This document shows positions 1-64,000 of a stretch of 64,000 bases of DNA, in pieces. Each line of letters opens with the position of its first letter. The stretch's first letter is position 1. A program made the translations under genes and the position numbers. The notes under the pieces were generated by a model. The model was not told the DNA's origin, ran no database searches, and worked only from the letters and a program-made list of their open reading frames with translations. This stretch comes from an uncultured Elusimicrobiaceae bacterium. GTDB taxonomy: Bacteria > Elusimicrobiota > Elusimicrobia > Elusimicrobiales > UBA9959. Location of the stretch: positions 318 through 64,317 of the forward strand of contig CAYQJX010000010.1 of assembly GCA_964417965.1 (NCBI GenBank), in the 5' to 3' direction.

Positions 1-1293
1 AACGAGTGCTATAACATCATAGCCCGCAATACCGACGGCCTTTACGAGGGCATCGCCATAGGCGGCGACGCCTACCCCGGATCGACCCTGCTTGAGCACA
101 TCCTGCGCTACGAGGCCATCCCGGCCGTTAAGATGATAGTGGCGCTGGGCGAGATAGGCGGCACCGAGGAGCTGCGCATAGTGGAGGCCCTCAAAGCCAA
201 ACAGATAAAGAAGCCGCTGGTCATCTGGGTGACCGGCACCTGCTCCAAGATGTTCCCCGCGGGCGTGCAGTTCGGCCACGCGGGCGCCAAGGCCGGCTCC
301 GACCTGGAGACCGCCGACGCCAAGAACGCCGCGCTTAAAGCCGCCGGCGCGGTAGTGCCGGATTCTTTCGACGACTACGGCGTGAAGATCAACGAGACGT
401 ATGAAAAGCTGGTGAAGAAGGGCGCCATCAAGCCCGCGGCCGAAGTAACTGCCCCGGCGCTGCCGATGGACTTCGCGCAGGCCATGAAGGAAGGCAAGAT
501 CCGCAAGGCCACCACCTTCATCAACACCATCTCCAACGAGAAGAAGGAAGAGCTGGAATACCTGAACATCCCGATCTCCAAAGTGCTCGAGAGCGAGATG
601 GGCATCGGCGGCGTGATAGGCCTGCTCTGGTTCCGCCGGGACCTGCCGGACTACGGCCGCAAGTTCCTGGAGACCGCGCTGATGCTGACCGCCGACCACG
701 GCCCCGCCGTAAGCGGCGCGCATAACGCCATAGTGGCGGCCCGCGCCGGCAAGGACATCATCTCGTCGCTGGCTTCGGGCCTGCTCACCATCGGCCCGCG
801 CTTCGGCGGCGCCATAGACGGCGCGGCGCAGCACTTCAAGCGCGCCTACGACGCCGGCCTTACGCCCGAGCAGTTCATTAAGGACATGAAAGCCAAGGGC
901 ATCAACATCCCCGGCATCGGCCACAAGGTAAAGAGCCTCACCAACCCCGACATGCGCGTGACGCAGCTGAAGGCCTTCTGCAAGAAGAACTTCAAAGATA
1001 CCGCGCTGCTGGACTACGCGCTGGAAGTGGAACAGCTGACCACCGCCAAGAAGGGCAACCTGATCTTGAACGTGGACGGCTGCATAGGCATCTGCTTCGT
1101 GGACATGCTCACCAGCGCCGGCTCGTTCACCAAGGACGAGATCGACAACATCGTCAACATGGGCTGCCTCAACGCCCTGTTCGTGGTGGGCCGCTCCATC
1201 GGCATCTTCGGGCACATCTTCGACCAGAAGCGCCTGAAGCAGCCCCTGTACCGCACCCCCTACGACGAGATAGCCTACATGACGGACCTCTAA
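1..1293 (+). CDS. aclA: ATP citrate lyase alpha subunit, 5'-truncated by the window edge
   Basis: Frame is open from base 1 ([23 protein letters not shown]...). Succinyl-CoA-synthetase-alpha-like phospho-His motif QFGHAGA is followed by a citrate-synthase-like domain ([30 protein letters not shown]). Confidence 0.88.
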
Positions 1294-1306
1294 GCGTCCG
1301 CCTCAC

Positions 1307-1342
1307 AAAAAAAAAGAACCCCGGGCCTCCCCGGGGTTCTTT
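1307..1342. terminator. Bidirectional intrinsic terminator between aclA and the TA operon
   Basis: Stem AAGAACCCCGGG / CCCGGGGTTCTT with a 4-nt loop and a flanking A tract. Confidence 0.8.
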
Positions 1343-1373
1343 AATTCCGGGGAATCCGAGATTGTCTCCGAGA

Positions 1374-1703
1374 TTAGTGCGTGTGGCGGAGCTGGATTAT
1401 GAGGGCGGTGTGGAGGACGGCGGCTATTTTAGCGAGGGTGCGGATGGTGAGGTTCTGGTTGCCGGCTTCGATGCGGGAGATCACGGACTGGGTAGTACCT
1501 ATGGCTTTGGCCAGCTGGCCCTGGGTCAGCTTCGCCTTGGCGCGGGCCTTGGCTATCTGCAGTGCCAGCCGCACTTCGATATCGGCCTTGGCATAAGCCT
1601 CTTTCCAGCGCGGATCGCTCTCCGCGCCGGCAAAGACTTCGTCCAAGGGAACACTTGCGCGTTTCTTTTTCATAAGTTTTCCCAGCCTCTCCGTGAAACC
1701 CAA
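1374..1703 (-). CDS. XRE-family HTH antitoxin (HigA-like)
   Basis: C-terminal HTH (LTQGQLAKAIGTTQSVISRIEAG); lies downstream of and overlaps a RelE-like gene. Confidence 0.8.
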   Translation of the reverse strand: MGFTERLGKLMKKKRASVPLDEVFAGAESDPRWKEAYAKADIEVRLALQIAKARAKAKLTQGQLAKAIGTTQSVISRIEAGNQNLTIRTLAKIAAVLHTALIIQLRHTH

Positions 1704-2035
1704 TCCGACATCGAACTTTTGGACCTTTCTATCTCCGCGGCCGGCACTTCCGGGGACTTCTTCAAAAACGCATTAGTAACCACTACAAACTCTTTCCAGA
1801 ACGAGTACAAGAACCTGTGCTGGTGATGCAGGATAATGATCCGCAGCTCCCATACTCCGTCCCGGAGATACTTTCCATACTCATCCGGCAGCTCCGGCCC
1901 CAGTTCGGCCAAAGCTTTAAACCATCTTTTCGCCTTGGCCTGGTGGTTAATATCCATTGCCCGCGCATAATCGCAAGCCTGGCATCTCCCGCCCGCGTTG
2001 CGGTAAAAATAAACCTTATATTTAGCCCCGTCCAT
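1670..2035 (-). CDS. RelE/HigB-like toxin (Gp49/DUF891 type)
   Basis: GVWELR, HRFLY and NAFLKKSPEVP..EIER motifs; toxin-first order. Start taken at MDGAKY (2035); alternative ATG at 2047. Confidence 0.75.
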   Translation of the reverse strand: MDGAKYKVYFYRNAGGRCQACDYARAMDINHQAKAKRWFKALAELGPELPDEYGKYLRDGVWELRIIILHHQHRFLYSFWKEFVVVTNAFLKKSPEVPAAEIERSKSSMSDWVSRRGWENL

Positions 2036-2063
2036 ATTATAGCACATATGCTATGTTTGTCAA
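2036..2063 (-). promoter_or_regulatory. Consensus sigma-70 promoter of the TA operon, containing a palindromic operator
   Basis: Minus strand TTGACA(2063-2058)-N16-TATAAT(2041-2036); inverted repeat ATAGCA-CATA-TGCTAT at 2039-2054. Confidence 0.7.
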
Positions 2064-2084
2064 CAGCAATGCCCCCGTTCGCTA

Positions 2085-2121
2085 ATAGTCTACCAGACCG
2101 CCCCGACACCATACTGTCGGG
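2085..2121 (-). promoter_or_regulatory. PafBC/RecA-NDp-like promoter, copy 1
   Basis: Minus strand CCCGACA-N6-TGTCGGG-N8-GTAGACTAT, with spacing identical to the copy upstream of recA. Confidence 0.65.
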
Positions 2122-2216
2122 GGAATTTTGGTTATTTCGGCCTCGGGAAAAGACCCCAGGCCTCCGCGGGGGGCGCCCGGCGCGGGCTGCCTCACTGTAT
2201 TTGATAAGATTGAAAC

Positions 2217-2492
2217 ATGGACCCTGCAGCTCAGAACGACCTCGGACAGCTGGCGGCCAAAAGCTCCGCCGGGATACTTGCTGGGCTCACCGTCTGGGGG
2301 CTTGTAGCCGGACTAGTTGTTTCCGCCGTTGGTTTTTTTTATTTCAGGTACGGGAAGCAGAATAACAGTTTTTTCACCATGGGCACCGGGGTGGCGCTCA
2401 TGGCCTTCCCTTATTTTGTCACGCAGACGCTGTATATCGTTCTTATCGCCGCCGGCCTGATCCTCTTCCACCGCTTCTCCGGAAACAGCTAA
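2217..2492 (+). CDS. Small membrane protein, hypothetical
   Basis: 91 aa with about 3 hydrophobic segments; TAAGAT -10 box 6 nt before the ATG. Confidence 0.65.
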   Translation: MDPAAQNDLGQLAAKSSAGILAGLTVWGLVAGLVVSAVGFFYFRYGKQNNSFFTMGTGVALMAFPYFVTQTLYIVLIAAGLILFHRFSGNS

Positions 2493-2504
2493 TTCGGCTA
2501 CGCC

Positions 2505-3542
2505 CTACCAGCATTTATTGCTATTAAAATCGCCGTGCCAGTCATCCAGGTCGCATTCGCGCATGCCGTCCGGCTGTACCACATTGATGAAAGAATAGAA
2601 GCGGCGCCATTCGCCCAGGGTGGCTATTTCGGTCTTGCCGGCCCAGGCGTCCACGTAGATAGCCGTGCGCAGCGGGTCCGTGCCCCTGGGCCAGACCAGC
2701 GCCACAAAATGCGGCAGCAGCTTCCAGCCGTACATCGCCGCCGTGTCGTATTTGGCGGTGAGGTTCTTATCCGCGCGCAGCGCGTCCACGGAAGCGAAGG
2801 CCCAGCTGCTGCAGCCGGAATCCGGGATCTCCCTGTCGGCGCCGATGCGCCTGAGGAAAGGGTTCAAGGCCTGGCGGGCGTTTCCGTTCCAGCCGTGCAC
2901 GTGGCCGGCGGAGTCGCGTTTGGCGCGCGCGGCCTCTACCAGCCCGCGTATCCTGGCCATGTCGCCCCCGCCAAACCCGCGGGCCGCGAAACGGGAATCG
3001 TCCGGTCCGTCGCCAAGCGCTATACCTTTGTTCCCGGCGCGGCCGGCGAACCCCGCAGGGGCGGCTTCGCCATCCGGCTCCGGGTACAACGTAGCGGCGA
3101 AACCGGGCTCCATGTAAACCTGGGCGGCGCTCCTGTCCGCGCCGGTAAGGGCGTGCGCCTTGGCGTGCGTCAGCAGGTCCCGCACCGCGGCCAGCTTTTT
3201 CCTGGCGAAATCTTCTTCGGCCGGACCGAGGTCCTGGCCCAGCGCCAGCAGGTGCTGCTCTCCTACCGAGCGCAGCAGGCGCTCGGCCTGTTCCACGTTC
3301 CAGCGCGCCCGCAGGGCGCGGGAGAACTCCAGCCCTTCGCTGGAACCGCTCTCCGCCACGGCTTCGGCGGCGGCGGGTACGGCGGGGACGTCTACTGAAG
3401 AGGAATCCATTCCGGAGGCCCAGCCAGAATCGCGCGGCGCGTCCCTGAAGTCGGAAGGACGGGAACAAAGCGCCGGCCCCCCGGCCGCAAAAAGGGCCGA
3501 GGCGCAGAAGAAAGCGAAAACAGCTAAGCTCCTGTTCTCCAT
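2505..3542 (-). CDS. Secreted protein with a candidate papain/transglutaminase-like Cys-His-Asp domain
   Basis: N-terminal signal peptide; GCSSWA...PHFVALV...YVDAW order near the C-terminus. Confidence 0.55.
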   Translation of the reverse strand: MENRSLAVFAFFCASALFAAGGPALCSRPSDFRDAPRDSGWASGMDSSSVDVPAVPAAAEAVAESGSSEGLEFSRALRARWNVEQAERLLRSVGEQHLLALGQDLGPAEEDFARKKLAAVRDLLTHAKAHALTGADRSAAQVYMEPGFAATLYPEPDGEAAPAGFAGRAGNKGIALGDGPDDSRFAARGFGGGDMARIRGLVEAARAKRDSAGHVHGWNGNARQALNPFLRRIGADREIPDSGCSSWAFASVDALRADKNLTAKYDTAAMYGWKLLPHFVALVWPRGTDPLRTAIYVDAWAGKTEIATLGEWRRFYSFINVVQPDGMRECDLDDWHGDFNSNKCW

Positions 3543-3690
3543 AAAAGCCTCATCATAGTGTAGGGTCCCCCCCGTAAATTGTCAAGGTACCTTAGGCACC
3601 CCTCCCGGCGCCGCGGCCTTCAGGAACCCGAGTCTTTAAACGTTTTTACCTATTAGGTATACTTTCTCTATACCGGGCACAGGAGACCAC

Positions 3691-4929
3691 ATGAAAGACC
3701 AGATACTTAAAAAAATCGAGACCTATGAGAATTACGCCATAGAGATACAGCGCGGCCTCACCGCCATACCGGCGCTGGCCCCGTCCTCCGGCGGCAACGG
3801 CGAATACGACAAGGCCGTTTGGCTGGAAGGCGAGCTGAAGAAGCTGAAGTTCGACTCCATAGAATGGATCAACGCCCCCCAGAAGGAAGCCAAGAACGGC
3901 ATCCGCCCCAACGTCATCGCCCGCTACAAGGGCAAGAGCTCGAAGAAGACCATCTGGTTCATGGCCCACCTGGACATCGTTCCCCCCGGCGAGGCCAAGC
4001 TGTGGAAGACCGACCCTTATAAGATGGAAGTGCAGGGCCGCAACCTGATAGGCCGCGGCGTGGAGGACAACCAGCAGGCCATAGCGTCGAGCCTCATGGT
4101 GGTGAAAGCCATGATGGAGCTGGACTACCGGCCCGAGTACGACATCGCCCTGCTGTTCTGCGCCGACGAGGAGACCGGCTCCGGCTACGGCGCCGACTAC
4201 ATTTCCGACAACAGGCCCGACATCTTCGGCAAAGAGGACATGTTCTTCGTGCCCGACTCCGGCTGCGAGGACGGCTCGCTGATAGAGGTGGCCGAGAAGT
4301 CCATCATGTGGATGAAGGTCATCACCAAGGGCAAGCAGTGCCACGCCAGCCGCCCGTCGCTCGGCATCAACGCCTTCAAGGCGGCCAGCGAGCTGGTGGT
4401 TAAGTACCAGGGCCTCTACGAGAAGTTCCCCCACAAGGACGCCCTCTACGAGCCCCCGATCAGCACCTTCGAGCCCACCAAGAAAGAGGCCAACGTGCCC
4501 AACGTCAACACCCTGCCCGGCGAGGACGTGTTCTACATGGACTGCCGCGTAATGCCGGTGTACCAGCTCACCGACGTGAAGGCCGAAATGCGCCGCCTGG
4601 CCGACGAGGTGGAGAAAAAGCACGGCGTGAAGATCTCCTTCGAGCCGCAGCAGGAAGCGCAGGCCGCGCCCCCCACCGACCCGAACGCCGACATAGTGGT
4701 GGAACTGAAGAAGGCCATCAAGGAAATTCTCAACGTGGAGCCCAAGGCCTACGGCATAGGCGGCGGCACGGTGGCCGCTTTCTTCCGGCGTCTGCACCTG
4801 CCGGTGGTGGTGTACTCCCGCCTCAACGAGACGGCGCACATGCCCAACGAGTCCTGCGTGATAGACCACATGATGGGCGACGCCAAGGTGTTCGCCGTCA
4901 CCACGCTGAACCTCTGCGCCAAGAAGTAA
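3691..4929 (+). CDS. M20 family metallo-hydrolase (ArgE/DapE-like)
   Basis: AHLDIVP, GRGVEDN, ADEETGS and AHMPNE metal-ligand motifs; AGGAG RBS. Confidence 0.88.
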   Translation: MKDQILKKIETYENYAIEIQRGLTAIPALAPSSGGNGEYDKAVWLEGELKKLKFDSIEWINAPQKEAKNGIRPNVIARYKGKSSKKTIWFMAHLDIVPPGEAKLWKTDPYKMEVQGRNLIGRGVEDNQQAIASSLMVVKAMMELDYRPEYDIALLFCADEETGSGYGADYISDNRPDIFGKEDMFFVPDSGCEDGSLIEVAEKSIMWMKVITKGKQCHASRPSLGINAFKAASELVVKYQGLYEKFPHKDALYEPPISTFEPTKKEANVPNVNTLPGEDVFYMDCRVMPVYQLTDVKAEMRRLADEVEKKHGVKISFEPQQEAQAAPPTDPNADIVVELKKAIKEILNVEPKAYGIGGGTVAAFFRRLHLPVVVYSRLNETAHMPNESCVIDHMMGDAKVFAVTTLNLCAKK

Positions 4930-4940
4930 AGCCTTAAAAT

Positions 4941-4982
4941 AAAAATACGGCGCCGGTTAACACCCGGCGCCGTATTTTTTTA
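4941..4982. terminator. Bidirectional intrinsic terminator
   Basis: AAAAATACGGCGCCGG-loop-CCGGCGCCGTATTTTT between convergent genes. Confidence 0.85.
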
Positions 4983-4993
4983 TCCCAGCGGAG

Positions 4994-5902
4994 CTATTTG
5001 GCTTTCAGCACCGCTATGTTCCCGGTTTTGGATGTGGCGAGCACCTGGAAGGAGCCGCCGCCGGCGAAATCGTTCTTTACAGAGCCAGTGTCGCTCTTCA
5101 GGCTGGCGCTGATAGCGGCCTCCAGCGGAAAGACCAGCGAGATGTCCGCGCCCCCGGTCTTAACGCTGGCCGTTCCGGAAGCGGGGACCGTGGCCCATTC
5201 CATGGCTACGCTGCCGGCGCCGATATCTATAGCCGCCGGCCCGCAGAGTCCTTTCAGAGCCACCTTCGAGCCGCGCCCCTTGACGATCAGCTGTTTAGCG
5301 CAGAACTCCCCGGAAATATCGGCCAGGCCGAGGTCCGCCTCCACCACGCCGGCCATACCGGAAACGTTTACCTTGCCCATGCCGGACTTGGCTTTAAGAT
5401 CCACTCCAGAGGGGGCCCGCACCTTGAAGCCCGCCGGACAAAAGGTCCATTTCCGGTTGCTCTCCGCCTTGAGCAGAAGCGTGCCGTCCCGCAACTCCAC
5501 GCTCAGCGCGCATTTGCGGGGATCGCCGCCAAAAATCTCCACCGTAACGTCCCCTTCTCCGCCCGCCACCGTGACCGGCCCTGTCTCCGTATCCACGGAG
5601 ATCTCTTTTATCTCGGCTGCGGGGAAAATCCAGATCTTCCCCCCTATGATCGGGACCAGTGGCGGCACCGGGTCTTCGGAAGGAGGCAGTTCACTGGGGT
5701 CGCCGGGCTCCGGGATGATGATAGGATCGGGGTTGGGCGGGAGTTCCGGGATGATAGGGGATTCGTCGTCCTTGCCGCCCGAACGGATGGAATCGGCGGC
5801 CGCGCTATAAGCCGTCCCGGACGAAACTACGCCGGCAAAAGCGGCGGCCCCCAGGCCGAAGATCAATATCGCCGCGAGGGCGGCCAGGATCGTCTTTTTC
5901 AT
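4994..5902 (-). CDS. Secreted DUF4097/adhesin-like beta-strand repeat protein with a Pro-rich linker
   Basis: Signal peptide, PIIPELPPNPDP linker and repeated G-x-V/I beta strands; paralog of 9057-9857. Confidence 0.7.
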   Translation of the reverse strand: MKKTILAALAAILIFGLGAAAFAGVVSSGTAYSAAADSIRSGGKDDESPIIPELPPNPDPIIIPEPGDPSELPPSEDPVPPLVPIIGGKIWIFPAAEIKEISVDTETGPVTVAGGEGDVTVEIFGGDPRKCALSVELRDGTLLLKAESNRKWTFCPAGFKVRAPSGVDLKAKSGMGKVNVSGMAGVVEADLGLADISGEFCAKQLIVKGRGSKVALKGLCGPAAIDIGAGSVAMEWATVPASGTASVKTGGADISLVFPLEAAISASLKSDTGSVKNDFAGGGSFQVLATSKTGNIAVLKAK

Positions 5903-6009
5903 TTTCAGTTTTCCCCTATTCCCACAGTACTGTTATCTTACAATACCCGGGCTCCGCGCGACAGGGCTTTTGGACCTAAGAGGAGCCTGGGCCCATAGCC
6001 GGCCTGGCG

Positions 6010-7500
6010 CTAAGCCCAGGGCGGTTCTTTGCCGGCAACTTTAATCCAGCTTATCGTAGAAAATTTTTCAGGGGAATGCCCGGTCTCCAGGCAGAGGTCG
6101 GTAAACCCCATCTCCTTGAGCTGTACCGCGATCTCCTCCCCCCTTATGCCGTCGCCCAGGTTGGAATCGATGTAGATGGGGGTGTCCTTGGCCACCCCTC
6201 CGGCCGAGGCCAGGAAATCGGCCGGGGCTGAGAAAACAAGGAGCTCTACGCCGTGGACGCGGGCGGCGGTCTTCCAGTTTATGCGCACCAGCGCGTCGTC
6301 GTCAATAAGCACCGCGGTCTTCGGAGCGGCCTGCGGTACCGCTTCCGGCAGGTCTATCGTCACTTCGGTCCCGGCGCCTGGCCGGGAAGTTATACTGAGG
6401 CTGCCGCCCCAGCCCTCGGCGCAGGAGCGGGCGTGGTAAAGGCCGAGCCCGGTGCCGCCGGCCTTGCCGTGCGTGGCGCCCTTCTGCCCCAGCCGGGAGA
6501 GTATCTCCGGCGGTATGCCCTTCCCGTCGTCGCGCACCTTCAGCGTCACCCTGCCGCCGCCCCGGGACAGGCCCACCGACACGCGGCCGGCGCCGTCCAG
6601 GGCCTCCACGGCGTTATTTACGAGGTTGGACACCAGGCGGCGCAGCTCCGCCGGGTGAACCCTGGCCCTGGCTTCTGCTTCTCCGGAAAACTCTATCACC
6701 AGGCCGGCCCGGGAAGAGTACTGGGCCCGTTTCTCGGCCAGCACCGGAGAGACCAGGGACTTAAGGTCGTGCGCGGAAGCGGCCTTCGCGGCCGGGGCGG
6801 CGGCGCCGGGCGCCCTGTAATTTTCAAGCAGGTCCCTGGCTATTTCGCCGATGCGCCCCAGCGCGCCGCGGGCCAGCTCACGCCTTTCCTCAGGCAGGGC
6901 GGAGAAATCCGCGAGGGAGGAGTCCAGCGCGGCCAGCGGCGACCTGATGTCGTGCGCCACCTGGGCGGCCAGCGCCGAATAGGATTCTTTTATGCGCAGG
7001 TCCAGGAGCAGGGTATAGTCTTTTATCAGCCTGCGCCGCTCCCTCAGCGCCACCGGCAGCGAGAGCAGCGCCAGGAGCAGCCAGGACAAGACGCCCCAGG
7101 CGGCCGGAGTCCAGCGGGGGTAGTAGAACAACAGTTCCCCGGCCGGGACCTTCTTGTCTTCGTCGAAATAAACGCCTACCCGGGAAGAAGCGTAGAGCAT
7201 CCCGGAGGAGCTCTCGGCGCCGGCCGGCACGCTGAACCCTTTCTCCTGCCCAGCGGGCTTCCAGGCCATGCCGGCAAAGTCGCGCGAAATGGAGGAGGGC
7301 ATGGTGGTTATCACGTGGCGCGCGTCCCCGGCCAGCAGCGAGTCGCGGGAAGCGGCGGCCAGCTGCCTGGCCAGCCGGGCCTTGAAGTAACCCGTAAAAA
7401 GCAGCGACAGCGCCAAGGCCGCGACAAAGATCACCGCCTGGAAAAGCAGGAACTTAACGGCGAGCTGGCGCACGGATCTTTTAATTTCAGGGTCCATCAC
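6010..7500 (-). CDS. Membrane hybrid histidine kinase (HisKA-HATPase-REC), copy 1
   Basis: Two TM helices; H-box VAHDIRSPL, N-box NLVNNAVEA, DDGKG and GTGLGL; C-terminal receiver (IDDD...IDS...ETG...GKEPPWA). Confidence 0.9.
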   Translation of the reverse strand: MMDPEIKRSVRQLAVKFLLFQAVIFVAALALSLLFTGYFKARLARQLAAASRDSLLAGDARHVITTMPSSISRDFAGMAWKPAGQEKGFSVPAGAESSSGMLYASSRVGVYFDEDKKVPAGELLFYYPRWTPAAWGVLSWLLLALLSLPVALRERRRLIKDYTLLLDLRIKESYSALAAQVAHDIRSPLAALDSSLADFSALPEERRELARGALGRIGEIARDLLENYRAPGAAAPAAKAASAHDLKSLVSPVLAEKRAQYSSRAGLVIEFSGEAEARARVHPAELRRLVSNLVNNAVEALDGAGRVSVGLSRGGGRVTLKVRDDGKGIPPEILSRLGQKGATHGKAGGTGLGLYHARSCAEGWGGSLSITSRPGAGTEVTIDLPEAVPQAAPKTAVLIDDDALVRINWKTAARVHGVELLVFSAPADFLASAGGVAKDTPIYIDSNLGDGIRGEEIAVQLKEMGFTDLCLETGHSPEKFSTISWIKVAGKEPPWA

Positions 7501-9011
7501 TTTCTCCTAAGCCGCCATAAAGGATCTCCGGCGATAGCCGCCGGGTAATTGAATTCCCACGGCGCGCGCGCCAGCGAAGCGTAAGGCATAAGGCCGATAG
7601 GCAGGGCGCGCGCGCCGGCCAGGGTCTTGTAATGCAGTTCCCGGAGCATGGCCATCCGCTCTTTCTTGCCCGGGCAGGCCACGTAAGCGGCCAGCCACTT
7701 CTCTTTGGCCTCCGGGCTCAGGTCGAAGAACTCGAGGTCCAGGTAGTACAGCACCAGGCCGATATCGTCCTGGTAGCCGATGTCGCTGCCCAAAAGGAAA
7801 AAATCGGGTTTAGGCGGGTTTTTCCTGTCCTTGAGCGGCGCGGTATCGGCGTAGGCTATCCCCGGCAGCCATTTTTTTATTTCGTCCCCGTCCAGCCAGA
7901 AATAACTGTAGAGACGCCTGGCCTCTACCGTCTTATTTATCACCAGTTCAGGCCCGCCGTCCAGCCGGGCGCGGACATCTTCCAGCTGGGCCCTGGACAG
8001 CGCGCCCTCCATGTTGAACAGCTGGTGCGGGGTCTCGTTCATGCGCCGACGGGCGGGATAAAGCGCGCGCAGCTTCCTGGCTATAAAAAATCTTTCCTCC
8101 CTGGAAAGCCGCTTCAGCCCGCGGTCGGTGAAGACGATGTAGATAATCCTGACCGGCCGCGTAAAGTGCACGGAGTAGCCGGGGTGGGCGGCGGCGAAGT
8201 CGGCCTTATCCTCCGGTTTAAGGACCAGGCCGATCGACAGATAGTCGGCCGTGCCGCCCGAGAGCGTGGCGAGGGACTCCTCGTTGGTGTTGTATTTTTT
8301 AAGACTGACTATCCTGACCTGCCGCGGCATTTTAGAGGAGTAGCGGTAATGCGCGGGGTTGGCCCGGAGCACCATGTCCCCCAGGCCCAGGTCGGCGTCC
8401 ACGTAATACGGCCCCGACGTATTGCGGTAGTCTGTTATCTTCAGGGTCGCCGGGTCTACGGAGCCGCGCGGGATTACGGAGTAGGCCGCGTTGGTCAGCA
8501 GGTGGAAAAGAAAAGGTTTTGGCCCGCCGAGCTTCATCACCAGCCGGCGGCCACCGTCGCGCACCTCCAGGCCCGGGCAGGGGTCCTGCAGGTTTTTCAG
8601 GCTGCTCCGCCCGCACAGCATGCGGCCGAGGAAACTGTAGCTGGTGCCGCCCAGGACGAAGGCTCTTTTCAGGCTCTGTTCGGCGTCGAAGGCGTCTATC
8701 GGCCGGCCGCCAACGGTCTTAAGGCCGGGGCGCATGGTGAAGACGGCTTCTCTCCCCGCCCATTCGAACTGCCCGGCCAGCTCGGAAACCAGCTCGTTGC
8801 CGGAAGAATAGCCCACCAGCGGGCTGAAGAGGTTCTCGGAAAAAAAGTAGTCCCGCGTGTAGTTGAGCGAGACCGGGTCATAGACGGAAGGAGGGTTGGA
8901 CGAATCCATCAGCAGCTTCAGCGCGCCGGGTTCCTGCGCCCTGAAAACGGCGAAAGCCGAATAAAGCGCCGCCCCGATAAGAAGGGGCGGAAATATTATT
9001 CGGAGTTTCAT
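7497..9011 (-). CDS. Family-5 (OppA/DppA-like) solute-binding protein, no ABC permease adjacent
   Basis: N-terminal anchor; LFSPLV...ELVSELA...FTMRPG and SGPYYV segments; stop overlaps the kinase start. Start set at ATG 9011 (alternative TTG 9047). Confidence 0.72.
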   Translation of the reverse strand: MKLRIIFPPLLIGAALYSAFAVFRAQEPGALKLLMDSSNPPSVYDPVSLNYTRDYFFSENLFSPLVGYSSGNELVSELAGQFEWAGREAVFTMRPGLKTVGGRPIDAFDAEQSLKRAFVLGGTSYSFLGRMLCGRSSLKNLQDPCPGLEVRDGGRRLVMKLGGPKPFLFHLLTNAAYSVIPRGSVDPATLKITDYRNTSGPYYVDADLGLGDMVLRANPAHYRYSSKMPRQVRIVSLKKYNTNEESLATLSGGTADYLSIGLVLKPEDKADFAAAHPGYSVHFTRPVRIIYIVFTDRGLKRLSREERFFIARKLRALYPARRRMNETPHQLFNMEGALSRAQLEDVRARLDGGPELVINKTVEARRLYSYFWLDGDEIKKWLPGIAYADTAPLKDRKNPPKPDFFLLGSDIGYQDDIGLVLYYLDLEFFDLSPEAKEKWLAAYVACPGKKERMAMLRELHYKTLAGARALPIGLMPYASLARAPWEFNYPAAIAGDPLWRLRRK

Positions 9012-9056
9012 CCAGATAATTGTGCCTTTTTTGCCGAGCTCCCGCAATTTGGGCGC

Positions 9057-9857
9057 CTACCTGGCTTTCAGCACGGAAATGTCTCCCGTTCCGGATTTGG
9101 CCTGCAGCTGGAAAGGCCCTTCGGCGGCGAACTCGTTCTTTATGGAGCCGGTACCGCTCTTCAGGTTGGCGCCTACAGCGGCCCCTGCCGGGAAGGTGAC
9201 GGAGATATCCGCGGTCCCGGTCTTTACCCTGGCGGTGCCGGAAGCCGGCGCCTTCAGCCAGTCCAGAGCTACGCTGCCAGTGCCGGTACCTATTTCCACG
9301 GGCCCGCAGAGCCCCTTCAAGTTCACCTTCACGCTGCCGCCTTTGACGGTCAACTGTTTGGAGCAAAGTTCGCCAAAGATGTCGCCGGTGCCGCTGTCCA
9401 CCTCCACCTTGCCGGCCAGGGCCGACAGGGCCACGGCGCCGGTGCCGCTCTTAACGGAAACCGTGCCGGTTATCCCGGAGACGCCTATCTTGCCGGTACC
9501 GGACTTAGCCTCAAAATCTATCCCGGACGGCGCCGACACTTTAAAGCCTGCGGCGCAATCCACCCATTTCCCGCCGAAGCCGAAGGGCCCCTTCACCTTA
9601 AGTATTTTGCTGCTCTCGGCCTTAAGCAGCAGCTTGCCATCCAGCACCCCCATGGTCAGCACGCAGGTGTCGGGCAGGTTCCCGAAAACCTCCACTTTAA
9701 TATCCCCGGGCGAGCCTGCCACCGTGATCGGCCCGACCTCCGTGTTAGCGGAGATTCCGTTTATGCCCTTGGCGGGAAAAGTTTTAATCTCCAAATCCGC
9801 GCAATAGCCCTGCCCGGCCAAAGCGAGCAGCGCTGAAAACATTATGGTCTTTTTCAT
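9057..9857 (-). CDS. Secreted DUF4097-like beta-strand repeat protein
   Basis: Signal peptide, repeated SGTG motifs and GGAGG RBS; paralog of 4994-5902. Confidence 0.72.
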   Translation of the reverse strand: MKKTIMFSALLALAGQGYCADLEIKTFPAKGINGISANTEVGPITVAGSPGDIKVEVFGNLPDTCVLTMGVLDGKLLLKAESSKILKVKGPFGFGGKWVDCAAGFKVSAPSGIDFEAKSGTGKIGVSGITGTVSVKSGTGAVALSALAGKVEVDSGTGDIFGELCSKQLTVKGGSVKVNLKGLCGPVEIGTGTGSVALDWLKAPASGTARVKTGTADISVTFPAGAAVGANLKSGTGSIKNEFAAEGPFQLQAKSGTGDISVLKAR

Positions 9858-9955
9858 TTTTCCTCCAGGAACCTGTGCCGCTCTTTAGAATACGTAAGGA
9901 CCTGCGCAACGGTTGCGTCAGTAATACTACCTCTTTCAGGTCAGAATCGGGGCCT

Positions 9956-10816
9956 TTACTGCCCCGCCGTGGACGCCGGAAAGCGGCTAGCCTGCAAATA
10001 CTTCATTTCCGCCGCGTATTTGCCGCAAACAGAATTATCAAAGCCTTCCTTGCCGTAAAACCTGAAGCACTCAGAGATGTCGCTGGTAATGCAGCCCGAC
10101 GCAGGTTTGCCGATAGCCTCAAGGTTCGCGCACGCTTCCGACTCCGCCACGAAGCCGGGCTTCTTCGTCCTTTGGTAGGCGTTATTTATCTCCAGCTCCC
10201 GCTTCGCGTCGTCCGTTCTGCCAAGGTTCCAGGCAAGCTGCGCGAGATTGGAGCTTTTATCTTCCGCTTTTATGTTTATGGCGGCATCAAGATCGCCGAG
10301 GGCGTTAACCTTGTCGCCCTTGGCGAAATATGCCTCGCCGCGATCCTCCAGTATCCAGGTTTTAACATTCGGATTTTTGGTTGTTTGAAGTACTTTGGTG
10401 AACAAAGCTATTGCCGCATCGTAGTCCCCGCGCAGAAAACTGCTCATCCCCATACCCTGCCGTCCCGCGTCAGTATCCCAAAGGCCATTCCTGCGCAGGT
10501 TCGCGTCTATAAGGTCGGCAAGGTGCCGCATCTTGCCTTGCTGCACTTTAGTTCTCTCTTCGAGAGACATTCCTTTGAGTTGAGGTTTTTTCTTGCGAAG
10601 ATCCGCCATTAACCGGCGGATTTCGTCCTCGGCGGAGCCGGCATCTTCCCTGAATTTCTTGTCCGTATCTGGGCATTCAGCGCGGTCATCATTGCTCCGG
10701 CCGGCGCTTTTTGTCTGGACCGGTTTCACTTCCGGAGTCTCTCCGGGGCCGGCAAGTGCGGGCCCGGGAACAAGAACAACGGACAAGAGCGCATAAACGA
10801 ATAAACACCATTTCAT
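9956..10816 (-). CDS. Secreted TPR-repeat protein
   Basis: Signal peptide; GDYDAAIALFTKVL...RGEAYFAKGDKVNALGDLDAAI TPR pattern; ATGA overlap with the upstream gene. Confidence 0.7.
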   Translation of the reverse strand: MKWCLFVYALLSVVLVPGPALAGPGETPEVKPVQTKSAGRSNDDRAECPDTDKKFREDAGSAEDEIRRLMADLRKKKPQLKGMSLEERTKVQQGKMRHLADLIDANLRRNGLWDTDAGRQGMGMSSFLRGDYDAAIALFTKVLQTTKNPNVKTWILEDRGEAYFAKGDKVNALGDLDAAINIKAEDKSSNLAQLAWNLGRTDDAKRELEINNAYQRTKKPGFVAESEACANLEAIGKPASGCITSDISECFRFYGKEGFDNSVCGKYAAEMKYLQASRFPASTAGQ

Positions 10817-11589
10817 AAATTCTCCTCACCATTGCTACAGGATACTCCGCCTTGCATGTTCCCGGCACCTCCGGCCGCAACAGCCTCAAGCACGTCTACA
10901 CTGCGGCTGGCGGGGACCAGCAGCAGGCCCAGCTGATCCTTAAGCGCGACGGAGAGCGCCTCGCTGCTACCGCCGGCCCACGCCAGTTCTACGCGGTATA
11001 GTCCGGCCAGACCTGTCTCGTCCAGGACCGGCATGGAGAACTTCCCCTCGAGCGCCCTCGCCAAGCCGTTCATCTTCAGGCCGGCAGAACGGAGATGGCC
11101 CCGCCCGTCGCTGCACGAGCCGCCGGCGATGCCCGGGGAAAGGCCGGGCGTCGCGGCGCCCTTGTCGCGGCGGAGCAGCAGTACCCGCTTTTCTTTCTTG
11201 AGCTGCCGCACTTCCACGCCATATACAGCCTTTACGGCCTGTCGCAGCAGCGGTTTCATAATCTCTTCCGAAGCCTTCGGCACATGCACCAGGAAATCGT
11301 AATTTTTTCCCGGCAGCTCCGGCGCGATTTCTATGTTCCACCCGCTAATATCGTAAGCATGGGAAAGCATGGAGCACAGGTCCAGGCGGGTATACCTGAG
11401 CGTCGCCGTTTTGCTGTTGGAAACGTACACCAGGCCCGTTTGCCCGCTGTCCGCAGAACGGGTAACCTGCACGGTGAGAACCTCCCGGAGAACATCGCTT
11501 ACGTCCCCCTCCGGGCCCGCCGCGGGCTGCGCATTAAGGAAGTCCTTTACGATCTCGGCTGTTTCGCCGGCGCCGGGTTTTATCTTCAT
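10813..11589 (-). CDS. TIGR03435/DUF3738-like protein
   Basis: VLDETGLAGLYRVELAW and ALKDQLGLLLVP...VDVL C-terminal signature; start at 11589 overlaps the GT9 stop (ATGA). Confidence 0.65.
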   Translation of the reverse strand: MKIKPGAGETAEIVKDFLNAQPAAGPEGDVSDVLREVLTVQVTRSADSGQTGLVYVSNSKTATLRYTRLDLCSMLSHAYDISGWNIEIAPELPGKNYDFLVHVPKASEEIMKPLLRQAVKAVYGVEVRQLKKEKRVLLLRRDKGAATPGLSPGIAGGSCSDGRGHLRSAGLKMNGLARALEGKFSMPVLDETGLAGLYRVELAWAGGSSEALSVALKDQLGLLLVPASRSVDVLEAVAAGGAGNMQGGVSCSNGEENL

Positions 11590-12368
11590 TTTTTTATATC
11601 CGTCCGCCCGGCACCAAGGGTCTTCAAAGCCCTGTCCACTATCTCGCCGGCGGCTATGCTGTCCATGCCGCCGGTTCCCTCCGCGGCAGTTATCGCCTGG
11701 TGCTCCGCATACCCGTGCATGGTGGCGGCCGCGGACCCCCAAAGAGAGATAACGGGGGTGCCGGTCATGTGCGCGGCATGCATGAGGAAGTTGTCGGAGG
11801 TGATCAGCAGGTCCATCCGCTTTAGCAGCAGCACCGCCTCCTGGGGAGTGGTCACTCCGGCCAGCGAATAGGCGTATTTAACTTTTTCCGCCCCGCCCTG
11901 CCCGAGCTGCACCACCAGCGCCCCGCTGTCTCCGAGGGCCTTGGCCACCTCTCCCCACTTGCTCCTGGCCATCATCTTGCCCGGAGAAGCACTGTCCGGG
12001 GCGATGGCCACGTTCTTTGCCTGCCACGGGATCATGGAAGCCACCAGGTCGTCCGAAACCCCGTCCATAGGCAGGTACAGGGTTTCCGGCGCGGGCAGTT
12101 CCAGACCGAAGAGTTTAGCCAGACGCTGGAAAGCGCGGGAAGCGCCGCCGGCTTCGGCCCTGTCAACGGTCAGCACCGGCGCGCCCTTAGGCAGATAATC
12201 TATCTTTTCTATGGCCGGGTGGCCGGCCAGCATTCCGGCCGAGGCAGCGCGCCGGATGACGTTATACTTCTTCCCCAGCCTGTCGTGAGCCAGCTTAAGC
12301 ACCCCCGAGAGCAGCAGCGTGCCGCCCAGGCTTTCCGGAGCGTCTATCCATTGTGTCTCAGTTGTCAT
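11586..12368 (-). CDS. Glycosyltransferase family 9 (heptosyltransferase-like)
   Basis: LITSDNFLMHAAHMTGTPVISLWG and LAGVTTPQEAVLLLKRMDL GT9 C-terminal motifs. Confidence 0.75.
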   Translation of the reverse strand: MTTETQWIDAPESLGGTLLLSGVLKLAHDRLGKKYNVIRRAASAGMLAGHPAIEKIDYLPKGAPVLTVDRAEAGGASRAFQRLAKLFGLELPAPETLYLPMDGVSDDLVASMIPWQAKNVAIAPDSASPGKMMARSKWGEVAKALGDSGALVVQLGQGGAEKVKYAYSLAGVTTPQEAVLLLKRMDLLITSDNFLMHAAHMTGTPVISLWGSAAATMHGYAEHQAITAAEGTGGMDSIAAGEIVDRALKTLGAGRTDIKK

Positions 12369-13467
12369 GTTTGGCTCCCCCCTCGTAACGTAAGCCGGTT
12401 ATCGGCTCGAAATACTTTGTCAGGAACAGTTTAGTCGCGGCGCACCAGCCGGTCTTATGGCGCAGGTCACCGTGAAGGGCCAGGGAGTTCATGGGGCACC
12501 CGCCGTGGCAGATGCCCCAGAAACGGCACCCCCCGCACTCACCGGCCTGCAGCACTGCGGAACGCTCCAGCCAGTCCTTGCGCTTCTCCCTGCCGAACAC
12601 CTCGCCGATGGTGGTATCCGCGATGTTGCCGTAATTGACAAGGTTCCAGTCGGCGGAGCAGCTGCAATGCGAAAGCTCGCCCCGCGGGCCGATGTACATG
12701 TGATTATTCCCGCAGCGGCCGCCCCTGGTGCAGAGCAGGCCAGTGTCCTTACTCGTGTAGTAGCCGTAGTATTCGGAGAAGGGACGCACCATGCCGCGCC
12801 AGCCCGGGGTCTTCCACCAAAGCTTGAACATCTCACCCAGGAAATCCGCGTACTCTTCGGCCGTTATCCCGAGATCCCCCTGGTTCCCGCCTTGCACAAG
12901 CACCGGGTTTATCATCAGGTTGTCCGTCAGATTGGTCAGGAATTTCAGCAGTTCCCGCGGAACGGCCAGGGATTTTTTGGTCACCACGTAGATGATGCCC
13001 CACCGCATATCGCTTTCCTCCAGCAGGGACACGCCTTTGAGAAAGAGCTTGTTATAGCTGCCGGAATCCCTGCCGCCGCCGAACCCGCGCACATTATCCA
13101 GCGGGTCATAGCTGGTCCCGACGTTCGTTATGCCCAGGTTGCGCAGCGCGGCCACCAGTTCAGGATTGAGCAGCGTGAGGTTGGATTGTATGAGATTGGA
13201 GATCCTGCTCTTGGTGGAAGGGCAACACTCGGCCTGCAGCCGCGCCGCCTTGTTCAGGTAGTCGGCCCCGAGCATCAGCACTTCCCCGCCGTGCCAGGTC
13301 AGGTTGACATGCTCGGCCGGCCGGGCCTTAAGGTACTCGTCCACGCGGGTGAACACCAGCCTCAGCATGTCCAGAGACATGTCCGGAACGCTTTCTTTAT
13401 GCACCACGTCGCAATAGGCGCAATTGGCGTTGCAGCGCTCGGTAGCTTTGAAAATTATTGTCGGCAT
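12358..13467 (-). CDS. Radical SAM/SPASM maturase (anSME-like branch)
   Basis: CNANCAYC; WHGGE; SPASM cysteines C..C...HCSC...CGGCRFWGICHGGCP...C. Confidence 0.88.
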   Translation of the reverse strand: MPTIIFKATERCNANCAYCDVVHKESVPDMSLDMLRLVFTRVDEYLKARPAEHVNLTWHGGEVLMLGADYLNKAARLQAECCPSTKSRISNLIQSNLTLLNPELVAALRNLGITNVGTSYDPLDNVRGFGGGRDSGSYNKLFLKGVSLLEESDMRWGIIYVVTKKSLAVPRELLKFLTNLTDNLMINPVLVQGGNQGDLGITAEEYADFLGEMFKLWWKTPGWRGMVRPFSEYYGYYTSKDTGLLCTRGGRCGNNHMYIGPRGELSHCSCSADWNLVNYGNIADTTIGEVFGREKRKDWLERSAVLQAGECGGCRFWGICHGGCPMNSLALHGDLRHKTGWCAATKLFLTKYFEPITGLRYEGGAKHDN

Positions 13468-14285
13468 TTGTTGTTAACCTCATCGGCGGCTTCCAGCAGC
13501 GCCGTTATGAACGGCTTCATCCTGCAGGCGTTGGCGTCCTCGCTTTTCCTGAAACCGCACATCCGCCACGCGGGGCAAAGGGCGCAGCCCCCGAAGTTCA
13601 GCAGCGGGGCGCGGCGCTTTTCCCTGGCGGACAGGCTGAGCCCCGCGAAGTCCACAGCCTCCGGCTTATCCAACGTTCCCACAAAGTCACCTTTAGCCAG
13701 GGCGGCGCGGGAAACGGCGATATTACCCGCCTCGTCGCAGTGGAAGAAGGTCCCCTCTTTTTCCAGATAAAGCTCGTTGTAATCCGCCTGCTGGTTCTTG
13801 TACTCGGTATAAGCGTAGAGGAAGGGCTCCACCGAAGTGTGGGCCACTTTACCGCAGGAGTCATAAGCCAGCAGGTCTTCCATGGCGTCCCAGTCGGCGT
13901 TGTCCCCGTCCAGGATCAGCCCCGTCTTCACCATCAGCGAGGACAGCACGCGCGCCGCGGTGATATTTTCCGGAGTGGCCGGGAAATAAAAACGCGCCGC
14001 CGAGCTGCGCAGATTCTCAAGGGCCGGGGCACAGTCCAGAAGGCGCCCGGCGCTTTGCAGGCGGAAAACCAGCGGCAGGTCCAGCCATTCTTTTTTCAGC
14101 TCCACCCCGGCAAGGCTGTCGGCGGAGACCTCTATGCAATGCAGCCTGTCGCGGCTTACGGCCGCGGCTATCCTGCCGATCTCCCCGGCGTCCCCGGTGC
14201 GCACGGCGAGGCGGCGGGCGCCCGTTTTAGCGATGACGGCCCCGCTGAAAGGAACCACAAAGATTTGCTTTGTCGTATCTGTCAT
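13455..14285 (-). CDS. Degenerate radical-SAM-like protein: SPASM-type Cys tail but no CxxxCxxC
   Basis: FHCDEAGNI and CALCPAWRMC near the C-terminus; overlaps both flanking rSAM genes (start reset to ATG 14285). Confidence 0.6.
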   Translation of the reverse strand: MTDTTKQIFVVPFSGAVIAKTGARRLAVRTGDAGEIGRIAAAVSRDRLHCIEVSADSLAGVELKKEWLDLPLVFRLQSAGRLLDCAPALENLRSSAARFYFPATPENITAARVLSSLMVKTGLILDGDNADWDAMEDLLAYDSCGKVAHTSVEPFLYAYTEYKNQQADYNELYLEKEGTFFHCDEAGNIAVSRAALAKGDFVGTLDKPEAVDFAGLSLSAREKRRAPLLNFGGCALCPAWRMCGFRKSEDANACRMKPFITALLEAADEVNNKCRQ

Positions 14286-15283
14286 ATTTTGAAAGCGCGT
14301 ACGCCACCCTCCCGGTCTATCTCGCGCAGCACGTGCGCCGCGCAGCCGCCGTCGCATACCCCTTTTTTTCGCCAGGAGCAGCTGTCGCATTTTTCGTAGA
14401 TGCCGCCGGCTTCCTGCCTGATGTTCTTAGTGAACGTCCTGAAGTATTCCATCATGCCGTTGTAATCGTCGAAGTCGTACACCGATTTGCGGTGCGTGCC
14501 GGACAGCGGGAAGCAAGCCCACGCCATCATGTCCGGACCTATGTCCACGGGACCGCCGCAGGTGAATTTATGAACGCCCTTGGTGGCTTTATACAGCTGC
14601 CCCAGCTTTTCGTCGCTGAAAAGGCACATGGGGAACCCGCAGTCCAGCCCCGGGCAGACGTTCTGCTGGTCGAACACCGGCAGGTGGTTCAGCAGTCTGT
14701 CCACGATCCCCTGGATGTCGGGGATGGAGATGAAGGAATTATTCTCCCGCAGGATCGGGTGCGTAAGCCCCAGCCGTATGGAGCGCTTAAGCCCGTAACG
14801 GTTTATGTACTTGAAAAGGAAATCCAAACTGAAGTCTTTGCGGTAGATGTTAAAACCCGGCGTCACATGCGCCCCGAACTCCTCAAGGAACTCCTCCACC
14901 CGTTTAGTTTCGCTTTCCGGGGAGAAGGCCGGGTCGTTAAGGTTGCAGAGGAAGGAAACTTTCCTGTCGGCCTGCGGAACGGTCTTGTAAACCCGGCGCA
15001 GGTCATTTTTCACCTTCTCGGACATGATGCCGCTGCTGAAGACCGTAACGGAAAAATCCCGCTTAAGCGCGTAGGCCAGGAAGTCGGCGAACTGCGGGTG
15101 CAGCGTCGGCTCGCCCCCGAGGAACCTCATTTCGCGGCAGCCGCCCTGCGCGAACAGATCCGCGAGATAGACCAGGTCTTCCCATTTGATCACGTCGCCG
15201 CCGTCGTTCTCACCCATCTGCTTCTTGGCGAAGCAGTACGGGCAGGAACGGACGCATTTTTGTGTAAGCAGTATGTTTGGCAT
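14282..15283 (-). CDS. Radical SAM/SPASM protein
   Basis: CVRSCPYC; FLGGEPTLH; CGGPVDIGPD...AC and CDSC...CDGGC. Confidence 0.88.
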   Translation of the reverse strand: MPNILLTQKCVRSCPYCFAKKQMGENDGGDVIKWEDLVYLADLFAQGGCREMRFLGGEPTLHPQFADFLAYALKRDFSVTVFSSGIMSEKVKNDLRRVYKTVPQADRKVSFLCNLNDPAFSPESETKRVEEFLEEFGAHVTPGFNIYRKDFSLDFLFKYINRYGLKRSIRLGLTHPILRENNSFISIPDIQGIVDRLLNHLPVFDQQNVCPGLDCGFPMCLFSDEKLGQLYKATKGVHKFTCGGPVDIGPDMMAWACFPLSGTHRKSVYDFDDYNGMMEYFRTFTKNIRQEAGGIYEKCDSCSWRKKGVCDGGCAAHVLREIDREGGVRAFKI

Positions 15284-15321
15284 ATTAGGTTCTTCTTTTC
15301 GGCTTTCTTGCCCCGGGCGTC

Positions 15322-15354
15322 AGCCGCGGCTGCGGTAATTCCGCCGCCGCGGCT
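15322..15354 (-). promoter_or_regulatory. GC stem-loop after precursor 1 (no U tract)
   Basis: AGCCGCGGC-T-GCGG / CCGC-C-GCCGCGGCT arms. Confidence 0.55.
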
Positions 15355-15368
15355 TCCCCAGGCTGCAC

Positions 15369-15668
15369 TTAGTCTTTGTACTGCACGTACTGATCATAAT
15401 AGTAGGTGTTCCCGTTACTATAACCAGCGCCGTTCGTATAGGTCCCGCTCCTGTCGCTGTTTTCCGCCGCAGCCGCCTGCAAACCGGTGACAGCAGAAGC
15501 CACATGTCCTATGGTGCTGAACTTGGGCCCCTGTACTGCGGCCGTAGCCGCATGCGCCGCCGGCACGAAAGCCCCGATGAGCTGAAGACCCATGCCCACC
15601 CCTACCGAAGCTTTCGCCATCCGTTTAAGCGCCTCGCGCCGCGAAACCCTTCCGTCTTTAACTTCCAT
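15369..15668 (-). CDS. Putative RiPP precursor 1: Tat-type signal peptide and Tyr/Asn-rich C-terminal core
   Basis: AAGGAGG RBS; SRREALK twin-Arg motif, h-region and AHA cleavage site; core GTYTNGAGYSNGNTYYYDQYVQYKD; first gene of the rSAM operon. Confidence 0.75.
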   Translation of the reverse strand: MEVKDGRVSRREALKRMAKASVGVGMGLQLIGAFVPAAHAATAAVQGPKFSTIGHVASAVTGLQAAAAENSDRSGTYTNGAGYSNGNTYYYDQYVQYKD

Positions 15669-15722
15669 TTTCTCCTCCTTACTGCCTTTTCGGAAGCCGA
15701 TGCCCCCGATCGCATCTCTCGA

Positions 15723-15738
15723 AGCAATTATAATGCCA
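15723..15738 (-). promoter_or_regulatory. Sigma-54 (-24/-12) promoter of precursor 1
   Basis: TGGCATTATAATTGCT on the minus strand, GG-N10-GC spacing. Confidence 0.8.
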
Positions 15739-15790
15739 CCCCTGAGAAACCGCTTAAAGGGCCCTTCCCCTGGGGTTAGGGACGACGGAT

Positions 15791-15826
15791 ATTCTCATTT
15801 AAGACCGCTTATTTTCATTTGAAAAT
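15791..15826. promoter_or_regulatory. Tandem palindromic activator-binding sites (candidate UAS)
   Basis: ATTCTCATTTAAGACC (15791) and ATTTTCATTTGAAAAT (15811), starts 20 bp apart. Confidence 0.65.
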
Positions 15827-15831
15827 GGCAA

Positions 15832-15851
15832 CCGCCGGGGAAGCCCGGCGG
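15832..15851 (-). terminator. Probable terminator hairpin
   Basis: CCGCCGGG-GAAG-CCCGGCGG downstream of the 15873-16400 gene. Confidence 0.45.
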
Positions 15852-15872
15852 CTGCGATAGCGGGAGGTGTTA

Positions 15873-16400
15873 TTATTTAGCCGCTTCGACCGTAACTTCA
15901 ATGCGGTTCTTCGGTTCGTCCAGGATAAGGGTGCTTTTCCCGAGCAGGAGCCGCGTCGCGGCCTGGAAACTCACGAACGCAACCTGTGCGCCCGCCCCTG
16001 GCACAAGGAGAGGTCCCTGCAGTTCGAACTGGGATTCAAGGATAACACAATTCCTGTCCTGCGGATCCGTTAAAGGCTTGAACCTGGCCTTGCTCATATA
16101 GCGTTTCATGTCGTACTTACGCTTACCGTCGACTTCTCCCAGGTCCACATTGGTCTCCCCGCTGGAGGAGAACTCGGCGTCCGCCCTGTCCACAGCCGTC
16201 AGGCTGCCGGAACTCTTCAGGATCTCCGTACTTATTTTGTAGGTTATCCTGTAATTGTCTACGCCGTACCTTACCATCTGTACCGGCCGATTATCCGCGC
16301 CCTCGCCCATTTTCGGACCCTTCTCGGCGGCATTGCCCTGGCCCGCCAAGGCAAGCGCCATCACGCCGAAAAGCGCGGCCACTATCATTCTTTTACCCAT
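15873..16400 (-). CDS. Secreted hypothetical protein
   Basis: Signal peptide MGKRMIVAALFGVMALALAGQGNA after a GGAG RBS; preceded by a sigma-54-type promoter. Confidence 0.65.
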   Translation of the reverse strand: MGKRMIVAALFGVMALALAGQGNAAEKGPKMGEGADNRPVQMVRYGVDNYRITYKISTEILKSSGSLTAVDRADAEFSSSGETNVDLGEVDGKRKYDMKRYMSKARFKPLTDPQDRNCVILESQFELQGPLLVPGAGAQVAFVSFQAATRLLLGKSTLILDEPKNRIEVTVEAAK

Positions 16401-16464
16401 TTTCTTGTCCTCCCGTTTATCAGACCTGACTTTGAAAACAATTTTAACGCTTTGCAAAAGGGGG

Positions 16465-16480
16465 AGCATTTTCCATGCCA
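16465..16480 (-). promoter_or_regulatory. Sigma-54-type promoter
   Basis: TGGCATGGAAAATGCT on the minus strand (GG-N10-GC). Confidence 0.6.
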
Positions 16481-16509
16481 GCAGGATAGCCCGGCAATGC
16501 TATTTCCAT

Positions 16510-16594
16510 ATGGAAATAAAAAAAGCGGGCTTACTGCCCGCTTTCGTGGTTTCTGGGTAGCTCCGGGGGGTCAGGCCCAGGGCGGTTCTTTGCC
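16510..16594 (-). repeat. Imperfect direct repeat, copy A: kinase 3' end plus terminator
   Basis: Aligns with 22141-22221; includes the hairpin AAAGCGGGC-TTACT-GCCCGCTTT. Confidence 0.8.
16571..16594 (-). pseudogene. Orphan 3' remnant of a hybrid kinase gene (GKEPPWA-stop)
   Basis: 24 bp identical to 22198-22221; no kinase ORF upstream of it. Confidence 0.7.
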
Positions 16595-16661
16595 CGCGCC
16601 TTTGTGCCCGGTGAAGTCACCAACCTGCATGATATTTACGGGCTTGCGGCCCGTCAGTGCC

Positions 16662-18440
16662 CTAGCTCATATATTTGCTGCTGGATTCCCAGAGCTTGCG
16701 GTAGTACGGCAGTCCGGCCAACAGCTCCTCATGGCTTCCCTCTCCCGCGATGTTGCCATTGCGCAGGACAACGACACGCTCGGCTAATTTTATCGCGCCA
16801 AGCCGGTGCGTGATGATGACGGCCGTGTGCCCCTTCTTAAGTTCCATGAAGTCCTGATATATGCGGTCTTCCTCAAACGGATCTATCGCGGCCGTGGGTT
16901 CGTCCAGCACGATCAGTTGATGTCCCCTGTAATACGCCCTGGCGATGGACAGGCGCTGCCATTCACCGCGGGATAATTCGGTACCATCGAATTCTTTACT
17001 GAGCAATGTCTCCAGACCCCGGTCCAGCCGTTTAAGGTCGACGTGGAAATCCGCGGCAGCCAGCGCGGATCGCACCCGCTTGTCGGAACGGTCCTGCTCA
17101 TTCGAGAACGCGCTGATCCTGACGTTGTCCCCCAGCGTGAGCTGGTACCGCTGGAAATCCTGAAAAACGCACGACACGTTACCGTAAAGGTCGTCTTTCA
17201 CGATATCTTTAAGAGCGATGCCGCCCGCGAGGACCTCGCCTTCCCCGGGTGCGTACAAGCCGAGCAGCAGCTTGGACAGCGTGGTTTTTCCGGACCCGTT
17301 CTCCCCTACGACGGCAACGGTCTCGCCAGCACGGAGGATCAACGAGATGCGGCTTAAAGCCGGCGTGGATGCGCCCGGGTACGTAAAACCGACCTCTTTC
17401 ATGACAAGGTCTTTCCTATCTCCGCAGCGCAGTTCACCGTACTTCTGCTCCTGCATTTCGAAAAAGGAGAAATACTTTTCCAGTCGGCCGGCGCTGACGG
17501 AAAGCTCTCCGAGCCTGCTGTCGAAAACTTCCTCCATCATCGCGAACATCTCCATGGTAGCCGCCAGGATGGCCGAGAACGCACCTATGGAGATGCTGCC
17601 CTTGATCAGCAGCGAGATCAGGAACACCAGGATGCTCATATACCCGGCCAGCGAGAACGCCTTGGCGGCGGTCTCCACGCCCTGGCTTTTCAGGTCGGCC
17701 CTGTATTTAAGCTGCTGGATCTTCTTGAAGGTCAGGTCGTAAAGCAAGAGGAAGAAGCCACTGGCGCCCAAAGCCCGCGTCTCCTTCAGGTATGTCCGGG
17801 ATACCAGGCATTCCTTGTAGTGCTCTTCTTTCCGGCGCAGCGCGACGGACTGGTCTTCAAGCCGGGTGTAGTAGCGGGAGCGCAGGAGATGTGAGGCCAG
17901 GACCGGGACGAAAACAAGGGGCAGTATCAACGGCAGCAGCGGCTGTACGCGGTACAGGTAAGCTCCCATGAAACCGAAATAGGGGATATAGAGGCACAGG
18001 ATATCCATGAGTACATGGACCAATTTGCGCACGTCGGCTGCTCCCCGGTAGGCTTGGCTGATCCGGTCCAGCACGTCCGGATCCTCGAACCCGGCTGCCG
18101 GCAGCCTGGCGGCTTTCTGGTTTAAGAGCTCGGTCATTTTCTGACCGCTCTTGCCGGCATAGAATTCACCGTAAAAGTTGGCGACACCGTCCACAGCTTC
18201 GTCCAGCACCTTTATAACGGCGAACACACAGAGGTACCACAGCACCGACGAGAATGGGACGCGGCCTGCGGCCAGCGCGACGACCTGGTCGAAGAACTTC
18301 TGTAGCCAAACCGTGGTAACGACCAGCATGACGGCGTCCAGGAACGTGAACGCGTACTCTATGACGAAATGCCGGGGCGAGACGCGGAACACCTGCGGGA
18401 TAGCCCTGAGGGCCTGAAGCAGGAAATGCGGCAGGGTCAT
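16662..18440 (-). CDS. ABC exporter, TMD-NBD subunit B
   Basis: GENGSGKTT Walker A, LSRGEWQR signature, LDEPT Walker B; start at 18440 overlaps the upstream stop. Confidence 0.88.
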   Translation of the reverse strand: MTLPHFLLQALRAIPQVFRVSPRHFVIEYAFTFLDAVMLVVTTVWLQKFFDQVVALAAGRVPFSSVLWYLCVFAVIKVLDEAVDGVANFYGEFYAGKSGQKMTELLNQKAARLPAAGFEDPDVLDRISQAYRGAADVRKLVHVLMDILCLYIPYFGFMGAYLYRVQPLLPLILPLVFVPVLASHLLRSRYYTRLEDQSVALRRKEEHYKECLVSRTYLKETRALGASGFFLLLYDLTFKKIQQLKYRADLKSQGVETAAKAFSLAGYMSILVFLISLLIKGSISIGAFSAILAATMEMFAMMEEVFDSRLGELSVSAGRLEKYFSFFEMQEQKYGELRCGDRKDLVMKEVGFTYPGASTPALSRISLILRAGETVAVVGENGSGKTTLSKLLLGLYAPGEGEVLAGGIALKDIVKDDLYGNVSCVFQDFQRYQLTLGDNVRISAFSNEQDRSDKRVRSALAAADFHVDLKRLDRGLETLLSKEFDGTELSRGEWQRLSIARAYYRGHQLIVLDEPTAAIDPFEEDRIYQDFMELKKGHTAVIITHRLGAIKLAERVVVLRNGNIAGEGSHEELLAGLPYYRKLWESSSKYMS

Positions 18441-20236
18441 GCGGGCACCTCCCGGTGCTCCTTGTACCATTTTGCCTGTGCCGTGAACATCTCCGCGTAA
18501 TAACCGTTCCGGGCAAGAAGGATGTCGTGCGGGCCTTGTTCGATGATCCGGCCTTCGTTCATGACTATTATTTCGTCGGCCAGCCGTGCCGCCGCCAGGC
18601 GGTGCGTGATGTATAAAGTGGTCATCCGCCCGTTAAGGCCGGACCTTCTGACGGTCTCGTAGAGGTTATTCTCGGCTAGCACATCAAGGGCCGCCGCCGG
18701 TTCGTCGAACACAAAAAGCCTGGCTTCCCGGCCGAAACTCCTGGCCAGTGCCAGCAGTTGCCATTGCCCGCCGGACAGGTCCGTGCTGTCCGGCTCCAGT
18801 TTACCCAAAGCGGTATCGGCGCCTTTTGGGAACGAACGGACTTTCACGGCCAGGCCCATCTGCTCCAGCAGCGCGTCTATCTTTCCCGCGGGAAGAGCGG
18901 GATTTCCCAATCTCAGTTGTTCCGTTACCGTCAGTTGATACTTGGCGTATTCCTGGTAAAGCACCGAGAAGTACGCTTTCCTTTCCGCGGCGGTGAAGGA
19001 GTTTATATCCCTGTTGTTCAGCAGTATCCTGCCAGTATAGTTCCGGTAGAGGCCCGTCAGCAACTTTATCACGGTCGATTTCCCGCAACCGTTCCTGCCC
19101 ACGAAGGCATACTGCTTGCCGGGAAGGATGGTAAGCGAAAAATCGCGGAGAATCTCCCTTTCGGACCCGGGATACTTAAAGCTAACGCGGTCGAAAACCA
19201 AGCTTTCCAGCGGCATGCCGCAAATGCGCTCATCCGGGGCCAGGTCGCTGCCGGGCACCTCCGAAAGCCGCTGCGCGCACTCCAAGTCTTCCAGGTACAG
19301 CCGGTTGCCGGTGTAGTCTTTGAGCAGTCCCGAAAGTTGCCAGGACAAGGTATGGATAAGCGCCGAAAGGGAGATCACCAGGCTTATAAAGACGCCGGCC
19401 GTCATCCTGTTCTCCTTTACGAGCAGCAGCAAAAGCAGGGAAACAGCTACGAGCAGCAGCGTGAAGACCGCGCTTACGCTCTTTGAGCGGAGAAAGATCT
19501 TCCTGTCCGCCTTAAAATCCAGCTCTATTCTCCGGTCCGTCTCCTCGCCCCAGAATTTGCCTATCCTGTCGCCAAAGCCGAACAGCGTCCTCTCCGAGGC
19601 CGCTTCCCTGGAAGACAGCAGGGACCTGAAATACTTGGCCTTCCTCGCGTGGGGAGCTATCTGCGCACCGGCTTCGTACGCCTCGGTCCCGCTCTTCTTG
19701 GCGATCATGACCACCGGAAAGGCCAGCAGCAGGCACGCGACGGCGGCCGGAACGGAGGAGTGGCCTATAATGGCGATAAGCCCCAGGACGCTGAGGATAA
19801 TCGCGGCCAGGTCCAGCAGATTAGTGAAACCGCGCTCTATCGAGCCGGGAAGGTCTTCGCCTACGCGCTCAAGCAGGTCGTAGGTCTCGTCGTTCTCGAT
19901 ATGCTCGTAGGAAAGACGGTTGAGCTTTGTGACAAGCTGCGGTTTCAGCTTGTTTTCAAGACGCATGTTGAAGCTGAGCTCCGCGAGCCGGGCCGCGGCC
20001 TGGAGCAGATAGCCGGCCATTAATACGGCAAAAAGCCCCGCCAGCGGAAAAAAGGCGGCGGACAGGCTTTGGGCGGAGATAACTCCGGGCAATACGTCAA
20101 GCAGGCCGGCGATGGCCAGCGTCTGCAGCACAGGCAGGGCGGCCTGCGCGGTGCGGAGGAGCAGCAGGCCCGCGGTTAACGGCCTGCTGCAATGGAAAGA
20201 TATGGCGATGTACCTTAGGTTCTTGAGAGTATTCAT
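18437..20236 (-). CDS. ABC exporter, TMD-NBD subunit A
   Basis: GRNGCGKST, LSGGQWQ, FDEPAA; N-terminal TM domain with no C39 peptidase domain. Confidence 0.88.
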   Translation of the reverse strand: MNTLKNLRYIAISFHCSRPLTAGLLLLRTAQAALPVLQTLAIAGLLDVLPGVISAQSLSAAFFPLAGLFAVLMAGYLLQAAARLAELSFNMRLENKLKPQLVTKLNRLSYEHIENDETYDLLERVGEDLPGSIERGFTNLLDLAAIILSVLGLIAIIGHSSVPAAVACLLLAFPVVMIAKKSGTEAYEAGAQIAPHARKAKYFRSLLSSREAASERTLFGFGDRIGKFWGEETDRRIELDFKADRKIFLRSKSVSAVFTLLLVAVSLLLLLLVKENRMTAGVFISLVISLSALIHTLSWQLSGLLKDYTGNRLYLEDLECAQRLSEVPGSDLAPDERICGMPLESLVFDRVSFKYPGSEREILRDFSLTILPGKQYAFVGRNGCGKSTVIKLLTGLYRNYTGRILLNNRDINSFTAAERKAYFSVLYQEYAKYQLTVTEQLRLGNPALPAGKIDALLEQMGLAVKVRSFPKGADTALGKLEPDSTDLSGGQWQLLALARSFGREARLFVFDEPAAALDVLAENNLYETVRRSGLNGRMTTLYITHRLAAARLADEIIVMNEGRIIEQGPHDILLARNGYYAEMFTAQAKWYKEHREVPA

Positions 20237-20287
20237 GTTGCTTTCGCCGCGGCCGTATTACGGCCATTTAACCGCTGCAGCGGCAGA

Positions 20288-21370
20288 TTAAAGGCAGCGG
20301 TCGGCCCGTGTTTTAAACTTGGTCCCTTCTCCGGTAGTCCCGCCTTTTCTCATGACCCGGTATTCCGATTCGGCCGTTCTTTTAGAATCGGAAGAGCAGG
20401 CGAGCGGCGAACCGTCCTCCAGCAACGCGTGCCCGGGACAATGGACGCACTTTTCCTTCAGGCCGCAGGTGGAACACTGCTGCAGATCGCTTTTCTTCAA
20501 CGACAGCAGATATTTCCGCTCGGGGGAATCATACCAGATGGTCTTCAGATCGCTCGAGAAGACATCCCCCAGCTTATGGCGGAAACTGATGCAGGGGAAA
20601 ACCTCACCGCTTGCATCTATGAAGATGGTGTTCTTGAGCGACGGGCAGATGCTCTCGTCCTGCCTCACTTTCTCCAGCAGCGCTTCGGCCTCCGGATTGC
20701 TGCTGGCCAGTATCAGGGCAATGGCGTCATCCATCCCGTCATCGTCCATGCGCAGGTCCCGCACTGACGTGTCGCCGTTCATTTTTGAGGAAATGGTAGG
20801 ACAGGGATTGAAATCGAAACCGTTTTCGGCACAGAATCCGCCCACTTCGCGGAAATCATGCCGATTGGTCTTAAGTATCGGAGTTTTTATCTCTACGGCG
20901 ATCCCATGCTTCTTCAGCAAAGCCACATTATCAAGGGCCTTCCGCAGAGACCCCTTGACTCCGGTAATGGCCTCGTGGACCTCATGGTTCAGGGAAAAGA
21001 TGGTCGTACCGAATGAGGAAATGTGAAGGTCCGCGAGCTCTTTGGCTATGCTCTCATTAATAAGCGTCGCGTTGCTCAGCAGATTGACGCTGAACCCCAG
21101 TGACCGGGCGTCCCTTACAGTGCCCATGATGTTCTTTCTTAGGAAGATCTCGCCTCCGGTCAGATTAAGGTACAACGCCCCAAGTTCCCTCAATTCCCGC
21201 AGAAGTCTCGCGACCACTGCGTCATCAAGCCCTTCAGAAACGCGTTCGGGAATATAGCAATGGGTGCATTTCAGGCTGCACCTGGTCAGAAGCTCAATGG
21301 TAACATTGAGCGGGATATCGGCTTTCTGGGTTATTGTCTGCAGCGAAACGGCCTTGATATTTTCTTTCAT
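20288..21370 (-). CDS. Radical SAM/SPASM peptide maturase (PqqE-like)
   Basis: CSLKCTHC; LTGGE; CPSL...GEVFPC...CSTCGLKEKCVHCPG...C. Confidence 0.9.
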   Translation of the reverse strand: MKENIKAVSLQTITQKADIPLNVTIELLTRCSLKCTHCYIPERVSEGLDDAVVARLLRELRELGALYLNLTGGEIFLRKNIMGTVRDARSLGFSVNLLSNATLINESIAKELADLHISSFGTTIFSLNHEVHEAITGVKGSLRKALDNVALLKKHGIAVEIKTPILKTNRHDFREVGGFCAENGFDFNPCPTISSKMNGDTSVRDLRMDDDGMDDAIALILASSNPEAEALLEKVRQDESICPSLKNTIFIDASGEVFPCISFRHKLGDVFSSDLKTIWYDSPERKYLLSLKKSDLQQCSTCGLKEKCVHCPGHALLEDGSPLACSSDSKRTAESEYRVMRKGGTTGEGTKFKTRADRCL

Positions 21371-21642
21371 TTTGCCAGCTCCCCGGAAGCAGCGATGAAC
21401 CCCTTCTCGACCAGGAGTTCCGTAAGTCCGGTCATATCAGCATCCAGCACTCTTTCCTCCACGTCATAGCTTTTTAGCAGCTCGGCCCTGATGGCCTCAT
21501 AGTCATGGAGCTTCCCGATAAGCAGCCAGAAATCTTTCCCGACATTGTCGAGGGCGTAGATGAACGAGTTCCGCTCATCGCGGAGATACAGCGTGTCCAG
21601 GATCACCTGCCACGCCACGTTAAACGTATATGTCAAACGCAT
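21367..21642 (-). CDS. PqqD/RRE peptide chaperone
   Basis: 91 aa; IYALDNVGKDFWLLI...ELLKSYDVEERVLDADMTGLTELLVEKGFI; ATGA overlap with the rSAM gene. Confidence 0.85.
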   Translation of the reverse strand: MRLTYTFNVAWQVILDTLYLRDERNSFIYALDNVGKDFWLLIGKLHDYEAIRAELLKSYDVEERVLDADMTGLTELLVEKGFIAASGELAK

Positions 21643-21808
21643 CCGGCTGTCCCCTTTTAGCGAAAGTGTAAGGTAAAAAAGCCTGAAACCCACCTGCTTC
21701 GAATAAATCCCGGAAAAGATCTAACCCGAACGTATTATATTCTTAAATGGCCGGACTGGTCCAGAACATGCCGGAGGCAGCCGGGAACCGAAACCGCAAT
21801 ATAGGCGC

Positions 21809-21855
21809 CAGGACAACGGCAGCGGACACTAACTACTCGTCCCTGCCGTTGCCTG
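21809..21855 (-). promoter_or_regulatory. Stem-loop after precursor 2
   Basis: CAGG-A-CAACGGCAG-C-GGAC pairs with GTCC-CTGCCGTTG-CCTG. Confidence 0.6.
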
Positions 21856-21867
21856 ACCCGGGACCGT

Positions 21868-21981
21868 TTAGAGCACCTCGCCGGATTTGCCGTTGCAGGC
21901 ATTGCCGTGACCGCAGCGCGTGGCGGTTTTGGCGCAATTGGAAACAACGGTCAGAACGGGCGTCGAGTAAGTTTTTTTCAT
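21868..21981 (-). CDS. Putative RiPP precursor 2 (37 aa, 3 Cys)
   Basis: AGGAG RBS; MKKTYSTPVLTVVSNCAKTATRCGHGNACNGKSGEVL with a YxxPxL RRE-binding leader motif; directly upstream of the PqqD and rSAM genes. Confidence 0.82.
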   Translation of the reverse strand: MKKTYSTPVLTVVSNCAKTATRCGHGNACNGKSGEVL

Positions 21982-22040
21982 GATAATCTCCTGGTAATTT
22001 TGTTCGTTTTCTGCGTTACAAGTTGTTACGCCCAATACGG

Positions 22041-22056
22041 AGCAATTTATATGCCA
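22041..22056 (-). promoter_or_regulatory. Sigma-54 promoter of precursor 2
   Basis: TGGCATATAAATTGCT on the minus strand. Confidence 0.8.
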
Positions 22057-22111
22057 GGGCGCCTTGTTACAGAAGCGGCCAAGTGTTTTGCTTACGGATG
22101 CCGCAAAATAT

Positions 22112-22147
22112 ATTCTCATTTGAAAATATTGTTTTCAAATATGAATA
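22112..22147. promoter_or_regulatory. Palindromic activator site (candidate UAS) plus a weaker second site
   Basis: ATTCTCATTTGAAAAT at 22112-22127, identical to 28617-28632; degenerate GTTTTCAAATATGAAT from 22131. Confidence 0.65.
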
Positions 22148-22221
22148 GAAAAGCAGGGCAATGGCCCGCTTTCCTAGTTTTGGATAGCTCCGGGAGGTCA
22201 GGCCCAGGGCGGTTCTTTGCC
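22141..22221 (-). repeat. Imperfect direct repeat, copy B: kinase 2 3' end plus terminator
   Basis: Aligns with 16510-16594. Confidence 0.8.
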
Positions 22222-23880
22222 GGTTACTTTAAGCCAGGGGAGATGAGAGAATTTTTCGGGGCCGTGGCCGGTGGCCATGGTGAGGTCGGTAAAACCTTTC
22301 GCATGCAGGGCCTGGGCCGTGTCTTCGCCCTTAACGTCGCCGCCCAGCTCGGAGTCTATATAGATTGGCGTATCTTTGGGCAGGGCTTCAGTGCCGGCGA
22401 TAAGTTCTTCCGGGGTTTTATGCGCCTTGAACTCCACGCCTGCGGCTTTGGCGGCCATCCGCCAGTTCATGTGCACCAACAGGTCGTCGTCCAGCAGCAC
22501 CGCGCGCGCAGGCGCGGTTTTAGCCGCGGCCGCCGGCAGTTCCAGCGTAACGGCGGTGCCTTTGCCCGGCTCGGATTCCATCCTGAAGCTGCCGCCCCAG
22601 GCCTCCACCGTTTTGCGGGCGTGGTAAACGCCCAGGCCGGTGCCGCCGGCCTTGCCGTGCGTTTCGCCCTTCTGCCCCAGCCTGGCCAGGATCTCCGGCT
22701 GTATGCCTTTGCCATTGTCCTTTACGGTCAGCAGCACTTTGTGGTCCAGGGCGGACAGGGAGACCGAGACGGTACCCGGCCCGCTGAAGGCTTCTACCGA
22801 GTTATTGATAAGGTTTGAGACCAGCCGCTGGAATTCGGTGGGCTCCACTGAAGCTTTGATCTCCGCAGCGCCGGCGGCGAAATCGATACTGACGCCGGGC
22901 TTATCCTTGTGCTGCAGCCGCTTCTCCGCGACCACCTGCTCCACAAGACCGCCAAGAGCGAGCACCGCGGTTTTGGGTTTAGCCGGCCCGGAGGACGGCG
23001 CGCGGTAACGGGTTAGCAGTTCGTCGGCTATGCCCTGCATGCGCGCCACCGCCCCGTCTATCATGTTGCGCTGCTCCTGCGGGAGCTCCAGCCCTTTAGC
23101 CGCCGCATCCAGCGCCGCCAGCGGCGACCGTATATCGTGCGCCACCTGCGCGGCCAGGTCTGAGGTGGCCTTGGAGATAGCCAGCTCGCTCTCCAGCCGC
23201 GCCGCCTTGCCGAGCGCGTCGCTCATGCGCCCCGTCATCTGCGCGAAAGGCGTGCCTATGGTGCCGGACGGCAGGCCGGCTATATGTTTTTTTATGGACT
23301 CCCGGATGACCTCGCTGTGCCGGGAGTCGGCCACGGCGTTGATCTCGTTGACCGAGCGCTCTATAGCGAGCAGCGTCTTCATTGCACCCAGATTGGAGAT
23401 AATCAGCAGCCCCAAGAAAAAGAAGACCACGGTAATGAACAGCACGTAGTTCTGGCCGAACACCGCGGCGTTTACGTCCAGCAGGTCTATCACGTACTCA
23501 AGCCGGCCCAGCTCAGCGCCGTTGGAGACGAACGGCACGTTATGCGTTATCTGCGCGCGCGGCCGGTCGTAAAGATTGCCTACTATCGCCTCTTTGAAGA
23601 TCCACCTGCTGCCCTCGAACACTACCGGGTGGAAAGCAATGCGTTTTATGTTTTCGTTCTTTATGCGCCACATTATGCGCTGCGTCTCAAAAACGTCGCC
23701 GTCCAGGAAGGCCTTCTCAAAGTAGGCCGCGTTCTGCCGCATGGCGGTCAGCAACTTGTCATCAGCCACCCGCACAGCGGAAAACGCCGAGAAAGCCTGC
23801 CAAAAAGCGACGAAGACCAGCACCGACACAGCATAGTGCCGCCAGTTATAAGCGAATATCCTGAGAAATATTTTTACCAT
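22198..23880 (-). CDS. Membrane hybrid histidine kinase (HisKA-HATPase-REC), copy 2
   Basis: VAHDIRSPL, NLINNSVEA, DNGKG, GTGLG; receiver LDDD...IDS...ATG...GKEPPWA; C-terminal half closely similar to copy 1. Confidence 0.9.
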   Translation of the reverse strand: MVKIFLRIFAYNWRHYAVSVLVFVAFWQAFSAFSAVRVADDKLLTAMRQNAAYFEKAFLDGDVFETQRIMWRIKNENIKRIAFHPVVFEGSRWIFKEAIVGNLYDRPRAQITHNVPFVSNGAELGRLEYVIDLLDVNAAVFGQNYVLFITVVFFFLGLLIISNLGAMKTLLAIERSVNEINAVADSRHSEVIRESIKKHIAGLPSGTIGTPFAQMTGRMSDALGKAARLESELAISKATSDLAAQVAHDIRSPLAALDAAAKGLELPQEQRNMIDGAVARMQGIADELLTRYRAPSSGPAKPKTAVLALGGLVEQVVAEKRLQHKDKPGVSIDFAAGAAEIKASVEPTEFQRLVSNLINNSVEAFSGPGTVSVSLSALDHKVLLTVKDNGKGIQPEILARLGQKGETHGKAGGTGLGVYHARKTVEAWGGSFRMESEPGKGTAVTLELPAAAAKTAPARAVLLDDDLLVHMNWRMAAKAAGVEFKAHKTPEELIAGTEALPKDTPIYIDSELGGDVKGEDTAQALHAKGFTDLTMATGHGPEKFSHLPWLKVTGKEPPWA

Positions 23881-25292
23881 CTAAAATCAGCCACCTCTGG
23901 ATATTCCGAGAACCCCCGACCGACATCTAAATTTTTAATATTTTGTGGATAATAAAGCTTTGTACTGCTTTGATACAACGGCAAGACAACAGCCTCCCGC
24001 TGCACCCCGCTCGCCAACGCCATCGCTGCCTTCACCTTATCGGCCCTACCGTCCAGGGAGAGTAATTCCTTGTACATTTTCCTGAGATCGGCAGGAACAC
24101 TATCTATCACAGCAGCCTCACCCAGATAGTACTCAAAAAACGGCGCATATTCCGGCCTGACCGTATCAGATACAATCACGATCAGCCCATAAGACTTCAA
24201 CTTAGAGCGATTATGCAATTCGCTTACCAGATCCTTTGGCACGTAGTTCTTAATAATTAGTTTGAGCCCAGTACGATCGAAGAGTCGTTTAGAGAACTCT
24301 CTAAGCTGCACAGCATTGTTTTGGTATAGATTCGCTAAAACAATTTGTTTGTTCTTTAAATAGTGCTTTTTCTCATTAGTGCATGCCGTACTACTTCTGC
24401 CCGCCTCCCCCCCTGGAATGCCTAAAGGCAGCAGCCACTTCACATCCAGTAACCCCTTCCTTTCCGGAAGAAAAGCTTCCCTAAATTCTCCCGCGTCGAC
24501 ACAATTATATACAGCATCGCGAAAACGGCTATCTGGATTATTGATGGCTAATCCCACGACACGCAGTTCGATGTTGAAAAATCCGGCAAACTCTTTCTGG
24601 ATCCATTCCGGCTGCTGGAATGTGGACAGTTTGTTGAAGTCACAGATACTCCTATCGTTAAGCCGCACGTCCCCCGGGCCGGAATACTCATGAAAGATTA
24701 CTTTGTTGTATCCATTTCGGACCGGCTTTTTTCTTTCCAGTGTGATTTGCTTACTCTTCACGCTTTTCACGAAAAAGGGGCCCAGCCCGGATTCGTATCC
24801 GGTTTCAACTTTTATGCTGGGCGCATTATCAAATTTTGATAAAAAGTCCAGATACCCATGCTTCGGTTTCTGGAACCTTATAGAAACACAGCCTTCGTTT
24901 TTGTTTATAGTGGCCCCTGGCTCATATTTCTTTGTGACTTCGGAAATATATGAGAGGAAATACTGGAAAGAAAATCCGTTTTTCGCGTCAAAGCGCAGGG
25001 TCGTGTCGGGACAAAACAGGTACTCAGTAGATAAGTTGTTGCGTCCCCAGCGTTTTAATATGCGTGACGCATAGTTCTGGCCGTCATCTTGGCGAAAAAC
25101 CGGTTCGTGCGTCTGCCGGAGGACATAGAAGGTGGAGGTTTCAGATTCGTTCTTAACGGACACTTCCGCAGGCAAGGCTCCGATCAGCACCTTCCAAACA
25201 TCCTTCTCAGAGGACGTGCCGGCAGCGCACTCCCCGGCAAAGATCGGACAAAAGAGTACCCCTAATATCCAGGCCGCGTGATTTGTAGACAT
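23874..25292 (-). CDS. Family-5-like solute-binding protein, copy 2
   Basis: Signal peptide; HEPVFR...ASRIL, GLGPFFV and VLPLYQ segments; overlaps the kinase start; AT-rich. Confidence 0.65.
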   Translation of the reverse strand: MSTNHAAWILGVLFCPIFAGECAAGTSSEKDVWKVLIGALPAEVSVKNESETSTFYVLRQTHEPVFRQDDGQNYASRILKRWGRNNLSTEYLFCPDTTLRFDAKNGFSFQYFLSYISEVTKKYEPGATINKNEGCVSIRFQKPKHGYLDFLSKFDNAPSIKVETGYESGLGPFFVKSVKSKQITLERKKPVRNGYNKVIFHEYSGPGDVRLNDRSICDFNKLSTFQQPEWIQKEFAGFFNIELRVVGLAINNPDSRFRDAVYNCVDAGEFREAFLPERKGLLDVKWLLPLGIPGGEAGRSSTACTNEKKHYLKNKQIVLANLYQNNAVQLREFSKRLFDRTGLKLIIKNYVPKDLVSELHNRSKLKSYGLIVIVSDTVRPEYAPFFEYYLGEAAVIDSVPADLRKMYKELLSLDGRADKVKAAMALASGVQREAVVLPLYQSSTKLYYPQNIKNLDVGRGFSEYPEVADFRW

Positions 25293-26008
25293 TCAGAATG
25301 GAAACCTATTTTTTTCAGGAATTTATTGGATGCGACATTGAACGGGTTGGCGCCTGTAGCCACAACATCCACAACCTGCGACTTTAACCAAGAGACCATC
25401 CGGCTTTTCACCTCGCACCTCTCATCCCCGGTCAACCCCGGGTCTATCCACACCCAGGTTATCCAATCAATATCCGTCCCGTCAAAGTATTTCGCCTTGT
25501 TCAATGGCAGCAATGCAATAGGATGACCGCTTTTACCGAGACAAAACACTTTTGCTTCCGGGATATGCTGTTCCGCGTTCGTTTGAATGATCTTAAGGTA
25601 CTCACTCTCAAGATATTGTTTCCACGGATACCCGAGTTTTTTAGCCCATGGACCACCGAAGTAGTTTTTCTCCGTAGACAAATAGAGTTCCTGCACCTCC
25701 GCTGAGCTCTTAAACGGATAGTCATCGATTCCAGACGGCGTTGCGCATTGGTTGGGGACAGTTAGCCCATCTCGTTGCGTCCGGTAGATCAACCTGGCTA
25801 AATATTTACCAGAAAGGTTCTTGTTCAGCGCGGCAAAGTCTTCGGGGATCTCATGCTTAAAATTCACAAGAAGTGTCGGGGTTTCCAAAGGCCAAGGAAT
25901 ATTATCCACAAGAGCGTTAGTAATCACGGCTGCATCATCCGCTTCGCACACCAGCAGCCTGTTCGTTTTGCTCACAACCTTTATTTTTTCCGGCATATCA
26001 TGACCCAT
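25262..26008 (-). CDS. Putative GNAT-fold protein
   Basis: C-terminal ITWVWIDP...NPFNVASNKFLKKIGF resembles GNAT motifs A/B; start may be 25996. Confidence 0.5.
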   Translation of the reverse strand: MGHDMPEKIKVVSKTNRLLVCEADDAAVITNALVDNIPWPLETPTLLVNFKHEIPEDFAALNKNLSGKYLARLIYRTQRDGLTVPNQCATPSGIDDYPFKSSAEVQELYLSTEKNYFGGPWAKKLGYPWKQYLESEYLKIIQTNAEQHIPEAKVFCLGKSGHPIALLPLNKAKYFDGTDIDWITWVWIDPGLTGDERCEVKSRMVSWLKSQVVDVVATGANPFNVASNKFLKKIGFHSECLQITRPGY

Positions 26009-26876
26009 AAATTGTTTTTTTATCCGTTGTCAGTTTCCTGAAAACTTTTTCACATAACACGCATGGAGCCGAATCCTCCGGGAGGAACGGGGCCATATTT
26101 AAACCAAATTTTTTGATAATCCCCCTGAAAGACAAACTTCGCATCATACGGTAAAACTCACTGTCCAAGTGAGCTTTAAGCGTTGGATGACAAATGTTTT
26201 GGATATTAGTATCAAAAACCAGAGAAGAGCAACAAATACTAAATCCTTTTTCCGGCAAGCAGGTTATTACTTTTTTATTAGGGCACCTGCGAGACAAGAC
26301 ATTGCGGTCAAAACTGGGATGCTGGTAAAAGATCCTGTTACTCCGGGCCCGCCCTACTGGCAACACCTTTTGCATCCCTATCTGAAAGTCTCCGATGTCC
26401 TTCAACTTATTAAGCAGCAGCATATCCATCGGCGACTGAACAGATGCCACCACTCCGAACCCGATATTCAAACTGCGACAGGCATTATGCAGGTTCCGGA
26501 TGTAGGAGAATGGCAAGAACTTCTTATGAAATTTATCATAAGACAACTGCACAGAATCCAATTTTTTAAACGAGGAGAGAAGTGTGACCGCGGAGCTCTT
26601 TGTTTTAGCAAAATGCCCGTTAGTGGTTATTTTGACTTTGAATTTATTCAATTTCCCGAGTTTCGAAAGGAACGCATTTGTACGGTCGAGATATAGGGTG
26701 GGCTCTCCCCCCAGAAAATGCAACGTTTTCATGCCATGCGATTCAACCGCATCCAGCAGAAGGCTCTCTTCTCGCGGATTAAGCGCCGCACTTGCATCAG
26801 GAGAACAACAGTGCGCACATGCAAAGTTGCATTTAAATCCGAACATGATGCCGATCTTGGATATTCTTTCAGTCAT
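25998..26876 (-). CDS. Radical SAM enzyme resembling the YydG/EpeE peptide epimerase
   Basis: CNFACAHCC, TTNGHFA, LSYDKFH, PVGRA, RCP...ICCSSL.F and CVLC follow the YydG/EpeE motif order as recalled from memory. Confidence 0.72.
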   Translation of the reverse strand: MTERISKIGIMFGFKCNFACAHCCSPDASAALNPREESLLLDAVESHGMKTLHFLGGEPTLYLDRTNAFLSKLGKLNKFKVKITTNGHFAKTKSSAVTLLSSFKKLDSVQLSYDKFHKKFLPFSYIRNLHNACRSLNIGFGVVASVQSPMDMLLLNKLKDIGDFQIGMQKVLPVGRARSNRIFYQHPSFDRNVLSRRCPNKKVITCLPEKGFSICCSSLVFDTNIQNICHPTLKAHLDSEFYRMMRSLSFRGIIKKFGLNMAPFLPEDSAPCVLCEKVFRKLTTDKKTIYGS

Positions 26877-26888
26877 TTTCCACAAAAA

Positions 26889-26927
26889 TTAACGCCCGAG
26901 TTACCTTTGGTAAAGCCCGGGCGTTAA
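26889..26927 (-). promoter_or_regulatory. Stem-loop after candidate precursor 3
   Basis: TTAACGCCCG...CGGGCGTTAA outer stem with inner TTACC/GGTAA. Confidence 0.55.
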
Positions 26928-26962
26928 CCCATTTGAATATCGAAAAGAACTTTACAGAAAGA

Positions 26963-27175
26963 TCACCCGACCTTGGTGGGCTTGGGGTCCCCATGGACAA
27001 GAACCTGGGCGCACACATTATTTAACATGCGCTGCTTCGCAGGATTCTGGATTACCTGCATAAGAGAATTCTTTTGTTTAGCCGGGAGGGTTCGGACATA
27101 CTGAACCGCCTGTATTGCAGAAAATAAGCCGACCGACACCAAAAAAGCCGCTATTATTTTGTCTTTCGTTGTCAT
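26963..27175 (-). CDS. Candidate precursor 3 (70 aa, Sec-type signal peptide)
   Basis: AAGGGG RBS; hydrophobic N-terminus ending AIQA; internal PAKQ repeat; first gene before the rSAM. Confidence 0.55.
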   Translation of the reverse strand: MTTKDKIIAAFLVSVGLFSAIQAVQYVRTLPAKQKNSLMQVIQNPAKQRMLNNVCAQVLVHGDPKPTKVG

Positions 27176-27236
27176 TTTGTTTTCCCCTTAACCCCTATAT
27201 TCTGCCATTTTTGCGGGTTTTGCGCAATTTGCCGAT

Positions 27237-27273
27237 AAAAAAAGGGAAAGCAAAGTGACTTTTTGCTTTCCCT
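27237..27273 (-). terminator. Intrinsic terminator of the rpoN-like gene
   Basis: AGGGAAAGCAAA / TTTGCTTTCCCT stem with a T tract on the minus strand. Confidence 0.75.
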
Positions 27274-27412
27274 GGATACATCCGATTAAGGTCGGATCGT
27301 GGATACTCTGGGGCCAATCCCCCAAATTACAAGGAAGACTACACGGATAGTGTACATCGCGGGGCTTGCGCGCGTAAGGGCATTAGTGCCCACGCGGCGC
27401 TAGGCCCTTGGG

Positions 27413-28465
27413 CTACCGCGCGCCGGCGGCGGCGAGGCTGAGGTCTTTGCGGTACTGGGCGATGGAGCGGCGGCTCAGGTCCACGCCGTGGCGGGAGCGC
27501 AGCTCCGCGCAGAGCCGGGTGTCGCTGAGCTGCGGCTGTTCGGCGGCTATGGAGTAGAGGCGGTCCAGGTTGACCTTCTTGGAGCTGGGCAGCAGCACCT
27601 CCATGGGCGCCTCCATGCCCCAGGGCATCTGTATCGATTTATTGGAGACCAGGCGGTTGAGCACGCTGGCGTCCACCTCCAGGTTCTTGGCCAGCGTCTT
27701 CTGGGACAAGGGGCGGCGGCGGCTGGGGTCCCCGGTGGCCAGGTAGTCGGCCTGCACGCTGATTAGGATCTCCAGCGCGCGGTAAAGGGTGGTCTTGCGC
27801 TTGTCGGCGAACTCTATCTTTTTCAGCAGCTTCTCCACGCGCTTGCGCTCGGCGGGGTCCATACCGGGCAGCAGGGCGGCCAGCTTGTCGCCGTCCACCT
27901 TGTAGCGGCCTTTCCAGATCTCGCGATGAAAGAAGGCCAGCACGGGCTCGCCGTCGTCCAGCTCTATGCCGGCCACGGCGCTGAACACCTTGGCGGCGGG
28001 GGCCTCGGGCTTCGCCTCGAATTCGGCCTGGATGAAGGCCCGGTTGACGAAATCGCGCAGGCGTTCGGCGTCCTTAATTGTAATGTCGCATTCTTCGGCG
28101 CGCTCTATGTCGCTCATCACGGCGTCGCGCAGGAAGCAGGCCTCGAACTTCTCCTGGCCTATCCCCTGGATCAGCTTCACCAGGTCGCCAGTGCCGTCGG
28201 CCAGCTCGGGCAGGTCGCCGCTGGCCATATTGAGGCCGTAGCCGGCGTATTTGCGCGCGGCGTAGCGGGCGGCGGGAAATTCGCTCAGGTTGATGGCGCC
28301 GGAGGTCTTGAGCAGCTGGAACACGCGGCCGCCCTCCAGGTCCTTTATCATCTCCGCGAATTCTTCCTCGGGCATTTCGGCCATCTGGGCCATTTTAAGC
28401 GCGCCCAGCAGGGCGGCCGAAGTTCTTGCCCCGGTGGAGGCGGTGAGTTTAAAGCTGTGTTTCAT
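27413..28465 (-). CDS. rpoN: Short, divergent sigma-54 factor
   Basis: HTH PLSQKTLAKNLEVDASVLNRLVSNKSIQMPWG and RpoN-box-like SRRSIAQYRKDL; only 350 aa. Confidence 0.78.
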   Translation of the reverse strand: MKHSFKLTASTGARTSAALLGALKMAQMAEMPEEEFAEMIKDLEGGRVFQLLKTSGAINLSEFPAARYAARKYAGYGLNMASGDLPELADGTGDLVKLIQGIGQEKFEACFLRDAVMSDIERAEECDITIKDAERLRDFVNRAFIQAEFEAKPEAPAAKVFSAVAGIELDDGEPVLAFFHREIWKGRYKVDGDKLAALLPGMDPAERKRVEKLLKKIEFADKRKTTLYRALEILISVQADYLATGDPSRRRPLSQKTLAKNLEVDASVLNRLVSNKSIQMPWGMEAPMEVLLPSSKKVNLDRLYSIAAEQPQLSDTRLCAELRSRHGVDLSRRSIAQYRKDLSLAAAGAR

Positions 28466-28509
28466 AAAAAGCTCCCTATGCGCACATTATACCTGTTATT
28501 CAAGAACAG

Positions 28510-28525
28510 AACAATTTTAATGCCA
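28510..28525 (-). promoter_or_regulatory. Near-consensus sigma-54 promoter in front of the rpoN-like gene
   Basis: TGGCATTAAAATTGTT (-12 is GT rather than GC). Confidence 0.5.
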
Positions 28526-28596
28526 GCGCTGCGGACAGCAAACTCCGATTTGGCCCCCGAGCGCCGGAAGTTTGTATAATATAGATAGGGTTATAT

Positions 28597-28632
28597 ATTC
28601 TCATCCGAGAACTGCCATTCTCATTTGAAAAT
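28597..28632. promoter_or_regulatory. Tandem palindromic activator sites between rpoN and the activator gene
   Basis: ATTCTCATCCGAGAAC (28597) and ATTCTCATTTGAAAAT (28617), starts 20 bp apart as at 15791/15811. Confidence 0.68.
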
Positions 28633-28653
28633 CAAAGCGGCCCCTGGGGGAGC

Positions 28654-30000
28654 ATGGAAAAACTCAATATTTTCGTACTGGAAGACGACAAACTGGCCCA
28701 GAAGGTGATGGGCGCGCACCTGTCCCCCCACACAGTGGACATGGCGGCCGACCTGGACTCGGCCCTTAAAAAGCTGGACGCCGGCCGCTACGACATGGGC
28801 TTCTTCGACCTGATGCTGGGCGTGAACGACGACTATTCCGGCCTTAAGGCCATAGCCGCGGCCGCCAAAAAAGGCATCTACAGCGTGGTGGTCTCCAGCT
28901 CGGACTCGGACGAGATGATAGACAAGGCCTACGCCCTGGGCGCCTCTGATTTCTACGCCAAGGGCAACGAAGAGGCTAACGTGGAGGAGATCCTGCGCAA
29001 GTTCCTGCAGAACCGCAGGGCCGCGGCTTCCGACGATATCTTCACCTCCGCCTTCATCACCGAGGACCCCGAGACCCGCGCGGCGGCCACGGAAGCGCTT
29101 AAGTACGCGCCCACCGACCTCCCCATCCTTATCCTGGGCCCCTCCGGCACCGGCAAGACCTCGCTGGCCAACATCCTGCACGAACATTCCGGCCGCGAGG
29201 GCGCCTTTGTCTCCATCAACTGCTCCGCCTATACCGACGACCTGCTGGAGGCCGAGCTGTTCGGCCACAAGAAGGGCGCTTTCACCGGCGCGTCCGAGGC
29301 CCGCAAGGGCCGCCTGCTGGAAGCCCACCGCGGCACCCTGTTCCTCGACGAGATCGGCACCATGAGCCACAACATGCAGATGAAGCTGCTCAAGGCCATA
29401 GAGGAAAGGACCTTTTATCCCCTCGGCTCCGAGAAGCCCGAGCGGTCCGAGTTCCGCATCATCAGCGCCACGCTGGAGGACCCGCAGGCCCTCATCGCGC
29501 AGGGCAAGATGCGCTTCGACCTGTTCCAGCGCATCCACGGCTACACCATCAACCTCAAACCGCTGGCGCGGCGCCGCGCGGACATCTTCCCGCTGGTGCA
29601 CCATTTCACCAAGGGCGGCCGGCGGCTCTCTTTCAGCCCGGACGCCAAGGCCTTCATGCAGGACTACGCCTGGCCGGGCAATATCCGCGAGCTCAAGAAG
29701 TTCACGGACCTCGTGTCCGGCGGGCAGCAGGGGCGGGTGGACCTGGACACGGCAAAGCGGCATCTCAAGGGGCAGGCCCTGGCCGCGGGCGCGGGCTACG
29801 AGGATTCGCTCTACGCGCTGGCGCTGGCCGAAGGCCTGGACGCCGCGCTGGAGAAGGTGACCGGCGAGCTGGTAGGGCGCAGCCTCCGCGAGAACGGCGG
29901 CGTGCGCACCAAGACGCTGACCGACCTGAAGATCTCTACAAGGCTTTTATACGCCACCCTCAAAAAACTGGGGCTGGATACCGAAGGGGGAAAGAAATGA
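28654..30000 (+). CDS. NtrC-family sigma-54 enhancer-binding response regulator
   Basis: REC domain (EDD, FFDL, YAK); GPSGTGKT; [13 protein letters not shown]; LFLDEI; WPGNIREL; C-terminal HTH. Confidence 0.92.
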
Positions 30001-30179
30001 CCGGGATAGATAATTCGAAACTGCTGCACGACCTGCGCTCCAAGTGCTCCAGCCTCAAGAGCGCCGCCGAACTCTACAAGGACTGTTCGCCCGCGGAAAA
30101 GAAGGAAATGCTGGCGCTGATGAACTCGGCCGCCGCCGAGATAACCAGACTGCTGGGCCAGCTTGAGAAGTCCGCCTAG
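29997..30179 (+). CDS. Stand-alone 60-aa HisKA/DHp-like protein
   Basis: LLHDLRSKCSSLKSAAEL H-box-like helix plus a second helix; ATGA overlap with the activator gene. Confidence 0.6.
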   Translation: MTGIDNSKLLHDLRSKCSSLKSAAELYKDCSPAEKKEMLALMNSAAAEITRLLGQLEKSA

Positions 30180-30243
30180 AGCGGGGTTAATAAGTATAAT
30201 TAGGTGGTCGCCCGTACCGTGGCGAATTCTTATGGAGGAAACA

Positions 30244-31764
30244 ATGAAATCATTAGCGCTGCTGCCTCTGCTGCTGCTCTGCTGCGCGCCGCTCTACGCG
30301 GCCGGCGGACAGAAGGACGAGCTCCCGCCGGGAGCCTCCATAGAGAAAGACCCCAAATACCCGCCCGTGATCGCCTACACCCTCAAGAACGGGCTGAAGC
30401 TGCTCATCCTCGAGAAAAAATTCGTGCCCACCGTCTCCTTCACCCTGATGTTCAAGGCCGGCAACGTGGACGGGCAGCAGGGCAAGACCGGCCTGGCCCA
30501 CCTGATGGAGCATATGGCCTTTAAAGGCACCAAGACCATCAACTCCGCCAATTACGCCAAGGAAAAGATCGCCCTGGAGAAGGTAGAAAAGGCCGCCCAG
30601 GCCATGATAGCCGCGGAGTCCGCCGCCGCGCCCGACCTGAAGAAGGTGGAAGAACTGCGCAAGGCCCTGGACGCCGCCGAGAAAGAGGCCGACGCCCTGA
30701 TAGTGAAGGACGAATACTGGAAGCTTTACAACACGCTGGGCGAATCCGGCATGAACGCGATGACCTCCACCGACTATACCGGCTACGTGGTCTCGCTGCC
30801 CGCCAACCGGCTGGAAGCCTGGATGGTGATAGAATCCGACCGCTTCAAGAACCCGGTGCTGCGCGAGTTCTACCGGGAGCGCAACGTGGTGATGGAAGAG
30901 CGCCGCATGGGCGAAGCCGACCCCAACAGGACGATGTGGGAAACGCTGGTCTCCAACGCCTTCGTGGCGCACCCCTACCAGAACCCGACCATCGGCTGGA
31001 TGGACGACCTGAAGCGCCTCACCCGCACCGACGCCGAGGCCTTCTTCAAGGCCTTCTACGTGCCCAACAACGCCACGCTGGCCGTGGTAGGCGACGTGAG
31101 ACCGGCCGAAGTGATAAAGCTGGCCGAAAAATATTTCAGCGACTGGCAGAACCGCCCGCTGCCCGCGCGCGACTACACCAGGGAGCCCGCGCAGAAGTCG
31201 GAAAAAGTCATCAGCGTCTTCTTCAAAGCCAAGCCCGCGCTGCGCATGGGCTTCCACAACCCCGGCATGGACAACCCCGAGATCTTCCCGCTGATCATGG
31301 CCTGCGAGGTGCTCTCCAACGGCAAGACCGGGCGCTTCTACAAGACCCTGGTGGAAGGCCAGGAGCTGGCGCTCTACGCCGAAGCCTACGCCTCCTTCCC
31401 CGGCAACCGCTACCCGTCGCTCACCGTGATCGCCGCGGCCCCCAAGGCCCCGCACACGGTGGAGGAACTGGACGCCGCGCTGCTGGCCGAGGTGGAGACG
31501 CTCAAGAAAGAGCCCCCGACGCGCTGGGAGCTGGACAAGATCCTCAATAACTACGAAGCCGAGATGATAAAGCAGCTGGAGTCCAACTCCGGCCTGGGCA
31601 TGAACCTGGCCCAGAACGAGCAGATCTTCGGCGACTGGAAGTACGACTGGAAGATAGGCGAGGAGCTGCGCAAGGTGACCCCGGAGCAGATCTCCGCGGC
31701 CGCCGCCAAATACCTCACCCGTGACAACCGCACGGTAGTTTTCCTTAAAGAGCCGCTCAAATAA
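30244..31764 (+). CDS. M16 (pitrilysin-family) peptidase, catalytic subunit, secreted
   Basis: Signal peptide; HLMEH (HxxEH) and ERNVVMEE; GGAGG RBS, start at 30244. Confidence 0.88.
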   Translation: MKSLALLPLLLLCCAPLYAAGGQKDELPPGASIEKDPKYPPVIAYTLKNGLKLLILEKKFVPTVSFTLMFKAGNVDGQQGKTGLAHLMEHMAFKGTKTINSANYAKEKIALEKVEKAAQAMIAAESAAAPDLKKVEELRKALDAAEKEADALIVKDEYWKLYNTLGESGMNAMTSTDYTGYVVSLPANRLEAWMVIESDRFKNPVLREFYRERNVVMEERRMGEADPNRTMWETLVSNAFVAHPYQNPTIGWMDDLKRLTRTDAEAFFKAFYVPNNATLAVVGDVRPAEVIKLAEKYFSDWQNRPLPARDYTREPAQKSEKVISVFFKAKPALRMGFHNPGMDNPEIFPLIMACEVLSNGKTGRFYKTLVEGQELALYAEAYASFPGNRYPSLTVIAAAPKAPHTVEELDAALLAEVETLKKEPPTRWELDKILNNYEAEMIKQLESNSGLGMNLAQNEQIFGDWKYDWKIGEELRKVTPEQISAAAAKYLTRDNRTVVFLKEPLK

Positions 31765-31774
31765 AGGAAAAACC

Positions 31775-33172
31775 ATGAAAAAATCGATAACAGGAGCCGT
31801 ACTGATGACCCTCTTTAGCGCCGCCTCTTTCGCGCTGCCCCCCGCCCTGCCCAAGCTGGCCGGCGTAGACTTCAAACCGCCGCAGGGCTCGCGCGTCGTG
31901 CTGCCCAACGGCATGATCGTCTACCTCATGAAGGACAACACCCTGCCGGTGGTCCACATGACCGCCTTCATCCGCACCGGCAAGCTCAACGACCCCTTAG
32001 AGAAGGTCGGCCTGGGCGAGATGACCGCAGGCCTGCTCAAGGACGGCGGCACGCTTAAGTACAAGCCGGAAGAGATAGACAAGACCCTGGAATTCCTGGC
32101 CGCCTCGGTGGAAACCTCCATGGGCATAGAGGAAGCGCGGGCCAACATGACCGTGCTTAAGAAGGACCTGGACGCGGTGCTGGACATCTACGCCGACACG
32201 CTGATGAACCCCGCCTTCGCCCCGGACAAGGTAAAGCTCAAGCGCGACGAAACCCTGGAGCTCATCCGCCGCCGCAACGACGATCCCGGCCGCGCGGTGG
32301 TGCGCGAGGCCCTGCGCGCCTTCTACGGCCCGGCCCACCCCTACGGCTGGCGCAGCGAGGAGGCCACGGTCAACGCCGTCACTATCGAGGACATGAAGGC
32401 GTACCACGCCAACTACTACAAGCCCAACAATATCATCATCGCCGTGGCCGGCGACTTCGGCTCGGAGGAGGAGATGCTGGCCAGGCTCAAGGCGAAGTTC
32501 GGCGCCTGGCCCCGCGGCGAGGTTAATTTCCCCGTCATCCCCCCCGTGGAACTTAAGGCCGGCCGCCAGGTCTTCCACGTGGAGAAAGAAAGCTCCCAGG
32601 CCTATATCGTGATGCTGCAGAAGGGCATAAAGCGGCACGACCCGGTGGAATACCCGCTCAGCGTGACCACCGAGATGCTGGGCGGCGGCCTCTCGTCGCG
32701 CCTGGCGGCCGAGATCCGCTCGCGCAAAGGGCTGGCCTATACCGTCTACGCCTATTCGGCGAAAAAGCCGGATTACGGCTATATCCTGGCCTATTGCGGC
32801 ACCAAGCCCGAGACCTATTCGCAGGCGCTCTCCGAGATGCTGCGCCAGTTCAAGCTGATCACGGAGGAGGCCGCGCCCGCCGAGGAAGTGGTCCGCGCGC
32901 GCGACTCCATAGTAAATTCCTTCGTCTTCAGGTTCCCCACGCCGTTCGAGCTCCTGAGCGAACGGGCCTCCTTCGAATATTACGGCTACAAGACGGACTA
33001 CCTGGACAACTACGTGGAGAACATCGCCAAAACCGACCCCGCGGCCGTGCTGGCGGCCTCCAAACGGCTGTTCAAGCCCGACGAGGCCATGCTGTTCGTG
33101 ATCGGCAACTCCAAGAAGTTCGACAAGCCGCTCTCCGAGTTCGGGCCGGTGACGGAGCTGAAGGAAGACTGA
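31775..33172 (+). CDS. M16 peptidase partner subunit (no HxxEH)
   Basis: M16 fold motifs; LSSRLAAEIRSRKGLAY substrate-binding R/Y segment. Confidence 0.85.
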   Translation: MKKSITGAVLMTLFSAASFALPPALPKLAGVDFKPPQGSRVVLPNGMIVYLMKDNTLPVVHMTAFIRTGKLNDPLEKVGLGEMTAGLLKDGGTLKYKPEEIDKTLEFLAASVETSMGIEEARANMTVLKKDLDAVLDIYADTLMNPAFAPDKVKLKRDETLELIRRRNDDPGRAVVREALRAFYGPAHPYGWRSEEATVNAVTIEDMKAYHANYYKPNNIIIAVAGDFGSEEEMLARLKAKFGAWPRGEVNFPVIPPVELKAGRQVFHVEKESSQAYIVMLQKGIKRHDPVEYPLSVTTEMLGGGLSSRLAAEIRSRKGLAYTVYAYSAKKPDYGYILAYCGTKPETYSQALSEMLRQFKLITEEAAPAEEVVRARDSIVNSFVFRFPTPFELLSERASFEYYGYKTDYLDNYVENIAKTDPAAVLAASKRLFKPDEAMLFVIGNSKKFDKPLSEFGPVTELKED

Positions 33173-33188
33173 GCCGGGGCCAGCCCCC

Positions 33189-33223
33189 AAAAAAGAAAGG
33201 CCCCGGAAGGGGCCTTTTCTTTT
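33189..33223. terminator. Bidirectional terminator
   Basis: AAAGGCCCC-GGAA-GGGGCCTTT with flanking A and T tracts. Confidence 0.8.
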
Positions 33224-33238
33224 GCGCGGAGCCGGCGG

Positions 33239-33631
33239 TCAGACGGCCTTATCCTTCTCCAGCGCCGCCTTTACTTCCTCCGGCAGCTCTATCAGCCTGA
33301 GGTCGCGCCCCACGCAGACCAGGTCCGTCTCGGCCCGGCCCAGCAGGCGGCCGTCCTGGTTGTGGATCTCGTAGGCGAAAACGATGCGGTAGGGCGTGAA
33401 CTCCTTCACCCAGGCCTTGATGTCCAGCACGTCGCCGTAAAGCGCCGGGGCCTTGTACTCCATCTCGACCCGCCGCACAGCAAAACCCACACCCTTCTCC
33501 AGCAGGCCCTTTACGGTAAGCCCGCGCGCTTCCAGGTATTCGGAGCGCGTCTCCTCCAGGTATTTAAGATAATTGGCGTGGTAGACCGCCCCGCTGTTGT
33601 CCGTATCGTAGTAGTAGATGCGTCTTTTCAT
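33239..33631 (-). CDS. YbgC/FadM-family acyl-CoA thioesterase
   Basis: YYDTDNSGAVYHANYLKYLE hot-dog fold motif. Confidence 0.85.
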   Translation of the reverse strand: MKRRIYYYDTDNSGAVYHANYLKYLEETRSEYLEARGLTVKGLLEKGVGFAVRRVEMEYKAPALYGDVLDIKAWVKEFTPYRIVFAYEIHNQDGRLLGRAETDLVCVGRDLRLIELPEEVKAALEKDKAV

Positions 33632-34048
33632 TTATTCTCCGATTATCTTTATAAGCAGGCGCTTGTCGCGCCGGCCGTCGAACTCGCCGTAGAAGATCCG
33701 CTCCCACGGCCCGAAATCCAGCTCGCCTTCGGTGACGGCCACCACCACCTCGCGGCCCATGAGGGTGCGCTTCAGGTGGGCGTCGCCGTTGTCCTCGCCG
33801 GAGAGGTTATGCCTGTAGCCGTGCGCGTCGTAAGGCGCGAGCCGCTCCACCCACTCCAGGAAGTCCTGGTGCAGGCCGCTCTCGTTGTCGTTAATGAAGA
33901 CGCTGGAGGTGATGTGCATGGAATTCACCAGGCACAAGCCCTCCCTGATCCCGCTCCGGGCCAGCTCGGCCTCCACTTTGTCCGTGATGTTTACTATGGC
34001 GCAGCGTTCCGAAGTGCGCATTGTCAGGTAGGCTGTATGTGATTTCAT
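33632..34048 (-). CDS. yjbQ: YjbQ (secondary thiamine-phosphate synthase) family protein
   Basis: [31 protein letters not shown]. Confidence 0.88.
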
Positions 34049-34130
34049 TTTTTTTCCGTGGTCCCGGCCGGCGGCTACAGGACTATTTTACAAACTTTAT
34101 CCGCGCGGTATGATTTGCTATAATAAACAC

Positions 34131-34325
34131 ATGGCTTATAAATGTGAACTTTGCGGCAAAAAGTCCGTTTCCGGTAACTCTTACAGCCATTCCAATAAGG
34201 CTACCAAACGGCTTTTCAAGCCCAACCTTCAGAAACAGAAAGTGGTGCACAATGGCAAGACCCAGTCGGTCTATGTCTGCACCATCTGCATAAAGAGCGG
34301 CAAAGCGGTACGCCCGGTTAAGTAA
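34131..34325 (+). CDS. rpmB: 50S ribosomal protein L28 (zinc-ribbon type)
   Basis: CELCGKKSVSGNSYSHSN..TKRLFKPNLQ...VCTICIKSG; TATAAT 6 nt before the ATG. Confidence 0.92.
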   Translation: MAYKCELCGKKSVSGNSYSHSNKATKRLFKPNLQKQKVVHNGKTQSVYVCTICIKSGKAVRPVK

Positions 34326-34553
34326 CCCGGACGCACTCCCCTCCCTTCTTGTTTCCAGGTCTGGCCGCCCCCCGCGGGGCGGCCGGACTTATTTGTCCCC
34401 GCAGGCGCCCCGCCAAAGCCGGAAACAAGAATTTAATAATTTATAAACAAGCCTTTTGTATAATTTTCCTGTATCTTATAAAGGGATTCTATATTTATCC
34501 CTTTATATCTTTTATACCGATTTTGGGCGTACCGGTCCCGGAGGACTAAAAAA

Positions 34554-37500
34554 ATGGAGCAGGAACCTAAACTGGACCCGTCGACAATTACCGACGTGGA
34601 AACCGCCAAACTGGCGCTGCGCTGGGCCGTGGAGAAGATCCACGGCCTGCAGGAGGAAACGGGGCGCCTGCGCGAGGACAACCGGACCAAGACCTCCATC
34701 AACCGCTCCCTGACCGAACAGGTGGAGCAGAAAACCGAGATCCTCAAGAAGTGGCAGGGCACCATAAAGACCTGGGAAGAGAACTGGAAGACCCAGACCG
34801 CCATGGAGTCGGACCTCAAGTCCAAGCTCCGCGAACAGATCCTCAACGAAGAGAGCACCAACTGGCGCGCCGCCCGCATCCAGCTCGAGAAAGAGATCGT
34901 CGCCCTGAAGAACGAACTCGCCGCCCGCGAGAACGAGATCGGCCGCGTGAAGATGGCGATGATAGACGAGTCCCGCAAGGCCTCCGAGGTCAAAGAGGCG
35001 GAACTCAACGCCCTGCTTTCCAAACACCAGGACAACCTCGCCTCCCGCGAGGCGGCCCTGCGCGAGAAGTACGAGCGGCTGGAACACGAGCTGATGGCCG
35101 CCCAGCGCCTGCGCGCGGAGCAGGAAGAACTGTCCCTGCGCGAGCGCTACGAGGTGAAGGCCCAGGAGCTCTCCAAACTGCACGAGCAGAAAGAGGCGCA
35201 GCTGGAAGCCTTCCGCACCCGCCTGGAGAACGACTATTTCGAAAAAACCGGCGCCGTTAAAGGCGAAGCCGCCAAGGAGCTGGAGGCCCGCCGCCTGGAG
35301 CTGGAAGGCTCCTACCGCGACCTGAAGACCTCGCTGGAGAAGGAGCTGGAGGAGAAGCAGGCCAAGAGCAGGGCCGAAGAAGAAGCCCGCAGCCAGGAGC
35401 GCCGCGCCTCGTTCGACAACAGGCTGGCCGCCCTGGAAAAAGATTACGCCGAGCGCCTCACCCGCGCCGAAGAAGAAAAGACCGCCGAGATCGCGGCCTT
35501 CAAGAGCGCCGCCCAGCGCGAGCTGGAGACGCTGCGCGTGCGCACCCAGGAGGCCGCCGGCAAGCGCGAGCAGGAATACGTGGACCTGCGCCTGGAGATG
35601 GAAGGCCAGCTGGTGGAGCTGGTCAAGAAGCGCGAGGAGGAGATCCGCGCCCGCTACGAGCGGGCGGCCGACGAAACCCGCCTGCGCTGGGAGCGGGCCT
35701 CCAACGAAACCCGCGCCGCGCGCGACGCGGAAGCCGTCAAAGCGGCCGAGCGGGCCGAAGCCGAATTCAAGCGCCGGGAGGAAGAGCTGCGCGCCCGCCA
35801 GCAGGAGGAGTTCAAGGCTTTCCGCGGGAAGACCGAGGACGAACTGCGGGGCAGGGAAGAAGCCCTGCGCGCCGCCATGCTGGAGGAGCAGAACGCCTGG
35901 ACGGTGCGCCAGCAGGCCGCCGCCGACGAAACCCGCCGCGCCCTGGAGGCCAGCCACGCCGACAGGCTCGACAGCCTGCGGGCCGGGCTGGAAGAAGCCT
36001 ACCACATGAAGGAAAAAGCGCTGGAGACCAGGGTGGCCTCCGTGCAGCGCAAGATCAAAGCCGAATGGCTGGCCCGCGAGGACGAGTGGCGCATAGAGAA
36101 GGAAGCCGTCCTGCACGAGGAGAAGGAGAAACTTAAGGCCGAGTTCGAGGACCACCGCTCCCTCCTGCACAAGAAACTTTCGCAGTTCGAAGACGAGATG
36201 AAGCTCAAGTTCGCGCAGAAGGAGGCCGAGGCGGACAACGCCCGCAAGGCCTCCATCGCCGCGGCCGCCGACGAGCTGAAGAAAGAGCTCGAGGCCGAAA
36301 AGGCGCGCCTGCGCGACCAGGTCTCCTTCGCCAAACGCGAGCTGGAAACCCGCGAGAACGCCGTACGGCAGGAAGCCGACGCGACGGTGAAGACCATGGC
36401 GGACAATCTGCGCCGGCAGGAGGAAGAGCTCAAGGACAGGCAGCGCCGCAAACTCGAAGAAGCGGAAGCCGCCTTCAGCTCGCGCCTGGACGCCGAGCGC
36501 GCCAGGCTGGCTTCGGAGTTCTCGGCGCGCGCCGCCGCCGCCGAACAGGAGCGCCTCAAGGTGCTGGAAGAAAAGTCCGCCCTCGAGGAGGCGCACGCCG
36601 CCAAGGTCCGCCAGCTGGAGGCCGCCGGCGAAGACCGCGCCCGCCAGGAGCGCGCGAAGGCCGAAGAGGCCTTCCATTCCCGAGAGCTGCACATGAAATC
36701 CCGCGAGGCCGAGCTGGACAAGCTGCGCATCACGCTGGAGCAGCAGCACAACGACCTGAAGCTGAAGCTTTACGCCGAACTGCAGGAGAAGGAGCACGAG
36801 CTGTTCGGCAAGCTGGCCTCCGCCAAGGAGGAGATGTACAAGGCCCTTAACGCCCACCGCGAGGTGCTCGACAAGGAGCACGAGGCCCGGCTCTCCGGCC
36901 TGATGCAGAAGGAAGAGGAGATGCAGGGGCGCTTCGACGAAAAGATCAAAGCCGCGGAAGCCGCGCTGAAGCAGCGCCTGCAGGACGAGACCGACAAGCT
37001 CGCCGTGGAATTCGAGGGCCGCAAGGCCGACCTGGACACCAAGCTGAAGGCCAGGGAGCAGTCGCTGCTGTCGGCCTTCTCGGAAAAAGAAGCCCGCATG
37101 GAGGCCGAAGCCGCCATCCGCGAAAAGAACGCCGCCGCGGCCCAGGAAAAAGCCGCCGAGCGCCGCCGCCAGGACATGGAGAACACGCTGGCCCGCCGCG
37201 AGAAGGAACTGGACAAGAAATACACCGAACTTTCCGAGAAGCTCAACACCCAGTTCAGGTCCGAAAAGGCCTCCTGGGAAGCGCAGAAGCTTTCGGTGCT
37301 GAACGCCGACCGCCAGGCCCTCAGGGCCGAGTTCGAGAAGAAGGACGCCGTCATCGAACAGAAGTTCAACGAGGAGCTGGCCAGGAGCCGCCAGGAAAAA
37401 TCCCGCATGGACGAGGAGCTCTCGGCCAAGAAGGAAGAACTGGAGAAAGCCTATTACGCGGAACTGGAACGCAGCCGCGCAGCCGCGGAAAAAGTCAGGA

Positions 37501-37718
37501 AAGAGCAGGAAGCCCAGCTTAAGGTCCGCTTCGAGGAACTGGAGCGCGAGCAGAACAGGCTCAGCCTGTGGACCGTGAGCAAAGAGGACGAATACGCCAA
37601 GCGCTGCCAGGCCCGCGAAAAAGAGCTGATGAAACTCTGGGAGGACAAGCAGGCCGAGCTGGAGAAGGAATATTCCGCCAAGCGAAAGGAACTGGAGGCG
37701 AAGTTCGGCAGCAGGTGA
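34554..37718 (+). CDS. Giant coiled-coil protein A (1054 aa)
   Basis: Continuous E/K/R/A/L-rich heptad-like sequence with no Walker A, TM or signal peptide. Confidence 0.8.
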   Translation: MEQEPKLDPSTITDVETAKLALRWAVEKIHGLQEETGRLREDNRTKTSINRSLTEQVEQKTEILKKWQGTIKTWEENWKTQTAMESDLKSKLREQILNEESTNWRAARIQLEKEIVALKNELAARENEIGRVKMAMIDESRKASEVKEAELNALLSKHQDNLASREAALREKYERLEHELMAAQRLRAEQEELSLRERYEVKAQELSKLHEQKEAQLEAFRTRLENDYFEKTGAVKGEAAKELEARRLELEGSYRDLKTSLEKELEEKQAKSRAEEEARSQERRASFDNRLAALEKDYAERLTRAEEEKTAEIAAFKSAAQRELETLRVRTQEAAGKREQEYVDLRLEMEGQLVELVKKREEEIRARYERAADETRLRWERASNETRAARDAEAVKAAERAEAEFKRREEELRARQQEEFKAFRGKTEDELRGREEALRAAMLEEQNAWTVRQQAAADETRRALEASHADRLDSLRAGLEEAYHMKEKALETRVASVQRKIKAEWLAREDEWRIEKEAVLHEEKEKLKAEFEDHRSLLHKKLSQFEDEMKLKFAQKEAEADNARKASIAAAADELKKELEAEKARLRDQVSFAKRELETRENAVRQEADATVKTMADNLRRQEEELKDRQRRKLEEAEAAFSSRLDAERARLASEFSARAAAAEQERLKVLEEKSALEEAHAAKVRQLEAAGEDRARQERAKAEEAFHSRELHMKSREAELDKLRITLEQQHNDLKLKLYAELQEKEHELFGKLASAKEEMYKALNAHREVLDKEHEARLSGLMQKEEEMQGRFDEKIKAAEAALKQRLQDETDKLAVEFEGRKADLDTKLKAREQSLLSAFSEKEARMEAEAAIREKNAAAAQEKAAERRRQDMENTLARREKELDKKYTELSEKLNTQFRSEKASWEAQKLSVLNADRQALRAEFEKKDAVIEQKFNEELARSRQEKSRMDEELSAKKEELEKAYYAELERSRAAAEKVRKEQEAQLKVRFEELEREQNRLSLWTVSKEDEYAKRCQAREKELMKLWEDKQAELEKEYSAKRKELEAKFGSR

Positions 37719-37740
37719 TCCGCCGCAGGCGGAGCCGTCT

Positions 37741-40656
37741 ATGACTAACGGGATCCCCCCCCACGATTTCGAGGATATCCTCAAAGAAACCGAGTTGGAC
37801 TCGGCCAAGATGATCCTGCGCCTCACCTCCGAGCTGCACGACAAGGAGGTGGAGGTCGCCTCCACGCGCTCGCGCAGCTTCGAGGAGATCCAGCGCAACA
37901 ACAAGGCCAAGGAGGCCGAGTTCGAGGCGCTGATGCGGGCGCAGGAGGAGCGCATCGCCAAGCGCGAACAGGAACTGGCGCGCCTGCTGGTGGATAAGGA
38001 ATCCGCCCTCTGGCAGAAGTACCAGGCCATGCTCGACGACGCGGTCAGCCGGCAGCGCGGGGAATTCGAATCGGAGCGCGAACTGCTGAGATCCGATATA
38101 GAAAAAAAAGAGGCCGAACTGGCCGCCCAGAAGAAGAACCTCCGGCTGGAGATGGAAGCCCTTTTCAAGAAGTGGGAGGCCGAGCGCGAGGCCGATTTCA
38201 AGAACGAGCGCGAAACTTTCATAGAAGAGCTAAAACTGGGCCGCGAGACCGCAAAAAAAGACGCCATGGAACGTGCCCGGCACATGGAAGAGCTCTGGCG
38301 CCAGAAACTGCTGCAGCAGGAAGCCGATTTCAAGAACCGCGAGGCCATAGCCGCCGAGGAAATACGCAGCCACATGCGCCGCGAAAGGGTGGAGGAGCTC
38401 AGGGAGGTCAACGACCGCCTTAATTCCGAATTTTCAAAGCGCGAGGCCGAGCTCTACGCCCACTACGCCGCCTGGCTGGAAGAGAACAAGAAGCTCATAG
38501 AGGACAAGCACGCCAGGCGCTCGGAGGCCGTGGAGGCCGAGCACAGGGAAAGGACCGCCCGGCTGGAGGATTCGCTGGCCAAGACGCGCCAGGAGCTGGA
38601 TGCCCGGGAGAAGACCTGGGAAGAAAAGTACGGAGAGCTGCGCCGCTCTTACGCCGAGAAAGAGGCCGCCCTGGACGCCCAGGGGCGCGGGCTGGAAGCG
38701 CAGCACCTGACCCGCGACCGCGAGCTTTCCGAGAAATACGAAGAGCTCGCCCGCTCGCTGCGCGAAGACGCCGCCCGGCGCAAGGACGCGCTCCTCAATA
38801 AGGAAAAAAGCCTCGAGACCCAGTACGCCGCCAACCTGGCGGATTTCGCCGCGGAGAGCGAGCGCCGCCTTAAATCCATAGAGACCAGGGAAGCCAAAGC
38901 GGCCGCCGAGCGCGGCGAGCTGGCCGCGCTGCGCGCCCAGATAGGTTCGCTGCTGGCCCAGAAACAGCAGGACCTGGAGAAAACTTTTGCCGAGCGCAAC
39001 TCCCTGGCCATGCAGTCGCTGGAGGAGTCCTACAAGATAAAAGAAGCGAGCCTCGCCAAGAAATACGAGGACATCGACCGCCATTACGCCTCCCTCGCGG
39101 CGCAGCGGGACGAGGCCCTGGCCAGGGCCGACGCGGCGCAGCAGGAGAACGCCAGGCTTAAGGACGCTCTCTCCTCGCTGGACTCGGACGCCAGGGGCGC
39201 CGCCGAGGCCGAGCGGGCGCGCCTCGCCGCGGAGCGCGACAGGCTGGAGGCGGAGTTCCGCGCTAAGACCGAAAAATTCAAAACAGAAGCCGCGGAGCGG
39301 GAGCGGGCAATGAAAGCCGCCTACGCCGAAAAGCTGGAGGCCGAAAGCTCCAGGCTGGGCGCCCAACTGAAGATAAAGGAAGAGGCGCTGGAAAAAGAGC
39401 GCGAGGAGCTGGACCGGCGCTCCGCGGAAACGGAAGAGCGCTTCATGCAGGCGCTCAAAGAACGGGAAGGCGAGATCAGCGGCAACTTCCTCCGGCACTC
39501 CGAGCACCTTAAGAACCAGGCGGAAGCCGCCCGCCGCGCGTGGGAAGAGGAGCGCGCCGCCCTTGCCGCGGCCGCGGACGCCGAGACGGCCAAGGCGCGG
39601 GAGCAGGAGCGCGAAGCCGCCGCCAGGCGGGAGGCCGAGCTGAAAGTTTTTTACGAGGCGAGGGAAAAAGAGTACCGCGCCTCCGCCGACCAGGCCGCGC
39701 AGGCCACCGAGCGCCACCTGGCGGAGAATTTTGCCATCAAGGAGCAGTCCGTCACTGCCAGGGTGAAGGCCCTCGAGGAAAGCCTGGCCAAGCTGTCGGG
39801 GGAAGGTGAAACGGCCGCCCGCGAACTCGCGGCCGCCAAGAACGAACTGGAGCTGTTCAGCACCCGCCTGGAAGAGGCCGCCCGCGAAAAGCAGAAGCTC
39901 ATACAGGAGAACCTCACCAAGGCCCGCGACCTGCGCCAGACCCTGGAGAAGGAATTCCTCGACAAGCTCAAGGACATAGAGCAGAACTACCTCGGCCAGC
40001 TGACCGACCTGTCGAAGCGCTCGGAGGAGGCCCGCCGGGCCGACCAGGACGAATATTTCCGCAAGCTGCAGTTCGTGAAGGACGATTTTAACGCGCAGCT
40101 GGCCGAGCAGGCCAAAGCCATGGAGGCCGCCTACCTGGAGCGCGAAAAGAACCTTTCCGCGGCCATGGAGCAGTCCTTCAAGCTCAAGGAAAAAGCGCTC
40201 GGCGCGCGCCAGGCGCAGCTGGAGAACAGCTACCAGGCCATGCTCTCGGAAAAATCCTCCCTGATAGACACGGACCGCGAGCTGGCCGACAGCGTAGGCC
40301 GCATGAAGGACGAACTCGAGGCGAAAAACCTGGAGCTCAAAGAGACCATAAACTCCTACAACACCCGCCTGGCGGAACTTGAGACCAGGCTGCGCTCTGA
40401 TTTCGAGGCCCGCCGCAAGGACCTGGAGGACACGCAGCGCATGCGGGCCTCGCAGCTGGAATCCGAACGCGCCAAACTGAAAGCCGTGCTCGACCAGGAG
40501 CAGCGGCTGGTGACGGACCTGCAGAAGCGCGAAGCCGCGCTGCAGGAAGGCTACGCGGCGCGGGAAGCCGAGCTGGCGCGCCGCTTCAAAGAAGCCCGCG
40601 AGCGCCTGGAAAAAGATTACCAGGACAAGCTGAAAGAACAGGGCGGGAATAAGTAA
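37741..40656 (+). CDS. Giant coiled-coil protein B (971 aa)
   Basis: Same composition as protein A; begins 22 nt after its stop. Confidence 0.8.
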   Translation: MTNGIPPHDFEDILKETELDSAKMILRLTSELHDKEVEVASTRSRSFEEIQRNNKAKEAEFEALMRAQEERIAKREQELARLLVDKESALWQKYQAMLDDAVSRQRGEFESERELLRSDIEKKEAELAAQKKNLRLEMEALFKKWEAEREADFKNERETFIEELKLGRETAKKDAMERARHMEELWRQKLLQQEADFKNREAIAAEEIRSHMRRERVEELREVNDRLNSEFSKREAELYAHYAAWLEENKKLIEDKHARRSEAVEAEHRERTARLEDSLAKTRQELDAREKTWEEKYGELRRSYAEKEAALDAQGRGLEAQHLTRDRELSEKYEELARSLREDAARRKDALLNKEKSLETQYAANLADFAAESERRLKSIETREAKAAAERGELAALRAQIGSLLAQKQQDLEKTFAERNSLAMQSLEESYKIKEASLAKKYEDIDRHYASLAAQRDEALARADAAQQENARLKDALSSLDSDARGAAEAERARLAAERDRLEAEFRAKTEKFKTEAAERERAMKAAYAEKLEAESSRLGAQLKIKEEALEKEREELDRRSAETEERFMQALKEREGEISGNFLRHSEHLKNQAEAARRAWEEERAALAAAADAETAKAREQEREAAARREAELKVFYEAREKEYRASADQAAQATERHLAENFAIKEQSVTARVKALEESLAKLSGEGETAARELAAAKNELELFSTRLEEAAREKQKLIQENLTKARDLRQTLEKEFLDKLKDIEQNYLGQLTDLSKRSEEARRADQDEYFRKLQFVKDDFNAQLAEQAKAMEAAYLEREKNLSAAMEQSFKLKEKALGARQAQLENSYQAMLSEKSSLIDTDRELADSVGRMKDELEAKNLELKETINSYNTRLAELETRLRSDFEARRKDLEDTQRMRASQLESERAKLKAVLDQEQRLVTDLQKREAALQEGYAAREAELARRFKEARERLEKDYQDKLKEQGGNK

Positions 40657-40677
40657 TTCTCCCCCCGCGGCCCGCGC

Positions 40678-40717
40678 AAAAAAACACGGCGGCATCAGCC
40701 CGTCGTGTTTTTTTTAT
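40678..40717 (+). terminator. Intrinsic terminator
   Basis: AAAACACGGCGGC / GCCCGTCGTGTTTTTTT imperfect stem with a T tract. Confidence 0.65.
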
Positions 40718-40802
40718 TTCCCGAAATATTTGTATATAATTTATCTCCCGCGCAAAGCATAAAAACCGCGCGGGAACAGCGGCGGTTATTATTAAGAAGG
40801 CG

Positions 40803-42272
40803 GTGAATCTTAAAATGAAAGAATTCAAAAATAAAATACTTTTTGTGGGCTACGGCGCGGTCGCGCAGTGCACGCTGCCAATCCTGATGAAGCTCATGAA
40901 AGTATCTGCCAGGAACATCACGGTGATGGATTTCGAGGACAAGCGCAAAGAGCTTAAGCCGTGGATCGCCAAGGGCGTCACCTTTATCCGCAAGAAGGTC
41001 ACGCAGGACAACCTGGACGCCACCGCCGGCAAATACCTCTCCGCCGGAGACATCCTGATAGACCTCGCCTGGAACATAGAGTGCGGCTCGCTGCTGCAGT
41101 GGTGCCACGACCGCGGCGTGCTCTACCTCAACACCTCCACCGAACTCGAGGACCCTTACACCGGCGCGCTGGACAAGCACCCGACGGAGCGCACCCTCTA
41201 CTGGCGGCACATGAACATCCGCCGCCAGATAGCCAAGTGGAAGACCCCGGGCCCCACGGCGGTGCTCGAGCACGGCGCCAATCCCGGCCTGATTTCGCAT
41301 TTCACCAAGAAGGGCCTGATCGACATCGGCAACCGCCTGATAACGGACAAGAAAGTTAAAGGCAAAGACGCCGAAATTATCCGCCAGCTGATCAGCGACC
41401 AGACCTTCAACGAGCTCTCCAGGAAGCTGGGCGTGAAGGTGATACATTGCAGCGAGCGCGATACGCAGATCTCCGCAAAACCCAAGGAAGTGGACGAGTT
41501 CGTAAACACCTGGAGCGTGGAGGGTTTCCGCGAGGAAGGCACCACTACCGCCGAGATGGGCTGGGGCACGCACGAGAAGGAACTGCCGCCGCTCGCCTAC
41601 CAGCACAAGACCGGCCCCAAAAACCAGATCTGCCTGGCCCGCATGGGGATGAACACCTGGGTCACCTCGTGGGTCCCGAATTACAAAGTGCGCGGCATGG
41701 TGGTCCGCCACGGCGAAGCTTTCACCATCTCCGACAAGCTGACCGTCTGGAAGAACGGCAAGGCCGTGTACCGCCCTACGGTGCATTACGCCTACTGCCC
41801 CTGCGACGCGGCTACGGTGTCCCTTGAGGAATTAAGGGGCGACGACTACAAGCTGCAGCCCAAGTTCCGCATCATGACCGACGAGATCATAAAGGGCGAG
41901 GACACCCTGGGCGCGCTAATAATGGGTCACGCCTACAACTCCTGGTGGACCGGCACCAAGCTGGACATCCACGAATCGCGCGAGCTGGTGCCGCACCAGA
42001 ACGCCACCACCATGCAGGTGGCCATTTCCGTGGTGGCCGCCACCATGTGGATGATAGAGAACCCGGACCGCGGCGTGCTGGTGCCCGACGACCTGCCGCA
42101 CGAATATATCCTGAAGATATCCAAGCCCTACCTGGGCAAGATGCTCTCCATCCCATCGGACTGGACGCCGCTCAAGCATTACACCAACGCCTTTCACGGG
42201 CATAACAACCCCGCCGTAGACAGGAAGGACCCGTGGCAGTTCAAGAACTTCCTGATCACGGACGGCGATTAG
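40803..42272 (+). CDS. hss: Homospermidine synthase
   Basis: VGYGAV Rossmann start; EHGANPGLISHF, IHCSERDTQ, NTWSVEGF.EEG, HGEAFTI, RPTVHYAYCPCD, QNATTMQV. Start is GTG 40803 or ATG 40815. Confidence 0.9.
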   Translation: MNLKMKEFKNKILFVGYGAVAQCTLPILMKLMKVSARNITVMDFEDKRKELKPWIAKGVTFIRKKVTQDNLDATAGKYLSAGDILIDLAWNIECGSLLQWCHDRGVLYLNTSTELEDPYTGALDKHPTERTLYWRHMNIRRQIAKWKTPGPTAVLEHGANPGLISHFTKKGLIDIGNRLITDKKVKGKDAEIIRQLISDQTFNELSRKLGVKVIHCSERDTQISAKPKEVDEFVNTWSVEGFREEGTTTAEMGWGTHEKELPPLAYQHKTGPKNQICLARMGMNTWVTSWVPNYKVRGMVVRHGEAFTISDKLTVWKNGKAVYRPTVHYAYCPCDAATVSLEELRGDDYKLQPKFRIMTDEIIKGEDTLGALIMGHAYNSWWTGTKLDIHESRELVPHQNATTMQVAISVVAATMWMIENPDRGVLVPDDLPHEYILKISKPYLGKMLSIPSDWTPLKHYTNAFHGHNNPAVDRKDPWQFKNFLITDGD

Positions 42273-42323
42273 GTTTTTGTATAAACTAAAAAATCGGGAA
42301 ATGGAGGAAGACCAGACAAAAGT

Positions 42324-43472
42324 ATGATCACAAAGAAACAGATGCAGGACCTCGCCAAGAAGCACGGCACGCCCCTTTTCATCGTAGACCACGATGAAAT
42401 ACGCAAGAACTACGCGACATTCAAGAAGTACATGCCCCGCGTACAGGCCTACTACGCGGTGAAGTGCGAGCCGATGGCCGAAATAGTGAAGACGCTCTAC
42501 AAGGCGGGCGCCAGTTTCGACGTGGCTTCCATGCCGGAGTTCATGATCGTGCACGAGTACATCAAGAACATGCCGGACAAGAAGCGGCTGGCCTGGATCT
42601 GGGACAAGATCATCTACGCGAACCCGATAAAGCCCAATGAGACCCTCAAGGAGCTGGACCAGTACCGGCCCCTCGTCACCTTCGACAACCTGGAAGAGAT
42701 ACACAAGATAAAGAAGTACGCCCCCCACGCCGGCCTGTGCCTGCGCATCCGGGTGCCCAACACCGGCGCCGTGGTGGAACTGTCCTCCAAGTTCGGCGCC
42801 TCCCCCGGCGAGGCCGTGGACCTGATCCTCGAGGCCGTGCGGCAGGGCCTCGGCGTGGAAGGCCTCAGCTTCCACGTGGGCAGCCAGACCACCAACTTCG
42901 AGAACTACGTGCAGGCCATCAACCTGGCCGCCGACATCTTCAAGGAAGCCAAGGAACGCGGCTACGACAAGATGAACCTGCTCGACATCGGCGGCGGCTT
43001 CCCGGCCCCGTACGACTCCTCCGTGAAACCGTTCCAGGAGCTGGCCCGGACCATCAACGCCGAGCTGGAGCGCCTGTTCCCGGACCCGAAGATAGAGATC
43101 CTGGCCGAACCCGGCCGCTTCATGATAGCGACCGCCGGCACCTCGGTAGTGCGGATCAACGGCAAGACGGTGCGCGACGGCAAGACCTGCTACTACGTCA
43201 ACGACGGCGCCTACCACACGTACTCGGGCATCATCTTCGACCACCAGCACTGCAACATGTTCTCCTTCCGCAAAGGCAAGAAGGCCGAGAACTGCGCCGT
43301 GTTCGGCCCTACCTGCGACGCCCTGGACGTCATCTCCACCGCGATGCCGCTGCCGACGGACCTGCAGCTGGGCGAGCTGATGTACAGCACCAACATGGGC
43401 GCGTACAGCCACGCGTCCTCCACCTGGTTCAACGGCTTCCCGCCGGCCAAGGTGATACACGTGAACAAGTAG
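42324..43472 (+). CDS. Fold-type-III PLP decarboxylase (ornithine/lysine decarboxylase-like)
   Basis: YAVKC (PLP Lys), KFG, FHVGSQ, DIGGGF, EPGRF, GPTCDALD, GAYS. Confidence 0.88.
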   Translation: MITKKQMQDLAKKHGTPLFIVDHDEIRKNYATFKKYMPRVQAYYAVKCEPMAEIVKTLYKAGASFDVASMPEFMIVHEYIKNMPDKKRLAWIWDKIIYANPIKPNETLKELDQYRPLVTFDNLEEIHKIKKYAPHAGLCLRIRVPNTGAVVELSSKFGASPGEAVDLILEAVRQGLGVEGLSFHVGSQTTNFENYVQAINLAADIFKEAKERGYDKMNLLDIGGGFPAPYDSSVKPFQELARTINAELERLFPDPKIEILAEPGRFMIATAGTSVVRINGKTVRDGKTCYYVNDGAYHTYSGIIFDHQHCNMFSFRKGKKAENCAVFGPTCDALDVISTAMPLPTDLQLGELMYSTNMGAYSHASSTWFNGFPPAKVIHVNK

Positions 43473-43490
43473 CGCCCCGGGAACCCGGAA

Positions 43491-43526
43491 AAAAATACCG
43501 CGGGCCGGCGCCCGCGGTATTTTTTT
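43491..43526 (+). terminator. Intrinsic terminator inside the polyamine cluster
   Basis: AAAAATACCGCGGGC / GCCCGCGGTATTTTT. Confidence 0.8.
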
Positions 43527-43557
43527 CGCCCCCCGCGTAATTTATTATAATTTACCT

Positions 43558-44109
43558 ATGTCACTACACCTGGTACCCAAAGAAGTTTTCCTGACCAAAG
43601 GCCTCGGCCGCCACAAGGAAAAGCTGGCGAGCTTCGAGGAAGCCCTCCGGGACGCCAAGATAGCCAAGTACAACCTTGTGCACGTCTCCAGCATCTTCCC
43701 CCCCTACTGCAAGGTGATCCCGGCCAAGAAGGGGATCCCCAAGCTCAGCGACGGCCAGATCCTGCACTGCGTGCTGAGCCGCAACGCCATCAACGAGAAC
43801 CACCGCCTGATCGCCTCCTCCGTAGGCCTCGCGGTGCCCAAGGACCGTTCCCATTACGGCTACATCTCCGAACACCACACCTTCGGCGAGACCGACGAGA
43901 AGACCGGCGACTACGCCGAAGACCTGGCGGCCATGATGTTATCCACCATCCAGGGCGTGGAGTTCGGCAGCGAGACCACCTGGGACCAGAAGGAAGAGAT
44001 CTGGAAGCTGAGCGGCAAGATCGTGCGGGCCGCCAACATCACCCAGTCGGCCATAGGCACCGAGGGCGTCTGGACCACCACCGTGGCCGCCGCCGTCTTC
44101 CTGTTCTGA
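43558..44109 (+). CDS. pdaD: Pyruvoyl-dependent arginine decarboxylase
   Basis: SFEEALRDAKIAKYNLVHVSSIFPP autocleavage (S-S) motif; YGYISEHH; WTTTVAAAVF. Confidence 0.88.
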   Translation: MSLHLVPKEVFLTKGLGRHKEKLASFEEALRDAKIAKYNLVHVSSIFPPYCKVIPAKKGIPKLSDGQILHCVLSRNAINENHRLIASSVGLAVPKDRSHYGYISEHHTFGETDEKTGDYAEDLAAMMLSTIQGVEFGSETTWDQKEEIWKLSGKIVRAANITQSAIGTEGVWTTTVAAAVFLF

Positions 44110-44165
44110 AAATTTCCGGCGCCTGACGGGCCGGATGGCCGGCCCGGTAACACCCAAAGGTAATT

Positions 44166-45026
44166 ATGATCTTCAAACCGGCTAAAAAGCAGTTCCTGTT
44201 CGGTGACCTGAAGGCTCCCGGCGGCGCGGCCTTCGTCATCCTGCCGGTGCCCTACGAGAAGACCGTCTCCTACGGCAAGGGGACCAGGAAGGGCCCCGGA
44301 GCCATTGTGGACGCCTCCTGGCAGCTGGAGCTGTGGGACGAAGAGACCAAGGCCGAGACGTGGAAGCGCGGCATCTTCACCGCCGCCCCCGTCAACTGCG
44401 CCCTGCCCGACAAGAAGTTCTTTCCCCTCCTGGAGAAGACCGTGGACGGGCTGCTCGCCTCCACCCAGGCGCTGCCCTTCTTTATCGGCGGGGAGCACAG
44501 CATAACCCAGGCGCTGCTGCCGCCTTTTATAAAGCGCCACAAAAATCTCTCCATCCTGCATTTCGACGCGCACGCGGACCTGCGCGTGTCCTACCACGGC
44601 GACCGGCACAGCCACGCCTGCGCGGTCTATCCCGCCTCGCGCACCAACCGTGTGGTGCAGGTGGGCATCCGCAGCGTGGGCCACGACGAGCGCCAGTTCC
44701 ACAACGCGGGCAACGTGACCACCCACCTGATGCACGAGAACCGCGACCTGAAAAAACTGGAACGCGCCGTGCTGCGCGAGCTGACGGACACGGTTTACCT
44801 GACCATAGATGTGGACGGCTTCGACCCGTCCGTGATGCCCGGCACCGGCACGCCCCAGCCCGGCGGCTTCGGCTGGTACGAGGCGCTGCGCCTGTTCAGG
44901 ACGGTTTGCAGGAACAAGCGCGTGGTCGGGGTGGACATCGTAGAGGTGGCCCCGGTCAAAGGCTCGCACGTCAGCGAGCTCACCGCGGCCAAGCTGGCAT
45001 ACCGGCTGATGGGCTACCTGTCCTGA
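44166..45026 (+). CDS. speB: Agmatinase (ureohydrolase family)
   Basis: GGEHS, HFDAHAD, DVDGFDPS, GTGTPQPGG, DIVEVAP. Confidence 0.9.
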   Translation: MIFKPAKKQFLFGDLKAPGGAAFVILPVPYEKTVSYGKGTRKGPGAIVDASWQLELWDEETKAETWKRGIFTAAPVNCALPDKKFFPLLEKTVDGLLASTQALPFFIGGEHSITQALLPPFIKRHKNLSILHFDAHADLRVSYHGDRHSHACAVYPASRTNRVVQVGIRSVGHDERQFHNAGNVTTHLMHENRDLKKLERAVLRELTDTVYLTIDVDGFDPSVMPGTGTPQPGGFGWYEALRLFRTVCRNKRVVGVDIVEVAPVKGSHVSELTAAKLAYRLMGYLS

Positions 45027-45040
45027 ACGCCCGGGGCGAC

Positions 45041-45070
45041 AAAAAACCGCGGGCCTTCCCGCGGTTTTTT
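45041..45070. terminator. Bidirectional terminator
   Basis: AAAAAACCGCGGG-CCTT-CCCGCGGTTTTTT. Confidence 0.85.
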
Positions 45071-45089
45071 TACGCCCGGCCCGGGGCCC

Positions 45090-45383
45090 TCAGTGCGGGA
45101 CCAGGTGCAGCCAGGGCAGTTCGGCCAGGGCCGCGGCGGTAGCCGAGTCCAGGTCCGGGTATTTCTCGGCCGTGCCTTCCTTCACCGGCAGCCAGGCCAT
45201 CTCCAGGATCTTGTCGTCGAAATATTCCTCGCGGTAGCCGCAGACGCCGTCCTCGTCCCTGCGGAAGAAGCGCACCCTGCGCTTGCCGTCCGGGGCGTAG
45301 ACCGTCTTGACCACGGCCACGGTATCCGTCTGCGCGCCGGGCAGGAAAAACGCGGCCAACGCTCTTTTTAATCCCCTGAACAC
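45090..45383 (-). CDS. Hypothetical protein
   Basis: 97-aa ORF with a GGAGGG RBS and typical codon usage. Confidence 0.6.
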   Translation of the reverse strand: MFRGLKRALAAFFLPGAQTDTVAVVKTVYAPDGKRRVRFFRRDEDGVCGYREEYFDDKILEMAWLPVKEGTAEKYPDLDSATAAALAELPWLHLVPH

Positions 45384-45434
45384 GCGCCCTCCTTAATCCC
45401 TGACCTGGACATAAAATTTGATATCATTTCTGTT

Positions 45435-45812
45435 ATGCCTCCGCCGAACAAAAAGATCCTGGTCATGGACGACGACAAAACGGTACATTCCATTCTTAAG
45501 CTGGTCTTTGAAAAGGCCGGCTACCAGGTTTTTTCAGCGCTGGACGCCATGCAGGGCATGATGATGGCCAAGCAGGTCAAGCCCGACCTGATAGTGCTCG
45601 ACATCATGATGCCCGCGGGCGGCGGCTTCGCCGTCTACGAGCGCCTGCAGATGATGTCCGGCACTTTCCAGGTCCCTTTCCTTATCTATTCTTCCGTGAG
45701 CCGGGAGGACATCCTGGCCAAGATCCCGGAAGGCCAGCGGGTGGAAGTGCTGTCCAAAACTGCCCCCATCGACACCATCCTCGCCGCGGCTGAACGGCTG
45801 CTTAAGCCCTGA
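45435..45812 (+). CDS. Single-domain response regulator
   Basis: MDDD, PDLIVLDIMMP, YSS, SKT receiver motifs. Confidence 0.88.
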   Translation: MPPPNKKILVMDDDKTVHSILKLVFEKAGYQVFSALDAMQGMMMAKQVKPDLIVLDIMMPAGGGFAVYERLQMMSGTFQVPFLIYSSVSREDILAKIPEGQRVEVLSKTAPIDTILAAAERLLKP

Positions 45813-45816
45813 CGCG

Positions 45817-46926
45817 CTAAAACGTGTCCAGCTTGTCGAACTCTGAAACTTTCTTTTTCTCCAGCAGCCCGGCCAGGTCGCGGCTGTAGGCGAACGGTCC
45901 TCTGGGCCAGCCGAAGGCCAGCTTCACGGCCGTCTCTATATCGTACTCGGAGGCCATGATCTCGGCGGCCAGCAGCCTGGCCTCCTCCACCACGGGCCGC
46001 ATCAGTTCCCCGAAAATTTCTTCTTTCCCGGTCTTCTTCAGGCCGAGGTACTTTATCATGTTCGGCAGGCCCGGGTTCTCCCCGGCTATGCGGCCCTCCT
46101 CGTAAATGTAGAAGCCGATGGTGGTCTTGCGCCCCAGCTGCCCGTACTGCACGAGGCGCCGCAGGGTCGGCGAAGGGGTCAGGCGCTCGGGGCTGCCGAG
46201 CGCGGCGTAGATGGCCTCCGAAGCCCGGAAGTCCGAATCCAGGCCGGCGAGGTCCAGCATCTCAAAGGGCCCGGCCGCGGCGCCGGCTATTTCCTTGAAA
46301 GCGGCGTCGATCTCGTGCGGGTAGCCTTTGCCGGACTCGAGCAGGCGCAGCGCGGCCAGCAGGAAAGGACGGGCCAGGCGCTCCACTATCTGGCCGGGGT
46401 TGTCCTTGACCATGATCGGCGTCTTGCCTATCTTGCGCAGCAGCGCGACGACGGCCTCCACGTATTCGTCCTTGGTGTGGTCGGTGCGCACCACCTCCAC
46501 CAGGGCGTTGGTCCGTACCGGCTTTAGCAGATGAAACCCGAGCACGCGTTCCCTGGGCAGCTCGGCGAAATCCAGCATTTCTTTAAGCGGGGTTACGGCG
46601 CAGCGGGCGGCCACCACGCAGCCCCCGTCCAGGTGCGGGCGCAGCTTGGTATACAGCAGCTTTCTCTCCTCGGGGGACTTGGAGGCGGCCTCGATAACGA
46701 TATCGGCGCCGCTGAACTTGGACAGGTCCTGGATGCCTTCTATATTGCCCAGCAGGTCCTCTTTGCCGGCCTGGCGCAGCGACCAGGAGATCTTGGCCAG
46801 CGCCACATTGAGGCTGTCTTTGAAATCGTCGTAAAGCCGCACCTGGTAGCCGTGCTTTACGAACAGCTCGGCCGCGCCGCAGCCGGTGGTATTGCCGCCG
46901 ATAATTCCTATCGCTTTTATTTCCAT
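45817..46926 (-). CDS. Divergent 3-hydroxyacyl-CoA dehydrogenase family protein
   Basis: DIVIEA, GFHLLKP, LVEVVR, DNPGQIVER, GPFEMLDLAGLD, GQLGRKT; NAD motif altered to GGNTTG. Confidence 0.72.
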   Translation of the reverse strand: MEIKAIGIIGGNTTGCGAAELFVKHGYQVRLYDDFKDSLNVALAKISWSLRQAGKEDLLGNIEGIQDLSKFSGADIVIEAASKSPEERKLLYTKLRPHLDGGCVVAARCAVTPLKEMLDFAELPRERVLGFHLLKPVRTNALVEVVRTDHTKDEYVEAVVALLRKIGKTPIMVKDNPGQIVERLARPFLLAALRLLESGKGYPHEIDAAFKEIAGAAAGPFEMLDLAGLDSDFRASEAIYAALGSPERLTPSPTLRRLVQYGQLGRKTTIGFYIYEEGRIAGENPGLPNMIKYLGLKKTGKEEIFGELMRPVVEEARLLAAEIMASEYDIETAVKLAFGWPRGPFAYSRDLAGLLEKKKVSEFDKLDTF

Positions 46927-46954
46927 GTTCAGCAAAACTCCTCGCGGGAGGCGG

Positions 46955-48535
46955 CTAGGCCACCCTGACTTCTTCCAGCCGCACGATCCCGTCCTTGCCG
47001 GCGACTATCCTGATACGTTCGTAATGGATGGTGACCTGCTCTTCTTTGTCGAAATAGGTGTACTTCAGGACCAGGTTGATGTGGTAGACCCGCGAACAGA
47101 CCGCCGCGCGCAGGTCGCCGGTGGCCGGGTCCACGTAGGGATAATCCACGGCCGCGTCGTCGGCCTGCGCCACGAGCTCGCGGATATTGAAGCGCATGAT
47201 GTCGTTAAGGTCGCGGCGGCGCTCGTGGCTCTTGAGGATGACCTCGGGGTAGAGCAGGATCTCCTTCTTGTACTTGAAGACGCGTTCCGGCTTGCCCTCC
47301 TCGTCCACCGAGGTGATATTGTCTATGCGGCGCAGGCGGGCTATGTCCGGCGGGATGTCCCGGTCCGAGATGAAGGTGAAGGCCTCTTTGAGCAGGCCGA
47401 TGCGCGCGCCGCCGCCGGAGGAGTCCAGGATGTCTATCTTGCGGTCGGAGATCCAGCGGGTGAGGCTCTTGGAGAACAGCAGCTTGAGCCAGTCCTTGAT
47501 GCGGTCCTTGAAGATATAGCTGATCACCACGGCCAGCACGAAGGGCATGCTGTTCATGGCGTAGCGCTGCTGGAAGAACAGGGTGACCAGCACGGCGAAC
47601 AGCATGGCGCTCCCGGCGGCCAGGCCGAAGAACACCTGCGTCAGGCCCTCCCACTCGGAGAACTCGGCCTTGAGATAGAGCACGCTGGAGATAAACTTCT
47701 TCAGCACGCCCCGGCGGTAGATGATGGTCTCGTTGGTGGAGCCGGGCGTGAGCACCGACGGGTACTTCATGGCCTGCCGGTAGCGGCTCTGGGCCGTCAC
47801 GATAGCCAGCACGCCCCGTTCCACGTCGGCGAAGCGCTCCCTGGCGCCCGGGTTATTGCGGATGGCCTCCAGCAGCGAGGTCAGGTACTCCTCCAGCAGC
47901 AGGCTGACATACTCGTCGAAGAAAGCGGCGGTCTCGCGGATCTTAAGCGGCACGGCCGGGTCCGAGACCTCGGCTTTAAGGGAGGACAGCGCGGTCTCGA
48001 GGTTCTTAAGGTCTCCGAGGAAATTCTCCAGGCCTTCCCCCACGAAAAGCCTGCGCTGCGCGGCCGGCACGGCGTTCCCGTAGGTGGCCAGCCCGTCCAC
48101 GAAGATCTTTACGTAGTCGCGCAGCTCGCCGCGGATAATGCAGCCCAGCAGGCGGAACTCGCCGCAGATCTTGTCGGAGAGCGCCGGGTCCCCCTCGCCG
48201 GCCAGCACCCGCGACAGGTCCTGCCGTACGCGGTTGAGCGGCGAGGTGGCCAGCGCCGGGTCGCAGACCTTGCCCAGGCTCATCTTGGGCGTGCGGAAGC
48301 GGATGTAGCGCTGGCTGGAGTTGTAGAAATTCTCTTTCTTGTAATTATGCGGGCCCACGTTGAGCGCCCGCGGCACGAAGAAGTAGGTCTCCACCTCGTA
48401 GGAGCTCCTGGCCGTGGCGTCCAGGTCGATGTCGAGCTTGATCTCGAAGCGGTGCCTGTCGTGCTGCTTTATGCGTGAGTCGAAAATATCGTTCTGGTCG
48501 TCAATCATAAGGTGATGGCGGCCCGCGGGGGCCAC
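46955..48535 (-). CDS. Hypothetical membrane protein with two TM helices
   Basis: 526-aa ORF with strong codon bias; GTG start 6 nt after TATAAT (alternative ATG 48508). Confidence 0.65.
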   Translation of the reverse strand: MAPAGRHHLMIDDQNDIFDSRIKQHDRHRFEIKLDIDLDATARSSYEVETYFFVPRALNVGPHNYKKENFYNSSQRYIRFRTPKMSLGKVCDPALATSPLNRVRQDLSRVLAGEGDPALSDKICGEFRLLGCIIRGELRDYVKIFVDGLATYGNAVPAAQRRLFVGEGLENFLGDLKNLETALSSLKAEVSDPAVPLKIRETAAFFDEYVSLLLEEYLTSLLEAIRNNPGARERFADVERGVLAIVTAQSRYRQAMKYPSVLTPGSTNETIIYRRGVLKKFISSVLYLKAEFSEWEGLTQVFFGLAAGSAMLFAVLVTLFFQQRYAMNSMPFVLAVVISYIFKDRIKDWLKLLFSKSLTRWISDRKIDILDSSGGGARIGLLKEAFTFISDRDIPPDIARLRRIDNITSVDEEGKPERVFKYKKEILLYPEVILKSHERRRDLNDIMRFNIRELVAQADDAAVDYPYVDPATGDLRAAVCSRVYHINLVLKYTYFDKEEQVTIHYERIRIVAGKDGIVRLEEVRVA

Positions 48536-48559
48536 CGCTACATTATAGAAATTGTAGGC

Positions 48560-48644
48560 AGGGGACGCTGATGACTATATTCCTAATTGCTACTAACTCC
48601 AGCACGCGTTGCGGGAAATAGTCATATAGTCATCAGCGTCCCCT
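48560..48644. repeat. 21-bp perfect inverted repeat with a 43-nt spacer
   Basis: AGGGGACGCTGATGACTATAT (48560-48580) and ATATAGTCATCAGCGTCCCCT (48624-48644). Confidence 0.85.
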
Positions 48645-48649
48645 ACCTT

Positions 48650-49537
48650 CTATTTGTCGGGGTGGAATTTGTCGTGGGCGCGCTTTACGTCGCCTTTGTC
48701 CACGTGGGCGTAGATCTGGGTGGTGTTCAGGCTGGCGTGGCCCAGCATCTCCTGCACGGAGCGCAGGTCGGCCCCGCCCTGCACCAGGTGGCTGGCGAAG
48801 GTGTGGCGGAACAGGTGCGGGTGCGGTTTAAGTTCCACCCCCGCCTCGCGGCCGAAAGCCACTATGTCCTTCCACATCTGCTGGCGGCTGAGTTTCACTC
48901 CGGAACGGTTGAGGAACAGCTCGTCGGCCACCGCCCGGCCGCCGAATTTAAGCTGCCTGGCCTCCAGGTACTCCTTCAGGCGGCTCAGCGCGGCCGCGTT
49001 GACCGGCACCATGCGCTCCTTGGCGCCCTTGCCGAAGACGCGCAGCCAGCCCTGCTGAAAATTAACCGATTCCAGCCGCAGGCCCAGCAGCTCCGACACC
49101 CGCATGCCGCTGGCGTAGAGCAGCTCTATGGCCGCCGCCGCGCGCACATGGGCGAAGGCCTGCCCCGCCGGGAAACCGAGCAGCTTCTCGGTATCGCGGC
49201 GGTCCAGGAAGCGCGGCACTTTGCGCGGCAGCTTGGGAGCCCTGAAATTGGCGGTGGGATCTTTCTGCGCCTTGCCTTCCAGCCGCAGGTAGCGGTAGAA
49301 GGCCCGGAGCGCCTCGGTCTTGCGGAAGATGGAGGCCGGGCCGAGCCCGCGGTCCTTTTTAAGGGACCACAGGTAGCCCTCCACGAACGTCGCCTCGGCT
49401 ATGGCGGGGTCGGTCTTCCTGGCCTCGCAGTAGGCCAGGAAGGCTTCCACGTCCCCGGAGTAGGCGAGGCAGGTGTTTTTTGCCAGGCCCCGCTCCATCC
49501 CCAGGTAACGCGAGAAATCAGCCGCTAAAGGACGCAT
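48650..49537 (-). CDS. xerD: Site-specific tyrosine recombinase XerD-like
   Basis: ELLYASGMRVSEL, GKGAKER.VP, PHLFRHTFASHL..GGADLRSVQEMLGHA...TTQIY. Confidence 0.88.
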   Translation of the reverse strand: MRPLAADFSRYLGMERGLAKNTCLAYSGDVEAFLAYCEARKTDPAIAEATFVEGYLWSLKKDRGLGPASIFRKTEALRAFYRYLRLEGKAQKDPTANFRAPKLPRKVPRFLDRRDTEKLLGFPAGQAFAHVRAAAAIELLYASGMRVSELLGLRLESVNFQQGWLRVFGKGAKERMVPVNAAALSRLKEYLEARQLKFGGRAVADELFLNRSGVKLSRQQMWKDIVAFGREAGVELKPHPHLFRHTFASHLVQGGADLRSVQEMLGHASLNTTQIYAHVDKGDVKRAHDKFHPDK

Positions 49538-50626
<1,089 letters not shown>

Positions 50627-50659
50627 AATTTGTAACCTCCGTTAAATTTTCTTACCTAG

Positions 50660-50696
50660 ATAGTCTACAACCTCAACCCGACAGCGTAGTGTCGGG
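50660..50696 (-). promoter_or_regulatory. PafBC/RecA-NDp-like recA promoter, copy 2
   Basis: Minus strand CCCGACA-N6-TGTCGGG-N8-GTAGACTAT, i.e. TGTCGG-N10-TAGACT. Confidence 0.7.
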
Positions 50697-50808
50697 GTGG
50701 CGGAAAAGTATTATGTTAACATTTCTGCACCTCAGTTAAAGAACCTTTTCGCCGCGACCTCATTGAGTATAGATGATTTTTCTCCAGCTGTCAAGTATTA
50801 AGGAGATA

Positions 50809-50837
50809 TTGACTTTAGCGATATAATATATTATCCT
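50809..50837 (+). promoter_or_regulatory. Leaderless-type sigma-70 promoter of the lexA-like gene
   Basis: TTGACT-N17-TATCCT, 6 nt before the ATG; palindrome ATAATATATTAT at 50823-50834. Confidence 0.55.
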
Positions 50838-50843
50838 TTATAT

Positions 50844-51500
50844 ATGCATCCCATACAAGAGAAGCTCCTGAATCTTTCCAAAGCCAACAACCTGGCGCAG
50901 TTCAGCCTGCGCGAAATGGCCGCCGCTATCGGCCTGCCGCAGGAATCCCCCCAGAAGATAAAGCACCATCTCCTGCAGCTCGAGAAGAAGGGCTTTTTCA
51001 CCATAGACCGGGCGAAGGGCCTGATGGAAAAGGCGAAGCTCCTGCCGGGCCTGGCCAGCGGCCTGCTGAAAGAAGCTTCCGCCCTCTTCTCCATCCCCAT
51101 AATCGGCATGGCGAACTGCGGTCCCGCCACCATCTACGCCGAGCAGAACTTCGAGGGCTTCCTGCGCGTCTCCGGGCGCCTGATCGGCCGCTCCACCCCG
51201 GCCGGCCTCTACGCCCTCAAGACCAGCGGCTCGTCCATGAACCGCGCCGAGATAGCGGGTAAGAAGATAGAGGACGGCGACTACGTGGTGATAGACAGCA
51301 ACAAGCGCGTGCCGGCCAACAACGATATTGTGCTGGCCATCATAGACAACAAGGCCACCATCAAGCGCTTCATCGACGACCGGGCCAACGGCCAGGTGAT
51401 CCTGAAGGCCGACTCCTCCCACGACTACGAGCCCATCTACCTGCACCCCGACGACGACTTCCTCATCAACGGCAAAGCCGTCGCCGTCATCAAGAGATAA
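50844..51500 (+). CDS. lexA: LexA-like repressor (winged HTH plus S24 peptidase)
   Basis: SLREMAAAIGL...HHLLQLEKKGF; IPIIGMANCG cleavage region; GSSM catalytic Ser and ATIKRF catalytic Lys; divergent from recA. Confidence 0.72.
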   Translation: MHPIQEKLLNLSKANNLAQFSLREMAAAIGLPQESPQKIKHHLLQLEKKGFFTIDRAKGLMEKAKLLPGLASGLLKEASALFSIPIIGMANCGPATIYAEQNFEGFLRVSGRLIGRSTPAGLYALKTSGSSMNRAEIAGKKIEDGDYVVIDSNKRVPANNDIVLAIIDNKATIKRFIDDRANGQVILKADSSHDYEPIYLHPDDDFLINGKAVAVIKR

Positions 51501-51542
51501 TTTTGCCCCGGCGCCGGCGCAATTGAAATTAAGGAGGGATCC

Positions 51543-51827
51543 ATGAACAGAGAAACCGTCTTTAAACAGCTTAAATCTTTTCGCGGCAACTGCGTTAAGA
51601 TCAAGATGCGCGATGGGAGCGCCGAGAGCATTGTCGTTCCCAAAAGCTATGAGATCGGGATCCTGGAATCGGAAAGCAAAGACGGGAAAGAAACCGTTTG
51701 GCTTAGGATCTGGAACAATGAGCTCCAGTTCAGGCTGGAGAATATTTCATCCATCACCAAAACAGCCATGCTCCATGATATTGACGTTAGCGGACTAATA
51801 GTAAAACATCAACCGTATTTTGCCTGA
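51543..51827 (+). CDS. Hypothetical protein
   Basis: 94-aa ORF with an AAGGAGG RBS. Confidence 0.6.
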   Translation: MNRETVFKQLKSFRGNCVKIKMRDGSAESIVVPKSYEIGILESESKDGKETVWLRIWNNELQFRLENISSITKTAMLHDIDVSGLIVKHQPYFA

Positions 51828-51897
51828 AAATTTTACTTGCCTTGGCCGGACGGATTAGGTTTAATCTGACTAGAGTCAATTGACCGGAGGCAAGTAC

Positions 51898-52845
51898 ATG
51901 AAAAAAATAGCACTGTTCACCGCGGCCCTGGCGTTCTGCGCCGGCTCCGCCTTTTCCGCCGAAAAAGTAATTTACGGTTCCGACGACCGCCTGGACATCT
52001 ACCAGGTTTCCGACGCCCGCCTGCTCAAGCTGGCGGATTCCACCGTGGGCCTGTTCCAGGGCTACGACGTGACCATCGAAGGTTCCAAGGCCAAGCTGGC
52101 CACCGAATCCTACGCCGACGGCTACAATCTCTGCAAAGAAGAACCCTTCTACGAACAGGTCACCGGCGCCTTCTGCTCCGGCTCGCTGGTAGCCCCGGAC
52201 ATCATCATGACCGCCGGCCATTGCGTAAAGACCGAAGACGCCTGCAAGGGCACCAAGTTCGTGTTCGGCTTCGCGGTGAAGGCCAAGGGCGTAATGCCCT
52301 CCGAAGTGCCCGCCAACGACGTATACGGCTGCGCGCAGCTGATTGGCCGCGAGCAGGTAGGCACCGGCGCCGACTGGGCGCTGATCCGCCTGGACCGCAA
52401 AGTGACCGGCCATGAGCCGCTCAAATATAACACCGCCGACACCGTTAAGAACGGCGACGAGCTGGTAGTCATCGGCCACCCGGCCGGCCTGCCCACTAAA
52501 GTGGCCGGCGGCGCCACCGTGCGCGACGCTTCGCCCAAGGGCTACTACGTGGCCAACCTCGACACCTACGGCGGCAACTCCGGCTCCGCGGTGTTCAACG
52601 CCAGGACCGGCGTGATAGAGGGCATCCTGGTGCGCGGCGAGAACGACTACGTGTACAAGGACGGCTGCTCCGTCTCCAACGTCTGCCCCTCCACGGGCTG
52701 CCGCGGCGAGGACGTGACCAAGCTTTCCGCCATCACTTCCCCCTTCACCAAGGCCTCGCTGGCCGGCGCCGGCGAAACCGTGACCGTAGCCAAGGCCGCC
52801 CCGGCCTTCGAGCTGCTCAAGACCGTGGCTCCCGAACTCAACTAA
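51898..52845 (+). CDS. Secreted trypsin-like (S1) serine protease
   Basis: Signal peptide; TAGHC, DWALIRL and GGNSGS catalytic triad. Confidence 0.9.
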   Translation: MKKIALFTAALAFCAGSAFSAEKVIYGSDDRLDIYQVSDARLLKLADSTVGLFQGYDVTIEGSKAKLATESYADGYNLCKEEPFYEQVTGAFCSGSLVAPDIIMTAGHCVKTEDACKGTKFVFGFAVKAKGVMPSEVPANDVYGCAQLIGREQVGTGADWALIRLDRKVTGHEPLKYNTADTVKNGDELVVIGHPAGLPTKVAGGATVRDASPKGYYVANLDTYGGNSGSAVFNARTGVIEGILVRGENDYVYKDGCSVSNVCPSTGCRGEDVTKLSAITSPFTKASLAGAGETVTVAKAAPAFELLKTVAPELN

Positions 52846-52857
52846 ACCAAGGGCCAT

Positions 52858-52888
52858 AAAAAAACCCCCGGCCGCCCGGGGGTTTTTT
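52858..52888. terminator. Bidirectional terminator
   Basis: AAAACCCCCGG / CCGGGGGTTTTTT. Confidence 0.8.
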
Positions 52889-52906
52889 ATTTATACCCTT
52901 AATAAA

Positions 52907-55048
52907 CTATTCCACCACGCTGAACCGCACCGTGCGGGCCCGCACGGTTTCCGTACCGCGGGAGAGCGTAAAGCTGACGCTGTGCGCCCCGGGCGCCAAC
53001 GGCCAGGGAGCGCCGTTCCCGCGTTCGGCCAGCTCCTTGCCGTCCACCGTCCAGGCGATCTCCCCCTCCTCCTCCCCGGCCTTGAAGAAAAGGGCCTGCG
53101 AAGCGCGAGGCACCTGCGGGTCCAGCCTGAAAACATCCCCTTCCGAAGGGAATTTTACCGAGGGCTTTCCGGCAGGGCGGGGGAGCGCGGCCTCCGGCGG
53201 GGAATGCTCGGAGCATTGGCCGGCGGGCAGGAGCGCGGCGGTGAAGACCTCCTCCATGGAGGAAGGGCAGAACTGCGAAGGCAGTTGGCCGGAGACGGGG
53301 CAGACCCGGGCGGTCTTTATGCCTGGCGGCCGCCGGAACGGGGTGGAGCCGTAAAGTTTTTTAAGCGCCAGCGCAGTTTCCTTTAACACGGGCGCCGCGC
53401 CGGTGATGCCGGAAACCCGGCGCATGGGCGCGCCGCTGAAATTCCCCACCCACACGCCTACTGTCCACTCCGGCGTATACCCCACGGCCCAATTGTCGCG
53501 GTAATCCTTGGTGGTGCCGGTCTTGGCCGCCAGTTCGAAGGGCAGGTTGAAGACCGAATCCGCGCCGAAAGCCGGCGCGCGGGCGGAGTTGTCCGAGAGG
53601 ATATTGGTGACGATATAGGCCTCGGCCCGGCCTATAGCCCGGCGGGCCCCGGCCGGCTCGCCCATAGTCAGCCGCGCCGGCAGCCAGATGCCGCTCCGCG
53701 CCAGCGCCGCGTAGGCCGCGGTCAGCTCCAGCAGCGTCACCTCGCCGTTACCCAGCGCCAGGCCCTCGCCGTAAAAGTCGGCCGGCTTATCCAGCGAAGC
53801 GAAACCGAAATCCTTAAGCTTTGCCAGCAGGTCCTGCACGCCGACGCGCTGCGCCAGCCGCACCGCCGGCACATTATAGGAACAGGCCAGCGCCTGGCGC
53901 AGGCGCACCCGGCCATGGTAGGAACGGTCGTAGTTCTCCGGGGCGTGGCCGCCGGCGGCGTAGAGCGGGGAATCGTCCAGCAAGTCAGAAGCCCGCGCGC
54001 CTTTTGAAATAGCCAGGGCGTAGAGAAAAGGTTTAAGCGCCGAGCCCGGCTGCCGGCGGGCGAGCACACCGTCCACCTGGCCGTTATTGATCCCGTCGAA
54101 AAAATCATTGGACCCTACCCATGCCAGAACGCCGCCGGTGGCGTTATCCAGCACCAGCACGGCCCCGTTCTTAACGTGATTGCGCCCGGCCAGGCCGGCA
54201 AGGTGGCTGCTAAGTGCCCGCGCGGCGGCCTCCTGGGCGCGGCTGTCCAGCGTGGTGGCCACGGTGCCTCCGGCCGGGGCGCGCCGCAGCGCCTGGTCGG
54301 CGAAGTGGGGCGCGCTGAAAGATCTTTCCTTCTCCCTGGCCGCCGTCTTTTCCGCCAGCGCCAGGCGGTAGGTCTCGGCGTCCAACAGGCCCAGGTCTGA
54401 CATGCGGCGCAGGATCAGCCGGCGGCGGTCTTCTGCCGCCCCGGGGTGGCGGCGAGGATCGTAATTTACAGGGGATTTGGGAATGCCGGCCAGCAGGGCC
54501 GCCTGGGCGGGGCTCAGGTCGGCCGCGGGTACGCCGAAATAATCCAGCGAGGCCGCGCCGGCCCCGGTGAGCAGCGCCCCGTAGGAGACGCCGTTAAAAT
54601 ACGCCTCAAGGATCTCCTCCTTGCTGTGCCCGGTCTCCAGCCGCAGGGCGGAGAACATCTCCTTAAGCTTGCCGAACACGGTGCGGGGGCGCGGAACCAG
54701 GGCGCGCGCGAGCTGCTGGGTTATGGTGGAGGCGCCGGACACCGTGCGGCCGCGGCTGGCGTTCTGCGCAAAGGCCCGCGCCGCGGCGCGGAAGTCCACC
54801 CCCGGGTGGGCGAAAAATCGCTTATCTTCGGCCGCCACCGTGGCCAGCACCAGCCAGGGCGAGATCTCCGCGAGCTTAAGGGGCACGCAGGCGGCGTCGG
54901 CCCCCCCGTCCAGGTAGGAGCGCAGCGGCCGGCCGGCGCGGTCGGTGACAACGGTGGAAGCCCTGGGCGCCTCCATGGCGGCCAGAGCCGGCGGGGACGC
55001 CGCGCAGCACAGCAGGGACAGCGCCAGACCAACGGCGGATGAATTCAT
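52907..55048 (-). CDS. pbpC: Penicillin-binding protein 1C
   Basis: EDKRF transglycosylase motif, GASTITQQLAR, RQPGSALKP (SxxK), SYN, KTGT; C-terminal BiPBP-like domain. Confidence 0.88.
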   Translation of the reverse strand: MNSSAVGLALSLLCCAASPPALAAMEAPRASTVVTDRAGRPLRSYLDGGADAACVPLKLAEISPWLVLATVAAEDKRFFAHPGVDFRAAARAFAQNASRGRTVSGASTITQQLARALVPRPRTVFGKLKEMFSALRLETGHSKEEILEAYFNGVSYGALLTGAGAASLDYFGVPAADLSPAQAALLAGIPKSPVNYDPRRHPGAAEDRRRLILRRMSDLGLLDAETYRLALAEKTAAREKERSFSAPHFADQALRRAPAGGTVATTLDSRAQEAAARALSSHLAGLAGRNHVKNGAVLVLDNATGGVLAWVGSNDFFDGINNGQVDGVLARRQPGSALKPFLYALAISKGARASDLLDDSPLYAAGGHAPENYDRSYHGRVRLRQALACSYNVPAVRLAQRVGVQDLLAKLKDFGFASLDKPADFYGEGLALGNGEVTLLELTAAYAALARSGIWLPARLTMGEPAGARRAIGRAEAYIVTNILSDNSARAPAFGADSVFNLPFELAAKTGTTKDYRDNWAVGYTPEWTVGVWVGNFSGAPMRRVSGITGAAPVLKETALALKKLYGSTPFRRPPGIKTARVCPVSGQLPSQFCPSSMEEVFTAALLPAGQCSEHSPPEAALPRPAGKPSVKFPSEGDVFRLDPQVPRASQALFFKAGEEEGEIAWTVDGKELAERGNGAPWPLAPGAHSVSFTLSRGTETVRARTVRFSVVE

Positions 55049-55146
55049 ATGCGGAGAATAATTATAACCCTTTTTGACGGCCGTCATTAGCAGCCGGAAC
55101 GCTTATTGGTAAAATTGATAAGCGCCCGACATCAAAGGGCCACAAC

Positions 55147-55941
55147 ATGAAAACTACACTCTTAACCCTATTCGCCCTGGCAGTCTCCCTGGCCGCGCCC
55201 GCGGCCGCGGAAACCCTGAGGATAATAAGCCCCTACATAGGCAGCGTCACCAACAAATACGCCAACACCGCCTATGGTCTGGACCTGGCCGATACGGCGC
55301 AGATGCGCGGCGTCTACGCCCAGTGGATAAATACCGAAAAATTCCAGGCTAACGCCTTCTACTACGGCGCCCCGGAAGTAAACTACAGCGAGGTTACCGG
55401 CCTGCACCTGAACCTGGACTTCTATTTCCGGCCTACCCGGGCCGGCAAATGGGTGGCCGGGGCCGGTCTGGAGAGCCTCAATATAGACATGTCCGCGGGC
55501 AACGCCATACCCGGACTGACCTCTTTCGACATGGACAATACCGTAACCTTCTGGTTCGCCAGGACCGGCCGGTATTTCTACTACAAGAACGGCCCGCTGG
55601 ACGCCTCCCTGCTGCCCTACGCCGGCTGGGCGCACGAGTCGGTCACCGGGGACATAGCGCTTAACCCGGCCGGCCCCGCCCCCCTGACCAGGGTGGATAT
55701 AGACGACAGTGACGACCACGCGCTGGCCGGCCTGAACCTGAACGCGACCCTCTGGCATTTCATAGACCTGCAGGGTAAATGGATGGGCCGGTTCAAGGAC
55801 GGCGACCGTCTGGACGAGTACTCCCTGATGGCCAACCTCTACCTCAACCGCCACTGGGGCCTGTCCTACCGCTACAAGTACATGGAGTACGGTTCCTCCT
55901 CCAACGGCTACCACCTGGGCGGGGTGGCCTATTGCTTCTAG
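55147..55941 (+). CDS. Putative outer-membrane beta-barrel protein
   Basis: Signal peptide, alternating aromatic beta strands and C-terminal Phe (GGVAYCF). Confidence 0.6.
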   Translation: MKTTLLTLFALAVSLAAPAAAETLRIISPYIGSVTNKYANTAYGLDLADTAQMRGVYAQWINTEKFQANAFYYGAPEVNYSEVTGLHLNLDFYFRPTRAGKWVAGAGLESLNIDMSAGNAIPGLTSFDMDNTVTFWFARTGRYFYYKNGPLDASLLPYAGWAHESVTGDIALNPAGPAPLTRVDIDDSDDHALAGLNLNATLWHFIDLQGKWMGRFKDGDRLDEYSLMANLYLNRHWGLSYRYKYMEYGSSSNGYHLGGVAYCF

Positions 55942-56022
55942 CCGGCAGTTTTATGCTAGTATCTAGGCATATAACCCTTTTACCACTATCTCGGTCTAAG
56001 GAACACTTAAGGAGAACTAAAC

Positions 56023-56268
56023 ATGGCAAACCCGAAATTCATGAAAGAAATGCAGCCTGACGCGGAACTCAGCGCCGTTATTGGAGCGGAGCCCGTTGCC
56101 CGCCCCACCGCGGTCAAGAAGATCTGGGACTACATTAAGAAGAACGGTCTCCAGGACAAGGTCAACAAGCGCAACATCAACGCCGATGACAAGCTCCTGA
56201 AGATGTTCGGCAAGCCCCAGATAACGATGTTCGAACTGGCCGGCATCCTCGGCAAGCACCTGAAGTAA
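56023..56268 (+). CDS. SWIB/MDM2-domain protein
   Basis: ELSAVIG...RPTAVKKIWDYIKKNGLQD..NKRNINADDKL...QITMFEL. Confidence 0.9.
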   Translation: MANPKFMKEMQPDAELSAVIGAEPVARPTAVKKIWDYIKKNGLQDKVNKRNINADDKLLKMFGKPQITMFELAGILGKHLK

Positions 56269-56285
56269 TCAGCCGTGCGGCGCAT

Positions 56286-56320
56286 AAAGGGCTTCCCGTT
56301 AACCCGGGAGGCCCTTTTTT
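56286..56320 (+). terminator. Intrinsic terminator
   Basis: AAAGGGCTTCCCG / CGGGAGGCCCTTTTTT. Confidence 0.75.
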
Positions 56321-56323
56321 GCC

Positions 56324-57397
56324 ATGTCTGAAGAGAACGAAGCCCCCAAACCCCATAAACGCCGCGTCCGCTACGCCGGCAAGCACCCCCGCAATTTCGA
56401 GCAGAAATACAAGGAACTGGACCCCGCAAAGTACGCGGACCAGATAGCCCATATCATAGCCAAGGGCCTCACCCCGGCCGGCACCCACCGCCCCATCTGC
56501 GTGGACGAGATCCTGGCTATCCTGGCCCCCAAGCCCGGCGAAGTCGCCTTCGACGCCACGCTGGGCTACGGCGGCCATACCCGCACGCTGCTGCCGCGGC
56601 TGCTGCCGGGCGGCCGCTTGTTCGCCGTGGACGTGGATACGGTGGAGCTGCCCAAGACGGAAGCCCGCCTGAGGGGAGAAGGTTTCGGCCCGGACGTGCT
56701 GGTTATAAGGAAGATGAACTACGCCGGCATAATGGGCTTGATCGGAGAGGCCGGCGGCGGTTTTGACTGCGTGCTGGCTGACCTGGGCGTGTCCTCCATG
56801 CAGCTCGACAACCCCGAAAGGGGCTTCACCTACAAGGCCGACGGCCCGCTGGACCTGCGGCTCAACCCCGAGCGCGGCAAACCGGCAGCCGAATTCCTGA
56901 AGACCGTGACGGCCGAAAAGCTGGCGGCCCTGCTGACAGAGAACGCCGACGAGCCGCACGCCGCAACCATCGCCCGCGCCATAAAGGAAAGTCCCGCGGC
57001 CATACTCACCACGGCGCAGCTCACCGAGGCCGTTACGGCCGGGATGAAGCGGACTGACCCCAAACTGGGCGAGGACATCATAAAGAAATCGCTGCAGCGC
57101 GTCTTCATGGCCCTGCGCATAGAGGTCAACGAGGAGTTCAGCGCCCTGGACCGCTTCCTGGCGGCCCTGCCCTGGTGCCTTAAACCTGGCGGCCGCGCGG
57201 CCATCCTCACCTTCCATTCCGGCGAGGACCGCCGCGTTAAGAAAGCTTTCGCCAGGGGAGAGGCCGACGGGACATATTCAAGCGTGTCGCCTACCCCGGC
57301 GCGCCCCTCCCCCGCCGAACGCCGCTCCAACCCCCGCTCTGCCTGCGCCAAGCTGCGCTGGGCCGTCCGCTCTGACGCCTTGCCGGGAGCCCTATGA
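56324..57397 (+). CDS. rsmH: RsmH/MraW-family methyltransferase with an N-terminal extension
   Basis: DATLGYGGH, ADLGVSSMQLD..ERGF, PLDLR, ALRIEVN.E, TFHSGEDRRVK, NPRSACAKLR. Confidence 0.8.
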   Translation: MSEENEAPKPHKRRVRYAGKHPRNFEQKYKELDPAKYADQIAHIIAKGLTPAGTHRPICVDEILAILAPKPGEVAFDATLGYGGHTRTLLPRLLPGGRLFAVDVDTVELPKTEARLRGEGFGPDVLVIRKMNYAGIMGLIGEAGGGFDCVLADLGVSSMQLDNPERGFTYKADGPLDLRLNPERGKPAAEFLKTVTAEKLAALLTENADEPHAATIARAIKESPAAILTTAQLTEAVTAGMKRTDPKLGEDIIKKSLQRVFMALRIEVNEEFSALDRFLAALPWCLKPGGRAAILTFHSGEDRRVKKAFARGEADGTYSSVSPTPARPSPAERRSNPRSACAKLRWAVRSDALPGAL

Positions 57398-58098
57398 AAA
57401 GACCCCTTCTCCTGGCCGCGCTGGCGGCCGTGCTGGTGGCCGGCATAGCCGGGCTAAGCCGCGGCACCTCCCTGCTGGAGACGGCGGCGAAAGAAGTGCT
57501 CAAACAGGACCCGAAAGGCCGGAAGATACTCAAAGATTTAGAGCGCTACCAGAAACTGGCGCATATCTTCAAAAAATACCACGACAGCCGGACGCTCGAC
57601 GACGCGGACCTGCTGGAAGTGCTGCGCGAAACCGGGGTTATAAAAGGCGCCGCGCCGGCTAAAGGCGCGAAACCAGCGAAGCCCCCGAAACCCTTCCCTA
57701 TACAACAATATTCAGGCAAGTACCGCTGGCCCATGGACGCCGGGGTGGTCAGTTCGGAATTCGGCCCCCGCTGGGGCAAGCAGCACCAGGGGCTGGATAT
57801 CGCAGCCGATATGGGCGTGCCGATAAGGGCCATCGCCCCCGGCGAGGTCATCTACTCCGGCAGCCATATCACCGGCTACGGCAACGTGATAATAATGCGC
57901 CACGACCAGGATACTACCACTACCTACGCCCACAACAAGGTCCTCAAGGCAAAGAAAGGCGACAAAATAAAAGCCGGGCAGATCATAGCCCTGCTCGGTT
58001 CCACAGGCCACTCCACCGGGCCTCACCTGCATTTCGAGTTCCGCACAGGCAACGCGCCGGTAAACCCGCGCGCCAAACTCCCTAAAAGCGTTTTTTAA
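57394..58098 (+). CDS. M23 family peptidase
   Basis: HQGLDIA, YGNVIIMRH, YAHN, STGPHLHFE; ATGA overlap with the rsmH-family gene. Confidence 0.9.
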   Translation: MKRPLLLAALAAVLVAGIAGLSRGTSLLETAAKEVLKQDPKGRKILKDLERYQKLAHIFKKYHDSRTLDDADLLEVLRETGVIKGAAPAKGAKPAKPPKPFPIQQYSGKYRWPMDAGVVSSEFGPRWGKQHQGLDIAADMGVPIRAIAPGEVIYSGSHITGYGNVIIMRHDQDTTTTYAHNKVLKAKKGDKIKAGQIIALLGSTGHSTGPHLHFEFRTGNAPVNPRAKLPKSVF

Positions 58099-58153
58099 CC
58101 CTCACAAACAAAAACCGCCGGGCGGCCGGCGGTGAGAGCTGTAAAGGCGCGGG

Positions 58154-59074
58154 TTATTTTATCTGCGCCGTCATCTTGTGCAGCGAGCCTGCCACGTTGG
58201 CGTAGCTGCCTTTGTAGTAGTGCCCCCATTTCAGGCAGACCAGGTTGTTCATCTCGGAAGCCGCGATCTCGTGGAAGAACATGGCCGTGGAGAAAGCCAG
58301 CAGCGGCAGGCTGGCGGCGCTTACTGCCGCGCCGGCCCCGTGCCAGGCCAGCCTTTCAAAAGCGAACTCCAGCACCTTCTCCGTGCCTATCATGCCGCCT
58401 TCCTTAACGGCGTGCCAGGCCAGGTGGTGGCCCACGGTAGAGGCCCCCTCTACGTGGCCCACATACACCTCTTTGACGTCCTGTTTAACCACTTTCGCGA
58501 ACTGTTCCAGCAGCGCGTCGGCCTCGGCCTGCCTGGCCTTGTCCTTTTCGAAGCTCTTATGGCAGCCGGCGGCGGCGCGCAGCGAGAAGTACACCGAACT
58601 CTGCAGGTCCCCGGCGCAGGAGCCCCTGCCCTCGGCGCAGTCGCGCTCTCCCATCTTCCCCAGCATCGCGCCGCAGGCCATCCAGTACATGGGGGTCACT
58701 TCCCCGTCCTCGGCCTGCTGTTTGCACATCTCCAGCACTGCGCCCACGCAGTTGAAGCCGCGGTTATTGCAGCGGCCGCCGCCTATGCCCTTGGCGAAAT
58801 CCCGCAGCCAGAGGTCTTTGCCGTTGCAGTCGTCCATGTGCTTGTCGCAGTAGGCGATCATCCCGCTAAGGTGGCGGATGACGGCCGGCTTCAGATCGTC
58901 CTTGGGCGGGGCCGCCGGGGTGGATTTCTCGTATACGGCCGTAGGCTGGATGTCGGCCGGCGCGCCGCGTCCTTCCTGCAGCGTGGCGCGCAGCGAAGCG
59001 CCGGCGGCGCTGAAGTCGTCGGCGTAGGCCGCGGGGGCGGCCAGCAGCAGGGCTAACAGGGCGGTCTTTAACAT
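58154..59074 (-). CDS. Secreted Cys-rich hypothetical protein
   Basis: Signal peptide, 10 Cys and a hydrophobic C-terminal helix. Confidence 0.65.
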   Translation of the reverse strand: MLKTALLALLLAAPAAYADDFSAAGASLRATLQEGRGAPADIQPTAVYEKSTPAAPPKDDLKPAVIRHLSGMIAYCDKHMDDCNGKDLWLRDFAKGIGGGRCNNRGFNCVGAVLEMCKQQAEDGEVTPMYWMACGAMLGKMGERDCAEGRGSCAGDLQSSVYFSLRAAAGCHKSFEKDKARQAEADALLEQFAKVVKQDVKEVYVGHVEGASTVGHHLAWHAVKEGGMIGTEKVLEFAFERLAWHGAGAAVSAASLPLLAFSTAMFFHEIAASEMNNLVCLKWGHYYKGSYANVAGSLHKMTAQIK

Positions 59075-59082
59075 ACCCTAAT

Positions 59083-59121
59083 AGTATAAGGGGCCGGCCT
59101 TGACATGTCAAGGCCGGCCCC
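59083..59121 (-). promoter_or_regulatory. Promoter embedded in a perfect 32-bp palindrome
   Basis: GGGGCCGGCCTTGACA|TGTCAAGGCCGGCCCC at 59090-59121; minus strand TTGACA-N17-TATACT. Confidence 0.7.
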
Positions 59122-59139
59122 TCATGGCGCGAACGCTGC

Positions 59140-61191
59140 CTACTTAAGCAGGCCGCTGTGCCTGAGCAGGGCTTTGGGACTGGGCGCCCTGCCGCGGAAC
59201 TTCTTGAACACCTCGGCCGGGTGCAGGCCGCCGCCGAGAGAAAGCACCGTATCGCGGAACCTGGCGCCGGTGACCGCCAGGGCCTCCTCGTCCTCCAGGC
59301 CGGCTTCCTCGAAAGCCTCGAAGGCGTCGGCGCTGAGCACCTCCGCCCACTTGTAGCTGTAGTAGCCGGCAGCGTAGCCGCCGGAGAACAGGTGAGTGAA
59401 GGAGTTCAGGAACCTGTCCTCCGCCAGCGGCGGGATCACGGCGGTGCGGGCTGCTACCTGCCGCTCTATGGCCTTCAGGTCGGGCTTGTCGGCGGTGTGC
59501 ATGGCCATGTCGGTCATGCCGAAGTTGAGCTGGCGCAGCATCATGATGCCGGCCATGAAAGTAGCGGAGGCCTTTATCTTCTCGAAGGTGGCCTCTGGCA
59601 GGGTCTCGCCGGTCTCATAATGCTTGGCCAGGCCGAGCAGCGTGGCCTTGTGATAGCACCAGTTCTCCATGAACTGGCTGGGCAGCTCCACGGCGTCCCA
59701 TTCCACGCCGCCTATGCCTGCCACGTCGGGGTAGCCCACGGTGGTCAGCATGTGCTGCAGGCCGTGGCCGAACTCGTGGAACATGGTGGTGACTTCCCTG
59801 AAGGTCATCAGCGACGGCTTGCCGCCCACCGGCGGGGTGAAGTTGCAGGTCAGCGTGGCCACCGGCAGCCGGTCATGCGCGGGGCCCACGCGCTTTACCA
59901 CGGCCACGTTCATCCAGGCCCCGCCGCGCTTGTTCTCGGGGCGGCTGTAGGCGTCGAGGTAGAAAGAGGCGATATGCTTGCCGGCCTTGTCGAAGATCTT
60001 GAAGAACCGGGTGTCCGGGTTCCACACGCGGGCCTCGCCGTCAGCGGCCTTAACGGTGACGCCGAAGATGCGGTTGACAAGCGCGAACATGCCGTCCAGC
60101 ACGCGCGGCAGCGAGAAGTAGGGTTTAAGCTCCTCCTCGGTATAGCCGAACTTCTTCTCCTCCAGGCGCTTGGCCCAGAAGTACAGGTCCCACTGCTCCA
60201 GCGGGCCGGCGTGGCCCGACGCGTTGGCCAGCGCGGTGACCTCCGCGAGTTCGGCCTTGGCCGGCCCGGCGGCGGCCGCCAGCAGCTCCTCGAACAGGGC
60301 CGCCACTTCGGCCGCGGAACCGGCCATCTTGCGGGCCAGCGACAGCTCGGCGTAATTTTTATAACCCAGCAGCAGCGCCTTCTCGCGGCGCAGCTCCAGG
60401 ATGCGGGCCATCAGCGGCGTGTTGTCGGTGTCGCCGGAAGAAGCGCGGGTGATGAAGGCGCGGTAGAGCCGCTCGCGCAGGGCGCGCGACCTGGCGAAGT
60501 CCCTGACGGCCAGGTACACCGGCATGTCCAGCGTCACCAGCCACGGGCCGTTGGCCGGGTCGGGCTTGGCCGGCGGGTTCTGCTTTGCGTAGGAATGCGC
60601 CAGCATCTCCTGCGCCGAGGCAGAGAGGCCGTCCACCTCGGCCTTGTCCTTGAGGACCAGCTTGAAGGCTTTGGTGGCGTCTATCACGTTATTGGTGAAC
60701 TTGGTGGCGAGCTGGGAAAGTTCCTCCTCCAGCTTGTTGAAGCGCTCCTTCTCCCCGCCCTTAAGGTCTATGCCGGAGAGCTTGGCCCCCAGCAGGCGGC
60801 CGTCTATGGCGCGGCGCTGCGCGCCGTCGAACCTGGCCCATTCGGAGCCGTTCTTCATCTCCAGCAGCTTGGCGTAGAGGGGAGCGGACTGCCCCATCTT
60901 CAGGTCCAGCGCCACCACCTTGGGCTGGGCGGCCTGGTAGGCGTCGCGCAGGGCCGGCTCGTTGCGCACTACGTTCAGGTGCCCCACCGGCAGCCAGATG
61001 CGCGCGGCCCAGTCTTCGGCGTCGTTTAGCGGCTCTATAACGGTGGCCCAGGAGGCGGGCCGGCTGTCGGCTTCCACTTCGGCCAGGGCTTTCTCGGTTA
61101 TCTCCACCAGTTTGTCCACGGCCTCGGCCACGTGTTCGGGTTTTATCTCGTCGTACCTGGCCAGGTCTTCGCCGCTAAGTAAGGGGTTCAT
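59140..61191 (-). CDS. prlC: Oligopeptidase A (M3A)
   Basis: KRGGAWM, FHEFGHGLQHML, WDAVELPSQFMENW, YAAGYYSYKWAEVL, FRGRAP. Confidence 0.9.
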   Translation of the reverse strand: MNPLLSGEDLARYDEIKPEHVAEAVDKLVEITEKALAEVEADSRPASWATVIEPLNDAEDWAARIWLPVGHLNVVRNEPALRDAYQAAQPKVVALDLKMGQSAPLYAKLLEMKNGSEWARFDGAQRRAIDGRLLGAKLSGIDLKGGEKERFNKLEEELSQLATKFTNNVIDATKAFKLVLKDKAEVDGLSASAQEMLAHSYAKQNPPAKPDPANGPWLVTLDMPVYLAVRDFARSRALRERLYRAFITRASSGDTDNTPLMARILELRREKALLLGYKNYAELSLARKMAGSAAEVAALFEELLAAAAGPAKAELAEVTALANASGHAGPLEQWDLYFWAKRLEEKKFGYTEEELKPYFSLPRVLDGMFALVNRIFGVTVKAADGEARVWNPDTRFFKIFDKAGKHIASFYLDAYSRPENKRGGAWMNVAVVKRVGPAHDRLPVATLTCNFTPPVGGKPSLMTFREVTTMFHEFGHGLQHMLTTVGYPDVAGIGGVEWDAVELPSQFMENWCYHKATLLGLAKHYETGETLPEATFEKIKASATFMAGIMMLRQLNFGMTDMAMHTADKPDLKAIERQVAARTAVIPPLAEDRFLNSFTHLFSGGYAAGYYSYKWAEVLSADAFEAFEEAGLEDEEALAVTGARFRDTVLSLGGGLHPAEVFKKFRGRAPSPKALLRHSGLLK

Positions 61192-61223
61192 GGGATCTCC
61201 TTGAAAGTAGTCTCTAAATTATA

Positions 61224-62375
61224 TCAAGCCGAAAGCAGTTTGGCCCGCTCGGACCAGATCTGTTCCATGGCGGCCCTGGCCGGCGGGCGCGGCGCGTCCA
61301 GGCCGCGGGCCACGGCGCCCAGCAGCTCTATCAGGCCGTGGTAATCCGCGGCGGAGATGAACTCCGGCGCCACGCGCGCCTTCTTCTTGCCGGCCAGTAC
61401 GGCGTCAGGGGCGGCCATGTTGTGGTAGTTGCCCAGCGGCAGGCACAGGCAGGAGGATTTTATGCCGTAGCTCGCAAAGCCGGTGGCTTCGCAGGCCCCG
61501 CCGGCCATCAGCTTGCGCTGGTAACGGAAAGCCGGGTTGGCTTTCTGATAGGCCGCGGCTATGGCCGAAATGGTATTGGTGAGCTCCGGGGTGAACACGC
61601 TCATTTTGTCCCCCACCCGCACTATGGGCCCCGCGCCTATGGGCGAGTCGTGCGGGAAACTGCGGGAACATTCCAGGCAGACCAGCCTGGCGCCCTTGGG
61701 AATGGAGCCGCCGCGGGCCGCGCCTATGGCCCCGACAAAACCCACTTCTTCGGCCCTGGTGAACAGCAGCGCCACATGCGCCGCCTTGTTGTCGCGGGAG
61801 ATTTTTTCGTAGGCCAGCAGGGCGGCGGCCAGGCAGGCCAGGTCGTCGCAGGCGTGCAGCCGCGCGAGGCCGCCAGAGACCGCGCCGGCGGGGAAGCGCC
61901 AGCGGCCTATGCAGCCGGGCGTCACGTACGGCGCTCCCTTGGCCAGCCGCACCGCCACCGTCTTAAAAGGTTTTGCCGCCGCGTCCAGCGACAGCACGGT
62001 GGCCGGGCAGGCGCGCTTTAGTTCTTTATCGTAGATCTCTATGGCCGCGCCCTTGAAATACCTGTCATGCACGCCGCCGCGGAACTCCAGGACGGCGCGG
62101 CGGCCTTCCACCGTTTTCACTATGAAAGCCGGGTGGTCCATGTGGGCCGTTATCAGCAGCGCCGGCAGCCGGCGGCAGGCTTTCTCGAAATCGGGGCGGG
62201 AGACCAGCAGGTTGCCGCAGGGGTCGCGCTTTATCACCAGCCGCGGCCTGGCGCCAACCCAGCGCCGCACAAAGTCCGCCACCGCCCCCTCGTGCCCGGC
62301 CGCGGTAGGCAGCGAGGCTATTTCCACCAGCAGGCGTTCGGCGGTCTTTTTAAGGGCAGCGGTATTTTTGGCCAT
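61224..62375 (-). CDS. M20/M42-like metallopeptidase
   Basis: TAHMDHP, ACDDLA, TRAEEVG, GGACEA, YHNM. Confidence 0.7.
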   Translation of the reverse strand: MAKNTAALKKTAERLLVEIASLPTAAGHEGAVADFVRRWVGARPRLVIKRDPCGNLLVSRPDFEKACRRLPALLITAHMDHPAFIVKTVEGRRAVLEFRGGVHDRYFKGAAIEIYDKELKRACPATVLSLDAAAKPFKTVAVRLAKGAPYVTPGCIGRWRFPAGAVSGGLARLHACDDLACLAAALLAYEKISRDNKAAHVALLFTRAEEVGFVGAIGAARGGSIPKGARLVCLECSRSFPHDSPIGAGPIVRVGDKMSVFTPELTNTISAIAAAYQKANPAFRYQRKLMAGGACEATGFASYGIKSSCLCLPLGNYHNMAAPDAVLAGKKKARVAPEFISAADYHGLIELLGAVARGLDAPRPPARAAMEQIWSERAKLLSA

Positions 62376-62396
62376 GGGGATATTTTATTAAATAAA

Positions 62397-62427
62397 AAAT
62401 GCGCCGGCTTTTAAGGCCGGCGCATTT
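62397..62427 (-). terminator. Intrinsic terminator
   Basis: AAATGCGCCGGC / GCCGGCGCATTT with a T tract on the minus strand. Confidence 0.75.
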
Positions 62428-62442
62428 CCAGTTCGTTAAGAC

Positions 62443-63615
62443 TTATATCTCCCTGGCGCCGAGGGCCTTCAGCAGGGCGGCGGCGGGCACCTTGGGGTAG
62501 GTCATGGTGATGCAGTGCACCGAACCCTGGCCCTGGTTGGAGAGGGCTTTGGAGTCGGCGCCGCTGGCCTTGAGGCCGAGGCTCTGGTACACGGCCAGCG
62601 CCTGGGCGTCGGTGGAGCGGCCGAACACGGGCACGATCACCTGGTCGTTCATGATGAGGGAATTCACGTAGGTCTCGTAAGGGCCGGAGGGCTTGGGCAG
62701 CATGTGCACGGTGAAGCCTTTGCCCTGCAGCACGTCCTTGTACTGGGGCAGGTCGGTGACCAGCACCTTCTCGGAGATGAAGCGCACGTGCTCGTCTATA
62801 TGGCCGATGCCGTCCACGAAGGGCAGGCGGATCATTTCGCTGCAGCCGTACTGGCCGGTGAAGACGCTGTCGGGGATCTGGGTGTGGGCGCCATGGTTGA
62901 CCATGATGCAGGCGCCGGCGTGGTTGGCCATGAAGTTGCCGCCCTCGTAGTAGTACTGGTGCTTCTCGAGGCCCGCGCCGAAGAGCTTGGCTATCTGCGC
63001 GTCGGGCTCGAAGCGGTGGCCGTACACGGCGTCAACGACTACCAGCTTGCCGGCCTTGTCTATGGCGGGCACCGGTATGCCGTCGCGGGCCCAGAAACCC
63101 TGGTAGGCGCCGGCGAGGGCTATAACTTTAATGCGGGAGCGGGGCACTACCTTCTCGTAGGCGCGCACGATGTTCTCTTTGGTGCCGGCGTCGTCGTAAT
63201 CGGTGAAGATCACCAGCGTGCCGTCGGCCGGCAGCTTGCTGGCCATCAGCAGCTTGGCCTGGCTGGAGTTGAAATTGAAATCGGCGCTCATGATGAGGTA
63301 GCCGGGAGCTTCGTAGTCGGCGAAGGGGCGGTACTTGCGCTCCACGCGCTCATCCTGCAGGACGATGCCTTTGTTGAAAGATTCCTGGAGGCCGGAGTTG
63401 TGCTCCCGCATGGCGCTCTGTTCGCCGGCGCTGAAGCCGTGGGCGGGCACCGCTTTAACGGGGAGCGCCTTCTCGCCCGAAGAAGGGGCGGGAACGGCCG
63501 GGGCCTGGGCGGCCTGGTCCACGCTGAGGCCGGCGCCGTCGAAAGGACCGGCCGCTTTAACGTTAACCGCCGCAAAGGCCGCGAACACAGCTATCAAAGG
63601 GAATATTCTTTTCAT
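62443..63615 (-). CDS. Secreted agmatine/peptidylarginine deiminase family protein
   Basis: Signal peptide; FWARD, EGGN, GHIDEH, YVNS and GSVHCIT catalytic motifs. Confidence 0.78.
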   Translation of the reverse strand: MKRIFPLIAVFAAFAAVNVKAAGPFDGAGLSVDQAAQAPAVPAPSSGEKALPVKAVPAHGFSAGEQSAMREHNSGLQESFNKGIVLQDERVERKYRPFADYEAPGYLIMSADFNFNSSQAKLLMASKLPADGTLVIFTDYDDAGTKENIVRAYEKVVPRSRIKVIALAGAYQGFWARDGIPVPAIDKAGKLVVVDAVYGHRFEPDAQIAKLFGAGLEKHQYYYEGGNFMANHAGACIMVNHGAHTQIPDSVFTGQYGCSEMIRLPFVDGIGHIDEHVRFISEKVLVTDLPQYKDVLQGKGFTVHMLPKPSGPYETYVNSLIMNDQVIVPVFGRSTDAQALAVYQSLGLKASGADSKALSNQGQGSVHCITMTYPKVPAAALLKALGAREI

Positions 63616-63725
63616 GTATATAGTCTACATACATAAAGGTTTCCCAGTATGAGGCAAAGGGCCCAGGCCCCCGTTGAAAGAGTACCCAGGCCCATCTAGG
63701 GCTATGGACTGCCTGGCGGCAGGCC

Positions 63726-64000
63726 TCAGGTAAGTTTGGTGATCAGCTCCCCGGAGGCAGGGAAATCCCGCAGCAGGGCGGCGCGCCCCCGCAGTTCAAA
63801 GTCGTCGAACTCGAAACCGGGGGCCACGGTGCAGCCCACGAAGGAGAATTTAGTGCCAGGCTCCGGGTAGGCGCCGAACCAGCAGCCGGCCGGCACCAGG
63901 AGCTGCTGCACCTGGCCGGCGGCGGGGTCCGGCCCCAGGGTTACCCGCGCCTCGCTGTTGTCCGGGAAGAGCTGCCCCACGGTCAACGGCCCGCCCAGGT
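63726..64000 (-). CDS. DUF985/cupin-family protein, 5'-truncated by the window edge
   Basis: QLLVPAGCWFGA...FSFVGCTVAPGFEFDDFEL; frame is open to the window end. Confidence 0.8.
   Translation of the reverse strand, partial: LGGPLTVGQLFPDNSEARVTLGPDPAAGQVQQLLVPAGCWFGAYPEPGTKFSFVGCTVAPGFEFDDFELRGRAALLRDFPASGELITKLT

What the first reader, a model, noticed from the sequence alone, without database searches (positions are those of the whole stretch)
2085..2121. recA-type damage promoter in front of a toxin-antitoxin operon
SEEN: ATAGTCTAC-N8-CCCGACA-N6-TGTCGGG occurs here and at 50660-50696 with identical spacing while the spacer bases differ. INFERENCE: the TA pair belongs to the same regulon as recA.
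Basis: partly seen in the sequence, partly recalled or inferred. Interest (0 to 1): 0.65.

Follow-up and report, generated by a model that had tools for sequence, protein, structure and literature searches.

The report
WYL-type damage promoter on toxin-antitoxin operon

Summary
ATAGTCTAC-N8-CCCGACA-N6-TGTCGGG is at 2085-2121 and 50660-50696.

Read on the minus strand it is CCCGACA-N6-TGTCGG-N10-TAGACT. This is a perfect 20-bp palindrome whose proximal half-site lies exactly where the published PafBC consensus tGTCgg(N10)tA(N3)T puts it, before an extended -10 box and with no -35 box.

The 2.9-Mb genome (an Elusimicrobiaceae MAG) has 32 such sites. Palindrome spacer and distance to -10 are invariant. 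The sites precede recA, ssb, recQ, comM, radC, uvrD-like, sbcD-like and radical-SAM repair genes, about 8 toxin-antitoxin-type modules, and defence or mobile genes.

The window's copy drives a Gp49/HigB toxin plus XRE antitoxin operon. 21 of 30 Gp49 loci across the genus carry the motif, and it is conserved in 8 of 9 orthologous cassettes that sit in unrelated contexts.

The best candidate regulator is a 317-aa HTH-WYL-WCX protein (C37:570-1523). Its nearest solved relatives are DriD and PafBC, and it co-occurs with the motif across the order. The neighbouring LexA-like gene does not co-occur.

I class it as a new member of a known kind, with an M. tuberculosis higBA precedent. A second sigma-70 promoter abutting the toxin ATG suggests damage-specific toxin expression.

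The parts
2102..2121 (-). 20-bp perfect palindrome CCCGACA-GTATGG-TGTCGGG (arms 2121-2115 and 2108-2102). Predicted binding site of a homodimeric HTH-WYL-WCX activator. The proximal half-site TGTCGG corresponds to the PafBC '-26 element'.
   Evidence: Spacer is strictly 6 genome-wide (48 strand-hits versus 0-2 for spacers 3-9).
2087..2095 (-). P1 extended -10 box TGG-TAGACT (hexamer 2092-2087), exactly 10 nt after TGTCGG. Predicted transcription start near 2080. No -35 hexamer.
   Evidence: The geometry equals the published tGTCgg(N10)tA(N3)T (PMC8635444).
2036..2063 (-). P2: perfect sigma-70 promoter TTGACA-N16-(TG)cTATAAT. The palindrome TAGCAtatgTGCTA (2053-2040) in its spacer is the probable antitoxin operator. 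The -10 box ends immediately before the toxin ATG.
   Evidence: (12/12 match, TG present). Almost invariant in 9 orthologous cassettes.
1670..2035 (-). Toxin gene of the Gp49/HigB family (RelE/ParE-like). ATG at 2035, stop at 1672-1670.
   Evidence: Pfam PF05973 E=4.6e-11. The start codon is conserved in orthologues; the upstream ATG at 2047 is not.
1374..1673 (-). Antitoxin gene, XRE-type HTH. Its ATG at 1673 overlaps the toxin stop codon (ATGA).
   Evidence: Pfam HTH_3 E=7e-14.
1313..1342 (-). Intrinsic terminator closing the TA transcription unit.
   Evidence: 13-bp stem followed by a T7 run.
50677..50696 (-). Second window copy of the palindrome (CCCGACA-CTACGC-TGTCGGG), in front of recA.
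50662..50667 (-). -10 box TAGACT of the recA promoter, 10 nt after TGTCGG and 35 nt before the recA ATG.
49538..50626 (-). recA, the reference member of the regulon.
   Evidence: 93% identical to an Elusimicrobiaceae MAG RecA whose promoter carries the same palindrome.

Best explanation
The element at 2085-2121, read on the minus strand, is an activator-dependent promoter without a -35 box, of the same class as PafBC-, DriD- and DdaA-dependent promoters. A homodimeric HTH-WYL-WCX regulator binds the palindrome CCCGACA-N6-TGTCGGG. The best candidate is the conserved chromosomal 317-aa protein at G000:C37:570-1523, here called WYL-A. The promoter-proximal half-site sits at about -28 to -23, exactly 10 bp upstream of an extended -10 box (TGn-TAnnnT). 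The bound activator therefore substitutes for the missing -35 contact and recruits or adapts the housekeeping RNA polymerase. By homology, single-stranded DNA produced by DNA damage (or by phage or mobile-element activity) binds the WYL domain and switches the regulator on. The window's copy (P1) transcribes the Gp49/HigB toxin plus XRE antitoxin operon (2035 to 1374), so this TA pair is in the same regulon as recA, ssb, recQ, comM, radC and others. Shown here: motif anatomy, invariant geometry, genome-wide and genus-wide distribution, gene content, presence, fold and phyletic co-occurrence of the regulator, and conservation on TA cassettes. Inferred: activation rather than repression, ssDNA or damage as the signal, and WYL-A rather than its paralogue WYL-B as the binder.
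For: (1) Geometry. TGTCGG-N10-TAnnnT matches the ChIP-derived PafBC consensus tGTCgg(N10)tA(N3)T (PMC8635444). The didA promoter printed in PMC13004042 reads TGTCGC-N10-CAATCT. As an internal control, every actinobacterial recA locus fetched shows the classic non-palindromic TGTCRGTG-N8-TAnnGT.
(2) Invariance. The -10 box lies at N10 in 32 sites versus 0-8 at other spacings. The palindrome spacer is 6 in 48 strand-hits versus 0-2 otherwise. 29 of 45 half-site matches carry the upstream arm, and the remaining 16 equal the off-spacing background.
(3) The consensus has an extended -10 (TGn) and nothing like TTGACA at -35.
(4) Regulon content: recA, SSB, RecQ, ComM, RadC, UvrD-like, SbcD-like, radical-SAM repair and DUF2779/Cas4-like genes, plus TA and defence genes. 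This parallels DdaA (recA, ssb, uvrA; PMC13010146) and PafBC.
(5) Regulator. WYL-A has HTH_11+WYL+WCX domains. The profile hits DriD at E~2e-8 and PafBC at 1e-4. Foldseek's top hits are PafBC 6sj9 (5.5e-14), DriD 8tp8 (1.9e-12) and RNAP-bound PafBC 9fnd. R40 and R44 (i, i+4), with Q43 and D45, are invariant in all motif-linked homologues down to 29% identity. This mirrors DriD Arg37/Arg41 and PafB R46/R50, which read the GTC/CGAC bases.
(6) Co-occurrence. The motif occurs 7-29 times in all 24 same-genus genomes (control 0-1), and a WYL-A orthologue is present in 23 of 24. Outside the genus, 15 of 16 motif-positive genomes have a homologue versus 2 of 26 motif-negative ones (Fisher 2e-8; not corrected for phylogeny).
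(7) TA link. 2 of 2 Gp49 and 2 of 2 BrnT toxins in this genome are behind the motif, as are 21 of 30 Gp49 and 12 of 30 BrnT loci in the genus. P1 is conserved in 8 of 9 orthologous cassettes with unrelated flanks.
(8) Precedent. M. tuberculosis higBA has one DNA-damage-induced promoter and one HigA-repressed promoter (PMC3912914).
Against: The box spacing is CGAC-N8-GTCG, one bp longer than the CGAC-N7-GTCG of DriD and DdaA, so direct transfer of their structural mechanism is an assumption. WYL factors can also be repressors (CapW, BrxR also appear in the Foldseek list), and many regulon genes are defence or TA genes of the kind such repressors control. The genome has a second HTH-WYL-WCX paralogue (WYL-B, C9:7284-8198) inside a motif-rich island, so WYL-A versus WYL-B cannot be settled from sequence. 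The AF2 model is only moderate (pLDDT 67.8; global TM 0.25-0.30). G008 has 7 motif sites but no WYL-A hit (89% complete). G032 and G092 have a homologue but no motif. The genomes are related MAGs, so the Fisher values overstate independence.
Confidence: 0.8

Rival explanations
1. The same WYL protein and box are involved, but the regulator is a repressor of the CapW/BrxR type. It sits on the palindrome overlapping the promoter and leaves when ssDNA binds. The TA operon would still be co-regulated with recA and damage-inducible.
For: CapW and BrxR are HTH-WYL-WCX repressors of defence systems and appear among the Foldseek hits. Many regulon members are defence, TA or mobile genes. The extended -10 box could in principle work without an activator.
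Against: Operators of repressors need not keep a single-bp-exact distance to the -10 box, yet here 32 of 32 sites do. The distance equals that of the two structurally characterised activators. There is no -35 element. The nearest structural and sequence relatives are the activators PafBC and DriD, several orders of magnitude ahead of CapW and BrxR. One palindrome serves divergent promoters symmetrically (C31:10576), as expected when each half-site positions a polymerase.
Confidence: 0.1
2. The palindrome is the operator (SOS box) of the LexA-like S24 protein encoded divergently from recA (50844-51500), so this would be a classical LexA regulon with an unusual box.
For: The LexA-like gene lies next to recA and has Peptidase_S24 and LexA_DNA_bind domains. 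LexA boxes are palindromes near promoters, and the regulon content looks like an SOS regulon.
Against: The LexA-like gene is missing from 8 of 24 same-genus genomes that still have 7-22 motif sites, including G013 (99% complete, 22 sites). It is present in G027, G029, G039 and G040, which have none. There is no association outside the genus (Fisher p=1.0). The palindrome is not correctly placed for the lexA-like gene's own promoter. Another Elusimicrobia recA locus (L022) has an ordinary GAAC-N4-GTTC box instead. The fixed distance to -10 and the missing -35 are not LexA-box features.
Confidence: 0.04
3. The palindrome acts as a nucleic-acid hairpin: an intrinsic terminator (it is followed by GAATTTTGG on the + strand), a REP-like repeat or another RNA element. 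On this reading it is not a protein-binding promoter element.
For: The scanner lists 2101-2122(+) as terminator-like. A 7-8 bp GC-rich stem would fold. Both arms change symmetrically in relative L020, which a hairpin would also explain.
Against: Only 1 of 29 (+) and 2 of 29 (-) palindromes are followed by a T-run. Both window copies lie in divergent intergenic regions where no gene ends. At C7:1747 and C46:5460 a separate canonical terminator sits immediately upstream of the palindrome. In the sense orientation the palindrome lies upstream of the -10 box and so would not be transcribed. The strict N10 link to a TAnnnT box has no role in a hairpin model.
Confidence: 0.03
4. The element is recognised directly by an alternative sigma factor, with TGTCGGG as an upstream element and CTGCTAnnCT as a downstream element.
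For: The element is bipartite with invariant spacing and occurs in front of a stress-type gene set.
Against: A 10-nt gap is far shorter than sigma -35/-10 spacings. The downstream box is an ordinary extended -10 for the housekeeping sigma. The obligatory upstream arm makes the site two-fold symmetric, which fits a dimer and not a sigma factor. One palindrome serves both directions.
Confidence: 0.02

Closest known systems
PafBC-dependent (RecA-NDp) promoters of Actinobacteria
   Same: The proximal half-site and its distance to the -10 box are identical: tGTCgg(N10)tA(N3)T. There is no -35 box. recA is the flagship member and the regulon is large. The regulator has the HTH-WYL-WCX architecture, and PafBC is the top Foldseek hit. 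An i/i+4 arginine pair is in the recognition helix.
   Different: The PafBC site is non-palindromic and is read by a PafB/PafC heterodimer, with PafC contacting sigma. Here a second, upstream arm is obligatory and a single gene encodes the candidate regulator, implying a homodimer. No link to a Pup-proteasome locus was seen. The phylum is different.
DriD-dependent promoters of Caulobacter crescentus
   Same: A homodimeric WYL activator binds a CG-rich palindrome with a CGACA...TGTCG core that overlaps the -35 position at a fixed distance from the -10 box. DriD is the best sequence match among solved structures. Arg37/Arg41 correspond to R40/R44.
   Different: DriD's half-sites are separated by N7 (CGAC-N7-GTCG), here by N8. 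DriD's central spacer is AT-rich, here it is GC-rich (e.g. CTACGC). The DriD regulon named in the papers read here is small (didA, bapE, recJ, dnaG, CCNA_03891/CCNA_01149); recA is not listed among DriD targets in them.
DdaA of Acinetobacter
   Same: A homodimeric WYL activator with box CGACAATATGTGTCG that activates recA, ssb, uvrA and a division inhibitor after mitomycin C. It is the closest parallel in regulon content.
   Different: N7 spacing. One site lies about 160 bp upstream of aciT, so its position is not obviously fixed. No TA modules are reported in its regulon. It is a gammaproteobacterium.
M. tuberculosis higBA (Rv1954A-Rv1957) dual-promoter control
   Same: A HigB-type TA operon with one DNA-damage-induced promoter not controlled by the antitoxin, plus a second promoter repressed by HigA. 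That paper cites the RecA-NDp study for the induction.
   Different: The promoter order is reversed: in Mtb the damage promoter is directly upstream of higB. Here the sigma-70 promoter's -10 box abuts the toxin ATG. There is no SecB-like chaperone gene. The toxin subfamily differs (Gp49/DUF891).
CapW / BrxR WYL repressors of defence islands
   Same: HTH-WYL-WCX proteins that sense ssDNA and control defence genes. Here too many targets are defence, TA or mobile genes. Island-borne WYL-B-like paralogues are surrounded by their own box variant.
   Different: They are local repressors of one adjacent operon. This is a dispersed regulon of about 30 promoters, including core repair genes, with activator-type promoter geometry.

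Membership tests
WYL-activator-dependent promoter (PafBC/DriD/DdaA class) | Half-site with an invariant GTC/GAC core (TGTCG / CGACA) | tested here: met
   The core is invariant in 32 of 32 own sites and in hundreds of sites in relatives. It matches the published motifs.
WYL-activator-dependent promoter (PafBC/DriD/DdaA class) | Fixed distance from the proximal half-site to a housekeeping -10 box (tGTCgg-N10-tAnnnT) | tested here: met
   32 sites at N10 versus 0-8 at N6-N14. 28 of 29 palindromes have the box.
WYL-activator-dependent promoter (PafBC/DriD/DdaA class) | No recognisable -35 hexamer | tested here: met
   The hexamers at the -35 position are ACTACG, AGTACG etc., and an extended -10 TGn is present.
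WYL-activator-dependent promoter (PafBC/DriD/DdaA class) | DriD/DdaA subtype: palindrome CGAC-N7-GTCG | tested here: not met
   The site is palindromic, but the spacing is CGAC-N8-GTCG (CGACA-N6-TGTCG) without exception. Spacer 5 gives 0 hits.
WYL-activator-dependent promoter (PafBC/DriD/DdaA class) | PafBC subtype: non-palindromic site read by a PafB/PafC heterodimer | tested here: not met
   The upstream arm is obligatory (29 of 45 with arm; the rest equal background). The candidate regulators are single genes.
WYL-activator-dependent promoter (PafBC/DriD/DdaA class) | A cognate HTH-WYL-WCX regulator is encoded in the genome and co-occurs with the motif | tested here: met
   (domains and fold). 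(co-occurrence: 23 of 24 in the genus; 15 of 16 versus 2 of 26 outside it).
WYL-activator-dependent promoter (PafBC/DriD/DdaA class) | Arg pair (i, i+4) on the recognition helix that reads the two guanines | tested here: inconclusive
   R40 and R44 are invariant in RxxQRD and match the pattern of DriD R37/R41 and PafB R46/R50. However, HMMER did not align the HTH region to the solved structures, so the equivalence is by pattern only.
WYL-activator-dependent promoter (PafBC/DriD/DdaA class) | Regulon contains recA and other DNA-repair genes | tested here: met
WYL-activator-dependent promoter (PafBC/DriD/DdaA class) | Induction by DNA damage through ssDNA binding to the WYL domain, and direct binding of the box | not testable with these tools
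LexA/SOS box | The LexA gene is present wherever the box is present | tested here: not met
   The LexA-like gene is absent from 8 of 24 genus genomes that have 7-22 sites, and there is no association elsewhere.
Intrinsic terminator | GC-rich stem followed by a T-run at the 3' end of a gene | tested here: not met
   T-runs follow 1 of 29 and 2 of 29 palindromes on the two strands. Both window sites are in divergent intergenic regions.
Type II HigBA-like toxin-antitoxin module | Gp49/HigB (RelE/ParE-fold) toxin gene first, followed by an overlapping XRE-HTH antitoxin gene | tested here: met
   PF05973 4.6e-11 and HTH_3 7e-14. ATGA overlap at 1673-1670.
Type II HigBA-like toxin-antitoxin module | Toxin arrests growth and the antitoxin neutralises it; the antitoxin autoregulates through an operator | not testable with these tools
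   Only indirect evidence: the conserved palindrome TAGCAtatgTGCTA inside P2.

The most novel reading that the evidence does not exclude
The two stacked promoters split toxin from antitoxin expression. The constitutive, antitoxin-repressed sigma-70 promoter P2 has its -10 box ending 0-3 nt before the toxin ATG. Its transcripts would therefore start inside the toxin ORF and could encode only the antitoxin. Only the upstream WYL-dependent promoter P1 yields an mRNA that contains the toxin start codon. DNA damage or ssDNA would then directly license toxin synthesis, rather than acting through antitoxin proteolysis. The same layout recurs in two unrelated toxin families (Gp49 and BrnT) and travels with the cassettes as a mobile unit.
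Probability: 0.3. Interest if true: 0.75.

Novelty: new member of a known kind. Interest (0 to 1): 0.55.

Why it matters
WYL-domain activators have only recently been recognised as LexA-independent master regulators of the DNA-damage response. The described cases are PafBC in Actinobacteria, DriD in Caulobacter and DdaA in Acinetobacter. This locus extends the system to the largely uncultured phylum Elusimicrobiota and gives it a candidate regulator.

The promoter form here bridges the two known types: PafBC's exact -26/-10 geometry combined with a DriD-like palindrome, but with a spacer one bp longer.

For toxin-antitoxin biology it makes a concrete, testable proposal. In this lineage, whole families of TA cassettes (Gp49/HigB and BrnT) carry the host's damage-response promoter as part of the mobile unit. 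They would therefore be transcriptionally wired to ssDNA sensing together with recA. A promoter layout that may make toxin synthesis damage-specific is also present.

Tried and rejected
2. phmmer of WYL-A alone against PDB sequences gave nothing. A family profile and a fold search were needed.
3. LexA-like protein as regulator: rejected on phyletic pattern.
4. Terminator or hairpin reading: rejected.
5. PafBC-like half-site-only promoters: the 16 TGTCGG-N10-TAnnnT hits without the upstream arm equal the background of other spacings, so there is no evidence for them.
6. I tried to assign WYL-A versus WYL-B by separating a 'type B' box (GCGACA-N6-TGTCGC). Genome-wide counts are no higher than the reversed control in most GC-rich genomes. 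Only the local clustering next to WYL-B-like genes (own C9, G011:C4, G026:C27, G037:C2, G025:C2) is informative, so the assignment stays tentative.
7. The bases flanking TGTCG differ by genus (g1 GG; g8 CG/TG; g9 CA/CG). I could not tie this to a specific residue change in the wHTH.
8. The + strand reading of site 1, towards ORF 2217-2492: there is no TAnnnT at N10, so the promoter is unidirectional.
9. recA loci L021, L023 and L072 lack it, L022 has a GAAC-N4-GTTC box, and 14 of 14 genomes from the rest of the class have none.

Full report
**Observation.** No other copy exists in the window even with two mismatches allowed; shuffles give a mean of 0.25. The window is contig C10 of a 2.89-Mb, 62% GC, 79-contig genome. 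Its RecA is 93%, 85% and 80% identical to RecA of uncultured Elusimicrobiaceae and Elusimicrobiales MAGs.

**Orientation and anatomy.** Both window copies lie in divergent intergenic regions, and the adjacent genes of interest are on the minus strand. On that strand the element reads CCCGACA-N6-TGTCGGG-N9-TAGACT. At site 1 the coordinates are as follows:
- Palindrome arms: 2121-2115 and 2108-2102.
- P1 -10 box TAGACT, preceded by TGG: 2092-2087.
- A perfect sigma-70 promoter, TTGACA (2063-2058)-N16-TATAAT (2041-2036) with a TG extension, scoring 12/12.
- The palindrome TAGCAtatgTGCTA inside that promoter's spacer.
- The toxin ATG at 2035, directly after the TATAAT box.

The operon encodes a Gp49/HigB-family toxin (PF05973, 4.6e-11) and an XRE HTH antitoxin (HTH_3, 7e-14) whose ATG overlaps the toxin stop codon. 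It ends at a strong terminator at 1342-1313. At site 2 the same element lies 35 nt before the recA ATG.

**Genome-wide picture.** There are 20 exact and 9 one-mismatch palindromes in the genome. 28 of the 29 have TAnnnT exactly 11 nt after TGTCG on at least one side, and one (C31:10576) has it on both sides. Further counts:
- The core pattern CGACA-N6-TGTCG-N11-TAnnnT occurs 32 times, against 0 for the reversed control.
- Spacing is rigid. The palindrome spacer of 6 gives 48 strand-hits versus 0-2 for spacers 3-9. The N10 distance to -10 gives 32 hits versus 0-8 at other distances.
- Of 45 TGTCGG-N10-TAnnnT matches, 29 carry the upstream arm. The other 16 are what the off-spacings predict by chance.

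The consensus is A-n-CCCGACA-nnaCgn-TGTCGGG-nTgGtcTGc-TAtgcT-AT. It has an extended -10 element and no -35 box.

**What it resembles.** The ChIP-derived PafBC consensus is tGTCgg(N10)tA(N3)T. Its 5' part is a '-26 element' read by PafB, its 3' part is the SigA -10 box, and there is no -35 box (PMC8635444). The elusimicrobial sites match this to the base pair. An unplanned control supports the comparison. Among the recA loci fetched, the Actinobacteria all show the classical non-palindromic TGTCRGTG-N8-TAnnGT. The two closest Elusimicrobiaceae show palindromes at the same distance. In L020 both arms have changed symmetrically, to GTGCGACA...TGTCGCAC.

The palindromic character is that of the homodimeric activators:
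- DriD: ATACGAC-N7-GTCGTAT, with probe ATACGACAGTAACTGTCGTAT. The site overlaps the -35 position at a fixed distance from -10 (PMC13004042).
- DdaA: CGACAATATGTGTCG, with a regulon that includes recA, ssb and uvrA (PMC13010146).

The didA promoter printed in the DriD paper reads TGTCGC-N10-CAATCT, which is the same half-site-to-(-10) geometry (my reading of their sequence). The difference here is that the half-sites are one base pair further apart: CGAC-N8-GTCG rather than N7.

**Regulon content.** Pfam scans of the first downstream genes give three groups:
- Repair and recombination: recA, SSB, RecQ, ComM, RadC, a UvrD-type helicase, an SbcD-like phosphoesterase, a radical-SAM/HhH repair protein and a DUF2779/Cas4-like nuclease.
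- TA-type modules: two Gp49 toxins, two Pfam-positive BrnT toxins and one BrnT-like protein, a BrnA-like protein, an MNT nucleotidyltransferase and a lone XRE protein.
- Defence or mobile genes: three YhcG/DUF1016 nucleases, a Dam methylase heading a putative restriction-modification (RM) unit, KilA-N, RhuM-Fic, DUF3800, an ADP-ribosylglycohydrolase and an AAA ATPase.

Several genes are leaderless, with the ATG 6-7 nt after the -10 box.

**The regulator.** The genome has three WYL proteins. One is a helicase fusion. The other two are DriD-sized and have HTH, WYL and WCX domains:
- WYL-A (C37:570-1523) lies in a core region next to tRNA-Thr and tRNA-Gly.
- WYL-B (C9:7284-8198, minus strand) lies inside a motif-rich island.

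A family profile finds DriD (E about 2e-8) and then PafBC among solved structures. An AF2 model of moderate confidence (pLDDT 67.8) gives full-length Foldseek hits to PafBC (5.5e-14), DriD (1.9e-12) and RNAP-bound PafBC, ahead of CapW and BrxR.

R40, Q43, R44 and D45 of the recognition helix are invariant in every motif-linked homologue down to 29% identity. This echoes DriD Arg37/Arg41 and PafB R46/R50, which read the guanines of the GTC/CGAC core. HMMER did not align the HTH region to the solved structures, so this equivalence is by pattern only.

**Phyletic tests.**
- All 24 same-genus genomes have 7-29 sites (control 0-1), and 23 have a WYL-A orthologue at 67-84% identity. The exception is 89% complete, and the gene usually sits within 1 kb of a contig end.
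- Outside the genus, 15 of 16 motif-positive genomes have a homologue versus 2 of 26 motif-negative ones. The motif-free genus g10 has none, and neither do any of the 14 genomes from the rest of the class. Fisher gives 2e-8, which is inflated by shared ancestry.
- In the small-genome sister family the sites cluster within a few kb of the WYL gene. They use a TGTCGC variant that also flanks WYL-B in this genome. This suggests that each paralogue has its own box, with WYL-A serving the dispersed CCCGACA type. That assignment is tentative.
- The LexA-like gene next to recA is absent from 8 of 24 genus genomes that keep 7-22 sites. It is present in four genomes with none (p=1.0).

**The TA claim itself.** Both Gp49 toxins and both Pfam-positive BrnT toxins in this genome are behind the motif. 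Across 41 genus genomes, 21 of 30 Gp49 loci and 12 of 30 BrnT loci have the motif on the gene's strand within about 200 nt upstream. The chance per gene is about 0.0025.

I aligned nine orthologues of the window's toxin, at 61-82% identity. The results:
- Their left flanks are unrelated, so the cassettes sit in different contexts.
- The WYL-type P1 is conserved in 8 of 9.
- A variable linker of 21-55 nt follows.
- An almost invariant TTGACAAAyATAGCATATrTGCTATAAT then abuts the ATG.

The cassette therefore moves as a unit of [P1][P2 with operator][toxin][antitoxin]. The arrangement has a precedent in M. tuberculosis higBA, which has one DNA-damage-induced promoter that HigA does not control and one HigA-repressed promoter (PMC3912914).

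**Mechanism proposed.**
- Shown: the anatomy, the geometry, the distribution, and the presence and relatedness of the regulator.
- Inferred: a WYL-A homodimer, activated by ssDNA at its WYL domains, binds the palindrome centred at about -31.5 and replaces the -35 contact, so the housekeeping holoenzyme fires from the extended -10 box.

A further hypothesis, at about 30%, was also raised by an earlier first-reader note. P2's -10 box ends 0 nt before the toxin ATG in the window cassette, and 2-3 nt before it in the two BrnT cassettes of this genome. P2 transcripts should therefore start inside the toxin ORF and encode only the antitoxin, and only P1 transcripts would contain the toxin start codon. 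Some BrnT cassettes instead have a 6-nt gap, which is an ordinary leaderless layout, so the pattern is not universal.

**Rivals.**
- A repressor-type WYL protein (10%) would not change regulon membership.
- LexA operator (4%), hairpin or terminator (3%; only 1-2 of 29 palindromes per strand have T-runs) and an alternative sigma factor (2%) are disfavoured for the reasons given in their entries.

**Limits.** The genomes are MAGs, and this one has 4.5% estimated contamination. The structural model is of moderate quality. WYL-A versus WYL-B is unresolved. The co-occurrence statistics are not corrected for phylogeny.

**Verdict.** This is a new member of the WYL-activator damage-response promoter class, in a new phylum, with N8 half-site spacing. 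It is unusually rich in TA cassettes that carry the promoter with them.

Noticed in passing
window 2036-2063 (-) and G000:C9:10830, C46:5462: A second sigma-70-like promoter has its -10 box ending 0-3 nt before the toxin ATG. This occurs in a Gp49 cassette and in two BrnT cassettes, which are unrelated toxin families. Transcripts from it should miss the toxin start codon.
   Followed up: partly
window 48650-49537 (-): A xerD-type recombinase gene starts directly after the recA stop codon, so it is probably co-transcribed from the same WYL-type promoter.
   Followed up: no
window 50844-51500 (+): A LexA-like S24 protein is encoded divergently from recA. It is absent from 8 of 24 same-genus genomes that keep the motif, so it is dispensable for this regulon. 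Its own target is unknown.
   Followed up: partly
G000:C9:1-31000: An island holds about 11 motif sites. It contains KilA-N, Gp49-XRE, two DUF1016 nucleases, an ADP-ribosylglycohydrolase-receiver fusion, the paralogue WYL-B flanked by GCGACA-N6-TGTCGC variant sites, BrnT/BrnA, RhuM-Fic, DUF2779 and ssb. It looks like a defence or mobile island wired to the host damage regulon.
   Followed up: partly
G000:C31:10576-10595; also G033-G037, G110, G167 (CGACAAACGTTTGTCG): A single palindrome has correctly spaced -10 boxes on both sides. One dimer site would thus serve two divergent promoters.
   Followed up: no
G000:C37:3195 (conserved at G011:C38:3281, G017:C4:3620, G018:C33:3407) and G000:C29:10973: A motif site is conserved about 1.7 kb downstream of the WYL-A gene. 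It precedes a small (~100 aa) protein with no Pfam match, and a similar small protein follows the C29 site. These might be damage-induced effectors such as division inhibitors.
   Followed up: no
L022:1300-1500 (Elusimicrobia MAG nzgw213 recA upstream): This recA promoter carries CGAACTTGTGTTCG, a Gram-positive-type LexA box. recA control therefore differs between lineages within the phylum: LexA in some, WYL in others.
   Followed up: no
G000 sites generally; G011, G020: The 6-nt palindrome spacers fall into a few recurrent classes: CTACGC about 10 times in this genome, and CGCCCT dominant in G011 and G020. This hints at promoter spread by duplication or mobile cassettes, or at indirect readout.
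   Followed up: no
G000:C19:43564-43581: The sbcD-like nuclease gene uses the GCGACA...TGTCGC variant of the box, not the CCCGACA type.
   Followed up: no

Follow-up and report, generated by a model that had tools for sequence, protein, structure and literature searches.

A candidate peptide-sensing sigma-54 phosphorelay regulon in uncultured Elusimicrobia

In Vibrio, the LuxP/LuxQ-LuxU-LuxO pathway combines a periplasmic binding protein (SBP), a hybrid kinase, a phosphotransfer protein and a sigma-54 activator (bEBP), and ligand binding to LuxPQ switches the kinase to a phosphatase. The DNA analyzed here (64,000 nt, hereafter the window) comes from an uncultured groundwater bacterium of the Elusimicrobia, its genome being one of Elusimicrobiales. 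It was compared with ~160 related loci, every one from Elusimicrobia and all from uncultured MAGs. The kinase-side sample comprised 74 genome loci and the sigma-side sample 80 independent metagenome loci, with sigma-side linkage counts restricted to the 37 of these 80 that had at least 2 kb on both sides.

Our best explanation, which we hold at a probability of about 0.6 for the whole, inferred mechanism included, is that the window belongs to a sigma-54 phosphorelay regulon specific to this lineage, of which it carries the core, one complete sensor module, an additional sensor pair and two clusters of cargo genes. The wiring of the entire circuit was inferred from sequence, structure prediction and locus comparison. 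Judging from these comparisons, the peptide-sensing sigma-54 circuit appears to be conserved in Elusimicrobia and previously undescribed. An earlier note on this DNA went too far in stating that no system of this architecture had been described, since the Vibrio pathway is a close analogue that works alike, although the Elusimicrobia circuit uses different parts. The general interpretation given in that note was partly supported. If the circuit holds, it would represent peptide-based, quorum- or kin-sensing-like control of swappable secreted-peptide arsenals, encoded in gene clusters akin to those for peptide antibiotics.

Kinases and relay core

Locus comparison revealed a conserved set of parts: a sigma factor (sig54L), a REC-AAA+ bEBP, a 60-aa DHp-only protein (miniDHp) and, in each genome, several membrane kinases that are paralogues of one another. 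In the window, the kinase HK2 (22198..23880, minus strand) contains two TM helices, a periplasmic domain of ~110 aa, DHp (H248) and CA domains (Pfam HisKA and HATPase_c), and a receiver termed X (residues 460-560, D509). HK1 (6010..7500, minus strand) is also an X-kinase, 54% identical to HK2 from the H box to the C-terminus, and both end in GKEPPWA, as previously noted. The assignment of a REC domain to these kinases was borne out by structure prediction, but not by Pfam, which did not recognize X even at E <= 10. The AF2 model of the HK2 X domain (pLDDT 95) showed a (beta-alpha)4-beta fold, and its best 50 Foldseek matches in the PDB were receiver domains only (TMq 0.62-0.76). Residues DDD, D50, T78 and K96 were unvaried and, as modeled, the kinase tail is a truncated receiver domain holding all phospho-acceptor residues. 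Its beta4 motif ([LM]ATGH) and short alpha4 resemble those of FATGUY-type Rec domains, which belong to phosphorelay intermediates (PMC9981736). The X domain, for which a search at E <= 1e-30 gave 284 representative clusters, was without exception the most C-terminal part of the protein, and a single near-invariant DHp-CA cassette was common to all kinase paralogues. This near-invariance of the DHp would also fit kinases that phosphorylate one common regulator directly. The route preferred here is a phosphorelay, in which phosphate on the kinase His (H248 in HK2) would be handed to D509 of the receiver, next to His11 of miniDHp and last to Asp52 of the bEBP.

The candidate His phosphotransferase of this route, miniDHp (29997..30179, plus strand), is translationally coupled to the bEBP gene, whose stop overlaps its start by 4 nt. 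Its His11 was unvaried across 17 orthologues, and alignment with the X-kinase DHp (hhalign, probability 91.7%, E 7.7e-7) paired this residue with the phospho-His. Lacking a CA domain, miniDHp is unable to phosphorylate itself; the window proteins that were scanned contained no Hpt domain. In distant lineages miniDHp was encoded directly 3' of the kinase tail. Two results were counted against the model, namely a sub-threshold Pfam HisKA match and the lack of a significant sequence match to miniDHp among solved structures.

The bEBP (28654..30000, plus strand) consists of a REC domain (D52; Response_reg, E 9e-9), an AAA+ sigma-54 activator domain (Sigma54_activat, E 1e-55) with GAFTGA at 208, and a C-terminal HTH-like tail. 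The compact sigma-54 family protein sig54L (27413..28465, minus strand; 350 aa) was assigned through Pfam Sigma54_DBD (E 1.7e-15), and the RpoN-box SRRSIAQYR and HTH were kept in its homologues. The sig54L profile aligned with the C-terminal domains of sigma-54 chains in the PDB, and the best 30 Foldseek matches of its AF2 model were sigma-54 chains only (246-429 aligned columns, mostly ~280). Homologues numbered 251, mostly of ~350 aa, with Elusimicrobia as the sole source of named matches. The adjoining sigma-54, enhancer-binding regulator and tiny His-box protein reported earlier were all recovered.

The four signalling parts (GKEPPWA-tail kinase, miniDHp, bEBP and sig54L) stayed linked across at least four gene orders: divergent; HK-X>miniDHp>sig54L; bEBP>miniDHp>sig54L>HK-X; and HK-X>sig54L facing <miniDHp<bEBP. 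At distances of up to 10 kb, sig54L, bEBP and miniDHp accompanied an X-kinase in 13-20 of the 74 genome loci, while around sig54L an adjoining bEBP was present in 30/37 independent metagenome loci, miniDHp in 29/37 and the X domain in 18/37. The presence of sig54L without an adjoining bEBP in distant lineages was counted against the model. Directly 3' of miniDHp lies a pair of M16 peptidases with signal peptides (Pfam; 30163..33172, plus strand), of which M16a carries the HxxEH motif (HLMEH) and M16b does not. This synteny was observed in 13/62 miniDHp loci, and the pair is a candidate periplasmic pro-peptide protease that we only tentatively place in the system.

Sensor operons and the 2'-dG-II riboswitch

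The sensor operons share a layout of 2'-dG-II riboswitch and terminator, small Sec-signal peptide, optional rSAM enzyme, family-5 SBP and kinase, and fall into three classes (YydG-like rSAM, SPASM rSAM, and no rSAM). All three carry small Sec-signal peptide genes with a hypervariable C-terminus; class-1 operons lack an rSAM enzyme, so that rSAM chemistry is, as read from gene content, optional. The co-occurrence anticipated in relatives was found for the linked relay parts and for SBP-kinase operons with an exported peptide, but not as a constant association with rSAM genes. The SBP gene overlapped the kinase start by 4-7 nt in ~50/71 (~70%) of full-length X-kinases.

The three peptide-rSAM clusters previously described on the minus strand have all their genes where claimed, and clusters 1 and 3 do lead into SBP-kinase pairs (SBP1-HK1 and SBP2-HK2). 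Their treatment as equivalent signals did not stand, since by locus comparison only cluster 3 (pre3-rSAM-SBP2-HK2) qualifies as a signal/receptor operon, conserved in ~27-31 loci. Its genes, all on the minus strand, are pre3, a YydG-like rSAM, unk248, SBP2 and HK2. The proposed signal, pre3 (26963..27175), is a 70-aa exported pro-peptide. In an alignment of 26 orthologues its Sec-like signal and pro-region were kept (residues 1-40, 54% median identity), while the C-terminal core was hypervariable. Conservation of the N-terminal hydrophobic segment was above that usual for a cleaved signal peptide, and this segment could instead be a membrane anchor; export of pre3 as a pro-peptide is the reading followed here. 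The enzyme rSAM3 (25998..26885; Pfam Radical_SAM), kept beside pre3 in 27 loci, is nearest to the YydG peptide epimerase, with a match to NCBIfam TIGR04078 (E 1.6e-18, 67 bits) below the family cut-off of 300. The cytoplasmic protein unk248 (25262..26008), which gave no match in Pfam or NCBIfam, was detected by tblastn in 13 loci and occurs in about half of class-2 operons.

The proposed peptide receptor, SBP2 (23874..25292), is a divergent family-5 SBP that carries a signal peptide; its gene is coupled in translation to that of HK2, whose start it overlaps by 7 nt. The earlier family-5 assignment was upheld for SBP2 by a profile search against the PDB (NikA/OppA/AapF, E 7e-8 to 1e-5, nearly full length), but Pfam gave no match for SBP2 and a sub-threshold one for SBP1; a third SBP class was assigned to family 5 by Pfam. 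Median pairwise identity rose from 13% in the pre3 core to 38% in SBP2 and 73% in HK2, a gradient proposed, on these alignments, as a signal/receptor signature. The HK2 periplasmic domain, at 89% the most conserved part of the operon, was counted against the model. In the proposed mechanism, the SBP co-evolving with the exported peptide (rSAM-modified in classes 2 and 3) would capture it in the periplasm and would dock on this highly conserved domain.

The second family-5 protein, SBP1 (7497..9047, minus strand), is paired with HK1 by a 4-nt overlap, and the pair was kept in at least 8 loci. In other loci a Sec-signal peptide of 58-80 aa is encoded before the pair, without rSAM and in some cases with a riboswitch; the pair in the window has neither a riboswitch nor its own peptide gene, which was counted against the model.

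Between sig54L and pre3 lies a purine-family 2'-dG-II riboswitch aptamer (27267..27337, minus strand), matching the full Rfam model RF03165 with 85 bits (gathering score 60; E 1e-20), and 8/8 other loci tested scored 81-86 bits. A search with nhmmer retrieved 49 copies, and for 45 of them the operon that followed had an X-kinase as its last gene. The riboswitch was present upstream of 25/29 SBP2, 6/8 SBP3 and 4/11 SBP1 (class-1) operons, the last, low share being counted against the model. To our knowledge, the 2'-deoxyguanosine-II riboswitch was an orphan, its host and targets not known before; it gains here a host (Elusimicrobia) and targets (peptide-sensor operons). The aptamer is followed by an intrinsic terminator (GGGAAAGCAAA..TTTGCTTTCCC + T7; 27237..27272, minus strand), and the distance from terminator to pre3 start was ~60 nt in ~28 loci. 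As read from the sequence, the 3' strand of aptamer helix P1 shares nucleotides with the 5' arm of this terminator, and an ON switch is therefore predicted; in the ligand-free MFE fold, P2, P3 and the terminator formed and P1 was absent. No -24/-12 promoter of its own was found for cluster 3, which sits behind sig54L, the riboswitch and the terminator. Read-through from sig54L into the pre3 operon would also need the riboswitch ligand (2'-deoxyguanosine or a close relative), and the sensor would therefore be expressed only when the phosphorelay is active and a deoxynucleoside cue is present in the cell, as in an AND gate.

Promoter cassettes and cargo clusters

The regulon is marked by a cassette in which a -24/-12 element (TGGCATAAAAATTGC) follows, at a distance of 60-120 nt, a pair of ATTTTCAwwTGAAAAT palindromes spaced by ~20 bp. 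The claim that one promoter and palindrome recur before precursors 1 and 2 and the sigma gene was confirmed: with up to 3 mismatches allowed, the palindrome TTTTCAAATGAGAAT occurred 7 times where 0.79 occurrences were expected, and 7/7 fell, as pairs ~20 bp apart, in the upstream regions of pre1, pre2 and sig54L. All cassettes of the window are on the minus strand. The sig54L promoter region (28511..28631) comprises TGGCATTAAAATTGT (28511-28525) and UAS at 28597-28611 and 28617-28631; the cluster 2 output cassette, after HK2 (22042..22146), comprises TGGCATATAAATTGC (22042-22056) and UAS at 22112-22126 and 22132-22146; and that of cluster 1 (15724..15825) comprises TGGCATTATAATTGC (15724-15738) and UAS at 15791-15805 and 15811-15825.

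Across related loci, 104 unique cassettes were recovered. Among the 94 with at least 1.5 kb downstream, 28 preceded sig54L, 25 rSAM clusters and 22 secreted proteins; sensor operons and tandem small peptides were also preceded by cassettes, the cargo being very variable. A cassette occurred within 400 nt 3' of the X-domain ORF in 25/81 cases. The expectation was 0.0105 per 400-nt stretch, or ~0.85 for the 81 ORFs together, and the enrichment after X-kinase stops was ~30-fold. Under the proposed mechanism, palindrome-bound bEBP would activate sig54L-RNA polymerase at the -24/-12 promoters, raising sig54L and the sensor operon in a positive feedback and switching cargo on (in the window, clusters 1 and 2, a secreted 175-aa protein and SBP1-HK1). 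A ligand that turned the kinase into a phosphatase, a switch that exists in LuxPQ, would invert this feedback logic; positive feedback is the logic retained here.

The distribution among loci favours a reading of clusters 1 and 2 as variable outputs of the regulon and not as signals. Cluster 1 (9057..15668, minus strand) encodes pre1 (15369-15668; 99 aa, with a Tat-like signal SRREALK and a Tyr-rich end), a first rSAM (14282-15283), an unknown 311-aa protein (13455-14390), a DynA/DarE-like rSAM-SPASM (12358-13467), GT9, DUF3738, TPR and DUF4097. In the window it runs on into SBP1-HK1; its orthologues were found in three loci only (L005, L014 and L135), never with that pair. Cluster 2 (16662..21981, minus strand) encodes pre2 (21868-21981; 37 aa, Cys-rich, with 3 Cys), a PqqD/RRE protein, an rSAM-SPASM (20288-21370) and two ABC exporter half-transporters. 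It was not found in any other locus of the comparison set and is for this reason regarded as variable cargo.

A degenerate fourth cassette (palindrome ATTTCCATATGGAAAT, 16502-16517; promoter TGGCATGGAAAATGC, 16466-16480) is located with the secreted 175-aa protein (15873-16400) at 15873..16517 on the minus strand. This cassette, like the 2'-dG-II riboswitch layer and the terminator, was missing from the earlier note. The kinase 3' remnant reported at the end of cluster 2 (16521..16610, minus strand) is real but short: it consists of the final ~8-10 kinase codons, ending in AGKEPPWA and the stop (16571-16600), and a terminator hairpin homologous to that of the HK2 3' flank.

Gene content of the window, its kinases and the proposed relay proteins

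The window corresponds to ENA metagenome contig k139_737406 (ERZ27284381). Its nearest relatives were found among Elusimicrobia MAGs such as GWB2_63_22 (approximately 90-97% protein identity), and its gene content, first described from the sequence alone in an earlier note, was borne out by ORF listing together with Pfam and NCBIfam scans. Cluster 1 comprised accessory genes, a 99-aa precursor (pre1) whose signal is Tat-like, and a pair of rSAM enzymes, of which one is DynA/DarE-like; it continued into SBP1-HK1, a pair of solute-binding protein (SBP) and kinase genes (6010-9047, minus strand). Cluster 2 encoded a Cys-rich 37-aa precursor (pre2), PqqD, an rSAM-SPASM protein and two ABC exporters, while cluster 3 consisted of a 70-aa precursor (pre3), a YydG-like rSAM enzyme (rSAM3) and a protein of unknown function, continuing into SBP2-HK2 (22198-25292, minus strand). 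A compact sigma-54-like gene (sig54L; 27413-28465, minus strand) was divergent from the gene of a REC-AAA+ activator (bEBP; 28654-30000, plus strand), which overlaps a 60-aa His-box ORF (miniDHp; 29997-30179, plus strand). The hallmarks of RiPPs (a short precursor with conserved leader and variable core, adjoining a maturase gene) were found in the pre3 family beside its rSAM gene and in cluster 2, with PqqD/RRE and rSAM-SPASM. The score of rSAM3 against TIGR04078 (YydG epimerase) was 67 bits with a cut-off of 300, YydG being its most similar family only, and the cluster 1 rSAM enzyme was likewise below the cut-offs of DynA (140 bits; cut-off 450) and DarE (112 bits; cut-off 650). The unknown protein of cluster 3 (25262-26008, minus strand) ends with FNVASNKFLKKIGF, which by eye is like the C-terminal motif of GNAT acetyltransferases, with no supporting database match. 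Two large E/A/R/L/K-rich proteins of 1054 and 971 aa without Pfam match (34554-40656, plus strand), from which the strong A-over-T skew of that region stems, probably form coiled coils and seem to have no relation to the signalling genes.

The window kinases contain a HisKA H box and HATPase_c (Pfam), as hybrid kinases do; both end with GKEPPWA, in agreement with the earlier note, and share 54% identity between the H box and the C-terminus. The H box QVAHD[IV]RSPL was present in 71/71 kinase paralogues, and their DHp domain was nearly invariant (QVAHDIRSPLAAL..). In the C-terminal tail (approximately 100 aa), Response_reg (PF00072) was not matched by Pfam even at E ≤ 10. The AF2 model of this tail (pLDDT 95) had a (beta-alpha)4-beta fold, and its best 50 Foldseek matches in the PDB were all receiver domains. 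The tail was strongly conserved, with YIDS, TG and KEPP invariant in the alignment, as were residues D5, D7, D50, T78 and K96, while D6 was found in at least 90% of sequences. In the predicted structure alpha4 was short and alpha5 missing. Its beta4 motif, [LM]ATGH, recalls FATGUY, the mark of receiver domains acting as phosphorelay intermediates such as CckA, MrrA and SdrG (PMC9981736). An exhaustive profile search returned 284 representative clusters (E ≤ 1e-30), and in all of these proteins, 440-1116 aa long, the domain forms the very C-terminal end. When a single genome of each GTDB species was scanned, the domain was confined to Elusimicrobia-type MAGs (152 confirmed stretches, several per genome). 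Stand-alone receiver proteins were considered and rejected, since the short ORFs from a tail-only search were mostly gene fragments, frameshifts or 3' remnants on inspection.

The bEBP matched PF00158 (E 1e-55) and PF00072 (E 9e-9) and carried GAFTGA at residue 208, as NtrC-type activators do; its receiver was complete, with D11, D12 and D52 identified from sequence. The gene is not accompanied by a kinase of its own, and the overlap of its end with the miniDHp gene indicates translational coupling. The His of miniDHp was invariant in 17 orthologues down to 41% identity, and in a profile-profile comparison (hhalign) it was aligned on the phospho-acceptor His of the kinase DHp (probability 91.7%, E 7.7e-7). 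Judged by these profiles, miniDHp is homologous to the DHp domain of the kinases bearing the truncated receiver tail (X-kinases), and its hairpin, with the His in helix 1, is of the DHp type (Spo0B/ChpT-like), making it a putative phosphotransferase. It lacks an ATPase domain. The Hpt domain PF01627 was absent from miniDHp and from every window protein scanned with Pfam, and the miniDHp profile gave nothing significant against PDB sequences.

On the kinase side, 74 genome loci were inspected, and in 13-20 of them the sigma, bEBP and mini-DHp genes were located at most 10 kb from a kinase tail. On the sigma side, 80 independent metagenome loci were sampled; 37 of these extended for 2 kb or more in either direction, and among them bEBP was found in 30, mini-DHp in 29 and the kinase tail in 18. 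The four parts were seen in at least four different gene orders, and a neighbourhood kept through such rearrangement is the strongest computational argument that they work together. The surroundings of distant sig54L homologues (54-58% identity), inspected for the same system, were different and without an adjacent bEBP. In some genomes two sig54L paralogues were detected, one with adjacent bEBP and mini-DHp and the other without (L108/L131 on contig Ga0247842_10001186; P0105/P0122 on one 14.7-kb contig). Directly after the miniDHp gene lies an M16 peptidase pair with signal peptides (30163-33172, plus strand), in which HxxEH (HLMEH) is present in one subunit and missing in the other. This synteny was found in 13/62 loci and is conserved only in the nearer clade; the secreted pair may be a candidate pro-peptide protease, processing or degrading exported peptides.

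We infer that phosphate would pass from kinase His248 to tail Asp509, then to mini-DHp His11 and finally to bEBP Asp52. Direct phosphorylation of the bEBP receiver by the kinases, with the tail as a phosphate sink or autoinhibitory element and miniDHp as a DHp mimic that inhibits kinases or dephosphorylates receivers, is quite improbable. Such a scheme would suit the near-invariance of the DHp in 71 paralogues, as if one common partner were addressed, and miniDHp, as a DHp homologue, could heterodimerise or compete with the kinase DHp. However, a pure mimic would not need the conserved His, nor does the scheme sit well with the coupling of miniDHp to bEBP or with a tail that keeps every catalytic residue and the FATGUY-like features of phosphotransfer intermediates. 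Moreover, hybrid kinases as a rule require a His-phosphotransfer step.

The sigma-54 gene, its promoter cassettes and their cargo

The deduced sig54L protein matched Pfam PF04552 (HTH, RpoN box region; E 1.7e-15), the sigma-54 DNA-binding domain, and its profile matched PDB sigma-54 chains over positions 191-346. The RpoN box SRRS[IV]AQYR was conserved in the family. In the N-terminal half, no CBD or AID match was obtained with Pfam and nothing was recognised by NCBIfam; its helices are region-I-like by eye only. The AF2 model (pLDDT 73.6) aligned with sigma-54 chains over 246-429 columns (mostly approximately 280), with low global TM. By its DNA-binding domain, and probably also by its fold, sig54L is a member of the sigma-54 family. 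Its 251 homologues were mostly approximately 350 aa long, and every named match was from Elusimicrobia; Elusimicrobium minutum has been reported to be without sigma-54 (PMC3162934).

The -24/-12 promoter and palindrome noted earlier before pre1, pre2 and the sigma gene were recovered, with seven palindrome matches in the window against 0.79 expected, all of them in those three regions. The palindrome, ATTTTCAwwTGAAAAT, is mostly found as a pair with a spacing of 19-21 bp, and lies 60-120 nt upstream of TGGCATAAAAATTGC, a sequence predicted to be the -24/-12 (GG-N10-GC) promoter for sig54L. In approximately 2.4 Mb of related sequence, 104 unique units of palindrome plus TGGCATAAAAATTGC (hereafter cassettes) were found, and 94 of them had enough downstream sequence for a census of the genes behind them. 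The sigma gene itself followed in 28/94, a pattern suggesting conserved autoregulation. Another 25 preceded rSAM-containing clusters with very diverse precursors, including 30-38 aa peptides with one or two rSAM enzymes and Cys-rich 80-aa peptides, 22 preceded secreted proteins of 120-300 aa, and two (four before de-duplication) stood directly before a riboswitch-led sensor operon.

Several further features of the regulon were observed. Tandem near-identical small peptides are predicted to be driven by a sigma-54 cassette in L012 (from approximately 9378 onward; four 36-aa ORFs, MNNILELQKIEAANEAAANKDWSTLSISDCQNGGGN) and in L030 (from approximately 786 onward; three ORFs of 29-32 aa). Secreted proteins of 160-300 aa without recognised domain were frequent (e.g. 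MKKSNILIA...(V/I)DFDG... and MKKELKAV...LYSG...), occurring as the first ORF after the cassette in L004, L011, L019, L022, L029, L037, L039, L044, L050, L068 and L070; an ORF of the window (15873-16400) was grouped with these families.

The three clusters had been taken in the earlier note as equivalent signals, each read by an SBP-kinase of its own, an account that fits cluster 3, conserved with SBP2-HK2, and is not borne out for the other two. In its literal form, in which each RiPP cluster makes an autoinducer for the SBP/kinase that lies 3' of it (SBP1-HK1 for cluster 1, SBP2-HK2 for cluster 3 and a lost kinase for cluster 2), it is now very improbable. The clusters do physically adjoin SBP-kinase genes in the window, and the remnant described after cluster 2, approximately ten codons of kinase tail with a downstream terminator, is present. 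Nevertheless, orthologues of cluster 1 were detected only in L005, L014 and L135, without SBP1-HK1 behind them, and SBP1-HK1 pairs elsewhere (L038, L049, L054, L062, L067, L077, L078 and L098) had their own small peptide gene and no rSAM cluster, while cluster 2 had no counterpart in any other related locus; clusters 1 and 2 are therefore regarded as cargo, the variable operons behind cassettes. Cargo of every sort, secreted proteins included, is found behind kinase 3' ends with a promoter cassette. A cassette follows 25/81 kinase genes, at a median of 155 nt past the stop codon (expected 0.0105 per 400-nt window, approximately 0.85 over 81), which explains the remnant if the copied unit is kinase end, terminator and cassette. 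With so few codons left, its interpretation as a lost cluster-2 kinase was rejected, and it is better explained, from these sequence comparisons, as part of a copied promoter cassette. Tail-only short ORFs adjoining palindrome/promoter cassettes and cargo clusters were also noted in L003 (9992-10276), L004 (8998-9621) and L005 (7312-7785 and 9308-9808), some of them reaching into the ATPase domain by its last approximately 35 residues; they have the appearance of 3' remnants of cassette duplication or recombination, as at 16571-16610 of the window.

Sensor operons and the 2'-dG-II riboswitch

In approximately 50 of 71 full-length kinases, the kinase start is overlapped by 4-7 nt by a gene of approximately 450-530 aa, predicted to encode a family-5 solute-binding protein. 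The assignment was weak for SBP1 (Pfam 20.7 bits; cut-off 32.4), and SBP2 had no Pfam match, its family profile matching NikA, OppA and AapF in the PDB (E 7e-8 to 1e-5), while a third class, SBP3, matched SBP_bac_5 in Pfam (E 1e-20 to 1e-30). Pfam and NCBIfam were blind to the kinase tail, to SBP2 and to sig54L in its N-terminal half, and we had to turn to structure prediction and profile searches for these. SBP1 and SBP2 were not duplicates of each other, as BLAST of one against the other revealed no similarity, and they were treated as separate classes.

Three classes of operon were distinguished. Class 2, cluster 3 of the window, has the order pre3, YydG-like rSAM, (unknown), SBP2 and kinase, and was found in approximately 27-31 loci; class 3, which in L006, the closest relative, stands in this place behind the sigma gene, has a SPASM-type rSAM, a 60-aa peptide with Sec signal, SBP3 and kinase; class 1, the SBP1-HK1 type, consists of a 58-80 aa peptide with Sec signal, SBP1 and kinase, without rSAM. 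The association of SBP-kinase pairs with peptide genes in other genomes, on which the earlier note had made its proposal depend, thus held for a small exported peptide in all three classes and for rSAM enzymes only in classes 2 and 3. Class 1 lacks an rSAM enzyme, and what the classes have in common is the kinase, its family-5 SBP and a small peptide for export; rSAM chemistry is accordingly optional.

In the class 2 peptide, the Sec-like signal and the pro-region are conserved, and the C-terminus is hypervariable. Pairwise identity (median) was 13% for the pre3 core, 54% for its leader, 38% for SBP2, 73% for the whole kinase (HK2) and 89% for the kinase periplasmic domain. The latter value, obtained for residues 36-143 of HK2 (n = 27 orthologues), was higher than that of the catalytic core (72%) and much higher than that of SBP2, in which conserved patches lie at residues 56-82 and 437-472. 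Such a gradient is what would be seen with signal/receptor pairs that diversify together while docking on a constant transducer, and is also compatible with a tethered modulator. The SBP-kinases could instead sense exogenous ligands (environmental oligopeptides, nickel/metallophores, cell-wall peptides), the operon peptides being tethered ligands or membrane-tethered or periplasmic kinase modulators (MgrB/SafA-like feedback) rather than diffusible signals. Family-5 SBPs do bind peptides, nickel and opines, in line with the PDB matches, and the hydrophobic N-segment of pre3 with its conserved juxtamembrane QYVxxLSxxEK, together with the conserved kinase periplasmic domain, would fit a membrane-proximal contact. 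We nevertheless consider this unlikely: in the alignment, (V/T/I)-Q-A at -3/-1 before QY of pre3 fits cleavage by signal peptidase I, the hypervariable core and diverging SBP beside a conserved kinase suggest co-diversification, and three unrelated peptide families fill the same operon position.

The earlier note had described control by the sigma/bEBP layer only, and missed a riboswitch with overlapping terminator (27237-27337). Between the sigma stop codon and pre3, a full-length match to RF03165 (2'-dG-II, purine family; 27267-27337, minus strand) was obtained with 85 bits (gathering score 60, E 1e-20), RF03165 being the best-ranking family within the purine clan. The aptamer was confirmed by Rfam in 8/8 other loci tested (81-86 bits), conserved junction nucleotides included. 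A strong intrinsic terminator follows, with its 5' arm overlapping P1 in the 3' strand of that helix, and the predicted ligand-free fold is P2 + P3 + terminator, so that ligand should give read-through; the element is accordingly modelled as an ON switch. In the related loci, 49 copies of aptamer plus terminator were found, 45 of them with a same-strand operon behind ending in an X-kinase. A small peptide or rSAM gene starts within approximately 0-370 nt of the riboswitch, which precedes 25/29 SBP2, 6/8 SBP3 and 4/11 SBP1 operons, and in several loci a sigma-54 cassette lies 112-167 nt upstream of it. An nhaA-I (Na+) riboswitch match was also detected in L006 (16993-17041, plus strand; 39.1 vs. 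a gathering score of 37).

According to the literature consulted, the 2'-dG-II class was previously known from only 12 metagenomic reads of unassignable lineage (PMC5473149), and its aptamer structure and binding of 2'-dG are established (PMC6847200). In PMC8872408, which cites Weinberg 2017, genes for endonuclease I, ComEC and phospholipase D are named as lying downstream of it, and an association with a 'signal receiver domain' gene is mentioned, which probably reflects the X-kinases. The related loci give the class a host, Elusimicrobia, and a regulon, as judged from sequence: approximately 49 sites before peptide-SBP-kinase operons, with a predicted ON-type terminator platform and 2'-dG as putative ligand.

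The comparison shows the parts with their predicted folds and motifs, the conservation of their linkage, and the cis elements with the genes behind these. The explanation that we favour, as more likely than not, is a relay in which an exported peptide, in some classes modified by rSAM, would be bound by its SBP, phosphate would pass to the bEBP as described above, and the bEBP, bound at the palindromes, would activate sig54L-RNAP at the -24/-12 promoters, driving the sigma gene, the cargo and, only with liganded riboswitch, the sensor operon. A bolder reading, with a probability of approximately one in three, is that free-living Elusimicrobia use a private sigma-54 peptide 'language'. Sec-exported, often rSAM-modified pheromones would be bound each by its own co-diversifying family-5 SBP receptor, and several hybrid kinases would converge, through a 60-residue DHp phosphotransferase (which would be the smallest known His-relay protein), on one bEBP. 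The regulon would consist of portable kinase-tail/palindrome/promoter cassettes, each bringing exchangeable RiPP or secreted cargo under this control. Sensing would thus be licensed by 2'-dG-II, and peptides heard only in the presence of deoxyguanosine (DNA breakdown, eDNA, phage damage). What we infer here from the observed arrangement is which ligands are bound, in what order and direction phosphate is transferred, which sign the regulation has, and that the riboswitch acts as an ON switch.

A competition or danger response, rather than one to cell density, overlaps the favoured explanation and differs from it only in biological meaning: the sensors would be licensed by 2'-dG set free when DNA is degraded (in lysed neighbours, eDNA or a phage attack), and cargo RiPPs and secreted proteins would be putative weapons or defences. 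We hold it to be possible, if doubtful. It would accord with the predicted gating of sensor operons, with the genes named in PMC8872408, and with variable, often exported cargo (ABC exporters, Tat/Sec signals) resembling darobactin/dynobactin-type and sacti/ranthipeptide-type clusters; against it, no immunity genes were identified.

If the proposed wiring is true, uncultured free-living Elusimicrobia would have in it their first candidate for cell-cell or kin sensing, and it would be a diderm example of receptor-linked ribosomal peptide pheromones bound by a periplasmic binding protein. The control target and purpose of the 2'-dG-II class would become directly testable through its host lineage and coherent regulon, in an unusual case of a riboswitch gating sensor-kinase expression. 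The minimal DHp-only phosphotransferase and the alpha5-less receiver would inform the minimal needs of a phosphorelay step, and sig54L, a compact sigma-54 that activates itself, has a single dedicated activator and serves approximately one hundred near-identical cassettes, would be a clean natural model of a private regulon. The cassette would also flag dozens of otherwise unannotated rSAM/RiPP clusters, and a phosphomimetic bEBP together with sig54L is suggested as a way to switch on the clusters so marked.

Relation to known systems

Literature searches yielded no description of this Elusimicrobia system. The statement in the earlier note that no system with such architecture is known was too strong, as the LuxPQ (+ LuxN, CqsS)-LuxU-LuxO pathway of Vibrio harveyi and V. 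cholerae (PMC4878744) is closest in logic: parallel hybrid kinases converge on one small His-phosphotransfer protein and one NtrC-type sigma-54 bEBP, and in LuxP-LuxQ a periplasmic binding protein serves as kinase co-receptor. Yet the two systems differ in every part. The signal here is apparently a ribosomal, Sec-exported and often rSAM-modified peptide from the receptor operon, instead of AI-2, AHL and CAI-1; the SBP is of family 5, whereas LuxP is of the ribose-binding type; and the transfer protein is a 60-aa DHp hairpin, whereas LuxU is a monomeric Hpt four-helix bundle. Unlike in Vibrio, the receiver lacks alpha5 and escapes Pfam, a compact self-regulated sigma-54 is encoded beside the bEBP, the outputs would be directly activated cargo operons rather than Qrr sRNAs, and the sensors would be riboswitch-gated.

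For the transfer protein, the closest relatives in kind are ChpT and Spo0B. CckA-ChpT-CtrA and Spo0F-Spo0B-Spo0A (PMC9981736, PMC3433190) would share His transfer by a DHp-like hairpin homologous to the kinase DHp, and an intermediate receiver with FATGUY-like beta4 and reduced alpha4; however, ChpT and Spo0B keep a degenerate CA-like domain while miniDHp is a bare hairpin, the receiver described here is also without alpha5, and the output is a sigma-54 bEBP. PrsK/PrsR of PEP-CTERM systems (TIGR02916/TIGR02915) ranked third among the NCBIfam matches of the kinases and of bEBP, with scores far below the cut-offs. Its regulon likewise has a lineage-specific bEBP and one conserved upstream element before many small secreted-protein genes, but PrsK/PrsR is a plain two-component pair, and no PEP-CTERM or exosortase genes were present here.

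Autoinduced peptide or RiPP systems of Firmicutes include nisin NisK/NisR, Agr, ComCDE/Blp and Rgg-SHP-streptide, and the YydF/YydG epipeptide triggers LiaRS. Shared with these would be a ribosomal peptide beside a receptor kinase, signal/receptor co-diversification, positive feedback, coupling to further secreted-peptide production and, in one class, a YydG-like rSAM enzyme. The present system differs in its diderm host, in Sec/Tat export instead of a dedicated ABC-peptidase, in a periplasmic SBP that would receive the peptide, in a putative four-step relay to a sigma-54 activator, and in an rSAM enzyme below the YydG family cut-off. In Bacillus subtilis, the epipeptide made by YydG induces the Lia system, which contains LiaG. 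A parallel to it is seen in DUF4097/LiaG-like 'toastrack' proteins, which are repeatedly found immediately behind the sigma gene or behind kinases: two are encoded in the window (4994-5902 and 9057-9857; 53% identical to each other), and others directly after sig54L in L084, L085, L091-L095 and L100.

Follow-up and report, generated by a model that had tools for sequence, protein, structure and literature searches.

We found two gene pairs, each joining a family-5-type solute-binding protein (SBP) to a sensor histidine kinase (HK), in the window (the whole 64,000-nt stretch of Elusimicrobiaceae DNA analyzed here), and we hold, with somewhat more confidence than doubt, that each pair is a binding-protein-dependent sensor kinase with an exchangeable input and a constant output to an NtrC-type regulator. 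Both pairs lie on the minus strand, SBP1 (7497-9011) with HK1 (6010-7497) and SBP2 (23874-25292) with HK2 (22198-23880), as a preliminary description of the window had reported.

Reading the junctions, we found that the stop codon of the binding protein overlaps the start of the kinase at both loci, again as described earlier. At the first junction (...AGGAGAAAG-TGATGG), the SBP1 stop TGA occupies 7499-7497, and HK1 has two possible starts: ATG 7497, which overlaps by 1 nt and is preceded by AGGAG at a distance of 9 nt, or GTG 7500, which overlaps by 4 nt. At the second (AGATGGTAAAAA), HK2 begins with ATG at 23880-23878 and SBP2 ends with TAA at 23876-23874, so that 7 nt overlap. Since binding-protein/kinase overlaps of 4 or 7 nt were found again in at least 16 related loci, the overlaps at the two junctions are not due to chance. 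The adjacency of SBP1 and HK1 is also retained in unrelated neighborhoods (a dcw cluster; SecA/ClpP), which lack permeases. Hence, SBP1-HK1 is a two-gene module. Association of a binding-protein gene with a kinase gene is typical of binding-protein-dependent sensor kinases (PMC8050422), and the SBP genes here associate with a kinase gene, not with a transporter, through overlapping codons that are conserved across loci.

Using Pfam scans of essentially all window ORFs of at least 100 aa, we found no importer permease (BPD_transp-type) in the 64 kb, and none was found among the called genes of relatives. The only ABC proteins in the window are two exporter-type fused proteins (16662-20236), so the earlier remark that there is no ABC permease holds for importers within the window. 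Hence, the binding proteins are orphans in that no importer permease is encoded with them, and these results support their being dedicated kinase partners rather than transporter components. The opposing view is that they are ordinary uptake parts of an Opp/Dpp-type importer encoded elsewhere and that kinase adjacency is incidental or only regulatory, for example with the kinase sensing transporter flux. Uptake of peptides and nickel is the classic role of the family-5 fold, Vibrio CBP works in both transport and ChiS signaling (PMC8050422), and our view of this genome is confined to 64 kb. However, start/stop overlaps with the kinase are kept in at least 16 loci, adjacency persists in different neighborhoods without permeases, the binding protein is co-inherited with the sensor type (see below), the window holds no permease, and most SBP2 relatives have diverged too far from transport SBPs for Pfam to recognize them. 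Together, these points make a transport role very improbable.

SBP1 (504 aa) is a family-5-type solute-binding protein with an N-terminal signal or anchor segment, and SBP2 (472 aa) has a predicted family-5 fold and no Pfam hit. Neither reaches the gathering score of PF00496 (20.7 bits for SBP1 against a cut-off of 32.4), which is carried by 35/48 SBP1 relatives and by only 2/65 SBP2 relatives. The SBP1 family profile matches the structures of OppA, MppA, DppE and NikA, with OppA3 as the best match (E 1e-14). For SBP2, the AlphaFold model (pLDDT 90.9) has the three-lobed cluster-C SBP fold, and its 50 best Foldseek matches comprise family-5 SBPs only (5u4o, YliB, GbpA, DppA, OppA, NikA), with E values down to 1e-24 and TM scores of 0.6-0.72. 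Both binding proteins are therefore of family-5 type, SBP1 by profile and SBP2 by predicted fold only; the earlier assignment to family 5 stands on these grounds and not on the PF00496 score. As also claimed, the two proteins are very different, with no similarity by BLASTP (best E 3.6). Because profile-profile comparison of their families gave only a weak, albeit collinear, match (probability 16%), we do not claim their homology from sequence. The third-position GC content (GC3) of SBP2 is 0.53, compared to ~0.88 in core genes.

HK1 is a two-TM sensor kinase of 495 aa with a ~95-aa periplasmic loop, a HisKA H-box and HATPase_c; HK2 (560 aa), also two-TM, has a periplasmic domain of ~105 aa and, besides HisKA and HATPase_c, a linker of ~70 aa. 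HATPase_c was matched in the two kinases at E 4e-25 and 8e-24, and HisKA scored above the cut-off in HK2 (28.6 bits) and below it in HK1 (16.6 bits); both kinases carry the AHDIRSPL of the H-box. Conservation of the H-box (QVAHDIRSPLAAL) is nearly complete, since AHDIRSPL is identical in 22/25 pairs and the others have 1-3 substitutions. We found the C-terminal halves of the kinases identical at 179/331 positions (54%, E 1e-114) and no similarity over the N-terminal 160-230 aa. Hence, the described combination of closely similar C-terminal halves and very different sensors is confirmed, and each of the motifs quoted for it (AAQVAHDIRSPLAALD, GKAGGTGLG, KDTPIYIDS.LG, GKEPPWA) occurs in both kinases.

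The last ~103 aa of the kinases (6013-6321 in HK1 and 22201-22509 in HK2, minus strand) gave no Pfam match at E up to 10, and so no recognizable PF00072 receiver, and no PDB sequence match; comparison by phmmer showed no resemblance to CheY, Spo0F or PhoB. The model of this tail (pLDDT 92.9) has the topology (beta-alpha)4-beta5, and in Foldseek each of its 50 best matches is a receiver domain or a response regulator that contains one (TMq 0.65-0.74). Since sequence searches found nothing, identification of the tail as a receiver comes from fold comparison. All 42 sequences compared have the D of IYIDS and the K of GKEPP, whereas the T of TGH is conserved in at least 90% and DDD in at least 70%, so the predicted fold carries the acidic-pocket Asp, Thr/Ser and Lys of receivers; it departs from the norm in lacking helix 5 and in having a short helix 4. 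The tail is thus predicted to fold as a receiver domain without helix 5 that retains the Asp/Thr/Lys set. The word 'hybrid' used earlier for these kinases fits this predicted fold and its residues and does not extend to a tail recognizable as PF00072.

Relatives of the pairs are mostly from Elusimicrobia, with 53 loci in genomes and ~3,000 clusters at 50% identity in metagenomes. A family-5-like gene lies directly upstream in 23/53 tail-kinase loci, and 11/40 upstream ORFs match PF00496 (best E 4e-42). In a Mantel comparison of 25 pairs, the identity of the binding proteins correlates with that of the sensors (rho 0.68, 0/2000 permutations) and only weakly with that of the transmitters (rho 0.35); the former signal could arise from linkage alone. 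Transmitter identity is still 46% between pairs with unrelated binding proteins. A close relative, L004, whose flanking DNA is 87-94% identical, carries a different radical SAM (rSAM)/SBP/sensor cassette between riboswitch and H-box, and homology resumes at 23150, ~11 nt before the codon for the H-box histidine. Together, these data support an input side (binding protein plus sensor) that varies and an output side that is conserved.

This pattern of variable input and conserved output is the part of the original proposal, different ligands feeding one shared phosphorelay, that was upheld. The multi-step relay was not, since an Hpt (PF01627) protein or domain was not found in any scanned ORF of the 64-kb window; hence, a true phosphorelay is not established, and a shared output of HK1 and HK2 is plausible. 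We also found that the second half of the DHp helix pair of the window HK1 has drifted from a family consensus that is common to HK2 and, almost exactly, to HK1 orthologs in other genomes, so HK1 may not share the partner of HK2. The two kinases might instead be independent inputs of two-component type, each with an unlinked response regulator of its own, their conserved C-terminal halves reflecting common descent and recombination and the tail acting as an internal phosphate sink or pseudo-receiver. Consistent with such independence are the missing Hpt, the DHp differences between HK1 and HK2 at distal alpha-1 and alpha-2 positions (the usual partner-specificity sites), the lack of helix 5 and the short helix 4 (the usual output face) in the tail, and the encoding of the tail as a separate ORF in two loci (L033 and L045). 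We nonetheless judge independent inputs unlikely, because a single NtrC-type regulator adjoins the array and recurs with the family, HK1 orthologs elsewhere share the HK2-type DHp, no part of HK1-type proteins is better conserved than the tail (59%), and both pairs stand in tandem within one riboswitch-headed operon in L004.

The candidate recipient of such a shared output is encoded at 28654-30000 (plus strand), an NtrC-type response regulator with REC, a sigma-54 AAA+ domain with GAFTGA, and HTH. Next to it is a sigma-54 paralog (27413-28465, minus strand) of which only the DNA-binding/RpoN-box part is recognizable; the two genes adjoin the SBP2-HK2 locus and recur beside relatives. A minus-strand ORF at 28621-29763, at first taken as a conserved partner, is the antisense shadow of the regulator gene, and matches to it revealed the regulator homologs that recur beside tail-kinases. 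The regulator lies within 6 kb of only ~10/53 loci, which counts against our preferred explanation. The window also encodes a CheY-like protein (45435-45812).

Behind HK2 and its terminator (22146-22176, minus strand, as are all features of this cluster), we found a sigma-54 promoter-like site (TGGCATATAAATTGC, 22042-22056) 61 nt upstream of the next peptide gene. This gene encodes a 37-aa Cys-rich precursor-like peptide (MKKTYSTPVLTVVSNCAKTATRCGHGNACNGKSGEVL, 21868-21981) and is followed by a PqqD-like chaperone (21367-21693), an rSAM/SPASM maturase (20288-21370) and the two ABC exporters (18437-20236 and 16662-18470). The cluster is followed by a relic of a kinase 3' end ('GAGKEPPWA*') with a terminator (16521-16610), which aligns at the DNA level with the HK2 3' end. 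Over 649 kb, TGGCAY-N5-TTGC sites number 28 on the kinase strand versus 4 on the other and mostly lie just after kinase genes. This enrichment is seen only with the strict pattern across loci; with two mismatches allowed, the count for the whole window is below the shuffle mean and hence not above chance, which also counts against the preferred explanation. A further putative sigma-54 site lies at 15724-15738. A candidate site before SBP1 (9044-9058, two mismatches) was dropped since its register is not conserved in L004.

The SBP2-HK2 operon begins with a full-length 2'-dG-II purine-class riboswitch aptamer (RF03165; 27267-27337, minus strand), which we identified by covariance model at 85 bits against a gathering score of 60 (E 1e-20, model positions 1-71 of 71). 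The element is also upstream of related operons in 12/12 loci tested (81.8-86.1 bits). Its expression platform is a 12-bp terminator followed by T7 (27243-27273), and since the 5' arm of this terminator overlaps the 3' strand of P1, an ON switch is predicted. The env1 representative of the class binds 2'-deoxyguanosine selectively (PMC6847200). From the riboswitch terminator to the HK2 terminator, the genes overlap and we found no strong terminator between them. All on the minus strand, they encode, ahead of SBP2, a 70-aa peptide whose conserved leader resembles a Sec signal and whose C-terminal core is hypervariable (26963-27175), an rSAM enzyme (25998-26885) and a 248-aa protein conserved between the rSAM gene and SBP2 (25262-26008). 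Across 11 loci, leader identity of the peptide family is 56% and core identity 20%. The rSAM enzyme matches the YydG peptide-epimerase family (TIGR04078) best, at 67.2 bits, far below the cut-off of 300; YydG is the best-matching family only, and this shortfall counts against our preferred explanation.

The composition of these operons bears on what the binding proteins sense. Among 11-14 HK2-type cassettes, mean pairwise identity is 20% for the peptide core, 41% for the binding protein and 83% for the kinase ectodomain, which is the pattern expected if the binding protein reads a diversifying peptide. The binding proteins could also sense a ligand other than the operon peptides (cell-wall peptides, oligopeptide nutrients or a metal chelate), with the ribosomally made, modified peptide (RiPP) genes as regulated cargo instead of signal source. 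Family-5 members do bind muropeptides, nickel, opines and sugars besides peptides, SBP1-HK1 adjoins a dcw/mur cluster in one relative, and SBP1-HK1 has neither a peptide gene of its own upstream in the window nor a riboswitch, the last point counting against our preferred explanation. On the other hand, a small signal-peptide-bearing ORF precedes the SBP in every inspected riboswitch-headed SBP cassette (HK2-type, L004/L008-type, and SBP1-type in L027/L030), and the SBP2 family diverges steeply, as does the peptide core. Hence, we regard another ligand as rather doubtful.

We infer contact between binding protein and kinase, and in the mechanism that we favor, a secreted family-5 (peptide-type) binding protein, having lost any transport role, would capture an extracytoplasmic ligand and signal to the small periplasmic domain of the kinase made from the same mRNA. 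The binding protein and the sensor domain would be exchanged together as an input cassette, and everything from the H-box on, transmitter plus truncated receiver, would serve as the constant output module. Phosphotransfer would most likely lead to the adjacent NtrC-type regulator and so to sigma-54 promoters just downstream of kinase genes, of which the one after HK2 would drive the cluster of Cys-rich precursor, PqqD, rSAM/SPASM and exporters. For SBP2-HK2, the most likely ligand would be the secreted, probably rSAM-modified, peptide from the head of the same operon, which the 2'-dG-II riboswitch would turn on. More tentatively, and with rather more doubt than confidence, we propose for Elusimicrobia a riboswitch-gated peptide signaling system: a hypervariable secreted, often rSAM-modified peptide would be read by a co-diversifying, transporter-less family-5 SBP on a near-invariant kinase ectodomain; input cassettes (peptide, maturase, SBP, sensor) would be swapped by recombination at the H-box onto a constant transmitter/truncated receiver; and the NtrC-type activator with a dedicated sigma-54 paralog would switch on the RiPP clusters behind each kinase. 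It may be the first peptide cell-cell signaling system proposed for this phylum, and in the literature searched we found no report on SBP plus kinase plus rSAM plus precursor, on Elusimicrobia with RiPPs, or on Elusimicrobia with riboswitches.

Among known systems, we class the pairs with the binding-protein-dependent hybrid kinases, such as LuxPQ and ChiS-CBP. Like Vibrio LuxP-LuxQ (PMC8050422), they combine a transporter-less periplasmic binding protein with a co-transcribed hybrid kinase (HK plus receiver). As with Vibrio LuxQ, LuxN and CqsS, there are several hybrid kinases with different sensors and related transmitters. The Vibrio circuit passes from LuxU to LuxO, and its output is an NtrC-type sigma-54 activator, as is the putative output here. 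However, LuxP is of the sugar type (Peripla_BP_4) and SBP1 and SBP2 are of family-5 type, the LuxQ ectodomain is a large double-PAS/dCache whereas HK1 and HK2 have ~100-aa loops, the LuxPQ circuit has the Hpt protein LuxU whereas no LuxU-like Hpt was found in the 64-kb window, the receiver here is a truncated, Pfam-invisible variant, and here the signal probably comes from a gene-encoded peptide, with a riboswitch-gated operon.

Only one family-5 (PF00496) binding protein, CBP of Vibrio, is established as controlling a hybrid sensor kinase, ChiS, that has no Hpt partner (PMC8050422, Table 1; bioRxiv 10.1101/2020.01.10.902320). The pairs resemble ChiS-CBP in combining a family-5-type protein with a hybrid kinase, with no Hpt found in the window. 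They differ in that CBP also feeds an ABC importer encoded with it, whereas SBP1 and SBP2 have no importer in the window; CBP recognizes a chitin oligosaccharide; the ectodomain of ChiS is dCache-like, and ChiS is itself a DNA-binding protein; and the ChiS-CBP genes are not translationally coupled, unlike both pairs here. With only a handful of binding-protein-dependent kinases known, one of them (ChiS-CBP) with a family-5 protein, the present family adds a modular design (exchangeable SBP/sensor inputs, constant output), a Pfam-invisible receiver variant and the ~3,000 metagenome clusters. It would be a tractable system for studying how a single kinase scaffold gains new ligands through co-receptors.

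The family is also linked to gene-encoded peptides with pherotype-like diversification. Peptide autoinduction systems include NisK/NisR, AgrC/AgrD and the Bacillus subtilis YydF* epipeptide acting on LiaRS. The proposed system would share with them a secreted peptide that is encoded by a gene, modified in some cases (by rSAM enzymes or in other ways) and sensed by a membrane kinase, as well as receptors and peptides that diversify together (pherotypes), and its rSAM enzyme resembles YydG most, though below the family cut-off. Unlike those systems, in which the kinase binds the peptide directly, a binding protein is proposed here to stand between peptide and kinase, and equivalents of YydH/YydIJ are absent from the SBP2-HK2 cassette. 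None of these autoinduction systems is known to use an SBP co-receptor, sigma-54 output or a riboswitch.

The riboswitch resembles the known RF03165 class in having a full-length aptamer above the gathering score and a terminator expression platform. In 2017, the 2'-dG-II class had 12 metagenomic members without an assignable taxon (PMC5473149), whereas here it lies in Elusimicrobia genomes, upstream of peptide/SBP/kinase operons and not of nucleotide-metabolism genes. Earlier represented by unassigned environmental reads alone, the class now has a host phylum and a regulon, and if riboswitch-gated peptide signaling is correct, this orphan class gains its first organism and biological context.

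We found two gene pairs on the minus strand, each a binding protein followed by a sensor kinase: SBP1 (7497-9011; ATG start, TGA stop) with HK1 (6010-7497), and SBP2 (23874-25292; TAA stop) with HK2 (22198-23880). At the first junction (AGGAGAAAGTGATGG), the SBP1 TGA overlaps the HK1 start, either ATG at 7497 (1-nt overlap, good Shine-Dalgarno sequence) or GTG at 7500 (4-nt overlap); at the second, the SBP2 TAA falls within ATGGTAA, the HK2 start, giving a 7-nt overlap. The preliminary description, which had the binding-protein stop overlapping the kinase start at both loci, is thus borne out, as is the likeness of the kinase C-terminal halves: the four motifs it quoted occur in both, and the two share 54% identity over their last 331 aa (E 1e-114). 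It also called the sensors and the binding proteins very different, and we found no shared similarity on alignment of the HK1 and HK2 N-terminal sensors and none between SBP1 and SBP2 by BLASTP. No ABC permease had been seen either, and Pfam scans of practically all window ORFs of at least 100 aa agreed, revealing no importer permease; the sole ABC proteins were two fused exporter-type proteins (16662-20236). Paralogous secreted proteins with weak LiaG-family similarity lie downstream of HK1 (4994-5902) and upstream of SBP1 (9057-9857), both on the minus strand and 73% identical in DNA over ~720 nt; similar genes flank tail genes in two other loci (L039, L045).

Both binding proteins had been assigned to family 5. 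SBP1 scores 20.7 bits against PF00496, below the cut-off of 32.4; PF00496 is present in 35 of its 48 database relatives, and its family profile matches solved OppA3 (E 1e-14), AapF, MppA, OppA, DppE, PrgZ and NikA. Pfam gave no match whatever for SBP2 or for 63 of its 65 relatives. The best 50 PDB matches of an AlphaFold model of SBP2 (57 sequences; pLDDT 90.9, pTM 0.82) are only family-5 binding proteins (E to 1e-24, TM ~0.7, 10-15% identity). Hence, the assignment holds for SBP1 by relatives and profile and for SBP2 at the level of predicted fold only.

HK1 and HK2 have a common layout of two transmembrane segments flanking a ~100-aa periplasmic segment, a HisKA H-box (AHDIRSPL), HATPase_c and a tail. 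The tail, the last ~103 aa of both kinases, had no match in sequence searches. Its model (42 sequences; pLDDT 92.9) has the topology beta1-alpha1-beta2-alpha2-beta3-alpha3-beta4-(short alpha4)-beta5, where the protein ends, and its best 50 Foldseek matches are all receiver domains or receiver-containing response regulators, e.g. Rv1626, PhyR, EvgA and PhoP (TMq 0.65-0.74). The receiver catalytic set consists of DDD after beta1, an invariant Asp (IYIDS), Thr (TGH) and an invariant Lys (GKEPP). Since the modelled fold is that of a receiver and the catalytic set is kept, the earlier label 'hybrid kinase' is supported, with an unusual receiver that lacks helix 5. Sink, relay and docking are candidate roles for this tail. 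Kinase core and receiver-like tail are separate neighbouring ORFs in two other loci (L033, 1-1685; L045, 46-1429), so a stand-alone tail protein of ~115-130 aa is possible, unless these are MAG-assembly frameshifts.

In an exhaustive profile search, the tail turned up in 3,174 50%-identity clusters (2,509 at E <= 1e-10), nearly always at the extreme C-terminus of 450-900-aa proteins. The 53 tail-bearing loci (one genome per species) come nearly all from Elusimicrobia MAGs, often several per genome; the few others are in Bacteriovorax, Oligoflexia, Nitrospirales, Legionellales and Deltaproteobacteria bins and one Geoanaerobacter-labelled bin. Most tail proteins are kinases with a 450-570-aa ORF upstream that overlaps or abuts the kinase start; an overlap of 4 or 7 nt is typical. 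Twenty-three upstream ORFs, SBP1 and SBP2 among them, form one BLAST/HMM-connected family-5-like set; PF00496 is matched by 11 of 40 (best E 4e-42), and a Peripla_BP_4 protein is the upstream partner in one locus. SBP1-HK1 adjacency is kept in relatives only 52-61% identical and in unrelated neighbourhoods (dcw cluster; SecA/ClpP), where no permease was found near the SBP1-HK1-type pairs.

The SBP2-HK2 pair lies in an operon headed by a riboswitch. Its full-length 2'-dG-II purine-class aptamer (27267-27337, minus; 85 bits, gathering score 60) and terminator platform together span 27243-27337. The platform comprises a 12-bp terminator and T7, and its 5' arm has GGGAAA in common with the P1 3' strand. 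In the unliganded MFE structure, the terminator is formed and P1 is open. Hence, the bound ligand is expected to switch the operon on (a predicted ON switch). The aptamer (82-86 bits) heads related operons in all 12 loci tested, and 15 loci contain its core motif; the aptamer loci, in Elusimicrobia MAGs, are L004, L005, L007, L008, L012, L013 (two copies), L016, L017, L019, L020, L024 and L027. In 2017, this class had 12 members, all metagenomic, with no taxon assigned (PMC5473149).

Next after the riboswitch is a 70-aa peptide ORF (26963-27175, minus) with a Sec-signal-like N-terminus. Across 11 loci, its leader is conserved (56%) and its core hypervariable (20%). In other cassette types, too, a small ORF with a signal follows the riboswitch, whether or not a radical SAM (rSAM) gene is present. 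Downstream, with overlapping ends, come a YydG-like rSAM gene, a gene for a 248-aa protein without assigned function, SBP2 and HK2, and no strong terminator was found within the operon before 22146-22176. Within 14 HK2-type cassettes, mean pairwise identity falls from 83% in the kinase ectodomain to 68% in the tail, 65% in the DHp and CA transmitter parts, 41% in the SBP, 39% in the rSAM enzyme, 27% in the 248-aa protein and 20% in the peptide core. In HK1-type pairs, SBP (43%) and ectodomain (42%) diverge in step, and within the window SBP1-HK1 lacks both a peptide gene and a riboswitch of its own.

Comparing 25 pairs, we found that SBP identity follows sensor identity (Mantel rho 0.68, 0/2000 permutations) and, much more weakly, transmitter identity (rho 0.35); unrelated SBPs go with unrelated sensors (18%) yet with 46% transmitter identity. 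The H-box QVAHDIRSPLAAL is near-invariant, with the core AHDIRSPL identical in 22 of the 25 pairs and 1-3 substitutions in the others; the DHp of the window HK1 has diverged from the consensus common to HK2 and to HK1 orthologs elsewhere. The nearest relative, Elusimicrobia bacterium GWB2_63_22 (L004), is 94% identical in DNA from the regulator gene up to and including the riboswitch (window 29049-27227) and has no homology across the rSAM/SBP/sensor region (27226-23151), where the window cassette differs. Identity resumes, at 92%, from 23150, which is ~11 nt 5' of the codon for the H-box histidine, and continues as far as the HK2 stop. A further segment, beginning just 5' of SBP1 (9056-3649), is 87% identical. 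Hence, the pairs are tandem in L004; in the window they stand 13 kb apart, and the stretch between them (9057-22203) is without counterpart in L004. Input cassettes have evidently been exchanged on a constant output. SBP2 and the 248-aa gene have a GC3 of 0.53, compared with 0.62-0.81 across 5-27 kb and ~0.88 in core genes; codon-position GC marks the 5-27 kb region as accessory. A kinase 3'-end relic of ~75 nt ('GAGKEPPWA' with its stop, plus terminator; 16521-16610, minus) aligns with the HK2 3' end (22130-22230 compared) and comes immediately after the ABC exporter genes; direct repeats thus flank the RiPP cassette at 16.6-22.2 kb. At the position syntenic with this relic, L038 has a stand-alone 157-aa tail gene.

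Two regulator genes adjoin the operon. A sigma-54 paralog of 350 aa (27413-28465, minus), with a sigma-54-like site upstream (28511-28525), has only its C-terminal DNA-binding/RpoN-box region recognisable, and its N-terminal 200 aa gave no match; it is also beside tail-kinases in L004, L024, L031, L048 and L053. An NtrC-type regulator with REC, AAA+ (GAFTGA) and HTH (28654-30000, plus), divergent from the operon, likewise recurs beside tail-kinases, and in L048 a riboswitch is directly upstream of both regulator genes. In 649 kb, sigma-54 promoter-like sites of the strict form TGGCAY-N5-TTGC occur 28 times on the strand of the kinases and 4 times on the opposite one (~1 per strand expected), mostly just 3' of kinase genes and 5' of secreted-protein or peptide genes. 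In the window, a site at 22042-22056 stands ahead of genes for a 37-aa Cys-rich precursor, PqqD, an rSAM/SPASM enzyme and a pair of exporters, and another at 15724-15738 stands ahead of a gene for a Tyr-rich peptide of 99 aa with a Tat signal, beside two further rSAM enzymes.

This second RiPP-like cluster (12358-15738, minus) is kept in L038. Its 99-aa peptide terminates in the Tyr-rich segment GNTYYYDQYVQYKD and is followed by an rSAM gene (14282-15283), a 311-aa protein without assigned function and an rSAM/SPASM enzyme, which matches DynA/DarE/anSME-type cyclophane or sulfatase maturases best, though below cut-offs (E 7e-41). In L011 (6500-7500), an HK2-type kinase gene is followed by two sigma-54-like sites, and after each of them comes an 80-88-aa peptide in which a conserved leader (MN.II.ALNLT.GAVLTLEK.PDR.EFEAL) is joined to a Cys-rich core; these peptides are a further type of output cargo of this circuit. 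Elsewhere in the window, two adjoining giant ORFs (34554-40656, plus; 1054 and 971 aa), E/A/R/L/K-rich, probably coiled-coil and without Pfam matches, cause a strong AT skew (up to 0.42), and a small toxin-antitoxin-like pair (1374-2047, minus) encodes a Gp49/HigB-like protein (125 aa) and an Xre-type HTH protein (109 aa).

We favor, with moderate confidence, the following as the most likely mechanism. Each binding protein would contact the kinase with which it is co-translated and act as its dedicated co-sensor; SBP and sensor would form an exchangeable input unit, and H-box, catalytic domain and truncated receiver the constant output. The likeliest ligand of SBP2-HK2 would be the operon's own secreted, probably modified, peptide, and the riboswitch would gate expression of this whole input module. 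Phosphotransfer would probably lead to the neighbouring NtrC-type regulator, which would act at the sigma-54 promoters that follow the kinase genes. The earlier proposal of one shared phosphorelay is partly supported: the 25-pair comparison agrees with variable input on a conserved output, but no Hpt was found within the 64-kb window. The divergence of the window HK1 DHp, and the lack of a peptide gene and riboswitch for SBP1 in the window, are further caveats to the mechanism.

The literature searched gave no description of this combination of SBP, kinase, peptide, riboswitch and sigma-54 components. In logic, the nearest known system is that of Vibrio, in which LuxPQ, with LuxN and CqsS, feeds the sigma-54 activator LuxO via LuxU. 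By protein family, the nearest is ChiS-CBP, the only established case of a family-5 SBP controlling a hybrid kinase (PMC8050422). Compared with both, the window pairs have a family-5 protein without a transporter, small ectodomains, a truncated receiver invisible to Pfam and no Hpt seen in the window, and the system adds gene-encoded peptides, riboswitch gating and a sigma-54 paralog.
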